Source: Owenia fusiformis
Taxonomy: Eukaryota
DNA: 64,000 nucleotides
Assembly: GCA_903813345.2 (NCBI GenBank)
Contig: CAIIXF020000001.1
Location: forward strand, 13,144,001-13,208,000
Direction: 5' to 3'
The notes beneath the pieces were generated by a model. The model searched no databases and was not told the DNA's origin. It saw nothing but the letters and a program-made list of their open reading frames with translations. The position numbers were made by a program, and so were the translations under genes. This document shows positions 1 through 64,000 of the stretch, one piece after another (the first letter of the stretch is position 1; each line of letters begins with the position of its first letter).

Positions 1-44
1 TTCGGTGGGATTTGCTACTCCGTGGAGTTGCTGTTTTTCTAGTT
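1..44 (+). mobile_element. 3' end of a Helentron-associated (HINE/DINE-1-like) non-autonomous element, truncated by the window edge
   Basis: GGTGGGATTTGCTACTCCGTGGAGTTGCTGTTTTTCTAGTT is nearly identical to the 3' end (sub-terminal IR + hairpin + CTAGTT) of the element at 61833-62553. Confidence 0.7.
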
Positions 45-876
45 ACAGTATATACTGTATATTCATTATTCACTCTGCTGTAACTAGCACCCATGCCTCC
101 TTCTACTGAGATGCTACTGTCTGTGGTAAATGATATAATTAATCATCTGTCTGACAAAAAAATCCCTTGTGGCTTATGTGTGTGTTAACTAATGAACTGT
201 TGATCTAATAGCCGTAAATTACATGTACAAATGACCTATTGTTAAGTGATATAAGTCACCATGATCTTCAGGCAATTTTGACATTTGAGACTTTTAAGTT
301 GATTTAAAACAAAATCATTGACATTTGATTCAATAGAGCTTGTCATGTAATGCCATTTTGGGCTAATTCACATAATCAGATAACTATTTAACCTGTATAC
401 TCGAGGTCAACTGGGTAGATTGTTCACCTTCATTGTCTAATGTTGCTGGATAGTTTCAAGGCCAGGATATATCAAGGGGTGAAGAATCTCTTATCTGTAA
501 ACTTTGAATGAGAATCAATAGAATTTGTTATTCTGAGTAACTATAACCTCAAAAACAAAAACCCTGAAAAGTATAAATTTGCAGAATCCATGTGAATAGG
601 TTTGTTTTATATTCTGCCTAATTTTCGTTTGTTACAACTCTTGCACTTCATTTATTGGACATTGTGAGTATGTTAATTGGCCACTTAAAAATCCAAAATA
701 CATGAGGGTTTTAGTTTACATATATACTAATCAATGCAATTTTTTGGAGAACATTGGCCAGATAGGTTCTTATCAAGCCAAGATGGCACTGTTTGATATA
801 ATCAAAGACACCAGACAAATGACTTTCTCCATGGCATATCCTTTTTGGCAATTTAAGAATTAGCTGGATACATCTG

Positions 877-1278
877 TGTATTTCATACCTATTGAGGTTC
901 TAGGTACATAACGAGCGGGAATATTTACTGTATCTAGCCAAGGCCCGGGGCGGGATGGATACACGCTGTATCCATCCCGGTCCCGCTCCTGAATTTTTTT
1001 TCACAATTTAAAAAAAAAAGATTTTTCAAATTTTTTTCAACTTTTTTTTTTCAAAATTTTTTTTTCTATTTTTTCCAAAAAATATTTTCCCATTCTTTTT
1101 CAAAATTTTTTTCCCATTTTTTTCAAATTTATTTTTCAAAATATGAGTTATATGAGTTTGAAAATCTCAGAAACTTAAAAAACCACTTTATAACACCAAG
1201 AAAATGCGTATCTTAAGTATATTTTTGAATTTTGGAAGGTATATGACGTACCTAGAACATCAGTAGGTATGAAATACA
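877..1278. mobile_element. MITE with TGT...ACA termini and 4-bp TSD (Ginger-like termini)
   Basis: About 31-bp TIRs TGTATTTCATACCTATTGAGGTTCTAGGTAC / GTACCTAGAACATCAGTAGGTATGAAATACA. TCTG is duplicated at 873-876 and 1279-1282. No coding capacity. Confidence 0.8.
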
Positions 1279-1281
1279 TCT

Positions 1282-1361
1282 GTTATGTACGGTCGGTTTT
1301 GGATACAGGGTTTATCCCTCGGGAAATATGTGTATATCCCTCGGTCCCTCGGGATATACAC
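1282..1361. repeat. Left part of a small fold-back (hairpin) repeat split by the giant transposon; the right part is at 32117-32175
   Basis: Removing 1362-32120 rejoins ...TTTATCCCTCGGGAAATATGTGTATATCCC...GGGATATACAC|ATATTTCCCTTGGGATAAAACCTGTATCCAAAACC into one imperfect palindrome. Confidence 0.75.
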
Positions 1362-1555
1362 AAGTCCTGACTATTTGATAAAGGAAAAAACCATTTGTTC
1401 CTTTTATTTGAGTCAAAAAATAGAAAAACACCATTGTAAAATGTAATTTTTGAAATGAGATACTTTATTTCAGATAGACAATTTGTAAATCAAATAGCAA
1501 CATTTATTTTATATTTGTAAATCAGTGTTAATACTTTAAGTTATTGCTTCCAATA
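1362..1555 (+). repeat. Left terminal inverted repeat of the giant transposon
   Basis: First 15 bp are identical to the reverse complement of 32102-32116. About 13 mismatches over the first ~129 bp by manual alignment, with weaker similarity out to ~190 bp. Confidence 0.9.
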
Positions 1556-1589
1556 TATGCTAAAAATGTATCAAAAAGGTGAATCTGTT

Positions 1590-2765
1590 GGTTATAGAAC
1601 TCTCTATACAAGAGATAGTCCTTCAAGTGTAGACATGTATAAAGAAGACCGAATAATTATCCGTATAGAAATTTCTATACGAAACAAGCTACTCATTCAT
1701 ATAGAAATTTCTATATTAGAGAAATGGTTGCCGTTAAGAAATGCTGCCTGTATAGAAATTTCTATAGCAAACTCGATGACTATACGTATAGAAATTTCTA
1801 TACGAGGCAAACTAACAATAGAAAAGATGCATACTTGGAAATGGTTACATTTCTTCATGTGTATAGAAATTTCTATAGCATACCCTATAACTGTCCGTAT
1901 AGAAATTTCTATACGAGGCAAGTTAACAATGTATATAAAAATATCCATACTGGGGAAATGGCTGCATGGCTGGCTGCATGGCTGGTATTCTCGATTACTA
2001 TTCGTATAGAAATTTCTATACGAGGCAAACTAACAATAGAAAAGATGCATACTTGGAAATGGTTACATTTCTTCATGTGTATAGAAATTTCTATAGCATA
2101 CCCTATAACTGTCCGTATAGAAATTTCTATACGAGGCAAGTTAACAATGTATATATAAATATCCATACTGGGGAAATGGCTGCATGGCTGGCTGCATGGC
2201 TGGTATTCTCGATTACTATTCGTATAGAAATTTCTATACGAGGCAAACTAACAATGTATATAGAAAGATGCATAGTTGGAAATGGTTGAACGTATCATGT
2301 GTATAGAAATTTCTATAGGATACCTTATAACTGTCCGTATAGAAATTTCTATACGAGGCAAACTAACAATGTATATAGAAAGATGCATACTTGGAAATTA
2401 TTGAATATATCATGTGTATAGAAATTTCTATAGCATACCCTATAACTGTCCGTATAGAAATTTCTATACGAGGCAAGCTAACAATGTGTATTAAAAATAT
2501 CCATACTAGGAAAATGGCTGCCCGTATAAAAAATTCTATAGCATATCCGATAACTGAAGCAAAGAAATTTCTATACGAGGCAAGTTAACAATGTTTATAG
2601 AAATATCTATACTAGGGGAATGACTGCCTGTATAGACATTTCTATTGCATACCCTACAATTGTCCGTATATAATTTTCTATACGAGGCAAGTTAACAATA
2701 TATATAGAAATATACGAGGCAAACTAACAATGTATTTAGAAATATGTATACTACGGAGATGGCTG
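1590..2765. repeat. Left subterminal array of palindromic boxes (C)GTATAGAAATTTCTATAC(G)
   Basis: 14 exact copies of the TAGAAATTTCTA core plus degenerate copies. Units are ~106-123 bp, with a near-identical 218-bp higher-order repeat (starts 1785, 2003, 2221). Confidence 0.95.
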
Positions 2766-3348
2766 ACCTCATGACAAGGCAGCCGGGATGAAAACAAAAA
2801 AGATAACAAGGTATCAAAGTAAGCAGGTACGAGGTACTTTATAAGCATTTCTTTAGCCGGTCTAGTGATCTGTTAATTGTGTCCGTTGCCCATTTTAGTG
2901 ATAAAGGTGGTGCCATGGTCCCTAATCTCCCTATTAGCCACTGCACTTAGCATGTCTAAAAATCTTTGTGAATAACTGTCACAGACATGTGGACTGAACC
3001 CTGCCATGATGAGAACTGCTATTCTAAAAAGACCTTACATCACTTCTTCAATATAAACATGTTCACATTAGACAAAATGGTCTGTATGAATTTGTATGTG
3101 GCCACGAATCACAACCATAATACTTTAATTTTAGGCTGCCTCTATCAGAATACAAAATGACTGTCTTTATAGAAATGTCCACATGAGACAAGATTGCGAT
3201 CCATAAATAAGTTTTCTAGTTGAACTACTTTCAGTAACCATGAATGTTCTTAATCAGTAATAACTACAACTTATACTAATATCCTATGTCGTATGTGCAG
3301 TTATCTTACACAACATTGGTCATTTATAGAATCATACTGCGCCAAATC

Positions 3349-6300
3349 TCAGCCTACCGTCACTTCCAAGACCGTTATATTACGACCAGATGTGAGCATC
3401 ATATCACGATGATATGGAATGTTGCAATGTTTTTGCGCTGATTTCAGAGAAATAGACTGATCGATGTGCTCTCGAATGTGTGCTTTCAATATTGCAAGAT
3501 AAAGTAGATACATCAGATTCATGTATTGGTATAAGAAGATGAAGTCGAAAATTAGATCAATGTAAACCTCGAGGTTGATAATAAAAAGTATCCAAATGTC
3601 CTTTGTTAGATCATATGGTATAAACTGTCCCCAGGGTTGAAAATGGAAATTTTCAGATCTGCAGCGATTCACTGAAAAAAGATAAACAAAGAATTATTAT
3701 AATGATTAGCTTCAACTAATGCCTTGAAAATAAGTACATGGGTGTGATGGGTTCCCATTGCAACTTCTTAAAGTTTGTTTCCACTTAAATATTGTAATTG
3801 AATGGCTATCACTCTGAAAATGGACTTCTTAAAAAACATATGGAGTGAATTCAATGATTCTAACCATTATATCTCTAAATAATATGTCTGTAACAAATAG
3901 GAATTGATAATATGGTAGTAATATAATGAAAGTAATGTTAGCTTTAAAGCTTTTGATTAGTAGTTTTCATTACTACATTATACAGGGCGTATCAAAAAAA
4001 TGCAACAAGTAATTATCTCGTAAAATTCCAAGACTACTGATGACTACATGAATTTCATTTGATGTACCATAAAGCCACGTCTCTCCTCTTTGCAATGATA
4101 TGTCATTCATTCACATGTGGTAATGGTTGGGTGAGAAATCCTTCCATTTGCACAGTGGGTCAAAATCGACTCTGGGCCAAGTTTTAGATATTGCAAAAAT
4201 CAGTGCAAGGGCTAATTGCCAATGGAAGTTCCTCTGACTTCAATTGTTGTGACTTTTTCTTTTGGAGCTATCTCAGGAGCATCTGTGCTCACAATTCCTC
4301 CACCAGATATTGCAAAACCTCGAGAAAGAATTGCCCATGGGCTGCTTTTCTCTGCTTTAACCCACGGATGACTCCATGCATGACATGGAGAGATTAGGGC
4401 TTCTTTATGTACAAAGAAGTGGTGGCAATTTTGTATAGGATGTATTCTTGCAAGAGTATGAGTATGAATACTTTACTGTCTATGCCACACCTGTCACACC
4501 TTCTTCCATTGGGCCCTATGCCCCTTGTACTGACTTTTGCAATGTTTAAAACTTGGGTCCGAGCTGAAATTTGACCCACTTTACAAAATTAATGGTTATT
4601 CGGCCAGCCATGACTCTCTGTGGATGAATGATATTCCATTGCAAAGAGGAGTAATTTGGCTTTTTGGTACATTGAATGAAAAGGATGCAGTCAGCATTGG
4701 TTTCATGTTTTCTTCCAATTTTGCATCGGGCTCCGTACACTGACTTTTGCGATGTTTATAACTTGGTCAAGAGCTAATTTTGGCCTACTTGGCAAATGGA
4801 ATGATTACTCGCCCAACCATGACCAAATATCAATGAATGATATATCAATGTAAAGAGGAGACACATGGCTTTATGGTGCATTGAATGAAATCAATGCTGT
4901 TATCACTGGTTTTGTGCTTTTCCGAGATAACAATCTGTTGCGTTTTTTTTGACACGCACTGTATTATCAAGAATTATAAAGCATACCGATTTTCTGCCTC
5001 AACTTCGTCGTTTTTCTTTTCCTTTGCACATTTTCCTCAGAGCAGGGCGTCCTTTTAGAAAAGGTTTTCTGAACTTCACCTAAATTATATGCAAAAATGA
5101 TTGATTTGAAATTAATTTAAAGTTGATTTTGAAAACTAACACATAGTTTAAATATATTTTTCATAATAGACTGAATCCTAGACGAAGTTTGTTCTATGCA
5201 TTCGTTTATCGACTCATGTTATATTTGAACTAATTTTTTGTACTCATCACGTGGTAAAATTCAAATTGAAAGGGAACATTTTTACCTTTATCTATACTGT
5301 TACTTGTTTTGCTTTGTCCCACTCTCCCACGAGATTGTTTTTTTCTTTTAGCAGATTTGTCTGGAAGCATGGATATAAGCCTGATAAATTATTAAATAGT
5401 TAAATAATACACAATACAAAACAAACCTTTCACGTGGAAATTTGATTAACACAATGTTTAGGAAAATAACTATAAGCCCATAAGGACATACCCTACGTGA
5501 TATTAGGCTACAATCACGTGTCACAATTACCCATTTGAAACAATAAGTGCCTATGTTCGAATAAGCATTTCTTCATTAATAAATCGAATATGCATGGTGT
5601 TTCATATATATGCACCCCATTAAAACTCATACATGTATCATCGCCAACCTGTCATGATTTGACTATCAAAGGGGAATAAATCTTTCGAAATATTTTATTT
5701 TAACATAGCGAATGTAAAATAACTATGAATTAATCTTTCCTAAAAAGTTGCAGTGTGATACGAGGCTACAATCACGTGTCTAAAAGAATGTTATGACTGA
5801 CAATCTTTTTAATACATGAAGTATTGATTTAATATACCTGTCCCTTGTGTGCCTCCCTTCCTTTTAGCAGCTGTCTTTTTACCCACCACAATCTAGAATG
5901 ATAATTCGAGGTCAAAATCAGATGACTATGAATGAGTTACAACAATCATTACATCATGTAACCTGTTAATGTAACGATATAATTATAAGATAAAATAGTT
6001 TTGTTTTATTGCAGAAATAGTTTAAACTATGCATTTCCATTTTCTTTCACCCTTCCCTTTGGCATTTGTGCTTATATATCCATATAACCAAGATATCTAA
6101 TCCTTTATGTTTAAATTAGAGTATTCTTATACAGGCATGCTAGTTATTTCGCAATTGCCAGACATTACTAATCTGTCGGCAAGCAGAATAATCATTAGTA
6201 TAATTATATTTACAATACAATGGTATACAGATGAAGAAATGAGAGGCTTGGGATACAGGGTATATCTTGATGAGAGGAATACAATATATCTGCCCAATTG

Positions 6301-9300
6301 ATCTAGGGTCGATTTATCTTGTGCGTTATTTACCTTTAGTACTACGGAATACAGGATATACATATGTACTTGTATGTATACATTTACCCAGCACACAAGT
6401 GCTCCTTTCTAATCACACCACTCACCGTTGGTTGTTCTTGTTCTATTTCTAACATTCTGACGACTTCGCTTGGAATGGCTGACTCTATTGTGGGTTGCTC
6501 CTCATGTGACAATTTGGGCAATCCGGCAAACATCCACTGTGTTTTGAATTTTAGCAGATACTGATTGATGAGTGCATCGGATGACAGAAAAGCTCGTATA
6601 CGCTTAATATACTTTTGCCACCAGATATATTGACTGGCGTCCCTCTGGTCACTGTACAATGGTCGTAAGAATCGTTGGTTTCGTTCTATCCCATCGATAT
6701 TCAATTTTTCAAAATTCGGTGTCTGCAAAACTGGCTCCCCTTTCGGAAGCGTTTTTAAAATGGAAGGAGCCTCAACCCACGGTTGCGTATGGAGCCCCTT
6801 ATACAGTAACTTCACGCCGTTTGAGGTCTTAATAAATTTGAAATGCAAAGGTTTTGTGTGGTGCTTTATCTCATTAAGATGTGGTTCTATCCACTTACGG
6901 AAATTGTAGACAACATTTATTCTTTGTCCGTTTTTCAGCAGATAAAGAAGATCATCCATTGTCTCTGCCTCTTGTTGTCTGAGACTATCAGCAATCTTGT
7001 GGAAATAGGAATCGATGTCCTCATGCGTGTGTCCCACTATCAAAAATGATAGTTCAATCTACAAATAAACCATGCGTTCACTGTTAAAAACGTAACTTAT
7101 GTAATGGACGGGGAAATGCATGGGCAAATGTTAGTTGTTCCAAACGTATTTGAGTTGAGATATTTTAAGGAGTAGAAATATTAATATTAGCATGACGATT
7201 GTGTATTTTTCAAACAATGATAATGAAAAAGAATTGCATCTTAAAGGAGTCGGAGATTGCAATTCTTTTTTCAACGAGTCTCTATGTGCGGTAACTCAAT
7301 AAATGCAGATACAGAACATACATTTCTGAAGAATAACTACAAGCATACTCTGGATTGTGACATCATTTTTGTACGATTTCTCAAATGCATAGTTTAACTG
7401 CTTATCGTCGGGGGAAATATACACATATTCTAGTCATCGATGGTATCCATTGGTTCGATTTTGAGTTAATTACCTCTTTAAAAACGCCATTCCTAATAAG
7501 GAGTTCACAGAATCCAAGCATGAATCGATTTTTGTTCTCCCTCCAACAGTTATCGGCTTGTAGATAAAGGGTGGGGGGCAATTTGTTACCCTAAAAATCA
7601 ACAATTAATGTACAAGTATTTGTACAAACACTACTATTTAAAACTGTCATGTAATTTACATTTATAGTCTAGGTTCTAACCCCTGTGATGCCCCACTGCC
7701 ACTAGACATTGGGTTGATAAAAAAGAAAAAAGGCTACGGTCTTCAAGCAAGACTAGATTAAAGAAAACATGTTTTTTTATGAATTGGTTATGAAAATCTT
7801 CAGCCTGTAGACAATTATACTATAGTATATATGATCACATACCATTTTTGCAGCGATTGTTTGCAACACGAGGAGAATAACGTTGATTGATAGGTTGGAA
7901 TCATGCGGGTATTCACAGGTGTCAATAAATGTCCTAAACAACCTATGGCCATGAGATATCACACCAGTGATATGCGTCTTTAGCAGGTCTCCCTGTCCAA
8001 CGGATTTAGCTTTAGAGCCTATAAGATGTGGGAGTGACGTTTTGCCTGAAGAAATATAAATAAATCATGCGAATGCGAAGTTCAGAGAGATATCTCAATT
8101 GGAATCTGTCATTTTTTATTATGACTCATTTTCATTTATGTGTATCGGACGATAACAATATACCTTTATGTTTGGTAATAAGCGTCGATAAAGCAAAACA
8201 GTATAGAGTATAATGCCCAGCTAATGCCTATGTCACATTTGCTCCCATTCATTGGCCGGCGCCCGGCCGATTGTCGTTTTTTGGTCAGAACTGATTTCAA
8301 CTTGCCTTAGATTGAACAAACATTTTTGTAAAGCATGAACAAGTTCTCATGAGCCTACACATGACCTCAAATTGAGATGTGACCTTCAATTTTGAACAAA
8401 ATATTCAATTGGCAATGTTCCGGCCGAATCGGAGCAAAGGTTACTCAAAGTTAGGCACGATATATACTATTTTTAATTTTTAACAATCTTTATAGCTTTC
8501 CGATTAGAATTCCGTTACGCGTTACTTCCATCGGATATGATTTATATGTTAAGTTGTGATTTTTAAGAAAAAATCGTGTACATCAAAATACGTATGGAAC
8601 TGTTACATGTAAATAATAAAAACTCTAAATTAATTTACCTTGATCCATGCCGTCAAAAATAATAGAGAGGTACTGTGTCGGTTCATTCCTCGATTGTTCC
8701 CGTTTATTATAATAATATTGCCTCTCCATCCTGTAAAATAAAATATAAATTGATAAATCCCCATTTTATATATTCGAAAATCATATTCAATATCATATTA
8801 ATTATATCTAATCGTATCAAATTGTATTAAATCGTTTTAAAAACGTAAATTAAAGCGTGGAGCGGAGATCGTGTCCATGTATTAAGAAACTTAAGAATAT
8901 GCGTTTTCAATACCTGGGTTTGATCTTTGTAAATGTGTCTGTGCTCGTTACAATGAGATAACAAAGATCGATAAGTTGTTTAGTAAAATAATAAAATATG
9001 ATATTTAATTGCAATCAACGAAACTCAGTGTTAGTTTGTTATTAAAACAACGGGCTGGTTGTTGAGAGTGGGTGCGTGGTTTTCGAATAATTAGATACAT
9101 GAAACCATATAGTCCTATGTACACAATGTACAGTAATGCCTGGGTAACATGTGCCCAGATTCATCGCCCGTCGCACGGCCGATTGAGTATTCTGTCCAAA
9201 ATTGTATAGTTTTGACCAATATACTCATTCGGCCGCGCCCGGGCCGATGAATCGGAGCAAATGTCACCAAGGCTAAGTCAGGTAATCAGACATTATACAT

Positions 9301-12300
9301 ATGATTTTTTGAATGTATTAGGTACGTATGAAGTCCTTTACTCCAATGTAAATTCATTCTGATAACATAATAGCATCTTTCTGTTTCACCTCTCAGGGCT
9401 GAGGAGAAATGAGATTTCATGGTTTACCATGGTGATGTAAATTTGATAATCAGAGATTGTTATGTGTAATGCGAAACGCATGCGGTTAAACCAGTGCATT
9501 CAATCCTTTAATCATATACAATACATTGATGGATCAAGATGCACGAAACATGTTTGTTCTTCAAATTCAAATAAAGATATATAGTCCAGGAGTAAACGGA
9601 TGAAAAACCTAAGAAATTTAGCTGGCCATAAATATTGTTTCAATGACAGAATAGATTATCTAAATGTTTCCGTTTGAAATTCTATATCTCTGTTCATATG
9701 AGTATACTAGTAGATAGAATATCTATATCAGCTACTTGAATGTGAAAGCAACTTTTAATACTTGTAGTTAAAATGCAGAGTTTTTACATTTCAATTAGAG
9801 CATAGGCGTGGGGGGGGGGGGGGGGGTTGCAATTGGTGATCGCCCCATTACCATGAGAAGAAAAGAGCTTTGAAATGATTTTTATTTGACGCTTCTAGCT
9901 CAATTTATTATAAAGGAAGTTGCATAAATTTTCGTGAAATTCAAGATAAATCTTAATTGTTGGCTTTTTATGCCACAATCGCATCCCCTGACTGAAAATG
10001 GATTTTTTGGCGATCGCACAAGCCCCCCCCCCCCCCAATTTAATTGTGGAAAATGTCAAACATTTTTTTCCATGATTACTTGTCAAGCGTAGGTTCTATG
10101 CGGAGGATGAGTAAGGACCCCGATTAGCAATATACTCATCTAATAATATAACCACATTTAAGGCAAACATTGCTTCTAAAATATGTGAACGAAATACGCC
10201 GATGATGAATAAAATACTATAATGCTCGGTATGCCTATCTACAAAATTGACGAAAAGTAAAAATATAAAATAAATATATAAATGGCACACGCTTCTAAGG
10301 ATGAGTAAAATGTCCCTATATTACGCAAGCGAAATCAGTTAATATTAATATAATACAAGTGACAATAAATAAATTAATTAATTGGTCATCATTATCTACT
10401 GAATCAAAGGATATAGAAATTACTCTGTGCTTGGAGAGATGCAATCGGTTACCTGACCAACTCTGAATTCGAATGAATGGGTATTAAAATTGACCAAATC
10501 GAAACCAATTCAAGACAACGCAACTTTTGCGCATGCACTACTATAATATGTTATTCAAATGGGAATTGACCTCCAGTTGACATTTCAATATTTGTGTTAA
10601 TTTCGTGAAGTCCTACCAAAATCAAAGACATAACGAAATGTCCTAGGAAAGCGTACTTGTTACTCGATATAGATAAAGGACCAGGCTTACTGTTATCACC
10701 TTTGACGAGAAGAATTTTCTTCAGAGGTTTATTGACGAATTGCATCTTGCAGCTGTTGTGATTAGAAATAGTCTAAAAAGTGTACGTGCGATGATAGCTC
10801 GAGTTTTTTGCCGAAACCTAATTAACCTAGCTATCATAAAATGAATTGTCTGTAAAATGCAATTTTCGAATAACAAATTGAACTAAGGAACAAAGTTACC
10901 AGCAATTTCGCTCGGGGACTTATTTACCCTAACGATCAGCAATCATTTATTCCAATGACTTAAAAGTGTAAATACTTACATTTGCCTATTGTTATGCTCG
11001 TTGAGTGCCTTTTTGATAAGTCTTCTTCGTTCTGGGTTCAGAGTTCTCTCAAGGCGTCTGTTTAGACTCACACATTTATCACATTTAGTGAAACAGTTTG
11101 TCTGAAATATAAACACGATTTTACTTGATATATATTAATCAACATACAAATTCCTGACAACGAACTTCACAAAGGATTTCAATGAGCCACTTTACTAAAC
11201 AACTTTAACCAGCCTAGGAAATCTTTCTATATATCTAAATTAACGAGATTTTTTCAGCGCATTTTTTAAATTTATGGATCCGTCACTAAAATTGTATGCT
11301 CTTTGAGATGCTGTAATCAATAGTAACACAAGTTACCAAACTCCAGAAAGAAACTGATTTTACAGTATGGTTCACAGCTAAATGATCTCACCCTGTTGTA
11401 AACTTAAGGTTCACATGTAAAGCTAAAGATTAATTACTAAGCTTATTGAAAGCTTATTCTGTGCTATATTATATAAATCACGGGTGACTTTTTACATTTC
11501 TAATGATTTTGCCATACTGCTATATTATACTGAGAAGGCCTATCTCACCATGGTAAAAAGGCCAAATATCAAATGTAAAATAAATAGCGGTCATATTTCA
11601 GTACCCTTTCATTTGTGTTTTGAGAAAGTGAACCATGATTTTGAAAATGATATGAATAACATTGCTAAATGTAACGCATTTTGACTAGTTTTTATTACTA
11701 GTTGCTGAAAATCGCAAGAAGAAAGCTGCCATTTTAAAATCGACCTTTTATATCTTTAGACCTTCAGTGTGATAAAAAAGCTATTGAAATTAAAAAACAT
11801 TATAGCAAATTATAGAGAATTTCTAGCACTTGTGATAGAATGGATTGCCTAGCTTCCCCTTCGTGAATATGCCTGTTTAGGCTAACAGAAGTATGTCGCG
11901 AATAAATTACTCAGTTTTATTTGCACCCCGGGTGTTGCACTAATAATATGATATTTTGATGTACCATAAATAATTTTAGCCGCGCATATCTGGTTAGTAT
12001 TACAATACCAAATTATGTAACATGTGAATTTGGAGTTTCAGTAAGTTTAAATATTACATTTAGATGGATTATTCACTTGCAAAACTTTCAAAATCATAAG
12101 TATTCAGATTGAAATAACTTTACAACTTAGTAGAGAATGTGGTAAAGAATTAATTAATTATTACAAACCCCTTTATAATAAGGATAACATGACCTAATTC
12201 TTGTTTGGGCAAGGTAAAACTTTATTTTGTCTAAAAATTGTTTACAAGTAAACAAAGCTAGTTCCTACTCCCTACATGTACGTACACTACAATTAGTTCT

Positions 12301-15063
12301 ACTTGACACAGAGCCAAGCCAAAGTTCAAGGGTGAACTTGAATTACCTTGTATACAGATACACGCGTGTGTGTCATTAACATTTAATAGAGTACTATATA
12401 ATAGAATAAGCACAGTTGAGTACCATAAGGTAATGATTATTTGATAGTCTAAATCAAATAAGCTGCAAAGGGAGTGGGATTGGCTGGTATTTTAATGTAA
12501 ATATATTTTCTACTTTTTATGACGTAACATTTATCAATTATCGCAAAAAAATTATGATATGATGTAACTTCGAATTGAAAAAGATCTAAGGCAATCTAAG
12601 GATAATTTTGGCTTAAAGGTACGGAAAGCTGCGAAAAGTTACGTATCGATATTAAAAGTTGAATAATAAATGCATAACGATCATGAACCTAGTATCAAAT
12701 ATATCAAAGTTTGGTCCTGCAGTTATAATCTTGAAATGTGGTGGATCTTAAAAATCTATTTAATAGTGGGACTGATTTAAGTGGCAAAAGGGCAATTCAA
12801 AAGTGTTAATTGGGTCCGTTATCCCTCCCCCTCTCAGAGAATCATACCTTGAACGAAGGTTGGATGTTTTGCACTCGGTCCCAGTTAAAGTTAAGGTCTA
12901 CACCTTTCATTTTTGTACAAAAGGTCATTAAGGTAAGAATAAGTAGAATATTCAGTGGTATACATTTCAAATTTGCAAAAAAATCCATATTTTCCACACC
13001 AACCTAAAAGTTCGCAATGTAATTGCAAGGTGGGCTTTTTAATAATGGAATTAATGTTGCACATAATTATAATTGAATGAATTTCTTTTTGTTAATTTGT
13101 AACATAAATCTTACGCTTACCTTTTTAATCTTAAGATGGGGAAACATGTCAGCCCACATACGCATGAAACTTGTCTTGCTGAAAAAGTTTCGAAACTTTT
13201 CTACTCTTTCGCTTTTGTATCGAAGGTACAGTCCCTCTTTCCTCGTCTTGTAGGGAAGCATAACATCTTCTGAATCGGGCATTCGGTCAGCATGATAAGT
13301 CGCATATTCTTCTAACCAAAACTTAGCATCGTCGTAGAGTGATGTTTTACTTCTGCGCCTTTGATAACCCGTTGACAAGACTCCGTTTTCATAATCTTTC
13401 ACTGATTTATAATAGAAACCTTTGCTTATATAAAAAAGTTGGCAAAATGCCTTTGAACATATTCCCAATCCATTTTCAATCATTAAAAAATATTTTCCAT
13501 TATACTGTTTTGCGTCTCTTAATTTCTGTATCAACCATTCGTGTCTAGATTCAAAATCCTTCGTCCATAAAATCTCCCTACATCTACGAGCCATGTCCAT
13601 GTTTACATTTAAATGACATTTGGAAATGCAGCATTTCTTCATATATTTAATCTGGAGTAATGATCCGTGTCTTAAGCTTTTTTCCAATATCCTTGAAACC
13701 GTTCTTTCACGTTTTGGGGCTATAAAATGAACAATATGTTATAAATTGACAAGATTAAAATGTGCAATTGTATAAAATGTTAAATGAGTAAATTTGAAAT
13801 GGCATACTTTCGCTGTGACATTATTTTCTAAACATGCAATCTGAAGTCTAACATCACTCAAATCGATGCAGATAGAATAAGGGATGTCTCGTCTTGAAAC
13901 AAGACAAGTGCATGATCAAAAAGTAGTCTCCTGAAAATTTATGTGTATTTTTGTATTTTCTTATATGTACAAGCGTTGCTAAGGAGCATTTAAATATATA
14001 TATATGTCGGAAAATGTGTTTGCCGGAAAAACGTTATTTGAACGTCAGGTGGAAGGAAGTGGTCACTGGCCTTAAAAGTTATCCTTCCGTCATCTTTCCC
14101 AGGAAATAAATCATTTCGAATACAAATGTTGTTGGATAGAGACTTAAATGACTGACTAAATCGCTGATAAACTTTTCAAATACAATTAGTCCCTATCTCA
14201 CATTAGCTCCGATTCATCGGGCTGCGTCAGGCAGAATGAATAATTTGTTCAAATCAAATGCATTTCTGAACAAAATAGTCAATCGACCGGGCGCCTTTGT
14301 TAGATCAGAATATTACTCACCTGTTGAGAAAGAAGTGATGTTGACTTTCGGGGTAACACTCCCTAAGTCTTCCGGAAGTAAATCTTTTAAGCTATCTATA
14401 GGAGATGTCTCGTCGTCATAATCGCTAAAGCTATCGTTCCATAAGTCACTTTTCATCTGATTTTTGAATGGCGCAATGGGAGTACTGGTTAATTGTTTGT
14501 TTTCGTTATGACGGATTTTCGAAGGTGTTTTAACCGTATTTTCGTATTTGCCATCGTCGTCGCAAAAATCAAATACATCTAGTTTTGGACTATTGGCGCT
14601 TGTATCCATATCATCTTGACAGATAAGTGAAGTACCAAGTGGCTGATCATTGTTTTCAAGAGATATTCCAAGAGGGTCGTCATTGTTGTCATCGTTCGCT
14701 ATATCGAGGGATATTCCCAGGGGATCCTCAGATGTTGTGTTTAAAAGGAAGCTTTTACCCTGAAAATCGAAATTGAATTTTGTTAAATTTTACTGGTTTC
14801 ATATAAACCTCAATTCCTAAAATGTCTTGACAAAGGAAAAAAAGAGCATGTATTATGTAAACCAGGTAGAAAACACAGTGCTAGCCATAAAACCATTAAC
14901 GCCGGAATCGATGATTATTATAATTTCTTTCTTTATTTTCATGTTAGAATTGGCATATCAATTCATTACTTACCGCATTGTTGTCAGCACCAGGTATTTT
15001 GATTGGGTAAATGTAGTCGGATATTAATAGAATGAGACAGACATATATGGTCCATCTATCCAT
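3349..15063 (-). CDS. Intron-containing DDD transposase, DUF7869/Sola1-like (about 840-946 aa)
   Basis: Phase-compatible GT-AG exons: 15063-14974, 14759-14321, 13719-13121, 11101-10980, 8730-8639, 8045-7843, 7590-7474, 7058-6426, 5892-5838, 5360-5286, 5079-4987 and a tentative last exon 3671-3349. Motifs in order: FTKCDKC, YLSIIFDGMDQ (D1), KTSLPH, HDSN, LYLQADNCWRENKN (D2), FLIVGHTHEDIDSYF (D3), then a basic KR-rich tail. The first and last exons are less certain than the core. Confidence 0.85.
3983..4961 (+). mobile_element. Degenerate Tc1/mariner-type element with a transposase remnant, in a transposase-gene intron
   Basis: TIRs CAGGGCGTATCAAAAAAATGCAAC / GTTGCGTTTTTTTTGACACGCACTG, flanked by TA on both sides, with long internal inverted repeats. 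The remnant SSDFNCCDFFFWSYLRS (~4229-4280) resembles the mariner/Tc1 SPDLNPCDFFLWGYLK motif. Confidence 0.8.
8222..8452. mobile_element. Palindromic MITE family copy 1 (Harbinger/Tourist-like), internally expanded
   Basis: TAATGCCTATGTCACATTTGCTCCCATTCATTGGCCGGCGCCCGGCCGATTG...GAATCGGAGCAAAGGTTAC matches the copies at 9135, 14187, 16178 and 24090. Confidence 0.65.
9135..9274. mobile_element. Palindromic MITE family copy 2
   Basis: About 140-bp imperfect hairpin ending GATGAATCGGAGCAAATGTCACCAAGGC. Confidence 0.75.
9584..10020 (+). repeat. Dispersed ~440-bp repeat, copy A (copy B at 20961-21454)
   Basis: GTCCAGGAGTAAACG...AGAAATTTAGCTGGCCATAAATATTG...GGCGATCGCA is collinear and highly similar with 20961-21431. 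Confidence 0.85.
14187..14296. mobile_element. Palindromic MITE family copy 3 (partial)
   Basis: TCACATTAGCTCCGATTCATCGG...TGAACAAAATAGTCAATCGACCGGGCGCC. Confidence 0.6.
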
Positions 15064-15973
15064 GTTCCGTGTGTAGACTTCTGATTCGTTTTCGACTTTC
15101 TAAAGTGTCCAAACTCTAATTATTCCATTGTATTTGTCCTTTGTAAATGTATTAGTGATCATATAACGTCAGTTAGCAGGTTAACAAAGATTCATTTGCG
15201 CATGTTGTTTGTTGAAACAAGTATTTCGTTTCTGGGTCACTCATTGGCTCTTTACCCCGAGGCTAAGGAATGTTATGGATTTCACGACTGGTACATGGCT
15301 TATCCAATGATACTTGTATAGTATTTTACAATCTAAAATACAGTAAAACCTGACTAATCTGAACGCCATTGGAACTAGCTAAAAGTGTTCGGATTAGACA
15401 GGTTTTCGCATCTCCAAGATCCTGGACTTTGAAGGCCCGATATGATTAAGAGTATGAGATATTTTTCCAAAAATGTTGAAACAAAAATAAATCTAAGCTT
15501 TTAAAATATTTGAGAAATCTGTGAACTATTTTTAAAAGTCTTCAAGTAAGACAGGTGCATCTTCACTTTTCAAGTTTCTATGACATGAAAGTAAATGGTA
15601 AGGCAGAGGGGAAAGCGTTCGGATTTGAAGGTACTCGGATTACCCAGGTTTTAGATTTAACAGGTTCTACTGTACTCCCTCTTTACTTTTGAGATACCCT
15701 TTTGAAATATCCTATCATTTTATTGTTTCAGTTTACAATAACGTATTAACCAATTAAAAAGTAATTACGGTTATGTGTCATTTGCTGAAACCTTGAAGTT
15801 CTATGCTAAAATGACAGATTTTAAAATCAAGGTCTCATTGATAAAACAAAGCTAGTGTGTGACATTTTTAAGGGCTGCATGATTGCAGGGGAATTTCTTA
15901 GTAACATGGAGTATTACGTTTTTACACTCTGATATACGTACACGCACATGCAGACTATGCTTGTTATTCCATC
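15064..15973. promoter_or_regulatory. Putative bidirectional promoter region between the two transposon genes
   Basis: 910-bp gap between divergent predicted start codons (15063 minus, 15974 plus). Promoter function is inferred from geometry only. Confidence 0.45.
15341..15672. mobile_element. Tigger/pogo-like MITE
   Basis: TA|CAGTAAAACCTG...CAGGTTCTACTG|TA with internal TTCGGATT sub-repeats. Confidence 0.75.
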
Positions 15974-18900
15974 ATGGCTTCGTTTCTGAATAATTGGCAT
16001 ATGATTGAAAGCGATGATAAAATATACCTTCAAAAAGAGGTAGAGCCAGAACTCTATGAGATTAAGGGTGTTTATCAAGCAAAATTACAAAAGCAGGGCG
16101 AGAAGATAAAGGTAAGTTGTTTCCATTTAAGTTCTTTTGCAAGCCGTGTTGACTTTTGAGCAAATTTCAATGAATGGAATGCCTGGGTCATATTTGCTCC
16201 GATTCATCGGCCAGCGCCCTGCTGATTGAGTATTTTGTTCAAACTTGTATACACTACAGTTTTGACCAGAATACTCAATCAGGTTGGCGCTGGCCGATGA
16301 ATCTGAGCAAATGTGACCCGGGCATCAGTCATCCATCCCTCTTGTATTCTAGGTAATTTATTAACCTATAAATGAGGAAAATATGAGAGAGGGATGACTT
16401 GCTCCCCGTTGTTCAATGGGAAGGATTTTGAATGGACTTTAGATCAATGTTTGTGATTTTGATATTACCTCATTCTCTTAGGACAGGTTTTCACTGTTTT
16501 CACAAAATGTAGGACACTAATATAAGTTGAGTAAGTTAAAGGGAGTAGAAAGGATAGAGGTAATGAGTGCTTGTCTCCTTGGTTTCCTCACAGTTTTTAG
16601 TCTTTTTCGTTTGGCCCCTAAGCTTAGATATCTATATTCTAGGAAGGGGGATCAGAGTTTGCAGTTTACTACTTTCAATATCTTTCGTCTGGATGGGGGG
16701 GGGGTTCATGTTGATCATGCAGTGTATCAATCATCCGAATTCATACTGAAAGAATGTGGCTTTTAGTCAAACATCTGTAACTTCTGTAACCATTTACAAC
16801 AGGTATGATGAGTTATGGCATTTCGTCAGATCATATTATAGCATTATTAATTTTAATAGAAAACATTAGTAACATTAGGACAATTAATCTCATCTTATGC
16901 ACAAATGTAAAGGTGCACACTTGTTTCCAACATATATTTCCATTTTAGATGCTTATTTGGGACCATGTCCTCGGGGAAGCAACAGACAAAACTGTGTATC
17001 TTGGGTCCTTGCAAACTGGAAAGAACGCTTTTAGTAAAAGGTTTCTAGAGGCGGCAACTAGAGTGTCAAGAACATTGTTCTGCAATCTTTGGGAGGAAAC
17101 CGGTCGAAAATGTGAGTTATAAACAAATAAAGTATAATATATAAAAAGCAATGCCTCATTGTTTTGCTCTGTGTTTGAACTTGAAATTGAACTTGAATTA
17201 AAGTTCATAAGATCGATATGGCGTTCCAAGTTAAATGGCATTCTGGATTTCATTTGTCATTAACATTATTTGGCTTTTTCAGGTTTACCTGATCCATTAC
17301 CGCAACAACGACAGTTAGGTTCCCTGGATGTAGACGACGCTGATAACTTGGATTTGGTGAGTTCAAGTATTGTTCTTTCTGTTAAGATATATTCTGGTGA
17401 TACAGCACAAAAGCGAAGCCATAATTATCACCCAGTTCCCCTTTCCGTTTCTTTGATCTCCATGGTTTTGAACAAGTTAGACCAAATGGAAGTCGAATGT
17501 TTTGATAGGTTTTAAAGAGAAACTTTTAATGAGGTTTGAGTCAAAATGTGAAAATTAAGGGGAGCAAAAGAATGTGATCTTAAATTATTGAAATTTTAAA
17601 TTTCAAAATATGTCGCATTTCATGTCTTGTCTAGAAAGTAAGCAAATCACAGCGGTTGGTATGGATAATCCAGTTAACCTCAATTTTGCAAACACATATA
17701 TACATGTACTGAAATTATAAGAATTTAGAGCGATGCTTAAAAACCATAATTAACTTCTATGACGTGCACGGGCCTGGGGACAATTTCGGCTAATCTCAGC
17801 TTGAAGCGTTAATATCTTATTTAAAAAGCTAACTATGTTCTTTATATATCATTTTGAAGTAATTTTTATTCGCATTTCACTGAAATTATTTTTCTTTTAA
17901 AGGTTTGATGGGATCTATCACATTTTTAAAGTTAAATATACCCCGACATCATGTAAGACGTAACATTTTACGCTTACACAGTTCGTTGAAATCGGGATAA
18001 CTTTTGAAATACCGAGCAGAATTTTACTAAAATTTCACATTTTATTCAATAGAACATGTGTATTTATGACGTCACAATTACATAACGGCTTCAGTTCAAA
18101 TTGTCTTATATGAACGCTTTTAAAATTTTCAAAATTGTGTAAGGTTTTGAAGGCGAGGGAGACAAGCAATAAGTTTACCTTTATTTAAAGAGAGAATCAG
18201 ATCTAGCGAGCAGCGTAACAAAAAAATTAAAATTGAAATTATAGTTTCAATTTTAGAATATTTCTGGCATATGTCATTATATTCCTTTTTATGTCTATTT
18301 TCCAAAAACACACTTTAATAACACTTTATTTCAGGAAAACTAAAGATTTTTTCAATAATCTATTGTTTTTCTATAAGAATGGTTACCATTCTTATCATTT
18401 GGAAGAATTTAAACATTTTTCAACCATTTTTCAACCATTATAACTTCACCAATTTATAATACATCGTGAATCGTTTTGGAGGTATTGTTTTTGAATAGAT
18501 TGGCAGGTCTGTTGTACATGTTGCTTGTAATTTTGTCACCCCCATGGATCTGATTGTGCCTTTAACCTTCTAATTTAGGGCTGATTTCAAAAATAAATTA
18601 ACTGCACACTATTGTCATGGCGAATTTTACAAAACAATAACCGATTTGTATATTTTTCAAATAATATCAAAATAAGAGCTGATTTTAGAGACTCGAAAAA
18701 ATGTAACACATCGATTTTTACCACAAATTTCATACATATCAATTTTTACTAACGCTCCGAGTGGATTTTTTGACCGTTTTTCAAAAATCAAAAACATTTT
18801 AAAAATATTGTCCTTGAGATCTTGTTGCTCTGTGAATTTTACCAGGATTGAATAAGGATAAAGCATCTTATTTTTAGGTTGACTAAACTTGACAAAAAAA

Positions 18901-21900
18901 TTGTCCCCAGTTTCGTCCGACGTGTATTAGCGTTTGCTTACATGCATTGACATTATAAGGTACAAGGGGCGATCAAGAAATAACGTTAGTATAACCCAAA
19001 CTCAGAAAATAATCACCCATTTATCCCTAATGATGATATTTATTAATTTTACAGGCGCTTCAGTATCGGCGTCACATACAAGTGCGTCACATTCAAGTGC
19101 GTCAGATTTTAATAGAAAATTATGATAATTATATCTGATTTGGCTATAATAGAGGACCACCTCTTAGGTATGTTACATACGACCACCAGACTCAGTAATC
19201 CGATAAGGCTAAACAATCCTAAGTAATGGCCATAAATCAGCAACCATATAGCACAAAGTACCAGACTAATTAAAACCTGCTGCTGCTATCAGTGTAGCAC
19301 TGGTTTCTCCTGCGATAACAGTAACATTAACACCATCATTCAGTGACATTTCATTAATATCAATTAAAAATTAACTCTATATGTGTTTATTTTTTAACCT
19401 TATTTATAATAAACAATTATTTGTTGTTTACTTGACAACAAACAACTGATCTTTTGACAATCCTTTATTTTCATTAGTTTATAAATGATTTTTGTATTGT
19501 ATAATCATGTTCGTATCAAGTCTTAAAACGGGGAGCGTGACCGTTGAACTCGCGGGGTAAGCTACAACACCACTTCATAAAGTCCATTGTTCTCCAACTG
19601 TGACGTCTTTATATCCATTTCAACTAGATAAAATGGCAGATAATTCAACATTTTCGATTCGGGTGCTAAACTTCAGTACGGCACAATTATGTAAGCAATA
19701 ATATGAATATCGTTCCCAATATGTTCGAGCCTAAAGGGAAAATCTCTAAAAAATTCAAAGAAAAACGGGCCTTTCGCGTCTAACATTGCACTTTGATGTC
19801 TCAAATGGTATTAGCCACGTGCACACATAAAGCACTTTATCATAATACGAAGTGAGGCAATGGACGATGTGGCAGCATACGGTATAACGCCTGGCGAACG
19901 ATGGTAAAGGTACGGAACAACAAAAGGAATTTATGTGCTTGATTTTGATGAACTAATGCATGCTATCCGATATATATATTAACTTGGAACTCATGCAGGT
20001 GTTACCCTGGTTATGGCCAATCCACCAAGATGTTGTACACCATAAATGCATTTTGTTTTGCTCAATCGCATAAGACAGGGGATGGTCTCGCTCGGGATAT
20101 TTCCTGGGGTATATCAGAATTTCCCCCACGAAAGACAATTAAGAAGACAAATTCTAACACTCAAATTACCCTCTGATGTACTGGGAGTGTAATGGGGGTA
20201 TCAGCAAGTACTCAACACCATAATTAACAGTAAAAAAATATGACACCTATTCGGACTTTCTTTTTTCTGGTGAACCCCACAAAATGTCCCACGCGAAACC
20301 ATCGCTGATTTTAATAGCTATAGATAACTTGATCTATCTTCAACATATACGCCGATGTGCGCTTATATGTCAAAATAATTTATCATTAATGTATCTCACA
20401 CTCATATTTGCAACCGGAGTTTCTTGCTCATAATTAAGCCCATTTGAGTATGGTAAGAGGGGTAAATCAAGAATAACAACGTAAGTGATTTCAAATGAAC
20501 GCCAATTTGAGAAAAGATTAATCACAAACCACTATGGCTAATCTATTTTGACATTTATTTTTCATAGCAAGTGACTGTGATTTATATTCGGATGAAATCA
20601 TTTTGCTTCTAGACACCGGCTAGAACTATTTTATGTTATTTTAAAGTACAGAAAAAGTACTTCTTAGAATTAGCAAATATTTTAATAGATTTTCAAAAAT
20701 CCATTAGATTTATCATCAATTTTCAACCTATTGTAATTGAGGAAAAAATTGGGAAAGTTTGGAGGCATAGAAAATGAAGTCAATTTACATTTCCATCAAT
20801 ATCATAAGTACTGTATTTTCCTAGTACATAGTAGGTTATGTAAATAAAAATTCAAATATAAAGAGGCTTCAACACGTAGTTCAGTTGGGGAGAGGTGTTA
20901 AGGTTGCCAAATTATTTTTATTTTATCAATTTTATTTCTAAACTCTTTGGTTCCATAATGGTCCAGGAGTAAACGAATGAAACACATTAAATTCTCAGAA
21001 ATTTAGCTGGCCATAAATATTGTTTCAATGACAGAACAGATTATCTTAATGTTTCAGTTTGAAATTCTATATCTCTGTTCATATGAGTACACTAGTAGAT
21101 AGGATATCTGTATCAGCTATTTGAATGTGAAAGCAACATTTAATTCTTGTAGTTCAATGCAGAGTTTTTACATTTCAATTAGACCATAGGCATAGCCATG
21201 GGGGGGGGTGCAATTGGTGATCGCACCCCCCCCCCCCCCCATAACCAATAAAATATAACCATGAGAAGAAAAGAGCTTTAAATTAAATGCTTTTTATTTG
21301 AAGCTTCTAGCTCAATTTATTATGAAGGAAGTTGCATACTTTTTTGTAAAATTCAAGATAAATCTTAATTGTTGGGTTCTTATGCCACAATCGCATCTCC
21401 TGACTGAAAATGGATTTTTTTGGCGATCGCATCTGAAAGCTGGCTATGCCCCTGTAGACATTTCCATTTTTAAACTTCATATCCTGCAAATTCCTATATA
21501 TTATATATAAAAAATATCTATATATCAAGCAATAAAATAAATAAAAAAGTTCTATCTGCACAATATCACATTGTGATCTAGATAGATAACTAGCTTGACT
21601 GACTGATATTCATTTGCTTTCATCATATTATGTGGCTTACAATAGTCAGGATTTTGTGACTCGGAGGGGGTGGTTCATTTTTTAAATTCATGCAAAATAC
21701 TTCCCCACCCTGCCCACACTCAAATCACCTCATTTTACAATAAGTAATAAAGGTATCATAATTTGATCATTATGGAATTTATTTTATGAAAGTTTAAGAT
21801 GCAGAAATTGTTCACAAATTGTGAACTTTAGAAATCAAGTGCATCAATGAAAATATATACATGAAATTATATTCATTAATTTTGCACTAACAAGACTTGC

Positions 21901-24900
21901 GAATGGTCATTAAAAATAAAAGTATGTGTATCTTGCATCATTATGAAATAAAATCACAACCATTTTTAGGGATAAATATGAAGTCCCATGCGCAAAAGTT
22001 GTCAAAACATTTTCAAAGTCGTGAATTACTTACAACTCATCTCTAGACTTAGATACCCTTTGAGACAGCAATCCATTTAGGCTCATTCTATTTTCAAGAT
22101 GACACCTAAATTCAACTTAGTTTTGAAGTGTGAACTAGGCATGAAGTATAAACTACCCTAATAAATTAATTATCTCATGTTTATTTGATTTTAACAATGG
22201 CCATTGTCTCTATCAAAAATATAATTATACCAAATGAAATTTGGTACTCCATTTTCCATTTTAGAATATTTAACTTGAAACTGGAGTAAATAGTATATCT
22301 GTCTGTGGGTAGTATAGTACATGTATTGTATACTAGTAACATCTTATTTAGTCTTGAATACTTCAAAGAACACTAGATATTTGCCTTTAAAAATACATGG
22401 AAACAGACTGCAATCTGTCTATGAGAGGAGGACAGTGAGTTCACTCTAGACTAAAACCAAGAAGACAAACCCATAACTTACATCTTATCTAAATAATCTG
22501 TCAACTTAAACTCTAACGAGTTTTCCAGAGCTGATCAGATTTGATCAGAACTTTGCAGTTATCTGGAGAACTAATAACATTCTATGTTGAATTTCGAATC
22601 TAAACTAAAATGCCTCGTGGCTTGCGCTTGACATCTGAGGCACATCGCCACGTGGTATCTCAACTTACCAAACCAGATGTGAAGAGGAAACGTCGCTCTA
22701 TAACAATACTACAAATCTTATTTAATGGGTAAGATTCTTTAGTGAGCCAATGTGTGATATATTATCGCTGTCACTATCGAAGACCGTAAAGAACCATACT
22801 TTAGAAAATTACTTAAAACAGACATGGATTTTTACAGCAAGCATATCATATTAAGAGCTTGCGCTAATTGTTTGGGTTTGAATACTGATCTTGGAAGGAG
22901 ACGACTGTCACCTGGGTTTTGTAATATTGTCTGTCAGAAAAATATACCATTGCATTGAACAGCGCTTATTTACGTGTCCATCCTTAATAATGTTTGTTTA
23001 TAAATAAAGTTGACCTGATTAGTTCATGTGGCCATAGAGGCACAGGTTGGTGTTGTGAAATACAACGCTAAACCATTACAACAGATTACAGGTTGATTCA
23101 GTGAGCTTTAAATCAAGTACCCTAACAAAAGGCCAAAACTTTATGGAGAGATAAGTGTGCAGTGTGAGATAATGACACTTGACATAAATACCTTGAAAAT
23201 AGTATAATCACTGTGACTGATCATGAAATAATTTAACGACTTCAATCTACAACAGCTACTTGACACCTATCTGTAAAGGAATCTCTAAGTATCTCTGTTT
23301 AATGAAACAGCACAGCAGGCATGCTACATTGGATACCCCATGAAGCACCTAGCACACAATTCTAATTAGACACATTCAATTCAATTAATTCCTTTATAAT
23401 TTCATAAAATACACATATAAAGGTTTAACAGGTGACATCATCTCTGATGTTTATACCCGTACATATGTTAAAGCATTATATTACGAATATTAAGAACAAG
23501 GTTATGTGAAGTGATCAATCCCCACTCAACCATATCAAGATTGGGTTCGGTCTAAAAGAAAATCTAAGAGGGAGTGTGGGTGGAGGAGGTGCAGCACAGA
23601 TATAAAGCTAAGAAGGCGTGATTATGTGGTCGTAGTGGCGTGGTTTTCGGCTCTTGCTTCTATACGCAATCAGGCCCTTGGTCGGGGGGGGGGGGGGCTT
23701 AAGGGGTTGGGGGGGGGGGGGGTCGTGCGAACATCCCCTGGAAAAAATCGTCTAAATCATTTTCATCAATTTTGAAGTGATTTTCGGCATATTCAAACAA
23801 AATTGTCAAAAGTAAACCTCCTGATATTTTTAAGAAATCGGCCCCCCATTGGCTCATTCCGGCTACGGGCCTGTGTAATCGAACTTCTCGTGAGATTTTA
23901 CGACAACTGCTACCTCGATTGAGCATTTCTAGTTTGAATCTATTATTATTAATCTAAAACTCGATTATTCTAATTTGTACACATTTCAAGTGCATCAGAT
24001 CAGATAACCAACCAGAACGTTTCTTAAACTAACTTCATGCATAATCTAAACAGGTGGCATGTGGGTGCGTTTACAATCTTGAACAGACCTAATGCCTTGG
24101 TCACATTTGCTCCGATTTTCACTACGGCGCCCGGCCGATTGACTATTTTGTTCAAAATTGAATACTATATTGAGCAAAACACTCAATCGGCCGGGCCCCG
24201 GCCGATGGATCGAAGCAAATGTGACTTCGGGCATTACCAGATTAACCAAGTTTTACTCTGGTCAGATATAAACATTAAACATATGTGTTTATTCGTTTCA
24301 TGATGGTCTCGTTGCATTTTTCAAAACTATTATTTCAGATCCAAACGGTCCCAAAAGATGGACACGCTGAATCATCGATGAATTCAGACTTACAAACAGG
24401 CAAAGAAGTCAATGGAGAAACTGATCTTGCGGTTAAATCACATCTTATTGGTATGTTCCCTGGTCATTTTGTTTGGATTTTGAAATGTTTATTTTCGAAG
24501 GAACAGTGTATATTGTACTTAATACAAATGAAAATAATTCTACACTTTTTCAATGTGCTTTCTACTGCTCTACTGCTTTCTACTGACTGTTGTTTCATAT
24601 TGTTTAATAATAATAGGACAAACGGAAACTATATACATTTTGATAATTTTCTTACTTTTTTCTTTTGATCTAAAATTATTACGGGGAATGAAGTTTCATC
24701 TGTCTTATGCCGAAATATCGACTCATGCATAGCATTCTTGGTCTTACATCAAATTCATCACCAAAGTCCCATGTCCATTACTCTGAACCTTCACTATTTA
24801 GGTGACTTCATCACCGTCCCGATAGAATGTTTGATATCGCCATCAGAAGTCAACAAAGTGAGAGATCTACACCAATGGCAAGTTGATAAGATTATGAAGT

Positions 24901-27900
24901 CCATCGAGGCAAGGCCAGATGCAAGCTTTACTGTAATGTTGGGGAACATCGTGTCTCCCAAGCCCATCAACAAAACTGCTGTGGAGGGAGGCCTTCACAA
25001 AATTGAAGTTATTGGAGGACATCATACCCTAGCAGCGCTCAAGAAGCTGCACGAAAAAGACGGTTGCAGTGATGAGTCTAAATACAGCAAATGGTGTATT
25101 AAGGTATACTAAAATGTAAAGAATAAAGCCTTTCTCAAGTCACAATGTAATGGTTTAAAGTATTTTCATAATATATAATCAAAGCATATAATAGTATATA
25201 ATATAATCATTTACTTTTTATACCCAGCGAGCACATATTACAAACCCCATCAATTATTATCATCATCGCACAATACAAGAAAGCAAAGTGAATGTTTTTC
25301 TTGTTAGAATCGACCAAACATTAATGTGATTTTTATTCAAATATCTTACATATTTTAAAAATCTACAATACTGACGTTTGAGAGTATAATGTAATCCTCA
25401 GGTGTATTGGGGCCTGTCTAACACGCAAATCTTAAAACTTGGCATGGACCACAATGAGGTGATGGGAATGCATCTCAAGAAGACCTACGTGGACATGGTC
25501 AAACTTTTTAGAAGGCAACTTATGAAGATTCTGGATACGGACGTTGTGCCAGATGTATTGCCAAAACCAGTGAACGCGTTGTGGAGGAATACGCTATGCT
25601 CTATATTAAGGATAGAGGTAAACTATGATTATGAATATGATCAAATAGCATTCGATAAGGAACAAAACCCAATAAAAGTGTTTAATATAATGTTGTCTTA
25701 AAAAATAGTTCAATTCGCTCATCAACTCTGATTTTGAGAGAACGCGAATTGAAAAGAATAAAGTGAAACAGAACTTGATAAATCTAGACCATATACTAGA
25801 ATGACAATAAAAGTGCAATTTAACAATTACATTGTTGGAATATATTTTGAAAGGGAAAGTATCGTGGATGCAGCAGTGATACTTCTTTTATATGTTTCAT
25901 AATCAACATTCAAAGTGCATTATGTTACCAAATGATGCAATCTCACGTTTTCAGTAAGTTATCAAGAAGTTTAAGCTTGCATGTAAAATCTAAATGCCAA
26001 CCTATACGTATGACCAATCGCCCATAGAAATGCATCGCTTTAATATGTTACGTTCAGGTTTAGGTTGTGAGAAACATTGCAAGCTTGAACTCCCTATTGT
26101 ATCTTTCTACACGTTCATGTTATATTTTAAGGACAAGCAGAAACTCTCTAGTAGTTTCCAGAACTACACACGGATAGCAGAGCTTCCGAATCATGTATGG
26201 GACGTGGTAAACACCTTCCTGAGTAAATGGGAGAATGGGGACATTAAGGGACAACCATCTGCACCTTTAAAGCAAACGGCAATGATAAATGTTACAAGGG
26301 ACTGCTGGCAACACCTTGAAAAGGCAAGCAATGGAGAGATAACATACAAAGAGTTTCTCGCTATCAAGAAACCTGGCCAGAAAAAAAGGTTGGTGTAAAC
26401 ATTTTTTTATGAAAAGTCTTTCATTGCAGTCTTACATTGTAATCTGATCATGTGTTCTATGATGCAGGATATTTCCAACATAAAATACCATTTTTTCACC
26501 CCAATGTAAGCCTAGATGTTGAGCCAGGTCATGTCATGTCATTCGTTCATTTATTGTTTTATGCCACATATGCCCAATTTTTATACAATCGATATTCTAT
26601 TGCATTGTTTTCAGTTGTTTTGCACTGTATATATTCGTTTATTTCAGATCTAATTCTTCAAGAGCACAGAATACAAAGAAGGCAGATGTGGAGGATAGTG
26701 ACGGATGCATTGATAGCGTGAACCATACGGTAAACATTTGCAATTACCGCTGTCATATACCGCTGTCATATTTCCCACTCTCCTTTTGGTCTACATATAA
26801 CATGCAGTTAAATTATACATGTAAACAAACACCCGAATATGGAATGGTACTTGTGGAACAGTTCACAGCATTTTCTTTTAAATGGGTAGATTTGCATTGC
26901 TCATTATAAGCTTTGCAACATTAGGACTTAAAATGTATTTATTTTAGAGTGACAACGCGCAACAATCAACTGGAACGAAAACAAATTCGAAAGATACATT
27001 GGTTCATGCCCTCCAGTCTGAACTAAAGAAAAAAATATCTACCGTCAAAAAGGTAAGCTTTACATATTTTTGAAGATAAATAAAAGAAAAACGTATAACA
27101 TGTACATTTTCTGACAAAAATACATCAACATCCTTCAAGTAGTTATTGTCAACATTTAAAGTCTCGAACATTTATAACTTTATCATTTTACTAACCTTAA
27201 TTCCATGTCTACTATTAGTAGCACAGAAACGGTGAGAAAACATGGTTCAACTTAATTTTTCTTGACAGTTTACCTTTAACGACACTATTTTTAACAGCAT
27301 ATCATTTTTCCGATTTTCAGTTAGAGAGGCAGTTAGATGAAGCATTGGAGAGGGCGTGTACTGCGGAAAATATAGCCAGTGATCTCGAATTGAAGTTGAC
27401 CAAAGTCAAAGGAAAACACGAAAGGGTATGTTCTATCTATAGGAACAATGAAACATTAATATTACTGAAATATCTTGTCATCCAATTCACGGATAATGTG
27501 ATTGTAACAATTAGTATGATATCAAGCTGAATGAGTTTAAAAGTGTACGATAAAAATGATTTCAATGCCGTATAAGTATATGCTATTCCACATAAGGTAT
27601 CAACGTATCCTGTTTTGTCCTTTGTTTATGTAAATGAAAATGATCGTATCATTATTTGCAGAACGTTGATGAAATCAAAAGTCAGCATATTGCAGTGGAA
27701 GTAGAATTGCGTAGAAAGTTGAAGGACACACGTGAGTGTATTGAGAAGAACGCAACGAGTTATTCACAAAGGGTGGCCTCATTAGAACACAAGCTGCGAC
27801 AGGTAATCTTTGGATCACCATTGGCTTTCATTTTGATCGAAAAGTGGTCAGCTATCACTGATGGATCTAGCCCCCTTCTTAAATGAACCCAAGAAGCGCG

Positions 27901-30653
27901 GATTTATTATCTCATTTTGCATTTGCTCTTCCCTTCCTTTGTTAGCTTCTGGATCCGCCAGTGGCTATTGATAATAAAATCCTTTCTATTGCAGAGAATG
28001 TAAACACTGATTCAATTATTAGGAGGCTTTACAAATAGTCAGATTGGGAGCTAGGGTTTTCAAATTGTTGAAGGGAATTGTATGTTTACTGCATACATTT
28101 TCCGCACCTATAATATACATGGATCATTTTTATAACTTCCAGATGAGAGAAAATACTATCATTCCAAATGCAGATACGTTTACTTTCACTCCCACTCTAG
28201 AGGATGATGAGACGCTATCTGTGGAAATACCTTTAGGTAACAATCTTACTATAGTTTCTCAAACTGTGCAACGTTTTTTTGTCAAACTAGTCTGATCCAA
28301 TCCATCTTTTACAAGAATCCAATTTTTAATCTCTACCTAGTTTAAGCGACATTTGAAATTTAAAATACTGCTTCAGGTACACCTCGGGGGTACACCTGTA
28401 CACATTTTTTAAATGCACTGTAACTTCGGAATCATCAGAAAGCAAGTAATAATATAAAACAGTGTCGATACATTAGAGCATTTGTTTTGGTATTTATTGA
28501 ACGACCCTCGTATATATTATATAATAATAAAGATCGATTACATTTCAGCTAACTTGGGCCAAGAGGATGAAGATATACCACCATTAGATAAACGGGGTAA
28601 GTATCTAAATAAAGTGAAGTCCAACCTCCTACATTTTAACTGTTAAGATCTGCTCCAATACAAAACTACACTGTTACACAACCTTCATAGACCACGTGTT
28701 ATAAAATCATAAAAAGTGAAATATATTTTCTTATATTGGCCAGATAATATTTTATTTTATCCCATGGTTACAAGGATAAAGATCGAATATCAGGTGAAGA
28801 TATATTTGATATGTGGATCAAGATATCATATTTTAGCAAAAAATCCAAAAAAACATCGAATATCACTTCTCGAAAATTGATATTCGATGGTTTAAAAAGT
28901 AATATTCGATCGATTCAAAAGTGATATTCGATGGTTTAGAATTTTTTCGCTGGGTTAAGACTTCCCATGGAATAAACGGACAGTCCAATGGTTTTTCAAA
29001 AATATCAATTATATCCACTCAGGGATATCGATATCTTCACTCATTATATTCGCTGCGCTCACTCATGAAGATATCAGTATCCACTCATCGATATATCCAC
29101 TCATGGATATAAATGATATTTTTTCAAAACCATAGGATATTCCTATATTATTAGACTTATTTTAATTTGTATAACTATCATATACATATGGGTAATATGA
29201 ATAGAAAACCACTAAAACTGATGAATATTCAAGTTTAACAATGAGTTGAAGAAAATAGAAGACCGCTTATTTTCCTACTTTTCTTTATATTCTACCATTT
29301 TCTAGCCTGAGCAATGTCTTAGTATGCAAATAAAGTGAATATGATGGTCCAAACTTGGAAAGTCGTGTCTTGACAAAAAAAGAAATAAAACTTCAAATAT
29401 ACATTCAATTTGTATTGTCCTTATCTTCCATGAATATAATGAACTGATATGGCATGCTAGAAAATTATGCGACCCCTAGGTTATTTTTCTTTCCAACAAA
29501 ACCATCTGAAAAATTCTTTGCTTGGAATATGACAAGTATATTTCTTGATGAGTTGTCTCTCTAAATATGCTTTGCTTTTATAATTTCAGGATATTGCCCA
29601 ATTGTTTCTTTATGTTCTTTATGTGTACTAAAATTGTCAACAATTTATTTGCAGATTCCAAAAGGAAGTCAGTACAAGAAATATCTAAAGTTTGCAGTTC
29701 AAGTAAGTAGTCCTCTATTTCTCAAAAGTATGGCTTCAAAAAAGGTAATTTTCTGAGGAAGCACACACCAGTTGGAAAATGTGGTTCGTATTAATTATAC
29801 TGATGCCTTAGGACGGATCATATGCAACTGGTCAAAACGAGATCAAAATTGCCACCTTTTTTATATCAACATATAGCAGGGTATAATTTAAAGCAGAATG
29901 AGAACAATACAGTTTATGTATGTTGTTTGGAAAGATTATGTTATCTAAGCTTAACAGTGAAGCAAAAGTATATTGTGATTATATTCTCCAAAATAAACAT
30001 ATAAATGAAAATAAATGAACACGGTAGTAGTCGTGTTAAAGAGAAAAATATTGATCGAATATACACATTATATCATGAGAAATCGTTACATGAACATATG
30101 TTATATCTGTATACAATGTATTTTAGAGAAGCGAGCGACCAGCACATCTTCTGGAGAGATACAACCAAAGGTAAATCAGGTGTAACCACATACAAGTTAA
30201 ATTCTCAATAAGGTGCTATAACCAATTCCACATTTAACACAAGATTATAAGTTTATTTTACGTTTTATGTATGTAATTTATGTATAACCTTTATGTTAGT
30301 TTTGACGACTCGAGAGCGTCCATGTTATATGATCGTCCTTCTCGTTCCAGGTCATATGCATTAGATATGAAAGAGATATCTACTTTGCTGTGTTAAAAGG
30401 AGACAAGATCACATATTGCACTCGCAGAATTGCAGCAAAAGCAGACATTAACAACGTTGGAAAATTGACGCCACCAATGCTGAAGGTCAATGAATTTGAC
30501 AAGGCAGACGTGTGCGATGTGTCACCTAATATGTATCGAATCATAGACAATAAATACGTTAAGTCTGTTACTAAGACAATTGTATTCACTTTCCCTCATT
30601 TCACTTTCCCTCAGTTTTTATCTTATTTATCTTCTTTGGTTTGTCAACTTTAG
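15974..30653 (+). CDS. Transposon accessory protein with a ParB/Sulfiredoxin-like domain and coiled coil (about 743 aa, 16 exons)
   Basis: Phase-compatible GT-AG exons: 15974-16111, 16949-17111, 17283-17356, 24339-24450, 24802-25103, 25402-25617, 26132-26388, 26648-26729, 26948-27052, 27321-27425, 27662-27802, 28143-28236, 28549-28596, 29655-29702, 30127-30170, 30351-30653 (2232 nt, no internal stop). ParB-N-like pattern: VPIECLISP..VRDLHQWQVDKIMKSI...IEVIGGHHTLAALKKL...CIKVYWGLSNTQILKLGMDHN. Heptad-rich exons at 26948-27802. The domain call is by eye and the exact 3' end is uncertain. Confidence 0.75.
16178..16326. mobile_element. Palindromic MITE family copy 4
   Basis: ATGCCTGGGTCATATTTGCTCCGATTCATCGGCCAGCGCC...GGCGCTGGCCGATGAATCTGAGCAAATGTGACCCGGGCAT. 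Confidence 0.8.
17762..18923. mobile_element. Probable old non-autonomous TIR element in an intron
   Basis: Imperfect inverted ends ACGT...CTGGGGACAATTT / AAATTGTCCCCAG...ACGT around an AT-rich non-coding interior. Confidence 0.45.
20961..21454 (+). repeat. Dispersed repeat copy B, including a hAT-like MITE (21186-21454) with CATAGGCATAGCCA / TGGCTATGCCCCTG ends
   Basis: Collinear with 9584-10020. The MITE end also matches 63245-63330 in reverse orientation. Confidence 0.8.
23671..23873. mobile_element. Small MITE with CAGGCCC...GGGCCTG ends and poly-G tracts
   Basis: Inverted ends CAGGCCCTTGGTCGG / CCGGCTACGGGCCTG. The flanks CGCAAT and TGTAAT may be a decayed TSD. Confidence 0.55.
24090..24237. 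mobile_element. Palindromic MITE family copy 5
   Basis: TAATGCCTTGGTCACATTTGCTCCGAT...ATCGAAGCAAATGTGACTTCGGGCATTA. Confidence 0.8.
28971..29152. repeat. Fold-back repeat with internal ATATCCACTCA sub-repeats
   Basis: Inverted arms ATGGTTTTTCAAAAATATCAATTATATCC / GGATATAAATGATATTTTTTCAAAACCAT. Confidence 0.6.
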
Positions 30654-31194
30654 TAGCATAGTTACTTTTCATTGGACATATTTTGTTAAAAGTGAACAAT
30701 TTAAAAGTACGTTAAAAGTAAGAATTGTTCATACATTAAATGTGCAATGAATCATTAGTTTTAATTTTCCAGAAGAAGGGATTTTGGTGTTAAAGTGATA
30801 TATTTGCAGAAGCAACAATCTCATTATCTTACAAATAAAACAAAATGCAGTTTAAAAGTTTGTCTTTCACTGTGCTCTTTCTAAGTGAAAGCGGGGGGGG
30901 ATTCCAAAATGCCATGAATTCAGCTTATCATGAATTCAGATATTTCAATGACTATTAATCAGAGAAAACTGGAACTATACAGGTAAAATCTATCTATTTT
31001 TCTGAGGTTTGACAGAAAATCACCAACAAAACAATTGAGAACAAAGCAAAAGTGTGTATCATGTTGAGCATGTTCAAACGTAGGATTTTGATGTGCAGAA
31101 ACTGTTCATTGACAGGTTCATCATATACTTAGAATGTTCTATGAACTATGTAAAATTAGCTCCTTTGAGAATGCATGTTTTAGTTACACACATT

Positions 31195-31865
31195 ACCTGT
31201 ATAGATCTTCCTAGATGAAATTCTAGGGACAGGTGTCGGGTATGCTATAGAAATTTCTATACAGGCAGCCATTTCTCTAGTATAATTTTTTTACAGAAAC
31301 TTGTTAGCTTACCTCCTATAGAAATTTCTATACGGATAGTTATCGGATATGCTATAGAAATTTCTATACAGGCAACCATTCCTTTAGTATAGAAATTGTT
31401 AGCTTGCCTCGTTTAGAATTTCCCATATAGACAATTATTGGGTAGCCTATACAGGCAACCATTCCTTTAGTATAGAAATCTCCATAGAAAATGTTACCTT
31501 GCGTATAGAAATTTCTATATGGACAGTTTTCGGGTATACCATAAAAATTCCCCTTGTAAATTTATTACTATTACATTGTCAGCTTACCTCGTATAGAAAT
31601 TTCTATACGGACAGGTATCGGGGATGCTATAGAAATTTCTATACAGGCAGCCATTATCCTTGTAAAGATATTTCTATATACATTGTCAGCTTGCAATCGC
31701 CTCGTATAGAAATTTCTATACGAACATGCACAGTTATCGAATTCGGAGGCACTATAGAAATGTATCTGCATGCAGCCATTTCTCTAGCTAATAGGAGATA
31801 CTTTATGAGTGGGTAGCTTGTTTCGTATAGAAATTTCTATACGGACAGTTATTGTTCGCTATAGT
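31195..31865. repeat. Right subterminal array of palindromic boxes, inverted relative to the left array
   Basis: 8 exact TAGAAATTTCTA cores. Spacer motifs (CAGGCAGCCATTT, TTGTTAGCTTGCCTCG) are reverse complements of the left-array spacers. Confidence 0.95.
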
Positions 31866-31934
31866 TATTATTATTCATGGGGTCATTTCTTCTGGATTGA
31901 AATCTGTGCTTTTAAATTGATTTTTAGGAAACAG

Positions 31935-32116
31935 TATATCGACAGCAATAACTTAGTGTACACATATAAAGTAAATGTTATTGTTCAATTTACAAATTGT
32001 TTATCTGAAATAAAGCAAATCATTTTTAAAATTACATTTTACTATGGTATTTTTCTATTTTTGGACTGAAATTAAAGGAACAAATGTTTTTTTCCTTTAT
32101 TAAATAGTCAGGACTT
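31935..32116 (-). repeat. Right terminal inverted repeat of the giant transposon
   Basis: Reverse complement aligns to 1362-1555 and is followed by the TSD ACAC. Confidence 0.9.
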
Positions 32117-33485
32117 ACACATATTTCCCTTGGGATAAAACCTGTATCCAAAACCTCCCAGTACATAACCCTTATATATACCATAGTTGGCACCTGGAGC
32201 ATATTAACTTCCCCATATTTTAATGTTTTGATAGTTGTAATCTTGGATTTCTATTGGATTTCTAGGTATGAGATTTTTCATTGAAAATCAAACTGGTAAA
32301 CAGGTTTTGTTAGCTCAAATACAGAGATCCAAATAGAAGCAGATTCCAAGCAGGTACAGCATGATGTATAAGTTCCCATGTTCCAGCCGCATAATATATT
32401 TTACATTCTGAGGTTTCTGTTTCTTTACCACCAATTGCTTTTGTTTCAACACCTATCTTTGTAGTCCAGAAGACCAATTGAAGTGCTGAAATGCGATACA
32501 AAAATATGGCCTACTTGTGTGTCTATTTTACTTGTTTGCCTGTCAGTAGTAGAAGATGGGCATAATTTGTGAGGGGTTTAGGTATAAAAATAACTTCCTC
32601 ATAAAACATCTTTGACCAGGTCAAGTATTGTTAGCTCATTATTTTCAAGCTGTGGATGTTTTGGTGAAAAATACGACACAGGAAGTTGTGTTTCTGTTGT
32701 ACGCTATTTTTGGTTTATTTCGCATTTATCTCCATTCGCTGGTCAATTAACATCAAATGCATTCATTTCAGAGATTTATGAGCTAAAATGATTGTAAAAA
32801 ATTCCTTATTATCTTGCCATTAGAACAACATTTTACAAATCTAGATTGAGTCTTATTTTTATCTCCATAAGTTATTTTAGTTTTGACCATTGGAATATCA
32901 AACGACCACCTAAGACGTGCTAATCCAACTTATTACACTGTATGAAAAAGGTTAATTGTAGCAAATCCCATGTAAATATCTAGTTCCTCCGCTTGATGGA
33001 TTTGCAGAGAGAATACCAGATGATGCGTGGAAATCAATGCCTTTTGCAATTATCATGTAATTGCGATTCGAGAAAAAATAACTTATGGTCTGTTGAAACT
33101 CTGTGAGTAGTAGTGATTTTGATGGTTTTGGCACATTGAGTTGAGAAGTTCATTGATCAGACTAATATTTATTTTGAATTAATTAAGAATTTCTCTTGCT
33201 GAAGGAATATTAGATAATAACTTTTCTCCCAACTTGGAAAACATTAATATTACATCCAAGTCGTGTCCATGTAGTGTTCTCTTGCATAATAGTATTTCAA
33301 TATATTGAAAATATACAAATATCATGGTAAGTTTATCAACAAACTTGATACAGACAAAATATTTAGACTAGAAGGGTGAAATAACCTCGAGGAATCAAAT
33401 GCACAACATTAATTGAGTGTCCACTTCAGTCTTCATAGATGTTTCAAACACGTCATGGTGTTAGGCTGAATTCCCGATATAATAT

Positions 33486-34744
33486 CCCAGATGCGAGTAG
33501 AAATAATCTTGATTTACGTCATTAAAAATTCACAATTCAGTCAAACTGATGTCATATTTGGAATCTATATGTAAAATTACATTTAGAAATGTGGTTTTGA
33601 AAAGAGTTTATCAACTTTGAAAATTGAATTTTCTTTGAAAATGTGACTTCTAGGTCGGGAAGGTTCCCCATAGACCCCATGTTGTAAAACCACAAAAAGT
33701 GAAATATCTTTTCATGTGTTGGGCAGATAATATTTTCTATTACTGGACATATGTTAATTATCCCATCGAACGAAGTTCGGAGGGATATAGGGAACGCCTC
33801 TGTCCGTCCGTCCATACGTCCGTCCGGGCAATAACTCGAATACCGTTGGCTGGATTTTGTTCATATTTTGTACACACATACCCTATGGGGTACAAGTTCT
33901 GCTCGAAAGCCAATTTTCAAAATGGCCGCTCATTTAAAAATGGCCATTTTAGTGCCGATTTTACAGTAATTTAGGTGCAATATGTAAAACTGTAATAGCA
34001 ATATGTTTTAAATGTAAAAAAATTATGTAGGACATTAATAAAGCTAGAAATGTAGGTATTAAAAAAACACATGGCAGCCATCTTGAAAAATGGCGGCCTT
34101 TACTCGTTATTTTACGATTTTTGCTGTAACTCGAAAAGTAGTGGAGCAATTTTGTTCATATTTGGTATGTTAATACTATAAGCATGGCACACTGTCTAAT
34201 GACACTTTTGGTAGAAGGCGGCCATTTTGAAAAATGGCGGACATTTTGAAAAATGGCTGCCATTTTAACTTATTTTACTATAACTTGAAAAGTAGTAGAG
34301 CAATTTTGTTCATATTTGATATGTGAATATTATAAGCATGGCACACTGTCTAATGACACTTTTGGTAGAAGGTGGCCATTTTGAAAAATGGCCACCATTT
34401 TAACGTATTTTACTATAACCCGAAAAGTAGGGGATCGAGTGATTTTGTTCATATTTGGTATGTGAATACTATAAGCATGGCACACTGTCTAATGATACTT
34501 TTGGTAGAAGGTGACCATTTTGAAAAATGGCTGCCATTTTTGCTATATACTTTGTCCGCTACGCTTTGGCATTGCCGTTGTTCTGGTTTGTATAACTATC
34601 AGATACATAAGGGTAATATGAAAAGTGAACCACTAAAACTGATGCATATTCAAGTTTAAGGGAATTTTGTAATACCCTGCCATGTTAATTCCTCCGAATC
34701 AGCCACCTGGTGGCGAAACTGGTAACTACCTACTCGCATCTGAG
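33486..34744 (+). mobile_element. MITE with CCCAGATGCGAGTAG TIRs, interrupted by a HINE-like insertion
   Basis: 33486-33755 plus 34590-34744 rejoin to match the uninterrupted copies at 37648-38077 (reverse) and 49967-50360. Confidence 0.8.
33757..34590 (+). mobile_element. Helentron-associated (HINE/DINE-1-like) element with a GTCC microsatellite and internal tandem repeats
   Basis: 5' ATTATCCCATCGAACGAAGTTCGGAGGGATA, (GTCC)n, tandem units containing ATAACT...TTGTTCATATTTG...AAAATGGCGGCCATTTT, and a 3' hairpin plus TTCTGGTTT. Confidence 0.75.
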
Positions 34745-36600
34745 TAATTGAGTTCATTTTTTTCAGGAGAGAGGATATGATATAACGATATCTGGAAAGG
34801 GGAAAATGCTGTCAGACAGAATTTCAAGTATAATTGAATTTTTAATGAGAGAAGATATGATATCTGAAAAAGAGGAAAAATCATCCCATCCTGATGGATT
34901 AACTGATACAAAATACTGACTGACCATTCTTTTCTTATTGTTATAGAAACTAGATTTAAACCCATTGATCAATTAGTGTATTGTTATCCATTGAAACATG
35001 ATTTTGAAATATTGTTCTTCATCAAGTATGAATCGAAAAAATAAAGATTAAAACTCTTTGTCATTTATTAGGGTGGGAATTTTCCTTCATATCTCATTTA
35101 TGTTTTGATCTTTGGCATTGGGAAGCTCAAACACTCTGATCTTCACATGTCTCTCTGTCATAAATGACATCTTAGATGTGGCATCCCATGAGGCTGGCAG
35201 TTAATGAATTCTCAACCTGATTCTCAAAACTCAAGGGAATATATGTGCTTTGTTAGCTGGAACAAGTTAATGCTCCAGGATAATGGTACAGTTAAACTGC
35301 TTTCAACGTACTACTACAGTATATAAATGGGATGATGTCTCAGGTTGTTATATTAAATGTTTATTTTATTAATTAGCTGAAAGCTCTTTTGCTTGTATGA
35401 CATGATTAGAAGGTTCCCTGTATATTACATCCCATATTATTCCATGACATAATAATGGTAGTATGAATTTATAAAATCTTGTTACTATGGCAACACATCA
35501 ATCAATTTTGTGAAACTGCTAAACAGAATGGAATTTCCCAAGAACTTCCGTTCTGTTTCTCACTTTTCATTTGGATTAATTTTAAATTGTTCATTATAGA
35601 CTCGTTAGGATATCAAAAACATTTTTTCCAATTTCTCCCTCTCATTTTTTAGCTTGTAAATTGCCTCCCAGGGAGAATTAAAGGAAACTAATGGCGGGTT
35701 GTTTCTAGCATTGGTGATCAGGTTTATGAAAAATAATTGATATGCCGCGTAATATTAGATCATAGATGCCTCTAGCCGGAAAATATATGCTCATTTTGTC
35801 AAGATCTTGTTACAATACATTAATGCCTAGTCATATACTGTTATATTTCCACAATAATTTTACTGAAGTTTTACTTTACATTCTAGTCCCTTGTCCCCCA
35901 GCTTAGCAAAATGACCTAAATATGTGAGTTGGTTATAAATATTGTGAATGGACCATAACCTGACAGTGAACTAATTTTGAATGTTAATGCTGAAAGTTCC
36001 ATTTCTTTCATCAATATGTTTAGCTGTTCTCACTTTAGTTACCTTTGATTTTTTAAAAATAGAACCACAACAAAGCATTTGTTCTTTCAAGTATTCTCCC
36101 CTCAGGATGGATACTGCTTTATCTGATTGAAAAATACATTTAAGTTTCCCTTTCCTCCCTTATGGTTAGTGCATGTTCTTTTATTCTTTAGCTTGAGATT
36201 AAATTTCTGTGTTTGATGATACAACCAGACGGCTGCAGCCAAGATGGGACTTTAATGTTCACCATGATTCTGGGGAAACAAACATTTGTGGAGCAGAATT
36301 AGATACCTCACTAGGTCTTTATGACTTTTCAAGGAAAGATTTACGCATTTACAAGCTTTATGATTTCTCCCAGATTTAAGAGCTTCTAAACTAATCTTGT
36401 GTGATATTTTTAAATGAGAACTCACTGATTTAAATTTAGAAGCATTCATACATGTACTATCCCATCCTGATAATGAACTCGTGCATTATGTGTACTGGTT
36501 GGTAAAAGCACTCATGCTTTTAAATTTCCAATAAAGAATGATACAATAGTCGCTTTCCCTTAAATAATCATAATCATGATCTCTGATCATTGTCATTTTA

Positions 36601-36995
36601 ATGGTGATCCACTCGATTACAAAATGTCTGAACGTCGAAGGTACGAATTTTCTTTTTTCCTTATTTCTCAAGTTGTAGGAAGAATTCCCACGACATTTTT
36701 ATCACAAACGTGTAGTATCATATGTTTAAGAAAATGTACATATATGCGAACAAATAGTTCAGAAAACAAGAGAATCGTTGATTTAATTCCTCACTTAAGT
36801 TACATAAACGGAATTTCGAAAAACAGTTAAGATCTGCACTTTTAACCCATACCGTTTATGTAACTTAAGTGAGGAATTAAATCGACGATTCTGTTGTCTT
36901 CTGAGCTATTTTTCACAAACATGTACATTTTGTAAACCATTTTGTTACCGAAACGAACCATTTCGGTAACCAGCGTAATCGAGCGGATCACCAAT
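36601..36995. mobile_element. MITE with a large internal palindrome
   Basis: TIRs TGGTGATCCACTCGATTAC / GTAATCGAGCGGATCACCA, with internal inverted arms at ~36725-36810 and ~36853-36938. Confidence 0.75.
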
Positions 36996-37647
36996 GCATT
37001 AAATATTAACAAAGGTACAAGTGTAATGTCTCTATATGATCAAAATATCATTGTATTTGTAAATGTCATGACTGAGAAGAATGAGATGATATACAGTAGT
37101 TAACAAGATTTAAAGTTCAAATCCATTTTTGGTCCAAGACTTTTCCATCGCATGAGTATTGAAGACCATATTAAAGATGATATTTTACTGTTATGATCTG
37201 TTTTACACCTAAACTATTGAGAAGTCAAGGTTGGAGGTAAGCAGGTAAATGCCTCTCTGTTGGTTGTAAATTACAGTACAGGATGTTAGATCTCATACTT
37301 GCACTGGGAATCAGCTTTGCTAAATGTTTACTATTTACCAGATGATAGCATGCTGTTTCAGGGTTAGTAGGATTAATGATTCCACACCCTTTTCAATAAT
37401 TTGATTGCATGTCTTAAAAGAGGGCTTCATCTTGGATCTGCACCTCAGGGTGCTGATGCTATACTGTAGGAGTTAAATATTTCTTCAACAGTCCAAGTTA
37501 GAAAATTACTTGGACTTTAACTTCATATATTACATCATCAGACAGCAGATGGGATTCAGAAATTAATGCAATTTCATTATTACACCATTAGGCAGATGTA
37601 ATAAATGCAATGCAGATTTCCTTTAGACATCAACTGATCGTTAATTA

Positions 37648-38077
37648 CCCAAATGCGAGTAGGTAGTTACCAGTTTCACCACCAGGTGGCTGATTCGGGT
37701 CAATTAACATGGCAGGTATATAAGAAAGTTCCCCTAAACTTGAATATTATCAATTTAAGTGGCTCAATTTTCATATAACCCTTATGCGTCTGATACTTAT
37801 ACTAATGAGAATATGTCCAGCAAAGCAAAATATTATCTGTCCACTAAAAGAAAAGATATTTCATTTTTTGTGATTTTATAGCATAGGGTCTATGGGGAAT
37901 CTCCCCGAGCTAGAAGTCACATTTTCAAAGAAAATTAATTTTTCAAAGTTGATAAACACTTTTTAAAACCACATTTCTAGATGTAATTTTACATGTAGAT
38001 TTCAAATATGATATTACTTTGACTGAATTTTGAATTTTTAATGACGTAAATCAAGATTATTTCTACTCGCATCTGGG
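37648..38077 (-). mobile_element. MITE with CCCAGATGCGAGTAG TIRs (intact copy)
   Basis: Reverse-oriented homolog of 33486-34744, flanked by TTA on both sides. Confidence 0.8.
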
Positions 38078-41000
38078 TTATTAGGCTGATTCCCTTTATG
38101 GAACATTCAACAAACCCTAATTATAGGAACCTTACATCATTTCTATTCTGATACTTATCGCATATTCTGATCTTTCAGTCCCTCTTTATCTCTTGCTTAT
38201 GATGTAGCATCTAGACTGTGAGCCCACAATGCTCATTACATCTTTTTTGTTTTCCTAGAAACATGCATTTTGTGACGTCCCTATGAACAAATAAGGTATC
38301 GTGGTTAATGGTTTTGATGAATAATTTCTTATTAGGGATGAATTTAAATCCATCACTTTTTGCTCTTGAGATTTTTATTATTACACAGTATACATATATA
38401 AAATATCAATTCTCTTCCAGTTTTATTAAAACGTGAAGATTCTGATTTTTAACTGGCTGATAATTAGCTGGCAATAAATATGTGATTAGAGATTGGAAAA
38501 TCGTCTGGTTTTGCTCCATGCATGTGTACTCAAGCAGGAATGGTAATTGATGATGCAACAAATATGACACCTAGGGGGACACATTTATCTCAGAAATATC
38601 ATTCAGATGCAGCTTGTTATGGTGACCTAGAGGAAGGGCAGGGGAAATATAACTTGTAAGATCACCAGGCATTCTTCAAGCAGAGTTAGAATGTGCCAGT
38701 TGAAGTATAAGCATTGGATATTAACTTTCTACATTCTACAACAGAGTTCATAAATGTGACTAGTTGATTGCTACTTTAATAATAGGTAACTTATTTTATT
38801 AGTTTATTGAAAACTTTTAATTATTTTTCAATATTAGATTGCAGCAGGTGATTTTTTTAATAATATGACTGTTATTTTCAATTTTGTTCCTTTATGATAA
38901 TTTATCAATTCTATGTCTATAAATTCATCTGTTCATATGAGAGCTTGACTTCATCTATAGTTTTACTAATTGCTAGCCTTTGGGTTTCAAGGTAAGTCTA
39001 AAAATGATTATTTTCACTCATATAATGAATTTTACCTTTGGTTATGGTTATGGTTACTCAAATGGGTATATATAATGTATGTTTGGGACTAATGACACTA
39101 ATGACTTCTGACAATATCAGATTGCAGAAATCATAAGTCCATTGTATCCCTTCCTTGTCATGCTCATAAAAATTGTGTGGTTAGATTATGTTACAGACAA
39201 CAGAATAATCATTCTTTATGGGAGTCAGAAAATCTAAGATTTGTTATTGTTAAAAGCATTTAGAAATTTTTTCATCTAACATTCTTTCTTTGAGTTGTAT
39301 TTGGAGCTCCGAATCAATACTCTCTATACATAAGGTATTGGACCTGTTTATGAATATCTTTATAAAAGTTATTGAGAAGTCACAATCAATCATGAAAACA
39401 TTCTTTCAACACTAAGATGCATGCCAAGACCATTGAAAGGTTACATGCCAACAGGCGTGCTTGGAAATATTGTATGATGCTGATTTGGGAAAAATGTATT
39501 CAGAATAGACAATGGAGGAAATAGCTTGGAGAAAGTATGTAAAATATAGACACACTTTTCAACTTTATAGATAGATTGCTGATTCTACTAAAGAATATAT
39601 GTAGAGTTCAGTAAAATCAAGAGATATCATTTGATAAGCATATAGGATATATGGTTGGGTTCACCCGAGAGGTTGCATCTCGTATCTTATATTAATAGTC
39701 CGCTCTAGAGGTAATGTTCCTGTCTGTCCTAATGTGAATCTGCACATCTCCTGCACATCACTAAACAGTTGGATGCACCAAGAATGTGCAACACATGCTA
39801 AATCTTCAACCATATCTATGTATATAATAGGCCTTGTTAGTCTACTTTTATCCATCCATGATTTTCAAATTCAGTCAAGCGGGTGATTTGTTCCATGTAT
39901 TTTGAATGGAGGAGTAATAGTGTGAATCATTTCTGGGGCATGTGTATTGGTCTTTATATTGGTCTGGTTGAATGCTTTATTGCTGCATGGACTATCTGCC
40001 ATACATATTCCATCCCTGTATTTTCGATCTGTGAATGGAAAACTTTATGTTGTTCCATTTAGAATTGGCATATTTATGTCTCTGTAAAAGCTTGGTCTGA
40101 ATTATGTAAAATACTTGAATACCTTGATTTATAGGATCTAATAGAGCATTTATATGTTTGTGATATATCAATAGAAAGTTCAGCAAATAAGTCAAAATTT
40201 TGATTTGTTCAGTCATTGTTAGAATTTACATTTATGTCAGAGGAATACCCTCTGATTTTTTTTATTCGGCCATGCGTGTGTGTAATTAGAGATTTTAATT
40301 GATTATCCAACTCTCACCTGACTTGACCTCATTCTGTCAGGTGAAACATTAAAAATACATGTTAACATGGGCTGTATGTCATAACAGCTCATTAAGGTGG
40401 CTGATAGGCATGTCATACTAGCTCATTATTAACATGTTAGGGTGATGAATATAAATGCAAATGAGTCTGTCAATCTGTCATGTCACATGTGGCAGTCTGT
40501 TTGATAGATTCTAGTCCAAGGGTATTTCACTTCTTTCCATAGCTGCTACAACAGTGAAGCCCAATCTTAGAGGATGGAACTAGGATGTGTATGCCAGAAT
40601 ACCTACCCTGAGTACAGGGTCTAGTTCTAAACTATTGCCACATTCATTGAAGTAGTCTACTCTGAGTGTTCTGTTTGACTAAAATACTGGGAAGTAAGAA
40701 GGTCCAACTTAACATGGTAAACGCCTTTATCTGCTACCTAAAAAATGTTAGTCTGATTCTTGCCTTTTATCTTAAAGGGTGGCATTTAAGTGCAAATGCA
40801 TCTAACAAGATTAGCATGCATGCAGGGTTAGAAGTGAGTGATAACATTAATGCTAATCTAACTGATGTATTGGATGATCATAAACATAAAGATTACCAGA
40901 CTATCTGTGCAATATACTTCACCTATTTATTACATAGGTTTATAGCTATCATGAACAATTTGTTATATTCTGAGTCTCACCACCACTGACACCATGTAGA

Positions 41001-44000
41001 GAATTAATTTCATTGCTAGGTGGGAAAAGATCTTGTAATGTGTCAATTACCAAAAGTGCACAGCTTCAGGAAAACATAGCTGTCATTTACAAAGCAGTTC
41101 TTATAGATCCTTCTTCAACCACCCATGCAGGAATTTGACGTCACAACTAGTTACTTTGGAATTGATCTTCTTGTTTTCTGTTTTGGGAGAAGATACATGT
41201 ACCACCTATTGTTACCATGAATGAAATAAAACCCTGAGGAATTCATTGAAATCAAATTAGGAGCCAAAATTGTGACTGGCTTTAACCCCTTCACCCAAAA
41301 TCAAGATGGTTTAACTTGTTCCCCTTTCCAGTGTTCAATACACAAAGCATGTTTTCAGCTTTTTGAGGAGGAATGGATGGGGTTAGGTTGTCCAGGCATT
41401 TAATCATCTTGAAATACAGTTCAGTCTGTTAATCCTATTTTATTGAATTTATGACAATTACATTTCATGGTAGAAGTATCTCTTGGATCATGTAGAAACT
41501 GCTGTCCATATACTTAATTATTGTTCCCTCATATGCATGGTTTGATAATAAACATGTACTTGAGATTGCTTGACTTGGTAAGTAGAACACTCCAAAACCA
41601 GGCTGAATCTTAATCAATCCATTAATTTGACTTAATTGGTAGAGATTGGCTTATATTGTCACACGGTTTGTGTGATATATTCAATGTACATGACTTAAAC
41701 GAAATGGTCTAGCTTCTGAATAACATTATGAAATAGACCAACATTTATAGAGGATGTACACAATTTCATTCTTTGCTTTACTGGGGGTTACAGCGTTATA
41801 TTGATAATAGGAATATTTTTAACCATTTTGTAATTTCTTGCACAGGGTTTCCATTGCTCAGGACTCCATTGTTCAAAGTTTGCATTGTTGAATGGAATTG
41901 TCTTTCCGGATTGATTATTAGTCATACATTTTTATTTTCTCTATTTTCAATATTTATAAGTGATGCATTTTCACATCTTAAATTACTAAGGTATAACATT
42001 TTCATTTGATCAAAATCAAACTGGTGAAGTCGAAGGAGTATGGAGTTTTCATGCCAATTCAGATATTAGATACATACAAACAGGTGCAAATGTAGAATTT
42101 TATTTAATCTCACCACATTTGTTTACTTAATAAATGTTATTCGGATAAGAATCAACAATTCCATTTTCATTTTGAAGGATTAATATTAGACTTCTGATTT
42201 TACATTAAACGTATAGAGAAGATACAATAATGGAAAACACCAGTGAATACTTTAAAGTCAACAAACATTGAAACATAATGCAAACAACTCTTCAAGTAAC
42301 ATCACTTTGTAGTTCTGTTTTTATTAACTGAATTTCCTTACCTTGAAGGTAAGTGATTCATTTAGGCCATGAAATAAAGTTTTTTGTTTCTTATCTTTAT
42401 AGTTGTATTGTATATGAGGTTTCCTTTGAAACATTCACCTGAAATATGGTTGTTAGATACATTGTGATCTTAAAGTAAGATGAAAAGTGCTCTAACTATT
42501 GTATAATAGTCAGAATCTTGAAAGTTTGAACAGTTACATCTAGATGGAAAATATCATAAAAACAAGCAATTCATGACAAGAAACATACATTCTATCATAC
42601 TGTCCTGAACATAAATATTATTAAAAATGTTTGAATGAGATATTTCGTATGATTGAATTTTCTGATATCAAATATTTGATCACAGATACTATCACATTCA
42701 TAGCCTGGTTGAACATACTGTATGTAACATCTTCATCAGATCCTTATTTCAAATATTGGAATAATACTGTATACTGCGATATCTTCAATCTCAGATCCTT
42801 ATTTCTAGTATTGGTACAGTTTTATGAGTACAATTACACAAACAGAATATTACTCAAAGTTTCCATGACTGAAACACTGACAGTATTTGTTTAGGACTTA
42901 GAGCATGAAGGTTGAGTATGAAATCATGTCAGATCATCTGAACATGTAAAGGCCAAGGGCCATACTCATTGAGAAGCTTTTCACTTGGGACTAAGATAAA
43001 GTAGAATCCAATTGGGACATTTATGGATGGAATGAGCCATCTCAAGTCCATATATCTAATAGAGTTATCAAAAAAGCTTCATATAAACATCAGGAAATCA
43101 ATATATTTCTAAAGGAAGATAAAAGATGAGACAAGATTCTTAAGATAAATTAAATTTCGGTCAGGCTGTCGCTATGGAATTGAGTTTGGGTAGTTTATAT
43201 TAGAACTACATTGACTTTGAGACCAGGTGAAGCATTGGAATGATTTGATTTACCAACCATGCCAGCTGATGCAGAATTTATTAAAAGGTATTTTAAGTAA
43301 TAGTTTATATTACTTCCGCAAATCTTTTGACAAGTTACTTCATTTTACGACAGTTTGAAAAATATTCAGATCAGATCCGAAACCAGGTGATTCATGTTTA
43401 AAATGTCATACATATATTTTCGTAATGAAAATGTATAATCCTTTAATTCATAAAACTGCAAAGGTGCTGAACGAGTGTTCTAGGATTAATATATATCATT
43501 TTTAAGTCGTTATTGTTTATTTTGTGGATGGTGTTTGGCGGTTGGTGTTTGGTATATGTAACAAATGGTAGGTTGTGACATTTTGCATGTTAAAGCAATG
43601 TTTCATATTTCTGATCACACTGTTAATCACAAATTGAAAGTGATGCATGCATCTGTGAATACAGTTTTTAATGGGCTTATAATTGCTTTGCCACTTTGAC
43701 AAAACTAGTGACACGCTCCCTTCAGCCATTCTGTTACTTAAACCATTTCTGCCTTGCAAAGAAAGGAACTAATTGAAGGCTGTGATCTCTCATGATTCCT
43801 GTAGCACATTTTACTCAAGAGAGACTGTATTCTTTTCGGTTAGTTCAAATTTAATTTCCTTGGAATATCAGGATGAATACACCTGCAGATCTATCTCAAG
43901 AGAATGTAAACAAAAAAGCCGCAAGGAGGCGAAGTAAAGCATTTTACTTCAAATAGAAGAAAAATAATCAGATTTATAGGCCTTTCCAATTACTTTTAAC

Positions 44001-47000
44001 ATTCACTAAAATTTATCTATTCTAGATAGATCAGATGCTGTTTATTTGGCTATATATCTGTTCTTCTATTGCAAGAATATGGTCATTGTTTCTGTTGATA
44101 ATCCTTCCTGAATTTTCTCATTATGGACAGTCTATTCCACAGCTTCAATAAATGCCTCAATGTGCAAAGACCCTCATCTAGATTTACATGGGATAGTTAC
44201 CTAATTGGTCATATTTTTGAGTCTGTATGCAAGACTGTATTTTCAATTTAAAAGATCAAGACTGGTTCATATTATCGCCTGGAGGTCATTTTTCATAATT
44301 CTGCAAATGTCATGTTCTGTATTTATATTTACAAGAGATTCATAGATGAGGAATTATTTCTAATATTTCAGTTCCTTGTTGGCAATCAAGTTCAGAGTTT
44401 CTTTATCAGCAGGGTTGTTCTCAAACCAATTAGTAGAGGCTGAACTCAGCTGGAGTTTGATTCTGGAGGCAGCAGTGTAAATGTAGCAACATATAGGATA
44501 CCTCAATTTGTAAATACTTTACCCTTAGGCTCATAGATTGATCAATTGGTGGAGGTATACAAATTCGCCAGTATACCTCCAGAGAAGTCTAATTCAATAC
44601 TGACTCACCGTGAATATTGAGAGTTTCACAGATTGGTTGGTTAGGTTTGTATGAAGACACACTTGTTTATTACACCAATAGAAGTTCCTCTAAGGCAAAG
44701 AGGCCACTTGGATTGATAAGGAAAGTCTATAATGGAACTAGGATATGATAAAATGGTTGATGTTGTCAGGCTTTGAACTCTGTTTGTGACTTTACCCTCA
44801 AGTCAAGCACTAGGAAAATAGGAAATATTGCTACTTATGAAATATTGTGTACTTTTAATTCAGTACAACAGGAATGCTGGTCACTAAGGAACTACCTTCT
44901 TAAAAGGCAATATAATATGGACTGAATTTGATATTGAAATGCTTTGTATTTTAATTAAACCTGGAATATGATTTCTTTTTGAAATCCACTTAGGGTATCA
45001 TATGGAGTCGATCTATAATTAACGAGGCAATATTATTTACTCTTAAGTGATACTTATAATTCGAAAAAGGTAAGTCTTATTTTATTCCTATAAAAAGTGA
45101 TTGATATTTCACTGCAGAGCATTTTTTCTTGTCCCATGGTACACAATCTATATTTCATTGCAAAAGAATCCTGGTTATGGCATGATTAATATCAGCAGCT
45201 GAAACAACCAAATAAAAATGAAATAAAACAAAAATTAATTGGTAAGAATTGATTTAAAGGTAAAATAATATAAGAGTTATTAATATCATGAGGCATGGTT
45301 TTGACATTTCCTATTGGCTTCCGCGTATTCTGTTGTGCTGATAAGTCGGTTTACAAATGCGAGATAAGTATTGTATAACGATATAGCGCTATTGAACAAA
45401 CACTACTTGGTGATATATATATTTGCTGATGAGACATCAGGGATTTCAAGTCTTCATGATATATTAGCACCTGACAGAAACAATTTATTTTTTATGATTC
45501 CTAATCTGTGTAAGATGTGAATTAGAATGTGTTTTTCTATTTCTTTTTTGGATACCATTTTTTTTTTTTTTTCAGAAAATAAATGATGGATAAAATGCCA
45601 TGATGTATTACGAATATAGTTTTTACAATGTATAATCATCTGACATATTCCAATCATTTCTCATGATTCCTGAAATATGTAAGATATGTGAATAAGAATG
45701 TGTTTTCCTGTTTTTCTATTTTTCATTTCATTTTTTACAAAATGACATCGGTTATTGCAATGCCGTATTGGCCAGGATGTTTCCCTTAATCATTTTAAAC
45801 AGCTTAGGGAATTTCCTAGGTGAAAACTACGTAATACTGACATTTTCAATTTCAAACATTTCTACATAACTATCCAGGAGCTCCTGATGTCCAACAAAGA
45901 GCCTTGAGCATAGAATTACTTAGTCTTGGATTAAACATTCAGGGACTTGACCCAGAGCATTACATATTTGGATTTAGTTGGTGGAAATATAGTTCAGATA
46001 TGCAAGCATTCATCTATACCATTTTAATGTCTAGAATTAATAAAAATCTCTGCAATAATCAAGATTTATATTTCCCAGCTTTGCAATGTTTGATGAGGAT
46101 TACCTGACTTAATCACAATTTAACTCTTTTTTATTACCCATCTAATTCTAAATTGTATGGTCACGTTAAGTATCACTGGCTTTCCAGGTTCTCTGGGTGA
46201 TGTGGGGCATTTTTTAAATCATGTGCAGCCCATGCTTTAATTTACAATGTAGAAGTTAGATAAAGATGATAGGCTGGATACATATTCAATCAGTTCCTAA
46301 GATAAGAAAGCACAAAAGGCAAAAAAGGAAAAACCTAATTAAGAAAAAACTTAATACTGTAGTACAATAAAACACACAAACTATAGTTCTCCAAAGTACA
46401 TATAAAATTATATTTAGATACTTTCCATTGAGTAATCACGCTTGGATCACACCCTTTGATCTTTATCAAACTCTCAGAGATTTTTTATTGTCTGTTGACT
46501 TATTTATGAATCACTGGTTTTCCTAGTTACCATGGTATATTTTATACACTGATTCCTTTGAAGTTCCAGGTGAGTTTACAGAAGAGCACTTTACTAGTAG
46601 GAGAATTTGGATTTATTTCAAAGTATGGCATTTACGAATTGATTTTTGTTGAGTGTCAAGTTGTATTTTGTTTCAATTGCACTTTTATAAATGATAATAC
46701 ATGCTTGAAAAGATGTAGAGAGTTCTACATATAGGGAATATCATATGGTCACCTTTTTAAGTTTAACTTAACTTATAGCTGAATATATTGAAATTTTGGC
46801 CAATCATCATTTTTTGTTAAATTGTAGGTTTGACCACATTTGAGTTTAAATTCCTCTTTACAAGCATTTGGATCTACATTAAAAAAAGGTTTGTTTGATC
46901 TTCATCATAGCATTTGTGGAAAAGCTTCATCTTGATTTCTCTTCAGTATTTCAAAGAATATATTGAGGGTACATTTTGGAAAAATATGTAAAATCTTTGG

Positions 47001-49966
47001 TGTGAAATGTTCTGGTACAACTGTTTATTGAGGAAGTTCTTGTGGTATATTATGTCATTCTCTTGTTACAACTTGAAGTTATTGATTACAATATATAATC
47101 TATAATCATTCAGCACTTACCTAAGAATAGTGATGTTTATCAAAATGTACAAGAGTTGTTGAAATAAGGATATTGTATTATGCCACAATTAACACATTGA
47201 TATTACATCACTCAACTGTGTTATTGGATTGTTCCAGCATATGAAACATTGATTGTATTGAAGAAGTTGAATAACTATTGTGATTTTATTTTACATAAAA
47301 CAATAATGCAGAATATACAGACAGAGTAACTGGTTTTTCATTTGGGCTTAATAAATGTAAGCTTTGGATGACTTATTAAGAGTGAAGTAAATGATAGATT
47401 TAAGAGAAGAAAATTAAGTTTTATTGCATCGTGACGTAGTAATGATACGGGACATTTTATGGAAATGAGAACTTATATTCAGTTGACATGTCAAACTTGA
47501 ACACAAGGAAATATGAAAAAATGATGATCTTGACATGTTATTTTCATCTTCATTTCTAAGTAGAGAATTAGGAAGTGTTAGAACCATCAAGAAAAATAAT
47601 GAGTCTTCGTAAGTCACGCAATCACCAAATGGAACCAGTAAAAATTGGGAATCACTTTAGGACTTTGTATCTACATCTATTTTGCTTTCCCTAATGAGGT
47701 TTAGTTAGCTTAATTATTGAAAGTGGAAGAATCCTTCAGATTGGGCATTTATATGACAAGATTCAGCGTTTTACCACAAATAGTCTCATCTGGTTGGTCT
47801 CTAGGATAATTTCGCGAGCAAAACAAGCACTTAAGTTTATTGGTGCTTGAGGGTTCCAGCTATAGAAGATATAGGTAAACAGTGGGTAAGTCATTAATAT
47901 GTTTTATAGGTTTAGCTTCCTGAAGGATACGTACTAGAGCAAAATAACATTTTGAGAAAAACAAAGAATAGTATATTCTTATGAATCAATATTATGCAGA
48001 GATTTTGGTCAAATTTGAGGTTAATACCTAAAAATAAGATAAAATAATCATATAAATAATATTGTTAATAAGATATTTTATCAATTGCTATGTGTTTCTT
48101 ACCAAATAAATGAAAATAGCAGGAATTTAATCAAAATTGAATCAATGATAAATTATTATTTGGGTTAAGAGATTGTAATATAGATCTTGGTCTCAAATGA
48201 ACAAAATGTAATTCCATATGAACAAATTGTTATCCGAAATGTTTGATAAAGCCAGCTGGACAGGCAGACCACCTGCCCCTATCTCTGGGATATAAATTCA
48301 TCTAAATCTCTAGAAAGATCAAATACATATATTCCCCAAGGCAATATAAATAAAATTCAAGGCTATTTATGTATTGGGAAAAAATAACTTCAATTTGTCT
48401 AGACTTTTATATATTAGTATCTTGTGTCCACTTCGTAAGAATTGTTGGATTACGGTAAACTCTTGGGGATGAAGAAAATAGAACTTAAAGGTTACATTCC
48501 TAGAGTTTTGTATGATGTAATACTGACAAGTCAGAGGAATGGACACTCAAGGTCTTGTCATATGATACAACATCAATATGCAGATCAGTATCCTTTCAGG
48601 TAAACCCAAAAGAATGTATTACTATCCCCCATTGTCTAAATAAAAGACCTGTATATACCATAACAGAAACCATTATGGTGCATATCCACTAACTACTTAC
48701 TACTAAATCAAATCACTAGAAAGGATGTAACCTTACCACAGCAGTTGGTATACAGTTGTAAATAAAATCTCTGATTAACACATACATGTACAAAAGAATA
48801 TAAGACAAATTCTGAAGACATCATTTCCAAGGGAAGTCGTGAATAACCCTAAAAGCAGATATAGCATTAAATATAAAAACTGCTGTTGATTGTTATGATT
48901 TAGGTTTCCGGTTGGCTATATCATGGAACTGATAACAACATCATGAAATTCTATTTCTGTTAGAGGTCAACTTGTCCTTCTTCAGTTTAAGCAATTCTAT
49001 ACATAAATATCTAAAAAAGAATTTGTGATAAAGTTTTTACCGTTCATCAATGTTAGCAGATTTAATATACTAATCAATATTTCAGCTTGCAATTGGGCCA
49101 AGTAACATACTTTTGTCGAAATTGTTTTTAAAGACTCGGCCAGGGAGAAGAGAGGAAGGAAAGATACAAATAATTCACGATAATCACAGACCTGCAGAAT
49201 GAGTGCTGTTGCATCTCAAATTGCTCAATATTGCAAAGACCATGCAAATAGTATCTGAAATCCAAGAAAACAACGTGTTTGCTGGCTCAATAAGTATTCT
49301 CACTTCCCTCCAAAGGATACAATATTTCAAAAGTTGACATAACCCGATCTGGTACAAAACAATCAATGAATTGAGAGGCATTTGTTCAAAATTAGCCTGG
49401 GGACTGCTCTTACTTACTCACTACTTCTTACTATAATAAAGATACATTCAGGAGTATATATATGTAGTAAAACCTGTGTATAGTTTGCGGAAAAAGGTGT
49501 TCACTAGAGAGATGTGTTCACTAACTCAGGTTTTACTGTAATTTAAGTTTCAGTATTAATTCATTTTCAGCCGTTATATTTTTTCAAAGACCATTAAGCC
49601 ATTTAATGTCAAGTAGAATGTAGAATCTGGTTTTTATACACAAACTGGCATACGATCAGCTTAAAAAATTCAAAAGCACTAAGACTACTAGTATAAGTAT
49701 TTTCATATTTGTTTGCAAAAACATACTTCTTTAAATTTCTAGAAAATATATTTGAAAATCCAATGAATACTTAATGAGCAATTCAAAGAACTAATGTCCA
49801 TCTTAATTGCTGGTTGATTTTAGCTTGAATCTGTTTCGAAATCTAATCATTTAGAGTGCTACAGGAACCAATGTCCACTCTAACATAGGGACATGAATGA
49901 GTAGCTGTGATACTTAGACTTGTTGATACATGTGCTGACCAGATGATTACTTACATTCTACAATAG

Positions 49967-50360
49967 ACTAGATGAGAGTAGAAATAATTTTCATTTACAT
50001 CATTAAATATTCAAAATTAAGTCAAAGTGATGTCATATTTGAAATCCACGTGAAAAATTGTTTAGCAACTTTGAAAACTTTTTTTTTGAAAATGTGACTT
50101 CTTGTTCGGGGAGATTCCCTATAGACTCCATATTACTAAATTACAAAAAGTAAAATATCTTTTCTTGTTTTGAACAGATGACATTTTCGTTTACTGAAGA
50201 TATTTTAATTTGCAGAACTATTAGATACATATTTTGAAAATTGAACCATGTAATTAAATGTAATTTAAGTTAACTTTCTACTATTCCTGCCATCACTAGC
50301 TAGCTGACACGAACGAGCCACCTGGTGGTGAAACTGGTAACTACCTACTCACATCTGTGT
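49967..50360 (+). mobile_element. Diverged copy of the same MITE family
   Basis: AGATGAGAGTAGAAATAAT...GCCACCTGGTGGTGAAACTGGTAACTACCTACTCACATCTG. Confidence 0.75.
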
Positions 50361-51107
50361 TATTAGATGTGGCAATGGAAACAAGAGGATGTAGAACATA
50401 AATATGATTAATTTACATTTAATTAATTAAATTTGATGAACATTAGTGGTGACATATTGTTATAGCCTCTAACTTTTTGTCGATGGTATTTGGCGGCTGG
50501 TGGTTGGTATTCAGCATCTGTAACAAATGGGAGGTTGACATTTTTCATGTTAATGCCCTATTTGTATCATCTACCTGTTCCATTTTGAAATTTTACTTTT
50601 GAACATGTTGTGCATATTGTTAATTAGTATCAAATACCAAGAAATAAAAAGAAAAAGATGTCAATTAAAACATTTACAAAATCACAAGTTATATAACCAA
50701 ATAAGATTTTTAGAAGACATAACACAGTCTGAGCAACCAATCACAAGATAAAAGTACAATATTTCAGTCTGTTTTTCCATCCATCTACATCTTTACAATC
50801 TATCTTTTCAGTTTTAGGTCTACTAGACTGGAAGTCAAAGGTGATTCAGGAAGACAAAACAAAACTCTATGTAAGACTTGTCAAGGTACTGTTTCAGTTT
50901 CAGATGTTTCTACTGTAATATGAATGAGATGATCTCTATTACAAATATGTTTCATTGTATATTTCCAGGTTTCCTTGTCTACGGTTAGTAAACCAGCCAT
51001 AATAATGTAGACTGCAAAGATACACCCTGGGAAGAAGATATGGTGAACTCTGAAAAATAATACATAAGAAAGAACACTCTTGGTAGAAAGAATGGCAGAT
51101 AAGTAAA

Positions 51108-54100
51108 ATGGACTCTTGGATTCCTAATCCCCGCGCTCAACCATTTGTTCCCCGGAGATACCATGGGGGAGGGGGTTATGCCTCAGGGATTCACTTCTCC
51201 CAGATCAGGTCCAGACGATTTATCACCAAAATATTCCAGGTATTTATCAATCTGTTTATGTTTATAATTAATTAGAGTTTAAAGTTTAAAAAAGTTTCAA
51301 TTCATTACAACCAGATACTTGTTTGTAATTGCTGAAGGGCATTTTAATGATATGTATTGCCTGGCGAATATTAAATGCTATGCATTTCCTGTAAATTTGC
51401 AAGTGCTAAATATTGCAACAAAGATAAAGTACCTTCATAAAACACATCACTTTATTTCTAATGATTTTTATTGGCAAGAAAACAGCAATCTTTCGCAACA
51501 CTGTGACAAATGTAATTTTTCAATGGCGAGTGTGATAAGACGAATCATTTACCGATTAGAGAGTTAAACAAAAATCCTAGGACCTACACTGGTCATATAT
51601 AAGAGAATTTATAATATACATTAATTCTTGTATAATTTTATAGGTATATATAAATATAAGTGATAAAGCTGATCTGATGAAGAATATATTAACAAAGGAG
51701 GAGGGAAATTAGCGCAACAGATTTTGTACAGTCATATGTTGGATTTTGGCCATTTTCTGAGGATTTAAACAATTGCATATGTTAGGCCAATGCATTACCT
51801 CCAGGAAAATCACTTCTAGAGATGATAAAATAATTTCGACTTTGAGACAGGTTAGATGCAAACAACCCACCCACATGATTTTTCTGAAATGTTTTCCTAT
51901 TTTTCGACCCCTTCCATCCCTGCTTTTTTAATTTTTCTTGCATCAATATGTTGCATTTTGACACATAGTTAACCACTTTAAAGGAATAAGTGATTCCTTC
52001 AGGGGTTTTAAAGATACCCATTATGGGTGACCAAACTTAGCTGAAAGCAATGATTTTTCCTATGGGAAAATAACATGGGAAATATTGTTTTCCACTTTAT
52101 CTAAATGGAATCATTTATTCCTTTTAAGGGATCAACTGTGTGTCAAAACGCAACATATTGATGCAAGAAAAATTAAAAAAGAAAGGATGGAAGGGGTTGA
52201 AAATCAGGAAAACATCTCAGAAAAAACATGTGGGTGGGTTGTTTGCAACTACCCTGTCTCAAAGTCAAAATTATTTTATCATCTCTAGAAGTGATTTTCC
52301 TGGAGGTAAAACATTCGCCTAACATATGCACCTGTTTAAATCCCCAGGAAATGGCCGAAATCCAACATATGACTGTCCAAAATCTGTTGCGCTAACTTCC
52401 CTCCTCCTTTGATGAAAGGAATGGTTAAATATGTGACCATATCATAATTTATTTTAGGGGTTCCTGGTGATAGTGTTGATGGGGACATTGATGATCAATA
52501 TAATGTTTATAATGGACACAAGCAAGAAACTCCAACAAGATCCGCAGAAGGACTATAGCACAGGTAAGTAAGAAGCAACTCAAATGCTTAATCACAAAAG
52601 AGGGTAATGTGTGTTTAGAATTACAGTAAAACCTGTGAACAGAAAACAGTCTGGCCATTCGAGCCAAAACCGTTCCTCCGTGTTTTGTGCCAACCCAAAA
52701 ACTAAATTATTGTTGAATAAGCATATATTTATCGTTGAGGATTTACTGTGCTAAACATACTTTGAGGTTTGATGCAAACTAGTTAACTTAACCAGGGGGC
52801 CATTAACAGAAACTTTGTTAAGTTAAGAATTCGTAAAATCCACTGTTCTCTAACTGTGACATCATTATATCAATGGTTACAACAATTGATTTACAAATTC
52901 ATAACTTTACAAAGTTTCTGTTAATGACCCCCAGTTTAGGAAGATAGGTTTCGGCATTATATTTAAGTCTCAACAAAAATGGAATAATAGTCAATTTATA
53001 TTGTCTTGAAGGATTTAGAAATCGTCATTTTGACTAACACACATGGATTCTTATTACTCATTTTGTTAATTATTGAATGAGAAGGTTCCCTATTGGCTTC
53101 TTACACCTCTCATCATCAGATATTTTAATTGAAAAACAAGACTCAAGGTTGAATGAAATACCTTGGAGATACAGAGAGTGAGACAATATCGACATTAAAC
53201 TACATTAAACGCCATTTTCATGGCATTTTGGCGTCAATTCTTAGAAACTGTTTCACTAAATTGGGTAGTGTTAACACCTGGCCTTTGTACATCTCATAAA
53301 GTTGCATGTAAAGTTGATTGCTAGTAAGGTGAAATATTGTGATGTTTAATGATCAGGGTCTAATATAGTTTCCGACATTCTCCAAACACTCTCCCCTGGG
53401 CAGGGAATAAGAAAAAATGAACCTTTAGAAGATAAAAGTTTGGTGAAATATAATCTTTCCTCTGGTGATTGTTTTCTAGCTTCGTGACTTGTCTCTGTTT
53501 ATCTGAAAAGTGAGATTATTTATCTTGATCTTGGTTTCTCTCCTTGATTTATTTAGCAATGTGGCATTGTTCTCTGTAGAATTGTTCTCTTTAAATGTTC
53601 TATTACCCATTTTGACTTGCGAGCTATCTTCAATTATTCTGTATCATTGGTTCATCTGCTGTTCTTCATATGGAATATTTCTAGATACAATGTTTGCAGA
53701 AATTGTATCATTTGCTCATCAAACCTTCTTTGATCCTTAATCTGATAAATTACAAGGGAATCAAATTACTGTATTCTATTAATGAGACCTAGTGGCATAA
53801 AACCTGTTTTCTAATTTCATGAGGTTCAAACTCGACAACACATCTTGGTTGTCCCTTCAGTTAAATTTTATTTTTATTCCAATAAAATTGGCCATACACG
53901 TAACATTGATATGAAAATAAGTTCAGAGGGCCAAACTTATAGGCTTTTAATATAGAACATGAGCGTCAATTAGTCCATGTTAAAGTGTCTAAAGTCTCAT
54001 CGATCCTAACCATTTATCTCAGCTGTAGCTCCTTAAATCCAATAAATTTGTGTATTTAGGAAGAAGAAATTTAATTATGGGGATTGGACAGCAGATAATG

Positions 54101-57100
54101 GTTTTAAGTGATTCCCTAATAAGTAAAATTCCAAAGGATTCTCGATATATAAGATACTGTCTCTGAGTACATACTACACTCAATCAGTCAACGACCTTCA
54201 ATTTGTCTTAACAGATTAAGTTTTAATCCCTAAGTTGGAAAAATTGCTCATTGTACATACACATAGTGAGATATCACGGCCTTTTATCAGTTGCTCTTTA
54301 AATAGTTTCTGGGTAAAAACCAGAGAAATGTAATAAGTATCAGAATGTATTTAAGACATTAATTGATTGAACTAAACCAAGATTTATGCAATGCTTCATA
54401 ATAATAGCTGGTGTCATTTTCCTGAATTAATTAATCAGGAACTTGAGTAAGGTCTGATTTCAAGCTATTGTGTGATAAATAGTCATGTTAAGTAACTAGG
54501 AAGGGCTGGTATTCCTCATTGTATCATAAGAGGTTTCCATACTTTTCACAACCTGATCATTAGATCCTGGAATAATTCTTCTATTCTGGTTGTCTTGTTC
54601 TTCGATGTAATGTAGAGATGGATTCTTTTTATTTTCCTCAAGGATCAATTTACTAGATTTATCGCCTATTTAGGTTACATTTACAAATCTTTTGTATTCC
54701 TAAGAGCTGGCATTTAAGGAGATGTCATTTGTCACTATATTATATTATCAAGCAATTGATTTTGCTCATTTCTGTTTCGATATCTTGAATGTTGTTTTCG
54801 CAAAAAACTTCCCAAGTTCAGAATTTCTAAATACAAATATTTTTCAATATTTTTCAAAATTTAACCATGGTAATAGATTGAATTTTGGTATCTTTTCTTG
54901 AACTGACACCATGGTAACTGTTCGTCACAAGAGGTTGACTGTCAGTCTCTAATAAAAAAACAAGCTTGAAAATCCAAATTCAAACCATTGCACAGTCATT
55001 GTTCTAACCATTTTTGTAATGATTGCCAACCATTGTTATGAAACCATTACAATTGTGGCTGCAACTGTGGCTGAAAATGTTTCAATGATTTGTAACCATA
55101 GCAGTTTGACTAGAGTCAATGGGTTTCTGAGAATTAAATTGGAAGATGGAAAATTTTAGAAAATCAATGTTCGATTCTGTGCCAAGAAAATTGATACATC
55201 CTAACTGGATGTTTATACAGTATAATACACAACAAAATTCTGTTAGCATAACTTAATTCCTGGACCTAACAACCTGGTAATATTGTAAGAAAATTCGCAA
55301 CCTTATCTTCGATAAAGTAATAGTGAGTCTAGGATATGTTGTAGAGTGAGACCATATTAGCAAGTATTGATCATATATTTGGCGGATCTTGGCTGGTGTT
55401 CAACCGTATCATTCACAAATTCCAAATCCCTTTTCTTAATAATTTGATAGCATGAAACAATTAACCAGAGTAGACGAGATGGCTATTTTTCTGTGAAATA
55501 ATCATGCGCTAAATGAGCAGCATATTGAAGTAAAGGAAGCGCTAAATGAGCGTAAGGGACATTGACAAATTGATCAGGAATACCATTCATCTTTTCGCTG
55601 AAATTATTTTGCTCATTTTACCGTGTTTGGGCTATAAATAATTCTCACATAGGATGCCCTAATTGTTCCTTTAGCATGTTTATCAGTCCATAAGACTTGA
55701 ATTATTAAGACCTTGCTCAATAAAGACTACAGACATCAGCTTATAGCACCTATTAGCTTCCTAATTATCACCCGGATTGATGATTGTCCTAAAATATAAT
55801 ATAGAGTACTGTTCATTGCGGGACATCGATAAAACCTGACCAGCTGTGGAGAAATATCGAAATAACCTCCATAATATTCTGGATCAATGTCTAAAAATGG
55901 CACCGAGGGATTTTCCTTGGATTTAGATATATTGTTGGTGATAAAGCAAAAGTCTCTGGATAATAGAAATGGCTCACTAGGAGACATCAGTCAATAAAAT
56001 CACACTAAATTTGACAGCCTGATTGATTACTTTGACGGTCACCTTCCAATGGCTAGACAATAATCTAAAAATGGCAAAGCATCCCTGAGCCTTTCAATCT
56101 GAGAAAATCAGACCAGAGTACTGTTTTTTTGTAGGGGCCTCAAAAAAGTGACATATTTATTATGAAATATAGGGATATCCTAACCTGTGTGGTAATCAAT
56201 GAGATTGAACATGCATTTTTTGCATTAATATCAATTGTGCTTATGTTTTCACTTATTGGACAATTGTAAATGATTCAAAACCAATGTCAATGTCACTTTG
56301 GGGTGTATTATATGAGAACCCCACCCCCTTTTATCTTGTATTGTATTGTATAATGCAATAAGGATGTGAAGGGTTTAATAAAATGAATTATTTCTCTTAT
56401 TCTCTAAGATGCATTTAATAAACTCCCAGAGATCAAGCTGATCAATACCATTTTTAAAAGTTTGATTTTGCCTATTTAATAGATCTTGAACTACTATACA
56501 AGTCTCTGAAACTCAGAGTATTTGATCACCATTCTCTCATTTTTTCTCTATTTTAACTTCTATTCTGGTAGGAAATTGGGAAATATCGAAAGAACCTCCT
56601 GTGTCAATATTAAGCTCATTTTTAATGTCACCACCACAACTGGTTACAGATCATAGTCTCCCACCTTTATGGCGACGGTTAGCTGTTGGTGTTCAGGTGG
56701 TGACATTTTGCATGTTAATGACTTGTGGACAAAGAATTTTGAAATTCTTTTGGAAATATGATGTACGGTACATGCATTTATGTTCTTGTAAGATGAATAT
56801 TTGGGGCCCAGTGAAATGGATTAGTTAAAGACAAGCTTAAGACATTGTCATTCAAATGGGATTACTAGATACTTTGTCTGAAACACTTAACATCAATCAC
56901 TCAGAATTTCTGTGTAATAAAACATTAAAAATGTCTTACATTTTGTTTAGAAGTCTGATTGAAATTATGTACATCATATATGCACATTATGCGCATCTGA
57001 TACATGAACATGTATTGTTGTGAGTGAAATGATTTATTCTCCACATTAAGGCTCTTTTAAATTGACATACTAATGCCTTTCTAGATTTACCTTTATATGA

Positions 57101-60100
57101 AGAAGACTTTTTGTAAAACTGAATATACTAGTATTCAGGAAAAGTGAGAGAAGATATCTTGCAAGGATTTCCTATTTGAATATCACTTTTACAACAGGAA
57201 TTGCCTCCTTGTAGCTCCTCCTAATGCTATATGTATGTTGCATATATCTGAAGTAAAGGGTATTATACAATGATCAATGTGGTATTAACCACAGCCCTTG
57301 CTATCTCATTTGATAAAGAGGGACTTTGAAATGTGAATAAAGGATCACTTATATAAAGGATCTATAGAATAATAGAGAACTTAGGTCTATCAGGAAATGC
57401 AAGGCTTTAAATGCTCCTTAGCAATCAATAGTGACATATTTTCGGATGATAAATAAAGGAACAATTAGACTGAGGATTGATTGCTATATTATTGAAACTG
57501 TAACTAAACACAAAAATGTTCAATTTTCTCTACTGCTTCACTTGACTATAATGGTCCTATCAGTGAAAGTAATAATTCATTATAGAAACAGAATTGTTCA
57601 CTAGCTCAGTAGCTTCATTTTGTAATAGTTGGTAGTCAAACCTGTAAAGGTGAACACTTCTTGAAGTGGAACATGTCCCAAGTGGAACACTTTTCAAAGC
57701 CCTATTTTCATAACTTAATGTACTAAATGTATGTTGAACATCTCCCTCATAATGTGAGGCACTAAAGATGTTCTACTTCCTCAGGATTGAATTTAATGAA
57801 TGGAATTCAGGAATAGAAATCACAACCTATTTTTACATACTACTCCAAAATGTTTTCAAATAAAGAATGTTCCAATTCTCCCACAAGACATTTAGGATAA
57901 TTGTACACCATGTCTCATCAAATGATAAAAATCAGGCAGTAATATATCTTGGTAAGAATGACAGACAAATCATGTAGATTGTGTTTTCAATAATTCTCTG
58001 GTATCATTATTGTATGTTTAGTAGAGTTAAAAAGCCTTTTTATTGTGTGTTTATTACTCAATTGTATTGATAAATTCAGGGTGAGCAAAAATCTTGACAG
58101 CTAGAATATCATGTTAATAAGCTGTGAATGTCCCATGATATTAATTGTAACAAATTAATAGTGTTTATGTAAGCAATGCTCAGCAATGCTCAATGCTCAC
58201 ATTAGAGCACTTGTGAGTCTATAAACATCTTAAAATATATGCCTGAGGTACTGAAATCAGTGCGTGCATAAGATATGATGAACTTATTCAAAAAAATGTC
58301 ATAACCAATGATGCCTTGAATCTTAATTCAAATTTGTCAACATGTAATGCAAACTCCAAGATATAAATATCAATATCACATTTCCTATTGCTTGCAGATA
58401 TTCAGCATGAGATGCCAGAAGGAATGGAGAATTTGAACCAAGGGCCAAGGAGAATTCTAGAAAAGCCAAAGACACTTGCAGTTGAAGTAGTATCAAGCAG
58501 AAATAAAGTGTCAGTTGGAGTAGATGGTACAATGGTATGTCAAATACATGTACCTATGTCAAAGTACGATGTCAGGTGCACGCTTCTTCTTTGGTAATGT
58601 TGTGTGTCAGCTACACGATTGTGTTAACATGTGAAAACATGATTTGACAAATGAAATTCACAGTAATATGCATCATGTCCATGTGTTATCATTCTCCTAA
58701 GCAGGTATCCAGAATCCGTACCTCCTTCTTCCCCCTGCTATAACCAATTTGGAAGCGCCCGATTAAACTGAATCACCTGATCTAATTATGCGCAATGATT
58801 TATACATGATTTCTGTCGCAGTGTTGCAACAGCCAATCAGATTGCGAGTTCTTAATCGGGGAAATGCTAACTGCTTATCGCAGGAGGTAAAAAGAAAGAA
58901 TATATTCTGGATTTTGAAGCCCTGTGATCGGAGGATGATGTGTTATCTGTCAAAGCATTGGAGAAAAAATGTTGTATGTTAGAATTGATTAAACTTCAAA
59001 TGATGATCAAAAGTTATAAAAAAAGTTACAAAAGATTTGTTACACGTCCTAAACTCTGATTAATATGAAATCACTTATTGGTGGTGAAACAAAAACCTGT
59101 AAACTGTTGAAAAATGTCAAAGAAATAATAAACTAATTTATAAGTTTGATTTTTAGATTCTTGAAGATGATGAAGTTGAAAAGAATCGTGGAATCCACAT
59201 CCTGGTACTTCACCAAGGCACAGGAAGCGTCATGGCCAAACGTTTGTTTGACACATACTCGGCACATGAAGATGAGGCTATGGTTCTCTTTTTGAAGATG
59301 GTATCAGACGGGAGAATAATTATATTCACTGTCAAGGTACATAGAAGTTCAGTTTTTTTTCATCTGAAGGAAATTTTCATTTTTATTCGATAATTTTATA
59401 TTTTAGTTGTATCATAAAATTCCAGAGAATTGGACACTCATTATGAATGTAAAACTAACAAGTATTTGAAAAGGATGAGATATTTCTTAAAATTGTAACA
59501 TTGTTTGTGTTGACATTGTTTTTCAATCCAAAGACGTCAGAGGCAAGTATTTTTTGATGTTGTTCATAACATTTTAGTCATAAGATATTTTACACTATAA
59601 AAATATGTCATTTTAAACCACCAAACCTGATAAAATAGATAAAGGGTGTAGCACTACTAGCACTAACAGCTCTACAAGCTCTAACCTAACGTACCACATA
59701 CAGTGAAACCTATACATTTGAATACTTTTTCCTGGTGCCAATATTTCTTTTAGGGGTCAGGGTGAAAAACACAAATTTTAAAGGTCCAAGACTAAAACAT
59801 CGGTTGTCTGTTTATGTATTAAGGAATGATTATTTATTTCCACATTTATTTATTTGCATTTGTACATTCATTTTCAGCAGTTCATTTTTTCTTTTAACAC
59901 TTTTAACACATTTCTAATTTTGTCTCATGTTTTGCGGCAAAAATCATTCAATTCTTGAAAAATGTATCAAATCAATTGATAAATCATCTGGTCAATATAC
60001 ATAGGTGACCCAAATATCAATATATCAAAGTTTAGCCTTCTAAACTAAAAAACTGCTTATTATTTTTCCAGGATGAAGGGTCCTTCCAGATGAAGACCAC

Positions 60101-62782
60101 TGCCAGAGAGTTGCTGAAATCTCTGGGGAGTGATAAGGCCCAGGTGATTGGATGGCGTGACATGTGGGCCATGGTCACCATAAAAGGAGGTATGTCAAGT
60201 ATTTATCATCATGTGAACCATGGGTGACATCACATCAAGTTACCATAGTAACCATGAAATAAACCAATTATATAGTAGAAGCTTTATTCTTGAGGTATTA
60301 AATCAATACTCCTTGGGAAACATTTGTACCAAGTTTCAAGAAGATTGATCCAGCGGTAATGAAATGGCAACACCTTTGATGTTACTTCTAGATCACCCTG
60401 TAGATCTTCAGCCTCTGAATGCAGGACTCCAGATGTCATCCATTCTTTTCCTTACACAGTAGCTAAGGGTGGATGATGTCCTGAGCCCTGTGTTTGTGGA
60501 ATGAAAATCTTGAGATTTGTTATTTGCACATGATGCAGTACTTATGTTTCGGGTAGTATAGAATATTTATTGCCTTTGATTACTACCTTGGTTCCATTAG
60601 TGACTTGCTTATTTTGTGCTTTAGGTGCTAAACTGGGGGAGTCCCATAGTAAATCTGCAGATTTGCAGAGCTGGGGTTCACCAATATTGCTCAAGGCTGA
60701 CATACCTCTCAGGCCAGTTGAAGGTAAACAAACATTCTGTTTATTTTATCTTAAACCAGAATAATCAAGCACTTTTCCAGTGGGTGTATCATTTTTTCAA
60801 AAGATATATAATATATTAGGAATGATTTGGAGAGAAAGTTAATAATTTTTATGTCACCACCACATGGTGTTTGGTGGTTGGTGTTTAATATTCAGTGTTT
60901 GGTGGTTTGTGTCTGTAACAAATAGCAGTTATGACATTTAACTTAATGTATTGTTATCTTTGTGAAAATAATAATTTTTTATCCTATGTATATATCTGGT
61001 TTGTTTGCATGTAATATTAGATACAGTTATACTGTAATTCCTGTGTTTGTGAATGCCTCTTTATAATGTCAACCTCAAAATGTGAACACTTTCTCAGTTC
61101 CATTTTTGTAAAGACTCTTTGTTGTTGATCACTTCAGATTGATCTCACACATGTATTCATACACTTTTGCAGAGACTGAGTGTGACTGGCCACAATCCGA
61201 TGTTAATGAGAGGAGACGTGCATTCTGCAGTAAGATAGAAGGTTATGGCAGTGTATGCAGCTGTAAAGACCCTGCTCCTCTTGAGTTCTTCCCTGCTCCA
61301 GTAAGTATCAGTTATCCCTACTTGCCTCAGTATTAAAAAGGTTTCCATCCTCTCTACCTGCCTTTGTATAAATAAAGTACCAATCTACCCCAACTCTACT
61401 GCAAGGTCGACCAAACCTAAAAAGGACCACAGGACTCATAAATGTGTTTTTCCTCATAATATTGCACAATGGTAATTTGTAAAGTTCCTCCTTACATGGT
61501 GATGACATCTTTATTTTACTATTGCTTAGAACTAACTACATAGGGATATATGATGATAACTTAATACATATACCTAGCGCGTAATATAAAGAATGACATC
61601 TTTATTAGCTCATTTTACTTCTACGAGTCCTTAGAATAACTACATACAGATATCTGGTATGTTATAACAATGACATATTTCTTCTAGCTGGCAGACAATA
61701 GAGTGCATGATGTGCCTGTTGCAGTTATAGCAAGTGACCGTCCACATTATTTATACAGGTTAGATATTTTTACAAATGGCTCTCTCATATACTGTTTGTA
61801 CATGTATTTAAATACTGGTAATCATTAAATAATTATCCCACCGAACAAAGTTCAAGGGGGATAAGAGAAGCCGTCCGTTCGTCTGTCCGTCCGTCCATCC
61901 GTGTGTCCGGGCGTTAACTCCAATACCGGTTGATGGATATGGTTCAAATTTTATAGTCTTATGCCTTATGAGTATAGGACCTCAGCTCGAGAAGGAATTT
62001 TCAATATGGCCGCTCAATTCAAAATGGCTGCCATTTTTCGTAAAAAATGTGATCGTTGATAACTCAAATACAAGTTGACGGATTTGGTTCAAATTTTATA
62101 TGCTGAGGCCGAGGGACAAAGGAGTTCGCACAAAAAGAGATTTTCAAGATGGCCACTTAATTTCAAAATGGCGGCCATTTTTCGTAAAAATATGTAATCT
62201 TTGATAACTCAAATACCAGTGAACGGATTTGGTTCAAATTTTATATGATGATGCTTAGGGACACAGTTGCTATGTTCGACAAAAGTTTTTCAAGATGGCG
62301 GCTGAATTTCAAGATGGCGGCCAATTTTCGTAAAAAACGTAATCTTTGATAACTCATATACCAGTGAACGGATTTGGTTCAAATTTTATATGATGATGCC
62401 TAGTTCACAATGGTATAAACTAACTTTGTGCCAAATTTCATGCTTCTATCACAAAGTGCACAAACATTTCAACATTTACACTAGCTATAATAAGCATAAT
62501 ATGTTTTGTTTGGTGGGATTTGCTACTCCGTGGAGTTGCTGTTTTTTCTAGTTGAAATTGAAAAGATATTGGAATAATTAAGTTGGATGATATATGCAAC
62601 AAATTATAGAGTTTTTGTCAGTTTTACATTAGTTTTTGCCCTAGCAAGAGTTCAGTATTGAGTCCATGAATCAAATACAGCCAAACTATATGTAATCTTA
62701 TTTTAGAATGTTGCGAAGCTTGCTATCTGCCCATGGTGTGAATCCAAGCATGATTACTGTCTACATAGATGGATACTTTGAG
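51108..62782 (+). CDS. POMGNT1: Protein O-linked-mannose beta-1,2-N-acetylglucosaminyltransferase 1 (first nine coding exons; the gene continues beyond the window)
   Basis: Exons 51108-51239 ([13 protein letters not shown]...), 52458-52563 (type II TM helix [21 protein letters not shown]), 58398-58534 ([18 protein letters not shown]), 59157-59336 ([36 protein letters not shown]), 60072-60189 (DEGSFQM...GWRDMW), 60625-60723, 61173-61300 ([23 protein letters not shown]), 61688-61758 ([16 protein letters not shown]), 62707-62782 ([11 protein letters not shown]...VYIDGYFE). All phases are compatible and the peptides match what I recall of vertebrate POMGNT1. Confidence 0.95.
51693..52411. mobile_element. 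Fold-back MITE with ~300-bp TIRs (Kolobok-like AAAGG...CCTTT ends) in a POMGNT1 intron
   Basis: CAAAGGAGGAGGGAAATTAGCGCAACAGATTTTG... / ...CAAAATCTGTTGCGCTAACTTCCCTCCTCCTTTG, with arms at ~51693-51995 and ~52108-52411. Confidence 0.85.
52796..52931. mobile_element. Harbinger-like MITE with a 3-bp CAG TSD
   Basis: CAG|GGGGCCATTAACAGAAACTTTGT...ACAAAGTTTCTGTTAATGACCCC|CAG. Confidence 0.75.
61833..62553 (+). mobile_element. Helentron-associated (HINE-like) element in a POMGNT1 intron
   Basis: 5' TTATCCCACCGAAC, a GTCC/GTCT microsatellite, about 3.5 tandem units of ~145 bp, and a 3' GGTGGGAT inverted repeat + GCTACTCCGTGGAGTTGC hairpin + CTAGTT. Confidence 0.8.
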
Positions 62783-62929
62783 GTGTGTAATCTTTTAAAA
62801 CATTTTGCAGCATCAATCAGAAATTTTTATCTCCCCACCACATAGTGTGAGGCTATATTGTGTATCAAATGTATTCATATAAAACTAGTGGGAATTGGAA
62901 GGAGGAGGCAGTATATTTATATGCTTCCT

Positions 62930-63870
62930 GGTCATCTCAACCCCAAGTCAACTCAACCCAGTCCAACTCAACCCCAAGTCAACTCAACCCCAAGTCAAGT
63001 CAACCCCAGTAAAACTCAAACCTAAGTCAAATCAACCCTGTAAAACTCAACCCCAGTAAAACTCAACCCCTATATTTCTATAATTGATAAACTTATAAGA
63101 AAGTTTATTTCATAAAAATAATTTTGATTATTCAGTTTGTGATTTTCATTCTTAGACCACTGACTTTTTAGATTAAAGTTAATAATGAGTGTATCTCCAA
63201 AATCTCAACATGGTACTAATAGGATTAAAATATGGGTCACTTTCCAGGGGCATAGCCAGCTTTCAGTCAGGAGGGATGCGATCGCCTAAAAAAATCAGGT
63301 TTTCAGTCAGGGGTGCCGATCGTGGCATTTTCTAGCCAAAAAAGATATGTTTTGACAAAAAATGATGCACCTTCCTGACTACGCCTATATGCTTTCAGTC
63401 TATTAATTAGTAAATGTTAATGATTTTGTTAATGCATGTTCATATAAATAAAAAGTTATATTACATTGTTAATTATTTCTAAATTATCATATAAATAAAA
63501 AAAAGTTATATTACATTGTTAATTATTTCTAAATTATCTAAAATTTGATTTCAAAAGATGTCTTAAATTAAATAATAGTGACAACTTGATGAATTATCCT
63601 TGAGCTTAACCGTTTTTTTGGAATACTTTTACAACTTTCTAAGTATCATGCAAAATGCTAGATTTTCAGAAATGAATGACTTAAATTATTCATCATAAAA
63701 TAATTAAATTAGACATTGCACAAATGAATAGGGTTGAGTTTTACTGGGGTTGAGTTTTACAGGGTTGAGTTGACTTAGGGTTGAGTTTTACTGGGGTTGA
63801 CTTGACTTGGGTTTGAGTTGACTTGGGGTTGAGTTGGACTGGGTTGAGATGACTTGGGGTTGAGATGACC
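62930..63870. mobile_element. Mutator-like non-autonomous element with TIRs built from ~16-bp AACTCAACCCC sub-repeats; contains a nested hAT-like MITE at ~63245-63391
   Basis: The array at 62930-63071 is the reverse complement of 63730-63870. The flanks ATGCTTCCT / ATACTTCTC resemble a decayed 9-bp TSD. Confidence 0.8.
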
Positions 63871-64000
63871 CATACTTCTCTAAAACTGCCTCATAATTAA
63901 AATGTTCTTGCCTGTTTTTTCAAGTTCAGGTTATTTAGAGTTCAACTGAGCATTGTAATGCTGTGTATAAAATGTGACCTTTAAATTTATTTTGTATTGT

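Follow-up and report, generated by a model that had tools for sequence, protein, structure and literature searches.

The locus considered here raises the question whether 30.8 kb of DNA from the annelid Owenia fusiformis, at positions 1362-32116 of the 64-kb stretch that was analysed (the window), form one complete DNA transposon, and whether both genes inside it belong to the element. We are fairly confident that this region is a cut-and-paste DNA transposon of intact structure, probably autonomous, that carries a DUF7869 transposase and a conserved partner.

Ends, target site and subterminal arrays

The element is bounded on both sides by terminal inverted repeats (TIRs), with arms at 1362-1519 and 31959-32116 that are 158 nt long and 87% complementary, in line with the 130-190 bp or so proposed in the initial annotation. 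Within the 64-kb window the terminal 29-mer was found at the two ends of the element only (0 and 1 mismatch; 0 expected). Inward of the TIRs a weaker inverted similarity extended over about 1 kb (66.5% over 1013 columns, 1362-2339 against 32116-31224). The element is flanked by a 4-bp target site duplication (TSD), ACAC, at 1358-1361 and 32117-32120. The features of the two ends are as follows.

1282-1333, no strand: host palindromic repeat, uninterrupted target arm; the partner arm is 32117-32169
1358-1361, no strand: left TSD copy, ACAC; the intact single-copy target is in the other host-repeat arm
1362-1519, plus strand: left TIR, starting AAGTCCTGAC; 158 nt, 87%
31959-32116, minus strand: right TIR, finishing GTCAGGACTT; pairs with the left arm
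32117-32120, no strand: right TSD copy, ACAC; from the sequence and the RNA-read empty-site consensus

The element is flanked by the two arms of a host repeat that forms a palindrome (1282-1333 against 32169-32117, 88.7% over 53), and it sits within one of these arms while the other is whole. The predicted empty site, GGGATATACACATATTTCCC, had an exact match in the uninterrupted arm, at 1321-1340 on the minus strand. Additionally, RNA reads stopping at 32116 were recovered from two runs (69 from X21 and 75 from X22), and their consensus rebuilds the same empty site. The reads stem from further copies of the repeat; the empty sites found, in the repeat arm and in the RNA reads, are paralogous. 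The element was inserted into the host repeat with single-base precision. The TIRs, the ACAC duplication and the intact target in the other arm bear out the proposal of an exact-ended cut-and-paste insertion with a 4-bp TSD.

Since the flanks form an inverted repeat and a 4-bp match has a chance of 1 in 256, the apparent ends could belong to a larger foldback or inverted duplication of the host repeat, with ACAC present by chance. However, without the element the host palindrome is whole, as the 20-mer in its left arm is uninterrupted and reads from other repeat copies cross the site; the 158-nt TIR and the 16-bp palindrome described below were found nowhere else in the 64 kb; and the interior encodes a DDE/D transposase. 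We regard a foldback origin of the ends as highly improbable.

The 16-bp palindrome, TATAGAAATTTCTATA, forms the subterminal arrays and is present in 22 exact copies, 14 on the left and 8 on the right. When up to 2 mismatches were allowed, 30 sites were detected, 20 at 1593-2682 and 10 at 31246-31841, against 0.21 expected, and none lay outside the two arrays in the 64-kb window. The context flanking the palindrome is of two subtypes that alternate at 36-bp spacing, and the right array corresponds to the left one in reverse complement, in agreement with the mirror images that had been claimed.

1593-2682, no strand: left subterminal array, 20 x TATAGAAATTTCTATA (14 exact), paired 36 bp apart
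31246-31841, no strand: right subterminal array, 10 palindromes (8 exact), mirroring the left array

In the relatives, a perfect 12-nt palindrome occurred at least three times in 3 of the 65 loci of at least 2.5 kb (0 in shuffles). Palindromic arrays as a family-wide trait were dropped from consideration, 3 of 65 loci being too few for such a claim.

The DUF7869 transposase and the gene layout

Three consecutive exons on the minus strand matched Pfam DUF7869 (PF25273) with E-values of 7e-25, 7e-18 and 5e-14 (88.2, 65.4 and 52.9 bits; gathering cut-off 26 bits), and the matches span profile positions 5-188 of 192. The transposase model has 11 exons and about 866 aa, and consists of ten homology-guided exons (A-J) and one putative 5' exon, the latter (14321-14609) without a homologue or RNA support. 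Exons A-J give a 776-aa open frame in which all junctions are AG/GT and which includes the motifs DGMDQ, ADNC and GHTHEDID. The spliced transposase was identical to the annotated partial protein P0002 at 185 of 185 residues.

3349-3671, minus strand: exon J, the last, with the stop; agrees with annotated protein P0002
4987-5079, minus strand: exon I, homology-guided
5286-5360, minus strand: exon H, homology-guided
5838-5892, minus strand: exon G, homology-guided
6426-7058, minus strand: exon F, DUF7869 positions 93-188, GHTHEDID (third acidic motif); DUF7869 match
7474-7590, minus strand: exon E, LQADNC (second catalytic D); DUF7869 match
7843-8045, minus strand: exon D, DUF7869 positions 5-54; DUF7869 match
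8639-8730, minus strand: exon C, DGMDQ (first catalytic D); homology-guided
10980-11101, minus strand: exon B, homology-guided
13121-13719, minus strand: exon A, cysteine-rich N-terminal region common to homologues; homology-guided
14321-14609, minus strand: putative first coding exon, ATG at 14609, donor GTGAGT; model only

The acidic positions were strongly conserved in the family alignment A1, with D378 in 25 of 29 sequences, D462 in 27 of 28, E501 in 56 of 57 and D502 in 57 of 57. A DDD triad could consist of D378, D462 and the invariant D502, and the adjacent E501 could equally be the third residue. The enzyme is an RNase H-like DDE/D transposase with three acidic motifs. At E<=1e-3 the DUF7869 family comprised 356 representative proteins, and 547 metagenome stretches were confirmed; a word-indexed protein search with a transposase exon (at the 'longer' lengths) returned nothing, and no mention of DUF7869 was found in the literature searched. 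The element, complete and with its ends and TSD defined, gives a context to a widespread 'domain of unknown function' and supports the reading of DUF7869 as a transposase.

The second gene lies on the plus strand, so that the element contains two divergent multi-exon genes, whose point of divergence is at about 14.6-16.0 kb. Their frames are open, with AG/GT at every modelled junction, and the coding total of about 4.1-4.4 kb in 23-24 exons contains no stop and no broken splice site. The initial annotation had described two divergent genes with unbroken frames that fill nearly the whole interior. The divergence and the frames were upheld; the filling of the interior applies to the gene spans, which take up 83% of the element, but not to the exons, which take up only about 14%.

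14610-15973, no strand: gap between the divergent start codons, a presumed bidirectional promoter

The introns hold several high-copy repeats, with a summed contig word depth of 8,000-155,000 compared to about 310-395 in the unique parts; the stretch has no flanking single-copy baseline, and these depths are not convertible to copy number. The large size of the element is due to long introns that carry high-copy repeats and not to added coding capacity.

The same repeats suggest time for nested insertions, and the TIR arms are mismatched at 13% of positions, as could be expected from an old immobile relic, or from genes under domestication, with frames that are kept by host selection or have begun to decay only recently. 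The very low RNA depth would also fit: over unique coding bins it was 0-1.8 in runs X21 and X22, each sampled at about 6 in 100; at this depth, which is too low for the purpose, no splice joint above the listing threshold was among those listed for the RNA runs, and no RNA run was listed as carrying the element among the indexed sequencing runs. Moreover, the public annotation treats parts of the element as host genes. However, imperfect TIR arms are normal in functional elements, the TSD is perfect and the insertion exact to the base, the coding sequence is intact over all its exons, and a copy of the partner with 98.4% identical protein is recorded elsewhere in the genome. We consider a relic or domesticated state unlikely, and retain the reading of an intact element.

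The partner gene

The model of the partner gene has 12 exons, all GT-AG, that encode 512 aa, or 13 exons and 584 aa when an extra exon is included. This exon, at 25402-25617, was left out of the public model P0151.

15974-16111, plus strand: exon 1 (ATG); P0151 homology, splice model
16949-17111, plus strand: exon 2; P0151 homology, splice model
17283-17356, plus strand: exon 3; splice model
24339-24450, plus strand: exon 4, preceded by a 7-kb intron with high-copy repeats; P0151 homology, splice model
24802-25103, plus strand: exon 5, conserved domain with GGHHTLAALKKL; ParB/sulfiredoxin-like lead
25402-25617, plus strand: probable extra in-frame exon, 72 aa, phase 0-0; joined to exon 5 in three homologues
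26132-26388, plus strand: exon 6; P0151 homology, splice model
26648-26729, plus strand: exon 7; P0151 homology, splice model
26948-27052, plus strand: exon 8; P0151 homology, splice model
27321-27425, plus strand: exon 9; P0151 homology, splice model
28143-28236, plus strand: exon 10; P0151 homology, splice model
28549-28596, plus strand: exon 11; splice model
30127-30185, plus strand: exon 12; with the donor after 30171 unused, translation stops at 30183-30185

The partner protein was identical to the N terminus of P0151 at 500 of 508 residues (98.4%). The record of P0151 is on a contig of 38,876,441 bp and that of P0002 on a contig of 62,201,769 bp. Based on these protein and contig records, the partner gene has a second, near-identical copy on a different chromosome-sized contig. 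A word-indexed protein search with a partner exon (at the 'near' lengths) returned nothing.

In P0151 the donor after 30171 splices into a TRPC gene, the TRPC part of which is absent from the 64-kb window, and the first 508 residues of what is recorded as a TRPC ion channel are thus encoded by a copy of a transposon gene. The expectation that standard annotation would miss the element proved correct, with the 3' end of the transposase recorded as the 'partial' protein P0002 and the partner copy fused to the TRPC channel. Annotation errors of this kind can mislead comparative studies.

The association of the partner with the transposase was followed in other genomes. At locus L085 of genome G001 and locus L084 of genome G002 a partner homologue and the DUF7869 gene were on opposite strands and head-to-head, with the homologue 2.4-3 kb upstream. 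The partner domain of the window matched that of G001 with an E-value of 1.4e-7, and those of G001 and G002 matched each other with 7e-15; the transposases at these two loci are 24-59% identical to that of the window, depending on the segment. At a third locus (L021) the second half of the partner had a match that was divergently oriented to the transposase, and at a fourth (L005) a partner-like match lay downstream of the transposase in a convergent orientation. The records of G001 and G002 carry titles of bacterial metagenome-assembled genomes (MAGs), but the genes there are interrupted in a eukaryotic manner. All 14 loci of prokaryotic relatives came from MAGs or uncultured bins, mainly as short contigs, and they are probably eukaryotic DNA in bins. 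A survey of TIRs and TSDs covered 10 candidate inverted pairs and gave a clean 4-bp TSD only in L003, a distant relative with 22-bp TIRs flanked by AAAA; candidate TIRs of about 60 bp at the G001 locus had no matching TSD.

The plus-strand gene could be a passenger, acquired from the host by capture or transduplication and playing no part in transposition. Only 4 of 94 related loci gave a partner-like match at E<1e-3, and the search of 80 metagenome loci with P0151 as query did not find the protein (best E 0.33); the missing match in 90 of the 94 loci is weak evidence, because the majority of the loci are on contigs just a few kb long. In G001 a solo partner-like ORF (L112) has no DUF7869 gene within 10 kb, and therefore the partner gene family occurs away from transposases too. 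Companions also vary, because other DUF7869 genes (P0034, L034) have an unrelated OTU protease fused to them or next to them. The partner moreover belongs to no family in NCBIfam or PADLOC, and the exons of the window, P0151 and three relatives gave no Pfam hit at E<=10. On the other hand, the head-to-head pairing recurs in two genomes, and divergently at L021, although the transposases of the two genomes are so dissimilar; as the orientation is the same, independent capture is unlikely. Furthermore, the TIRs enclose every one of the 12 exons, and a second genomic place carries the same 508 residues. A passenger is therefore improbable in our view. With its near-identical copy elsewhere and its recurrent pairing in two genomes, the second gene behaves like the dedicated accessory gene that had been postulated, and the comparison of the loci suggests that it is probably a dedicated, conserved partner of the transposase lineage and not cargo.

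The partner family was searched for further hints. In the PHROG search two 'ParB-like partition protein' families appeared below threshold (E 0.28 and 0.33), profile A3 against the PDB gave sulfiredoxin chains as 4 of 5 hits, also below threshold (E 1.6-1.9), and the protein atlas returned ParB_N-bearing clusters at 0.90. At the position of the GxxR/GGxHR nucleotide-binding motif the window has GGHHT (no Arg), G002 GGLHT, G001 GGNNSR and L112 GGVHR. No ParB match was obtained by phmmer of the PDB with the partner exon, with profile A2 against the PDB, by tblastn of the partner against phages and plasmids, or in PHROGs with the relatives; the predicted fold of a single partner exon gave generic matches only, and a literature search for a ParB-like protein with a DNA transposon yielded nothing relevant. 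A significant ParB_N or sulfiredoxin profile or structure match was not obtained, all such hits being sub-threshold. The hints are weak and concordant, and the conserved domain is possibly ParB/sulfiredoxin-like. In a protein language-model search with the conserved region the nearest clusters were those of DUF3723 (0.94 and 0.93; 11 of 30 hits), with 160-161 of 256 shared features, which is below the 170 typical of same-family hits, and the DUF3723 Pfam model (PF12520) had no hit to the partner at E<=10. The likeness to DUF3723 may serve as a lead only.

Present-day activity, the protein that binds the palindromes and the function of the partner are matters of inference. Multimers of the transposase would recognise the 158-bp TIRs together with the 16-bp palindromes, 30 sites that lie no more than about 1.3 kb from an end; the ends would then be paired, and the element excised and reinserted. 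The cut on insertion would be staggered by 4 bp, which yields the ACAC duplication. The partner protein may act in DNA-end recognition, end bridging or regulation. The conserved partner gene of this transposase lineage is named in no library, and the element could offer a system for studying how the two ends of very long TIR elements are brought together. If active, a 30-kb cut-and-paste element would be of interest for gene-transfer vectors with large cargo.

Comparison with known transposon systems

A transposase together with a second element-encoded protein is known from En/Spm (CACTA) and PIF/Harbinger, where elements of 10-20 kb occur, and a soybean CACTA element measures 20.5 kb. The TNPA protein of En/Spm binds reiterated subterminal motifs and joins the ends, and this end-pairing may be taken as a working analogy for the arrays described here. 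However, En/Spm and PIF/Harbinger differ from our element in having unrelated transposases, 3-bp TSDs and unrelated accessory proteins (TNPA; Myb/SANT-like).

The Sola superfamily of eukaryotic DNA transposons was reportedly described by Bao et al. in 2009, and a conserved second gene is not known to us from Sola. Our element resembles Sola in its 4-bp TSD, long idiosyncratic TIRs, DDD-compatible acidic positions, multi-exon gene and occurrence in a marine invertebrate. By TSD, triad and TIRs, membership is compatible with the data, the element being set beside Sola by described features alone. The ACAC target, from one insertion, lies outside AWWT/AWDT, a preference given as the hallmark of Sola1 in a passage of PMC3845634, and at 30.8 kb the element is above the reported Sola sizes. 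That described members are usually a few kb was overstated in the initial annotation: according to a passage of PMC10741241 (citing Bao 2009), most Sola elements are 2-9 kb and some exceed 15 kb, with TIRs of 11-1124 bp. Background on Sola1, Sola2 and Sola3 is also given in PMC4455052, and Majorek 2014 and two Repbase papers name Sola in lists only.

Two-protein cut-and-paste elements are well known, for instance from the Kolobok lineages Kol0 (with KolX), KolobokE, KolobokH and KolobokP, which carry accessory proteins (Kojima and Bao 2022, PMC9587614). As described there, Kolobok shares with our element the DDD/E cut-and-paste mode, the occurrence in marine invertebrates including annelids, a lineage-specific second protein and a 4-bp TSD. 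In contrast, the TSD here is ACAC, the transposase is of the DUF7869 type, and the partner is not a KolX, exonuclease, RecQ or His-Me nuclease protein.

DUF3723 is a conserved accessory gene in the giant fungal Starship transposons (Gluck-Thaler et al. 2022, PMC9156397) and, like the partner, a gene of unknown function that accompanies large mobile elements. Starships are moved by a tyrosine recombinase and not by a DDE/D enzyme. A more speculative reading, which we hold to be rather doubtful, is that DUF7869 with its head-to-head partner would be an undescribed cut-and-paste lineage, possibly outside Sola1-3, in which a ParB/sulfiredoxin-like partner would bridge the ends via the palindromes, by analogy with ParB-parS, with DUF3723 as the link to Starships. 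If true, giant eukaryotic transposons that use different recombinases would share an 'end-organising' module.

Element ends and insertion site

The initial annotation had claimed exact ends, a 4-bp ACAC target site duplication (TSD) and mirror-image subterminal arrays for the element at 1362-32116, and all three proved to be real. A repeat search of the window gave terminal inverted repeat (TIR) arms at 1362-1519 and 31959-32116 (158 nt, 87% complementary), and the first 29 bases of the element had only two matches in the 64-kb window, one per end with 0 and 1 mismatch, where the number expected by chance is 0. Fainter inverted similarity reached about 1 kb inward (1362-2339 against 32116-31224, 66.5% over 1013 columns). 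The 16-bp palindrome TATAGAAATTTCTATA was present in 22 exact copies (14 left, 8 right). With up to 2 mismatches there were 30 copies, 20 at 1593-2682 and 10 at 31246-31841, against a chance expectation of 0.21, and none in the window outside these two subterminal arrays. The copies form two flank-context subtypes that alternate at a spacing of 36 bp; reverse-complementing the left array gives the right one.

Both element ends are bordered by ACAC, a 4-bp match that taken by itself is evidence of low weight. Each flank of the element is one arm of a palindromic host repeat (1282-1333 against 32169-32117, 88.7% over 53), and the 20-mer predicted by deleting the element and one ACAC was found as an exact match on the minus strand at 1321-1340, in the uninterrupted left arm. 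In the two RNA runs (X21 and X22), 69 and 75 reads stopped at 32116, and their consensus restored the same 20-mer; these reads derive from other, uninterrupted copies of the high-copy host repeat. Based on the intact 20-mer in the left arm and the read consensus, we conclude that the element inserted precisely in one arm of the host repeat with a 4-bp duplication. A 5-bp duplication (TACAC) is possible, and requires that the element ends are asymmetric.

The host repeat (1282-1361, 32117-32179) is high-copy, transcribed, palindromic and foldback or MITE-like, with a summed contig word depth of about 70,000 in the DNA run X1. An 'opposite strands' joint at 32116 was seen in 40-41 first-mate-plus reads in each RNA run, and after 32179 about 210 reads in each RNA run diverge.

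The transposase gene, the partner gene and their introns

Pfam DUF7869 was matched by three consecutive exons of the minus-strand gene (profile 5-54, 55-93 and 93-188; E 5e-14, 7e-18 and 7e-25). When exon F (6426..7058, minus strand) was searched with HMMER against all 1.84 billion representatives, 356 proteins passed E ≤ 1e-3, with 142 still present at 1e-10 and 18 at 1e-30; DUF7869 members with names (ten looked up) were from amphioxus, a nemertean, a hemichordate, two bivalve species and Owenia fusiformis. Full-length homologues were mapped onto the window by tblastn and splice sites were picked by frame and homology, resulting in a model of ten exons from 13719 to 3349, with AG/GT at every junction and an open frame of 776 aa counted from the reading frame of exon A (13121..13719, minus strand). 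The spliced model was identical at 185/185 positions to P0002, a 'partial' NCBI protein of Owenia fusiformis from a 62,201,769-bp contig, and has kept the DGMDQ, ADNC and GHTHEDID motifs. The transposase is a DDE/D-type enzyme with intact acidic motifs. An added first exon, predicted from splice signals and frame (ATG 14609, donor GTGAGT at 14321, acceptor 13719), would plausibly extend it to about 866 aa.

For the plus-strand partner gene, a word-indexed search with the conserved exon 24802-25103 returned one protein only, P0151 (1597 aa, 'unnamed protein product [Owenia fusiformis]', 38,876,441-bp contig). Its residues 1-508 correspond to twelve exons of the window, which span 15974 to 30171 and are all GT-AG, with 500/508 identical, and in the window the frame stops at 30185 to give 512 aa. 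Beyond residue 508, P0151 carries the TRP_2, Ion_trans and ankyrin domains of a TRPC channel; this part is absent from the window, and the 32 kb downstream contain no ORF of at least 110 aa. P0151 has 8 residue differences, is recorded on a contig that differs in length from that of P0002, and carries a channel part that the window lacks. From these records we infer that P0151 stems from another copy, either of the whole element or, at minimum, of the partner gene, which would lie on another chromosome and read through into the adjoining host gene. In the P0151 record the 508 partner residues precede an entire TRPC channel, which probably has its own start at the Met at about residue 514; this fusion reflects either a chimeric model of the gene or read-through transcription.

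An extra in-frame partner exon at 25402-25617 (72 aa, AG/GT, phase 0-0) is likely; P0151 lacks it, but in three homologues encoded by other genomes its sequence directly continues that of the exon before. RNA gave a weak plus-strand signal at 26.4-28.4 kb, assuming the common kind of stranded library, and depth on unique exons was 0-1.8 in two runs, each sampled at about 6 in 100.

The partner protein had no match at E ≤ 10 in Pfam, NCBIfam and PADLOC. By eye, its conserved domain looks like the N-domain of ParB/sulfiredoxin. The only two PHROG matches were sub-threshold and both to 'ParB-like partition protein' families (E 0.28 and 0.33), and sulfiredoxin accounted for 4/5 PDB matches of a five-row partner profile, also sub-threshold (E 1.6-1.9) and aligned at the GG-H-(T/R) helix. 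In the protein atlas, the nearest clusters were DUF3723 (0.94 and 0.93, 11/30 matches), which the excerpt of PMC9156397 describes as an accessory gene conserved in Starships, with a function that is unknown; clusters with ParB_N in 11-18% of members, or DUF6551 in 84%, were also near. These sequence hints agree, all of them being sub-threshold. The fold predicted for the single exon, at a low-confidence pLDDT of 60.5, resembled generic alpha/beta sandwiches only. The chance that the partner is ParB/sulfiredoxin-like is about even, and we have not filed it under that family.

The start codons of the two genes point apart, with 14610-15973 between them. Two divergent multi-exon genes with unbroken frames had been claimed to fill nearly the whole interior; frames and divergence held. 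Taken together, the gene spans make up 83% of the element, but their exons add up to no more than about 4.1-4.4 kb (14%). A number of intron segments had a summed contig word depth of 8,000-155,000 compared to 310-395 in unique parts (DNA run). They are nested high-copy repeats, which explain much of the 30.8-kb element size:

15735-16401, 17736-19069, 20404-21737, 23739-24405, about 25994-26100 and 28408-29741: high-depth intron segments

A short ORF motif, QNTQSAG..MNRSKCDPG, is repeated at 9042-9224, 16127-16356 and 24046-24303, and one repeat family occurs in introns of both genes (9581-10018 and 20958-21431; 84% over 478 columns). The last transposase intron holds a 217-nt inverted repeat pair (3994-4949, 78%) with internal sub-repeats, probably a nested MITE or foldback element.

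Pairing of the two genes in other genomes

When the transposase alignment was used for a pattern scan of genome bins labelled as prokaryotic, it yielded 14 loci, making 94 with 80 metagenome loci. Two of the 14, L085 (bin G001, 733-kb contig) and L084 (bin G002, 589-kb contig), have a partner homologue upstream of the DUF7869 gene, at a distance of 2.4-3 kb and on the other strand, head-to-head as in the window. The partner domain of the window matched that of G001 at E 1.4e-7 (28% over 125 residues), G001 matched G002 at E 7e-15 (35% over 142 residues), and the downstream portions of the latter two genes also matched mutually (E 1e-9). The partner gene is conserved alongside the transposase, and the head-to-head pairing is old, since the G001 and G002 transposases are just 24-59% identical to that of the window, varying by segment. 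Two of the metagenome loci also had matches: a divergent one in L021, to the second half of the partner, and a convergent one in L005.

Several observations are each against a strict rule of pairing. A partner-like match was absent in 90/94 related loci, most of them contigs of a few kb, and at L112 in G001 a partner-like ORF has no DUF7869 gene within 10 kb; G001 also has two partner fragments. In other DUF7869 members an OTU protease is fused or adjacent instead of the partner, and may be a second, different companion. In the bivalve protein P0034 an N-terminal OTU-like cysteine protease is fused to DUF7869 (sequence reading and UniRef name), and on the metagenome contig L034 (711-4283, minus strand) an OTU protease is encoded divergently beside the DUF7869 gene (Pfam E 7e-7). 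The solo ORF (L112:10224-10772, minus strand) contains GGVHRYLA, the nearest match of the family to the sulfiredoxin/ParB GGxHR motif.

A caveat for both bins is that the records of G001 and G002 are titled bacterial MAGs (16 and 8 Mb bins), yet their genes are split as in eukaryotes. Interrupted, eukaryote-like DUF7869 and partner genes were seen on contigs filed as bacterial MAGs (L081-L094, which include L084 and L085), and these contigs are probably eukaryotic DNA binned with bacteria. The two-gene locus of G001 (L103 and L104, G001:C12) has long tandem arrays on either side (16310-17660 and 29040-29500), a further one at 26408-27273 close to the transposase 3' end, and candidate TIRs of about 60 bp (17885-17943 and 28783-28843) for which a matching TSD was not found. 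A perfect 12-nt palindrome occurs 3-5 times around the transposase gene in L009 (588-3086), L008 and L077 (3/65 loci; 0 in shuffles), which hints that palindromic subterminal sites recur across the DUF7869 family.

Proposed mechanism and comparison with known systems

The transposase would bind the TIRs and palindromes, perhaps via its cysteine-rich N-terminal region, which is common to homologues. Once bound, it would synapse both element ends, excise the element and insert it with a 4-bp stagger, and the partner protein may aid end recognition or bridging, or else regulate. The TNPA protein of En/Spm binds subterminal repeats and, by analogy, could serve as a model for a putative end-binding role here.

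The open-access literature searched appears to contain no description of this partner alongside a DUF7869 transposase, or of their conserved pairing. The proposal that the architecture is undescribed thus stands for this pairing, seemingly unreported, and falls for the two-gene kind, which is not new since two-protein cut-and-paste elements are well documented, e.g. in several Kolobok lineages from the same animal phyla (excerpt of PMC9587614). Sola elements have a DDD transposase, a 4-bp TSD, TIRs of 11-1124 bp and a size of mostly 2-9 kb, with some above 15 kb (excerpt of PMC10741241); compared by description only, every one of these features is compatible with our element except for its 30.8-kb size. 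The superfamily itself is defined by similarity to Sola transposases. The ACAC target is also at odds with the AWWT target preference given as the hallmark of Sola1 in the excerpt of PMC3845634.

Follow-up and report, generated by a model that had tools for sequence, protein, structure and literature searches.

A DNA transposon of the annelid Owenia fusiformis carries a gene of predicted ParB-type fold and arrays of a perfect palindrome at both ends

Introduction

Plavaka giant transposons (EnSpm superfamily) of the red alga Bostrychia moritziana carry a gene, PAG3, whose product is ParB-like at its N-terminus and has 7BNR_B as its best HHpred match (Petroll et al. 2025, bioRxiv 10.1101/2025.02.11.637652). 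Tandem inverted-repeat arrays adjoin the gene, self-binding has been proposed, and a 2OG-dependent oxygenase forms part of the same protein. Sola1-1_Ec32 of Ectocarpus, 21.5 kb in length, has a ParB-like/DNA-methyltransferase accessory gene encoded on the other strand from the transposase (PMC12477816).

A giant transposon with a ParB-like gene and repeat arrays is thus already known from algae. Earlier algal ParB-like cases are said to have been presented by Iyer, Abhiman and Aravind in 2011. No animal transposon that pairs a ParB-like gene with palindrome arrays was found in the literature. ParB family proteins act as dimers on short palindromes, and the size and symmetry of parS are used for comparison below. 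In maize En/Spm (CACTA), the second element-encoded protein, TnpA, is thought to bind subterminal repeats and to join the ends.

The window analysed here is a stretch of 64 kb from the O. fusiformis genome, within which lies an element comparable to all of these. Its accessory protein and PAG3 are likened by fold match and gene setting, not by sequence homology; 7BNR_B, the best HHpred match of PAG3, is also the top structural match (VIA) of the Owenia model. Unlike the PAG3 carriers, which are Plavaka/EnSpm elements of red algae, the Owenia element is of DUF7869 type, has a 4-bp target site duplication (TSD) and bears arrays at both termini in an animal host, and its accessory protein has a probable coiled coil and a small C-terminal domain in place of an enzyme. 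With Sola1-1_Ec32 it shares the build of a giant DNA transposon whose ParB-like accessory gene opposes the transposase in strand; the methylase fusion sets the Ectocarpus element apart, and palindrome arrays are not mentioned in the portion of its description available. ParB-parS, Noc-NBS and KorB-OB are matched by the predicted fold of the N-domain and DNA-binding region and by a multi-copy 16-bp perfect palindrome as candidate site, whereas the Owenia boxes form dense arrays at transposon ends in a eukaryotic, intron-rich context. A second protein together with repeated subterminal motifs may follow the same logic as in En/Spm, although TnpA is not known to resemble ParB, nor the 12-bp motifs that it binds to be perfect palindromes.

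Results

Positions 1362–32116 of the window (30,755 bp) form a single cut-and-paste DNA transposon with two divergent, apparently intact genes, bounded by inverted termini and by the points at which RNA reads break off. The first-pass annotation had set the bounds at 1590 and 31865, which the termini, the TSD and the RNA loose ends show to be too narrow. Both inverted termini begin with AAGTCCTGACTATTT, and 38 of their first 40 bases agree. Nucleotides 1362–1519 and 31959–32116 are 87% complementary. The two TIR tips, recognised by their complementarity at nt 1362–1591 (+ strand) and 31842–32116 (− strand), contain no boxes and display 79% identity across 222 alignment columns; the first palindromic boxes are found about 230–275 bp inward of each tip. 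One copy of the complete element was seen.

The insertion target of the element is a small foldback repeat of the host. Its left part (nt 1282–1361) and right part (nt 32117–32179) lie outside the element and were delimited by flank alignment and RNA loose ends. RNA reads that stem from repeat copies without the insertion stop exactly at nt 32116, and loose ends at nt 32116 and 32179 appear in three RNA runs. The 4-bp TSD, ACAC, is present at nt 1358–1361 and 32117–32120. Removal of one ACAC from the flanks restores a symmetric foldback arm, and the consensus of the loose ends, from 59–75 reads per RNA run, backs the call.

The transposase gene occupies nt 6387–14789 on the − strand, with candidate exon ORFs, their splice sites approximate, at 14316–14789, 13070–13738, 10979–11134, 8628–8765, 7780–8064, 7405–7590 and 6387–7058. 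Three consecutive exons cover the Pfam DUF7869 (PF25273) profile contiguously, through profile positions 5–54 (E 4.7e-14), 55–93 (6.8e-18) and 93–188 (6.9e-25). The DDE transposase therefore contains a full-length DUF7869 domain, the only transposase Pfam family in the element, and its neighbours in the protein atlas are DUF7869 clusters from molluscs and arthropods. Membership in CACTA/EnSpm was considered and rejected, as the termini read AAGTCCTGAC..., the TSD is 4 bp and not the 3 bp of CACTA, and the transposase is of DUF7869 type. The parallel to CACTA elements drawn in the first-pass annotation thus holds as an analogy for the logic of end pairing and fails as kinship. The 4-bp TSD presumably fits the Sola superfamily, for which Bao et al. 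reportedly gave a 4-bp TSD in 2009. Descriptions of Sola in PMC5751038 and PMC10294476, in the parts available, give no transposase motifs for comparison.

The 16-bp core TATAGAAATTTCTATA, a perfect palindrome, occurs in 22 exact copies in the 64-kb window, 14 at the left (nt 1664–2468) and 8 at the right (nt 31246–31841), the same count as had been claimed before. The exact 18-mer GTATAGAAATTTCTATAC is present 11 times, with 8 copies at the left (nt 1663–2469) and 3 at the right (nt 31591–31842), against 0 expected in 100 shuffles; every one of them extends to a 20-bp palindrome, CG...CG. Allowing up to two mismatches yields 30 copies, 20 left (nt 1593–2682) and 10 right (nt 31246–31841), where chance predicts 0.21 (largest 2). 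None of the 30 falls outside the two arrays, confirming for the 64 kb that the boxes stand only beside the two TIRs. With up to three mismatches there are 35 matches, of which 33 lie within or edge the arrays and two elsewhere (nt 3168 and 10412). The palindrome matches the dimer sites of the ParB family in size and symmetry.

The left subterminal array (nt 1593–2750) comprises 14 exact and 6 near-exact palindromes (up to two mismatches) in tandem units of 107 and 218 bp. The right subterminal array (nt 31246–31841) comprises 8 exact and 2 near-exact ones, and its units are inverted with respect to the left array. Boxes mostly form doublets or triplets spaced 35–36 bp start to start, those at the left lying within the 107-bp and 218-bp units. 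The 218-bp units are 93% alike, and the exactness of the left boxes could come partly from recent tandem duplication; the inner left boxes (nt 2525–2750) carry 1–3 mismatches. At the right end 8 of 10 boxes are exact despite many indels in the surrounding units. When 36-bp doublets from the left (7) and the right (2) were compared in fixed register, identity was 98.2% in the boxes, 73.6% in the 20-nt inter-box spacer and 48.4% in the 25-nt flanks, figures to be read with the caveat of ascertainment that the doublets were picked by their boxes. In a single run of DNA reads the right array does not amount to a high-copy satellite.

The accessory gene is located at nt 24378–30653 on the + strand and encodes 605 residues in 13 exons, with all 12 introns GT-AG and no internal stop. 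Exons 1–7 are at 24378–24450, 24802–25103, 25402–25617, 26132–26388, 26648–26729, 26948–27052 and 27321–27425, and exons 8–13 at 27662–27802, 28143–28236, 28549–28596, 29655–29702, 30127–30170 and 30351–30653. Family alignment and a paralogue model assign the ParB/Srx-fold N-domain, with the motif IEVIGGHHTLAA, to exons 2–3 (nt 24802–25617). Exon 4 (nt 26132–26388) encodes most of a helical region that aligns with the DNA-binding (HTH) domain of ParB, KorB and Noc in two-domain alignments of that model. Exons 6–8 (nt 26948–27802) encode a long helix, probably a coiled coil judging from the model and the translation, and the last exon (nt 30351–30653) encodes a conserved C-terminus of about 100 residues with 47–48% identity to the C-termini of P0002 and P0015.

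The exons of P0001 and P0002 map onto the accessory gene. Its product is identical to the Owenia paralogue P0002 in 240 of 616 aligned columns, with 38–56% identity in the ParB-type domains and 38–53% in the N-domain. The accessory gene travels with the element: a 99%-identical copy of it exists at a second locus, where the annotation fuses it with a TRP-channel gene that the window does not contain. Relatives of the protein were found in one sea urchin and three bivalves; among these relatives no Pfam domain exceeds threshold, and the family is unannotated. In three RNA runs, 6–12% of each being read, depth was about 0 over the ParB-domain exons and 0.3–2.4, strand-specific, over the 3′ two-thirds of the gene.

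The first-pass annotation called this protein ParB-like and recommended structural modelling. The AlphaFold model of paralogue P0002, standing in for the window's own protein, has pLDDT above 90 across most of residues 1–250. In a Foldseek search against the PDB, all 12 listed matches at E ≤ 1e-3 are ParB or Noc chains (E 5e-5 to 1e-3), ParB-parS 6t1f first. Residues 1–120 align with Myxococcus ParB 7bnr_B (VIA) over 91 residues at Z 11.6 and rmsd 1.8 Å, compared with Z 7.4–8.2 for sulfiredoxins and 2.9 for GmrSD, which places the N-domain of the model in the ParB/sulfiredoxin superfamily at the level of fold. Residues 1–259 align across two domains with KorB 8qa9_B (192 residues, Z 10.7, rmsd 4.0), pNOB8 ParB (199–202 residues), Noc (189 residues) and ParB-parS 6t1f_B (181 residues, Z 8.9), altogether 181–202 residues at Z 8.9–10.7. 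The DNA-binding part of the model alone scores just Z 4.6 against Spo0J-parS 4umk (VIA). The top structural matches being ParB, Noc and KorB, the model points to a predicted ParB fold type in the N-domain followed by a ParB/KorB-like helical DNA-binding region.

The name ParB-like stands at the level of fold and fails at that of sequence. Pfam returned 0 matches for the accessory exons of the window, and so neither ParBc nor a ParB HTH; it returned no ParB-family match at E ≤ 1 among 40 relatives; and sequence and profile searches of the PDB with the accessory protein gave nothing relevant. DndB (PF14072) is the sole recurrent Pfam match in the relatives, in 5 of 13 and 7 of 40 members and below threshold, the best at E 3.7e-4 with 20.1 bits against a gathering cut-off of 29.1; the accessory exon of the window has no DndB match, and membership of that family is not indicated. 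The family consensus is EV(I/L)GGNHTRxA, which reads GGHHTLAA in the window and GGNHTLAA in P0002. In ParB, the arginine patch for CTP binding is GERRxR. The arginines of this motif are not present in the accessory family alignment, and no ParA-like gene occurs among the 35 ORFs scanned, two further differences from the bacterial systems. As the arginine motif is missing, the protein is not expected to form a CTP clamp able to spread along DNA in the manner of ParB, and ParB-style loading and spreading is unsupported.

In fungal Starships, DUF3723 is a conserved accessory gene of giant mobile elements (PMC9156397). A feature search of the protein atlas placed DUF3723 clusters near residues 1–235 of P0002 (scores 0.95–0.96). 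In Pfam, DUF3723 (PF12520) matches one of 40 relatives weakly (E 0.16), which does not establish membership; the link to Starship DUF3723 is a lead.

Discussion

What the analysis shows directly is how the element is built, which fold the accessory protein is predicted to have, that the boxes are enriched and confined to the arrays, and that they are better conserved than the spacers. We propose, at a probability of roughly 45%, that accessory dimers on the boxes coat the subterminal regions and pair the ends or recruit the transposase. The protein is predicted to combine four parts: an N-domain of ParB/sulfiredoxin fold, a helical DNA-binding region resembling that of ParB and KorB, a helix some 95 residues long and probably a coiled coil (a single helix, residues 295–390, in the P0002 model), and a conserved C-terminus of about 100 residues. 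Dimers of it would read the palindromes with the helical domain, in the way that ParB, Noc and KorB dimers read their own short palindromes, and would cover both subterminal regions. The coiled coil and C-terminus may then bring together ends separated by 30 kb, or draw in the transposase, a role equal to that of TnpA in maize En/Spm. Binding, dimerisation and bridging are what we infer, and for binding to the candidate sites itself the odds appear slightly below even.

The main rival as box binder is the transposase. Repeated subterminal transposase sites are the commonest explanation of such arrays and occur in hAT, P, Mutator and IR/DR-type elements. The boxes may likewise be sites for the DUF7869 transposase, an option that the first-pass annotation also named, and the ParB-fold protein would then serve something else, such as regulation, chromatin work or anti-silencing. 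The arrays lie symmetrically in the element, each beginning directly after its TIR tip. Furthermore, a long stretch at the N-terminus of the transposase (exon ORFs 13070–13738 and 14316–14789) has no assigned fold and contains no recognisable DNA-binding domain, so the transposase is still a candidate binder. Known subterminal transposase sites, however, are usually short and asymmetric, whereas a perfect palindrome of 16–20 bp would suggest a symmetric HTH-type dimer such as the accessory fold offers. The transposase could also use other conserved, non-palindromic stretches of the units, for instance the sequence past the second box, and the algal parallel ties inverted-repeat arrays to ParB-like genes, not to a transposase family. 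On balance this alternative is doubtful. A second one dispenses with a dedicated binder altogether: the arrays would be foldback-type tandem repeats whose uniformity comes from unequal crossover together with gene conversion, with at most a structural role for the palindrome. Long TIRs of tandem repeats are known from Foldback and Galileo elements, the left array is tandem with units 93% identical, and its inner boxes at nt 2525–2750 have decayed like neutral sequence. Yet the two arrays are mutually inverted, so simple unequal crossover cannot homogenise them, and despite this inversion the boxes are 98% identical between the ends versus 74% for the adjoining spacer of fixed length. The exact right boxes amid indel-rich units also make this account very improbable.

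It is similarly hard to credit that the ParB/Srx-fold domain works on element DNA or host chromatin as an enzyme or a nucleotide switch, be it an NTPase, a nuclease or a regulator of DndB type, while a host factor binds the boxes. The GGNH(T)R motif is closer to sulfiredoxin/DndB-type motifs than to that of ParB; DndB is the one Pfam family that recurs in the relatives; and in algae the ParB-like accessory proteins come joined to an enzyme, either a DNA methylase or a 2OG oxygenase. The Owenia proteins, however, have no enzymatic partner domain, the arginine of the motif is replaced by leucine, and the DNA-binding ParB, Noc and KorB match across two domains and rank above sulfiredoxin and GmrSD. 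A more far-reaching form of the accessory-dimer proposal is a long shot, namely that the element holds a centromere-like module. A ParB-fold protein without the CTP switch would nucleate on the end arrays, and its coiled coil would condense the 31-kb element into a paired-end complex. This complex might in addition hold the excised element on chromatin until it reintegrates, a eukaryotic counterpart of plasmid partition, and the protein would share ancestry with algal PAG3, the ParB-methylase proteins and perhaps the Starship DUF3723 genes.

How transposon ends are found and paired across tens of kilobases, and why some of these elements carry second genes, is poorly understood outside maize En/Spm. 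The present locus brings together two components that can be tested cleanly: a protein whose ParB-type DNA-binding architecture is predicted with confidence, and a perfect palindrome with 22 copies, all of them at the ends. The element appears intact, and its annelid host can be worked with in the laboratory. Since relatives of the protein exist in a sea urchin and three bivalves, the module may be widespread in marine invertebrates. If accessory dimers do act on the boxes, the element, together with the algal reports of 2025, would mean that self-recognition of ParB type either arose in or spread among eukaryotic transposon lineages that are very distant from one another. Should the centromere-like form be true, self-marking of this type would be a solution met repeatedly among giant eukaryotic transposons.

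Element boundaries

An inverted alignment pairs the left end (1282-2437) with the right end (32169-31124) and reaches well beyond the span of 1590..31865 proposed in the first-pass annotation. Ends at 1282 and 32169, as in this first end alignment, were ruled out, since the outer 80 and 53 bp are part of the foldback repeat that hosts the insertion. In three RNA runs, reads over 32117-32179 stop at 32116 and share one loose end there (59-75 reads per run). Each run also has 30-42 reads with an opposite-strand joint at 32116, and loose ends at 32179 number about 210. The read break together with the opposite-strand joint at 32116 is the signature of a small foldback repeat present in abundance. 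When one ACAC is taken out of the window sequence, the two flanks restore a symmetric foldback arm. Therefore, from the read break and the flank reconstruction, the element is placed at 1362-32116 (30,755 bp), with a 4-bp target site duplication (TSD), ACAC. The finding within 1590..31865 is real, but the end alignment, the read breaks and the TSD show that the element is larger than this span.

The termini start with AAGTCCTGACTATTT, and 38 of the first 40 bases are alike between the ends. Each end has a box-free tip of about 230-275 bp, followed by the array of palindromic boxes; the tips are 87% complementary over 158 nt.

The host foldback repeat (1282-1361 and 32117-32179, about 140 bp) has the ends GTTATGTAC...GTACATAAC and is abundant and transcribed in the three RNA runs. 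Immediately to its left, two inverted copies of about 38 bp (876-913 and 1244-1281) enclose a 330-bp T-rich stretch. The 876-913 copy starts with the repeat terminus GTTATGTAC, of which the 1244-1281 copy retains only GTAC. The pair may represent another member or a rearranged end.

Two genes of the element

The transposase gene lies on the - strand. Three consecutive exons span Pfam DUF7869 unbroken (profile positions 5-54, 55-93 and 93-188), and these exons gave the only convincing Pfam match among 35 ORFs scanned in the element. The motifs are DGMDQ in the upstream exon, LQADNCWRENKN and GHTHEDID, and further upstream exon ORFs extend to 14789. A word search of longer proteins returned no transposase relatives at E <= 1e-5, and a literature search found no publication mentioning DUF7869.

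The accessory gene, on the + strand at 24378-30653, is a 13-exon model with an open frame of 605 aa, all 12 introns being GT-AG. Of the 616 columns in its alignment with P0002, an Owenia fusiformis paralogue, 240 are identical. The two genes run outward in opposite directions from mid-element, and the 3' end of each points toward an array.

A very high-copy MITE-like repeat (~24028-24260), with contig word depth up to 181,213 and many RNA loose ends at 24090-24092, precedes the accessory start codon by about 120 bp. Its relatives inside the element are at 9118-9285 and 16179-16325 (inverted repeats I19, I20 and I23). The repeat could supply or disturb the promoter of the accessory gene. An intron of this gene holds another nested high-copy repeat, 28800-29240, with 16-22-bp tandem motifs (TATCCACTCATCGATA and a partner) and a contig word depth of about 60,000.

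In three RNA runs, of which 6-12% each was read, raw reads gave near-zero depth (<=0.15) over the ParB-domain exons. Low depth of 0.3-2.4, in one orientation only, covers 25.8-28.6 kb and 29.8-31.5 kb. At several positions every RNA read departs from the window sequence, so the source is a different copy or allele. The reads are weak evidence that the + strand of some copy of the element is transcribed.

Copies and relatives of the accessory gene

Part of the Owenia fusiformis protein P0001 at NCBI matches the accessory exon at 99% identity, and the gene model of P0001 includes upstream exons that map to 15974-16114 and 16949-17113. The P0001 model (1597 aa) runs on into a TRP channel that is not present in the window, and P0001 thus marks a second copy elsewhere. 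The transposon-TRP fusion is a genuine read-through transcript or else a chimera of the annotation. P0002 and P0015 form a second, divergent Owenia family with the same architecture as the window's product; they share 48-53% identity with it in exons 2 to 4 and 47-48% in the last exon.

A complete HMMER search of 1.84 billion representatives gave only 13 relatives, and a profile word search gave 41. Those with names come from Diadema antillarum, Mercenaria mercenaria, Sinanodonta woodiana and Dreissena polymorpha, and none has a Pfam domain. Seven pattern matches in viral contigs yielded no relative, and 70 in a metagenome scan yielded two, on contigs L001 and L002. L002 (6.7 kb) repeats the exon pattern of the window's accessory gene, and its closest protein is from the bivalve Mercenaria. 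At the edge of this contig (L002:2-126), 2 kb upstream of the gene, is a 32-bp tandem repeat with the quasi-palindrome GGAATTATTCC, a suggestive match that is too slight to be counted.

Predicted fold of the accessory protein

The ParB-like protein of the first-pass annotation was recovered by predicted fold but not by sequence. The window's accessory exons have no Pfam match even at E 10, and phmmer and hmmsearch searches of PDB with the accessory family returned nothing relevant. The sole recurrent Pfam signal is DndB, matched below threshold by 5 of 13 and by 7 of 40 relatives.

The window's protein was represented by P0002, modelled with AlphaFold from a 16-row alignment, and pLDDT exceeds 90 across most of residues 1-250. 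All 12 PDB matches listed by Foldseek at E <= 1e-3 are ParB or Noc chains, the Caulobacter ParB-parS complex being first. In VIA-align, the N-domain matches Myxococcus ParB with Z 11.6 and rmsd 1.8 Å over 91 residues, and two-domain alignments with KorB, pNOB8 ParB, Noc and ParB-parS cover 181-202 residues at Z 8.9-10.7, compared with Z 7.4-8.2 for sulfiredoxins and 2.9 for a GmrSD enzyme. The ParB-like half is followed in the model by one helix of 96 residues (295-390) and then by a conserved C-terminal piece; the model of the C-terminal domain is poor (mean pLDDT 44.9).

The family motif is EV(I/L)GGNHTRxA, with GGHHTL or GGNHTL in the Owenia proteins. The GERRxR arginines of ParB are absent from the accessory family. 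Hence CTP-gated clamping and spreading are not expected.

The palindromic boxes

The 22 exact boxes counted earlier, 14 left and 8 right, were recounted exactly: the 16-bp core TATAGAAATTTCTATA occurs at 1664-2468 and 31246-31841 and, as had been claimed, nowhere else in the 64-kb window. Allowing up to 2 mismatches raises the count to 30 boxes, every one inside the two arrays (0.21 expected from shuffles); allowing up to 3 gives 35 matches, two of which, at 3168 and 10412, fall outside. The full 18-mer is present in 11 copies, extended by their flanks to 20-bp CG...CG palindromes. Most boxes form doublets or triplets at a spacing of 35-36 bp. Those of the left array sit within tandem units of 107 bp (81% alike) and 218 bp (93% alike), and the inner left boxes (2525-2750) are degenerate.

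Constraint on the boxes was compared in the exact 36-bp doublets, 7 of 9 left and 2 of 3 right among those listed, the three with 35-bp spacing being left out. In fixed register, left-right identity is 98.2% for boxes, 73.6% for the 20-nt spacer of the doublet and 48.4% for the 25-nt flanks, a box-spacer contrast inflated by picking the doublets by their boxes. The fixed spacer length and the inverted arrays argue against simple homogenisation.

The boxes could also have been a genome-wide satellite. In the DNA sequencing run X1, contig word depth, which is not copy number, is 520 and 792 in the right-array bins, about 320-550 in the unique interior of the element and 17,134-181,213 in the nested high-copy repeats, 20-350 times above the right array. 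The right array thus resembles the unique interior, and a satellite is unsupported in X1.

Elsewhere in the window, two inverted arrays about 800 bp apart (62931-63070 and 63729-63869), of the 16-bp unit GTCAACTCAACCCCA and its complement, resemble one more foldback-type element, its arms made of tandem repeats. At 34217-34540 and 61997-62400, two tandem arrays with units of 139-145 bp have the common motif ATGGCGGCCATTTT and probably represent the subterminal repeats of yet another transposon family.

Candidate function and known systems

Several lines point to the accessory protein as a candidate binder of the boxes: its predicted fold, the size and symmetry of the sites, boxes that are conserved and confined to the arrays, a gene that moves with the element, and the independent association in algae. 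The favoured reading, at a probability of roughly 45%, is that its dimers use the ParB-type helical domain to bind the palindromes and then assemble into a complex on both subterminal regions, which would bring the ends together or recruit the transposase.

The main rival, in which the transposase itself binds the boxes, is the less probable reading. It is improbable that the arrays are repeats without a binder, and equally so that the accessory protein has an enzymatic or regulatory role, with a host factor on the boxes.

The parS/ParB-like interpretation of the first-pass annotation is plausible and partly supported. Membership of the element in CACTA was ruled out, since termini, TSD and transposase family all differ. 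Sola elements have a 4-bp TSD. The Owenia element recalls them in its 4-bp TSD and in an accessory gene opposite the transposase.

In a feature search of the protein atlas, fungal DUF3723 clusters came out as neighbours of the N-terminal half of P0002. DUF3723 is described as a Starship accessory gene of unknown function (PMC9156397). With one sequence match at E 0.16, and no DUF3723-ParB link in a literature search, this kinship is a lead.

Two reports describe PAG3 of Bostrychia Plavaka (EnSpm) elements, with an N-terminal ParB-like domain (HHpred best match 7BNR_B) and a 2OG oxygenase, next to tandem arrays of inverted repeats for which self-binding has been proposed (bioRxiv 10.1101/2025.02.11.637652), and a 21.5-kb Ectocarpus Sola1 element, whose ParB-like/DNA-methylase gene and transposase lie on opposite strands (PMC12477816). 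The idea itself is already in print for algae (2025). One literature search on ParB in DNA transposons returned only these two reports, and a second, on eukaryotes, returned three papers, none of them on animals; the supplements of the algal reports may give sequences of such boxes. The finding is real and now better defined than at first, and by these searches the Owenia element is apparently the first animal case of a ParB-like accessory gene together with palindrome arrays.
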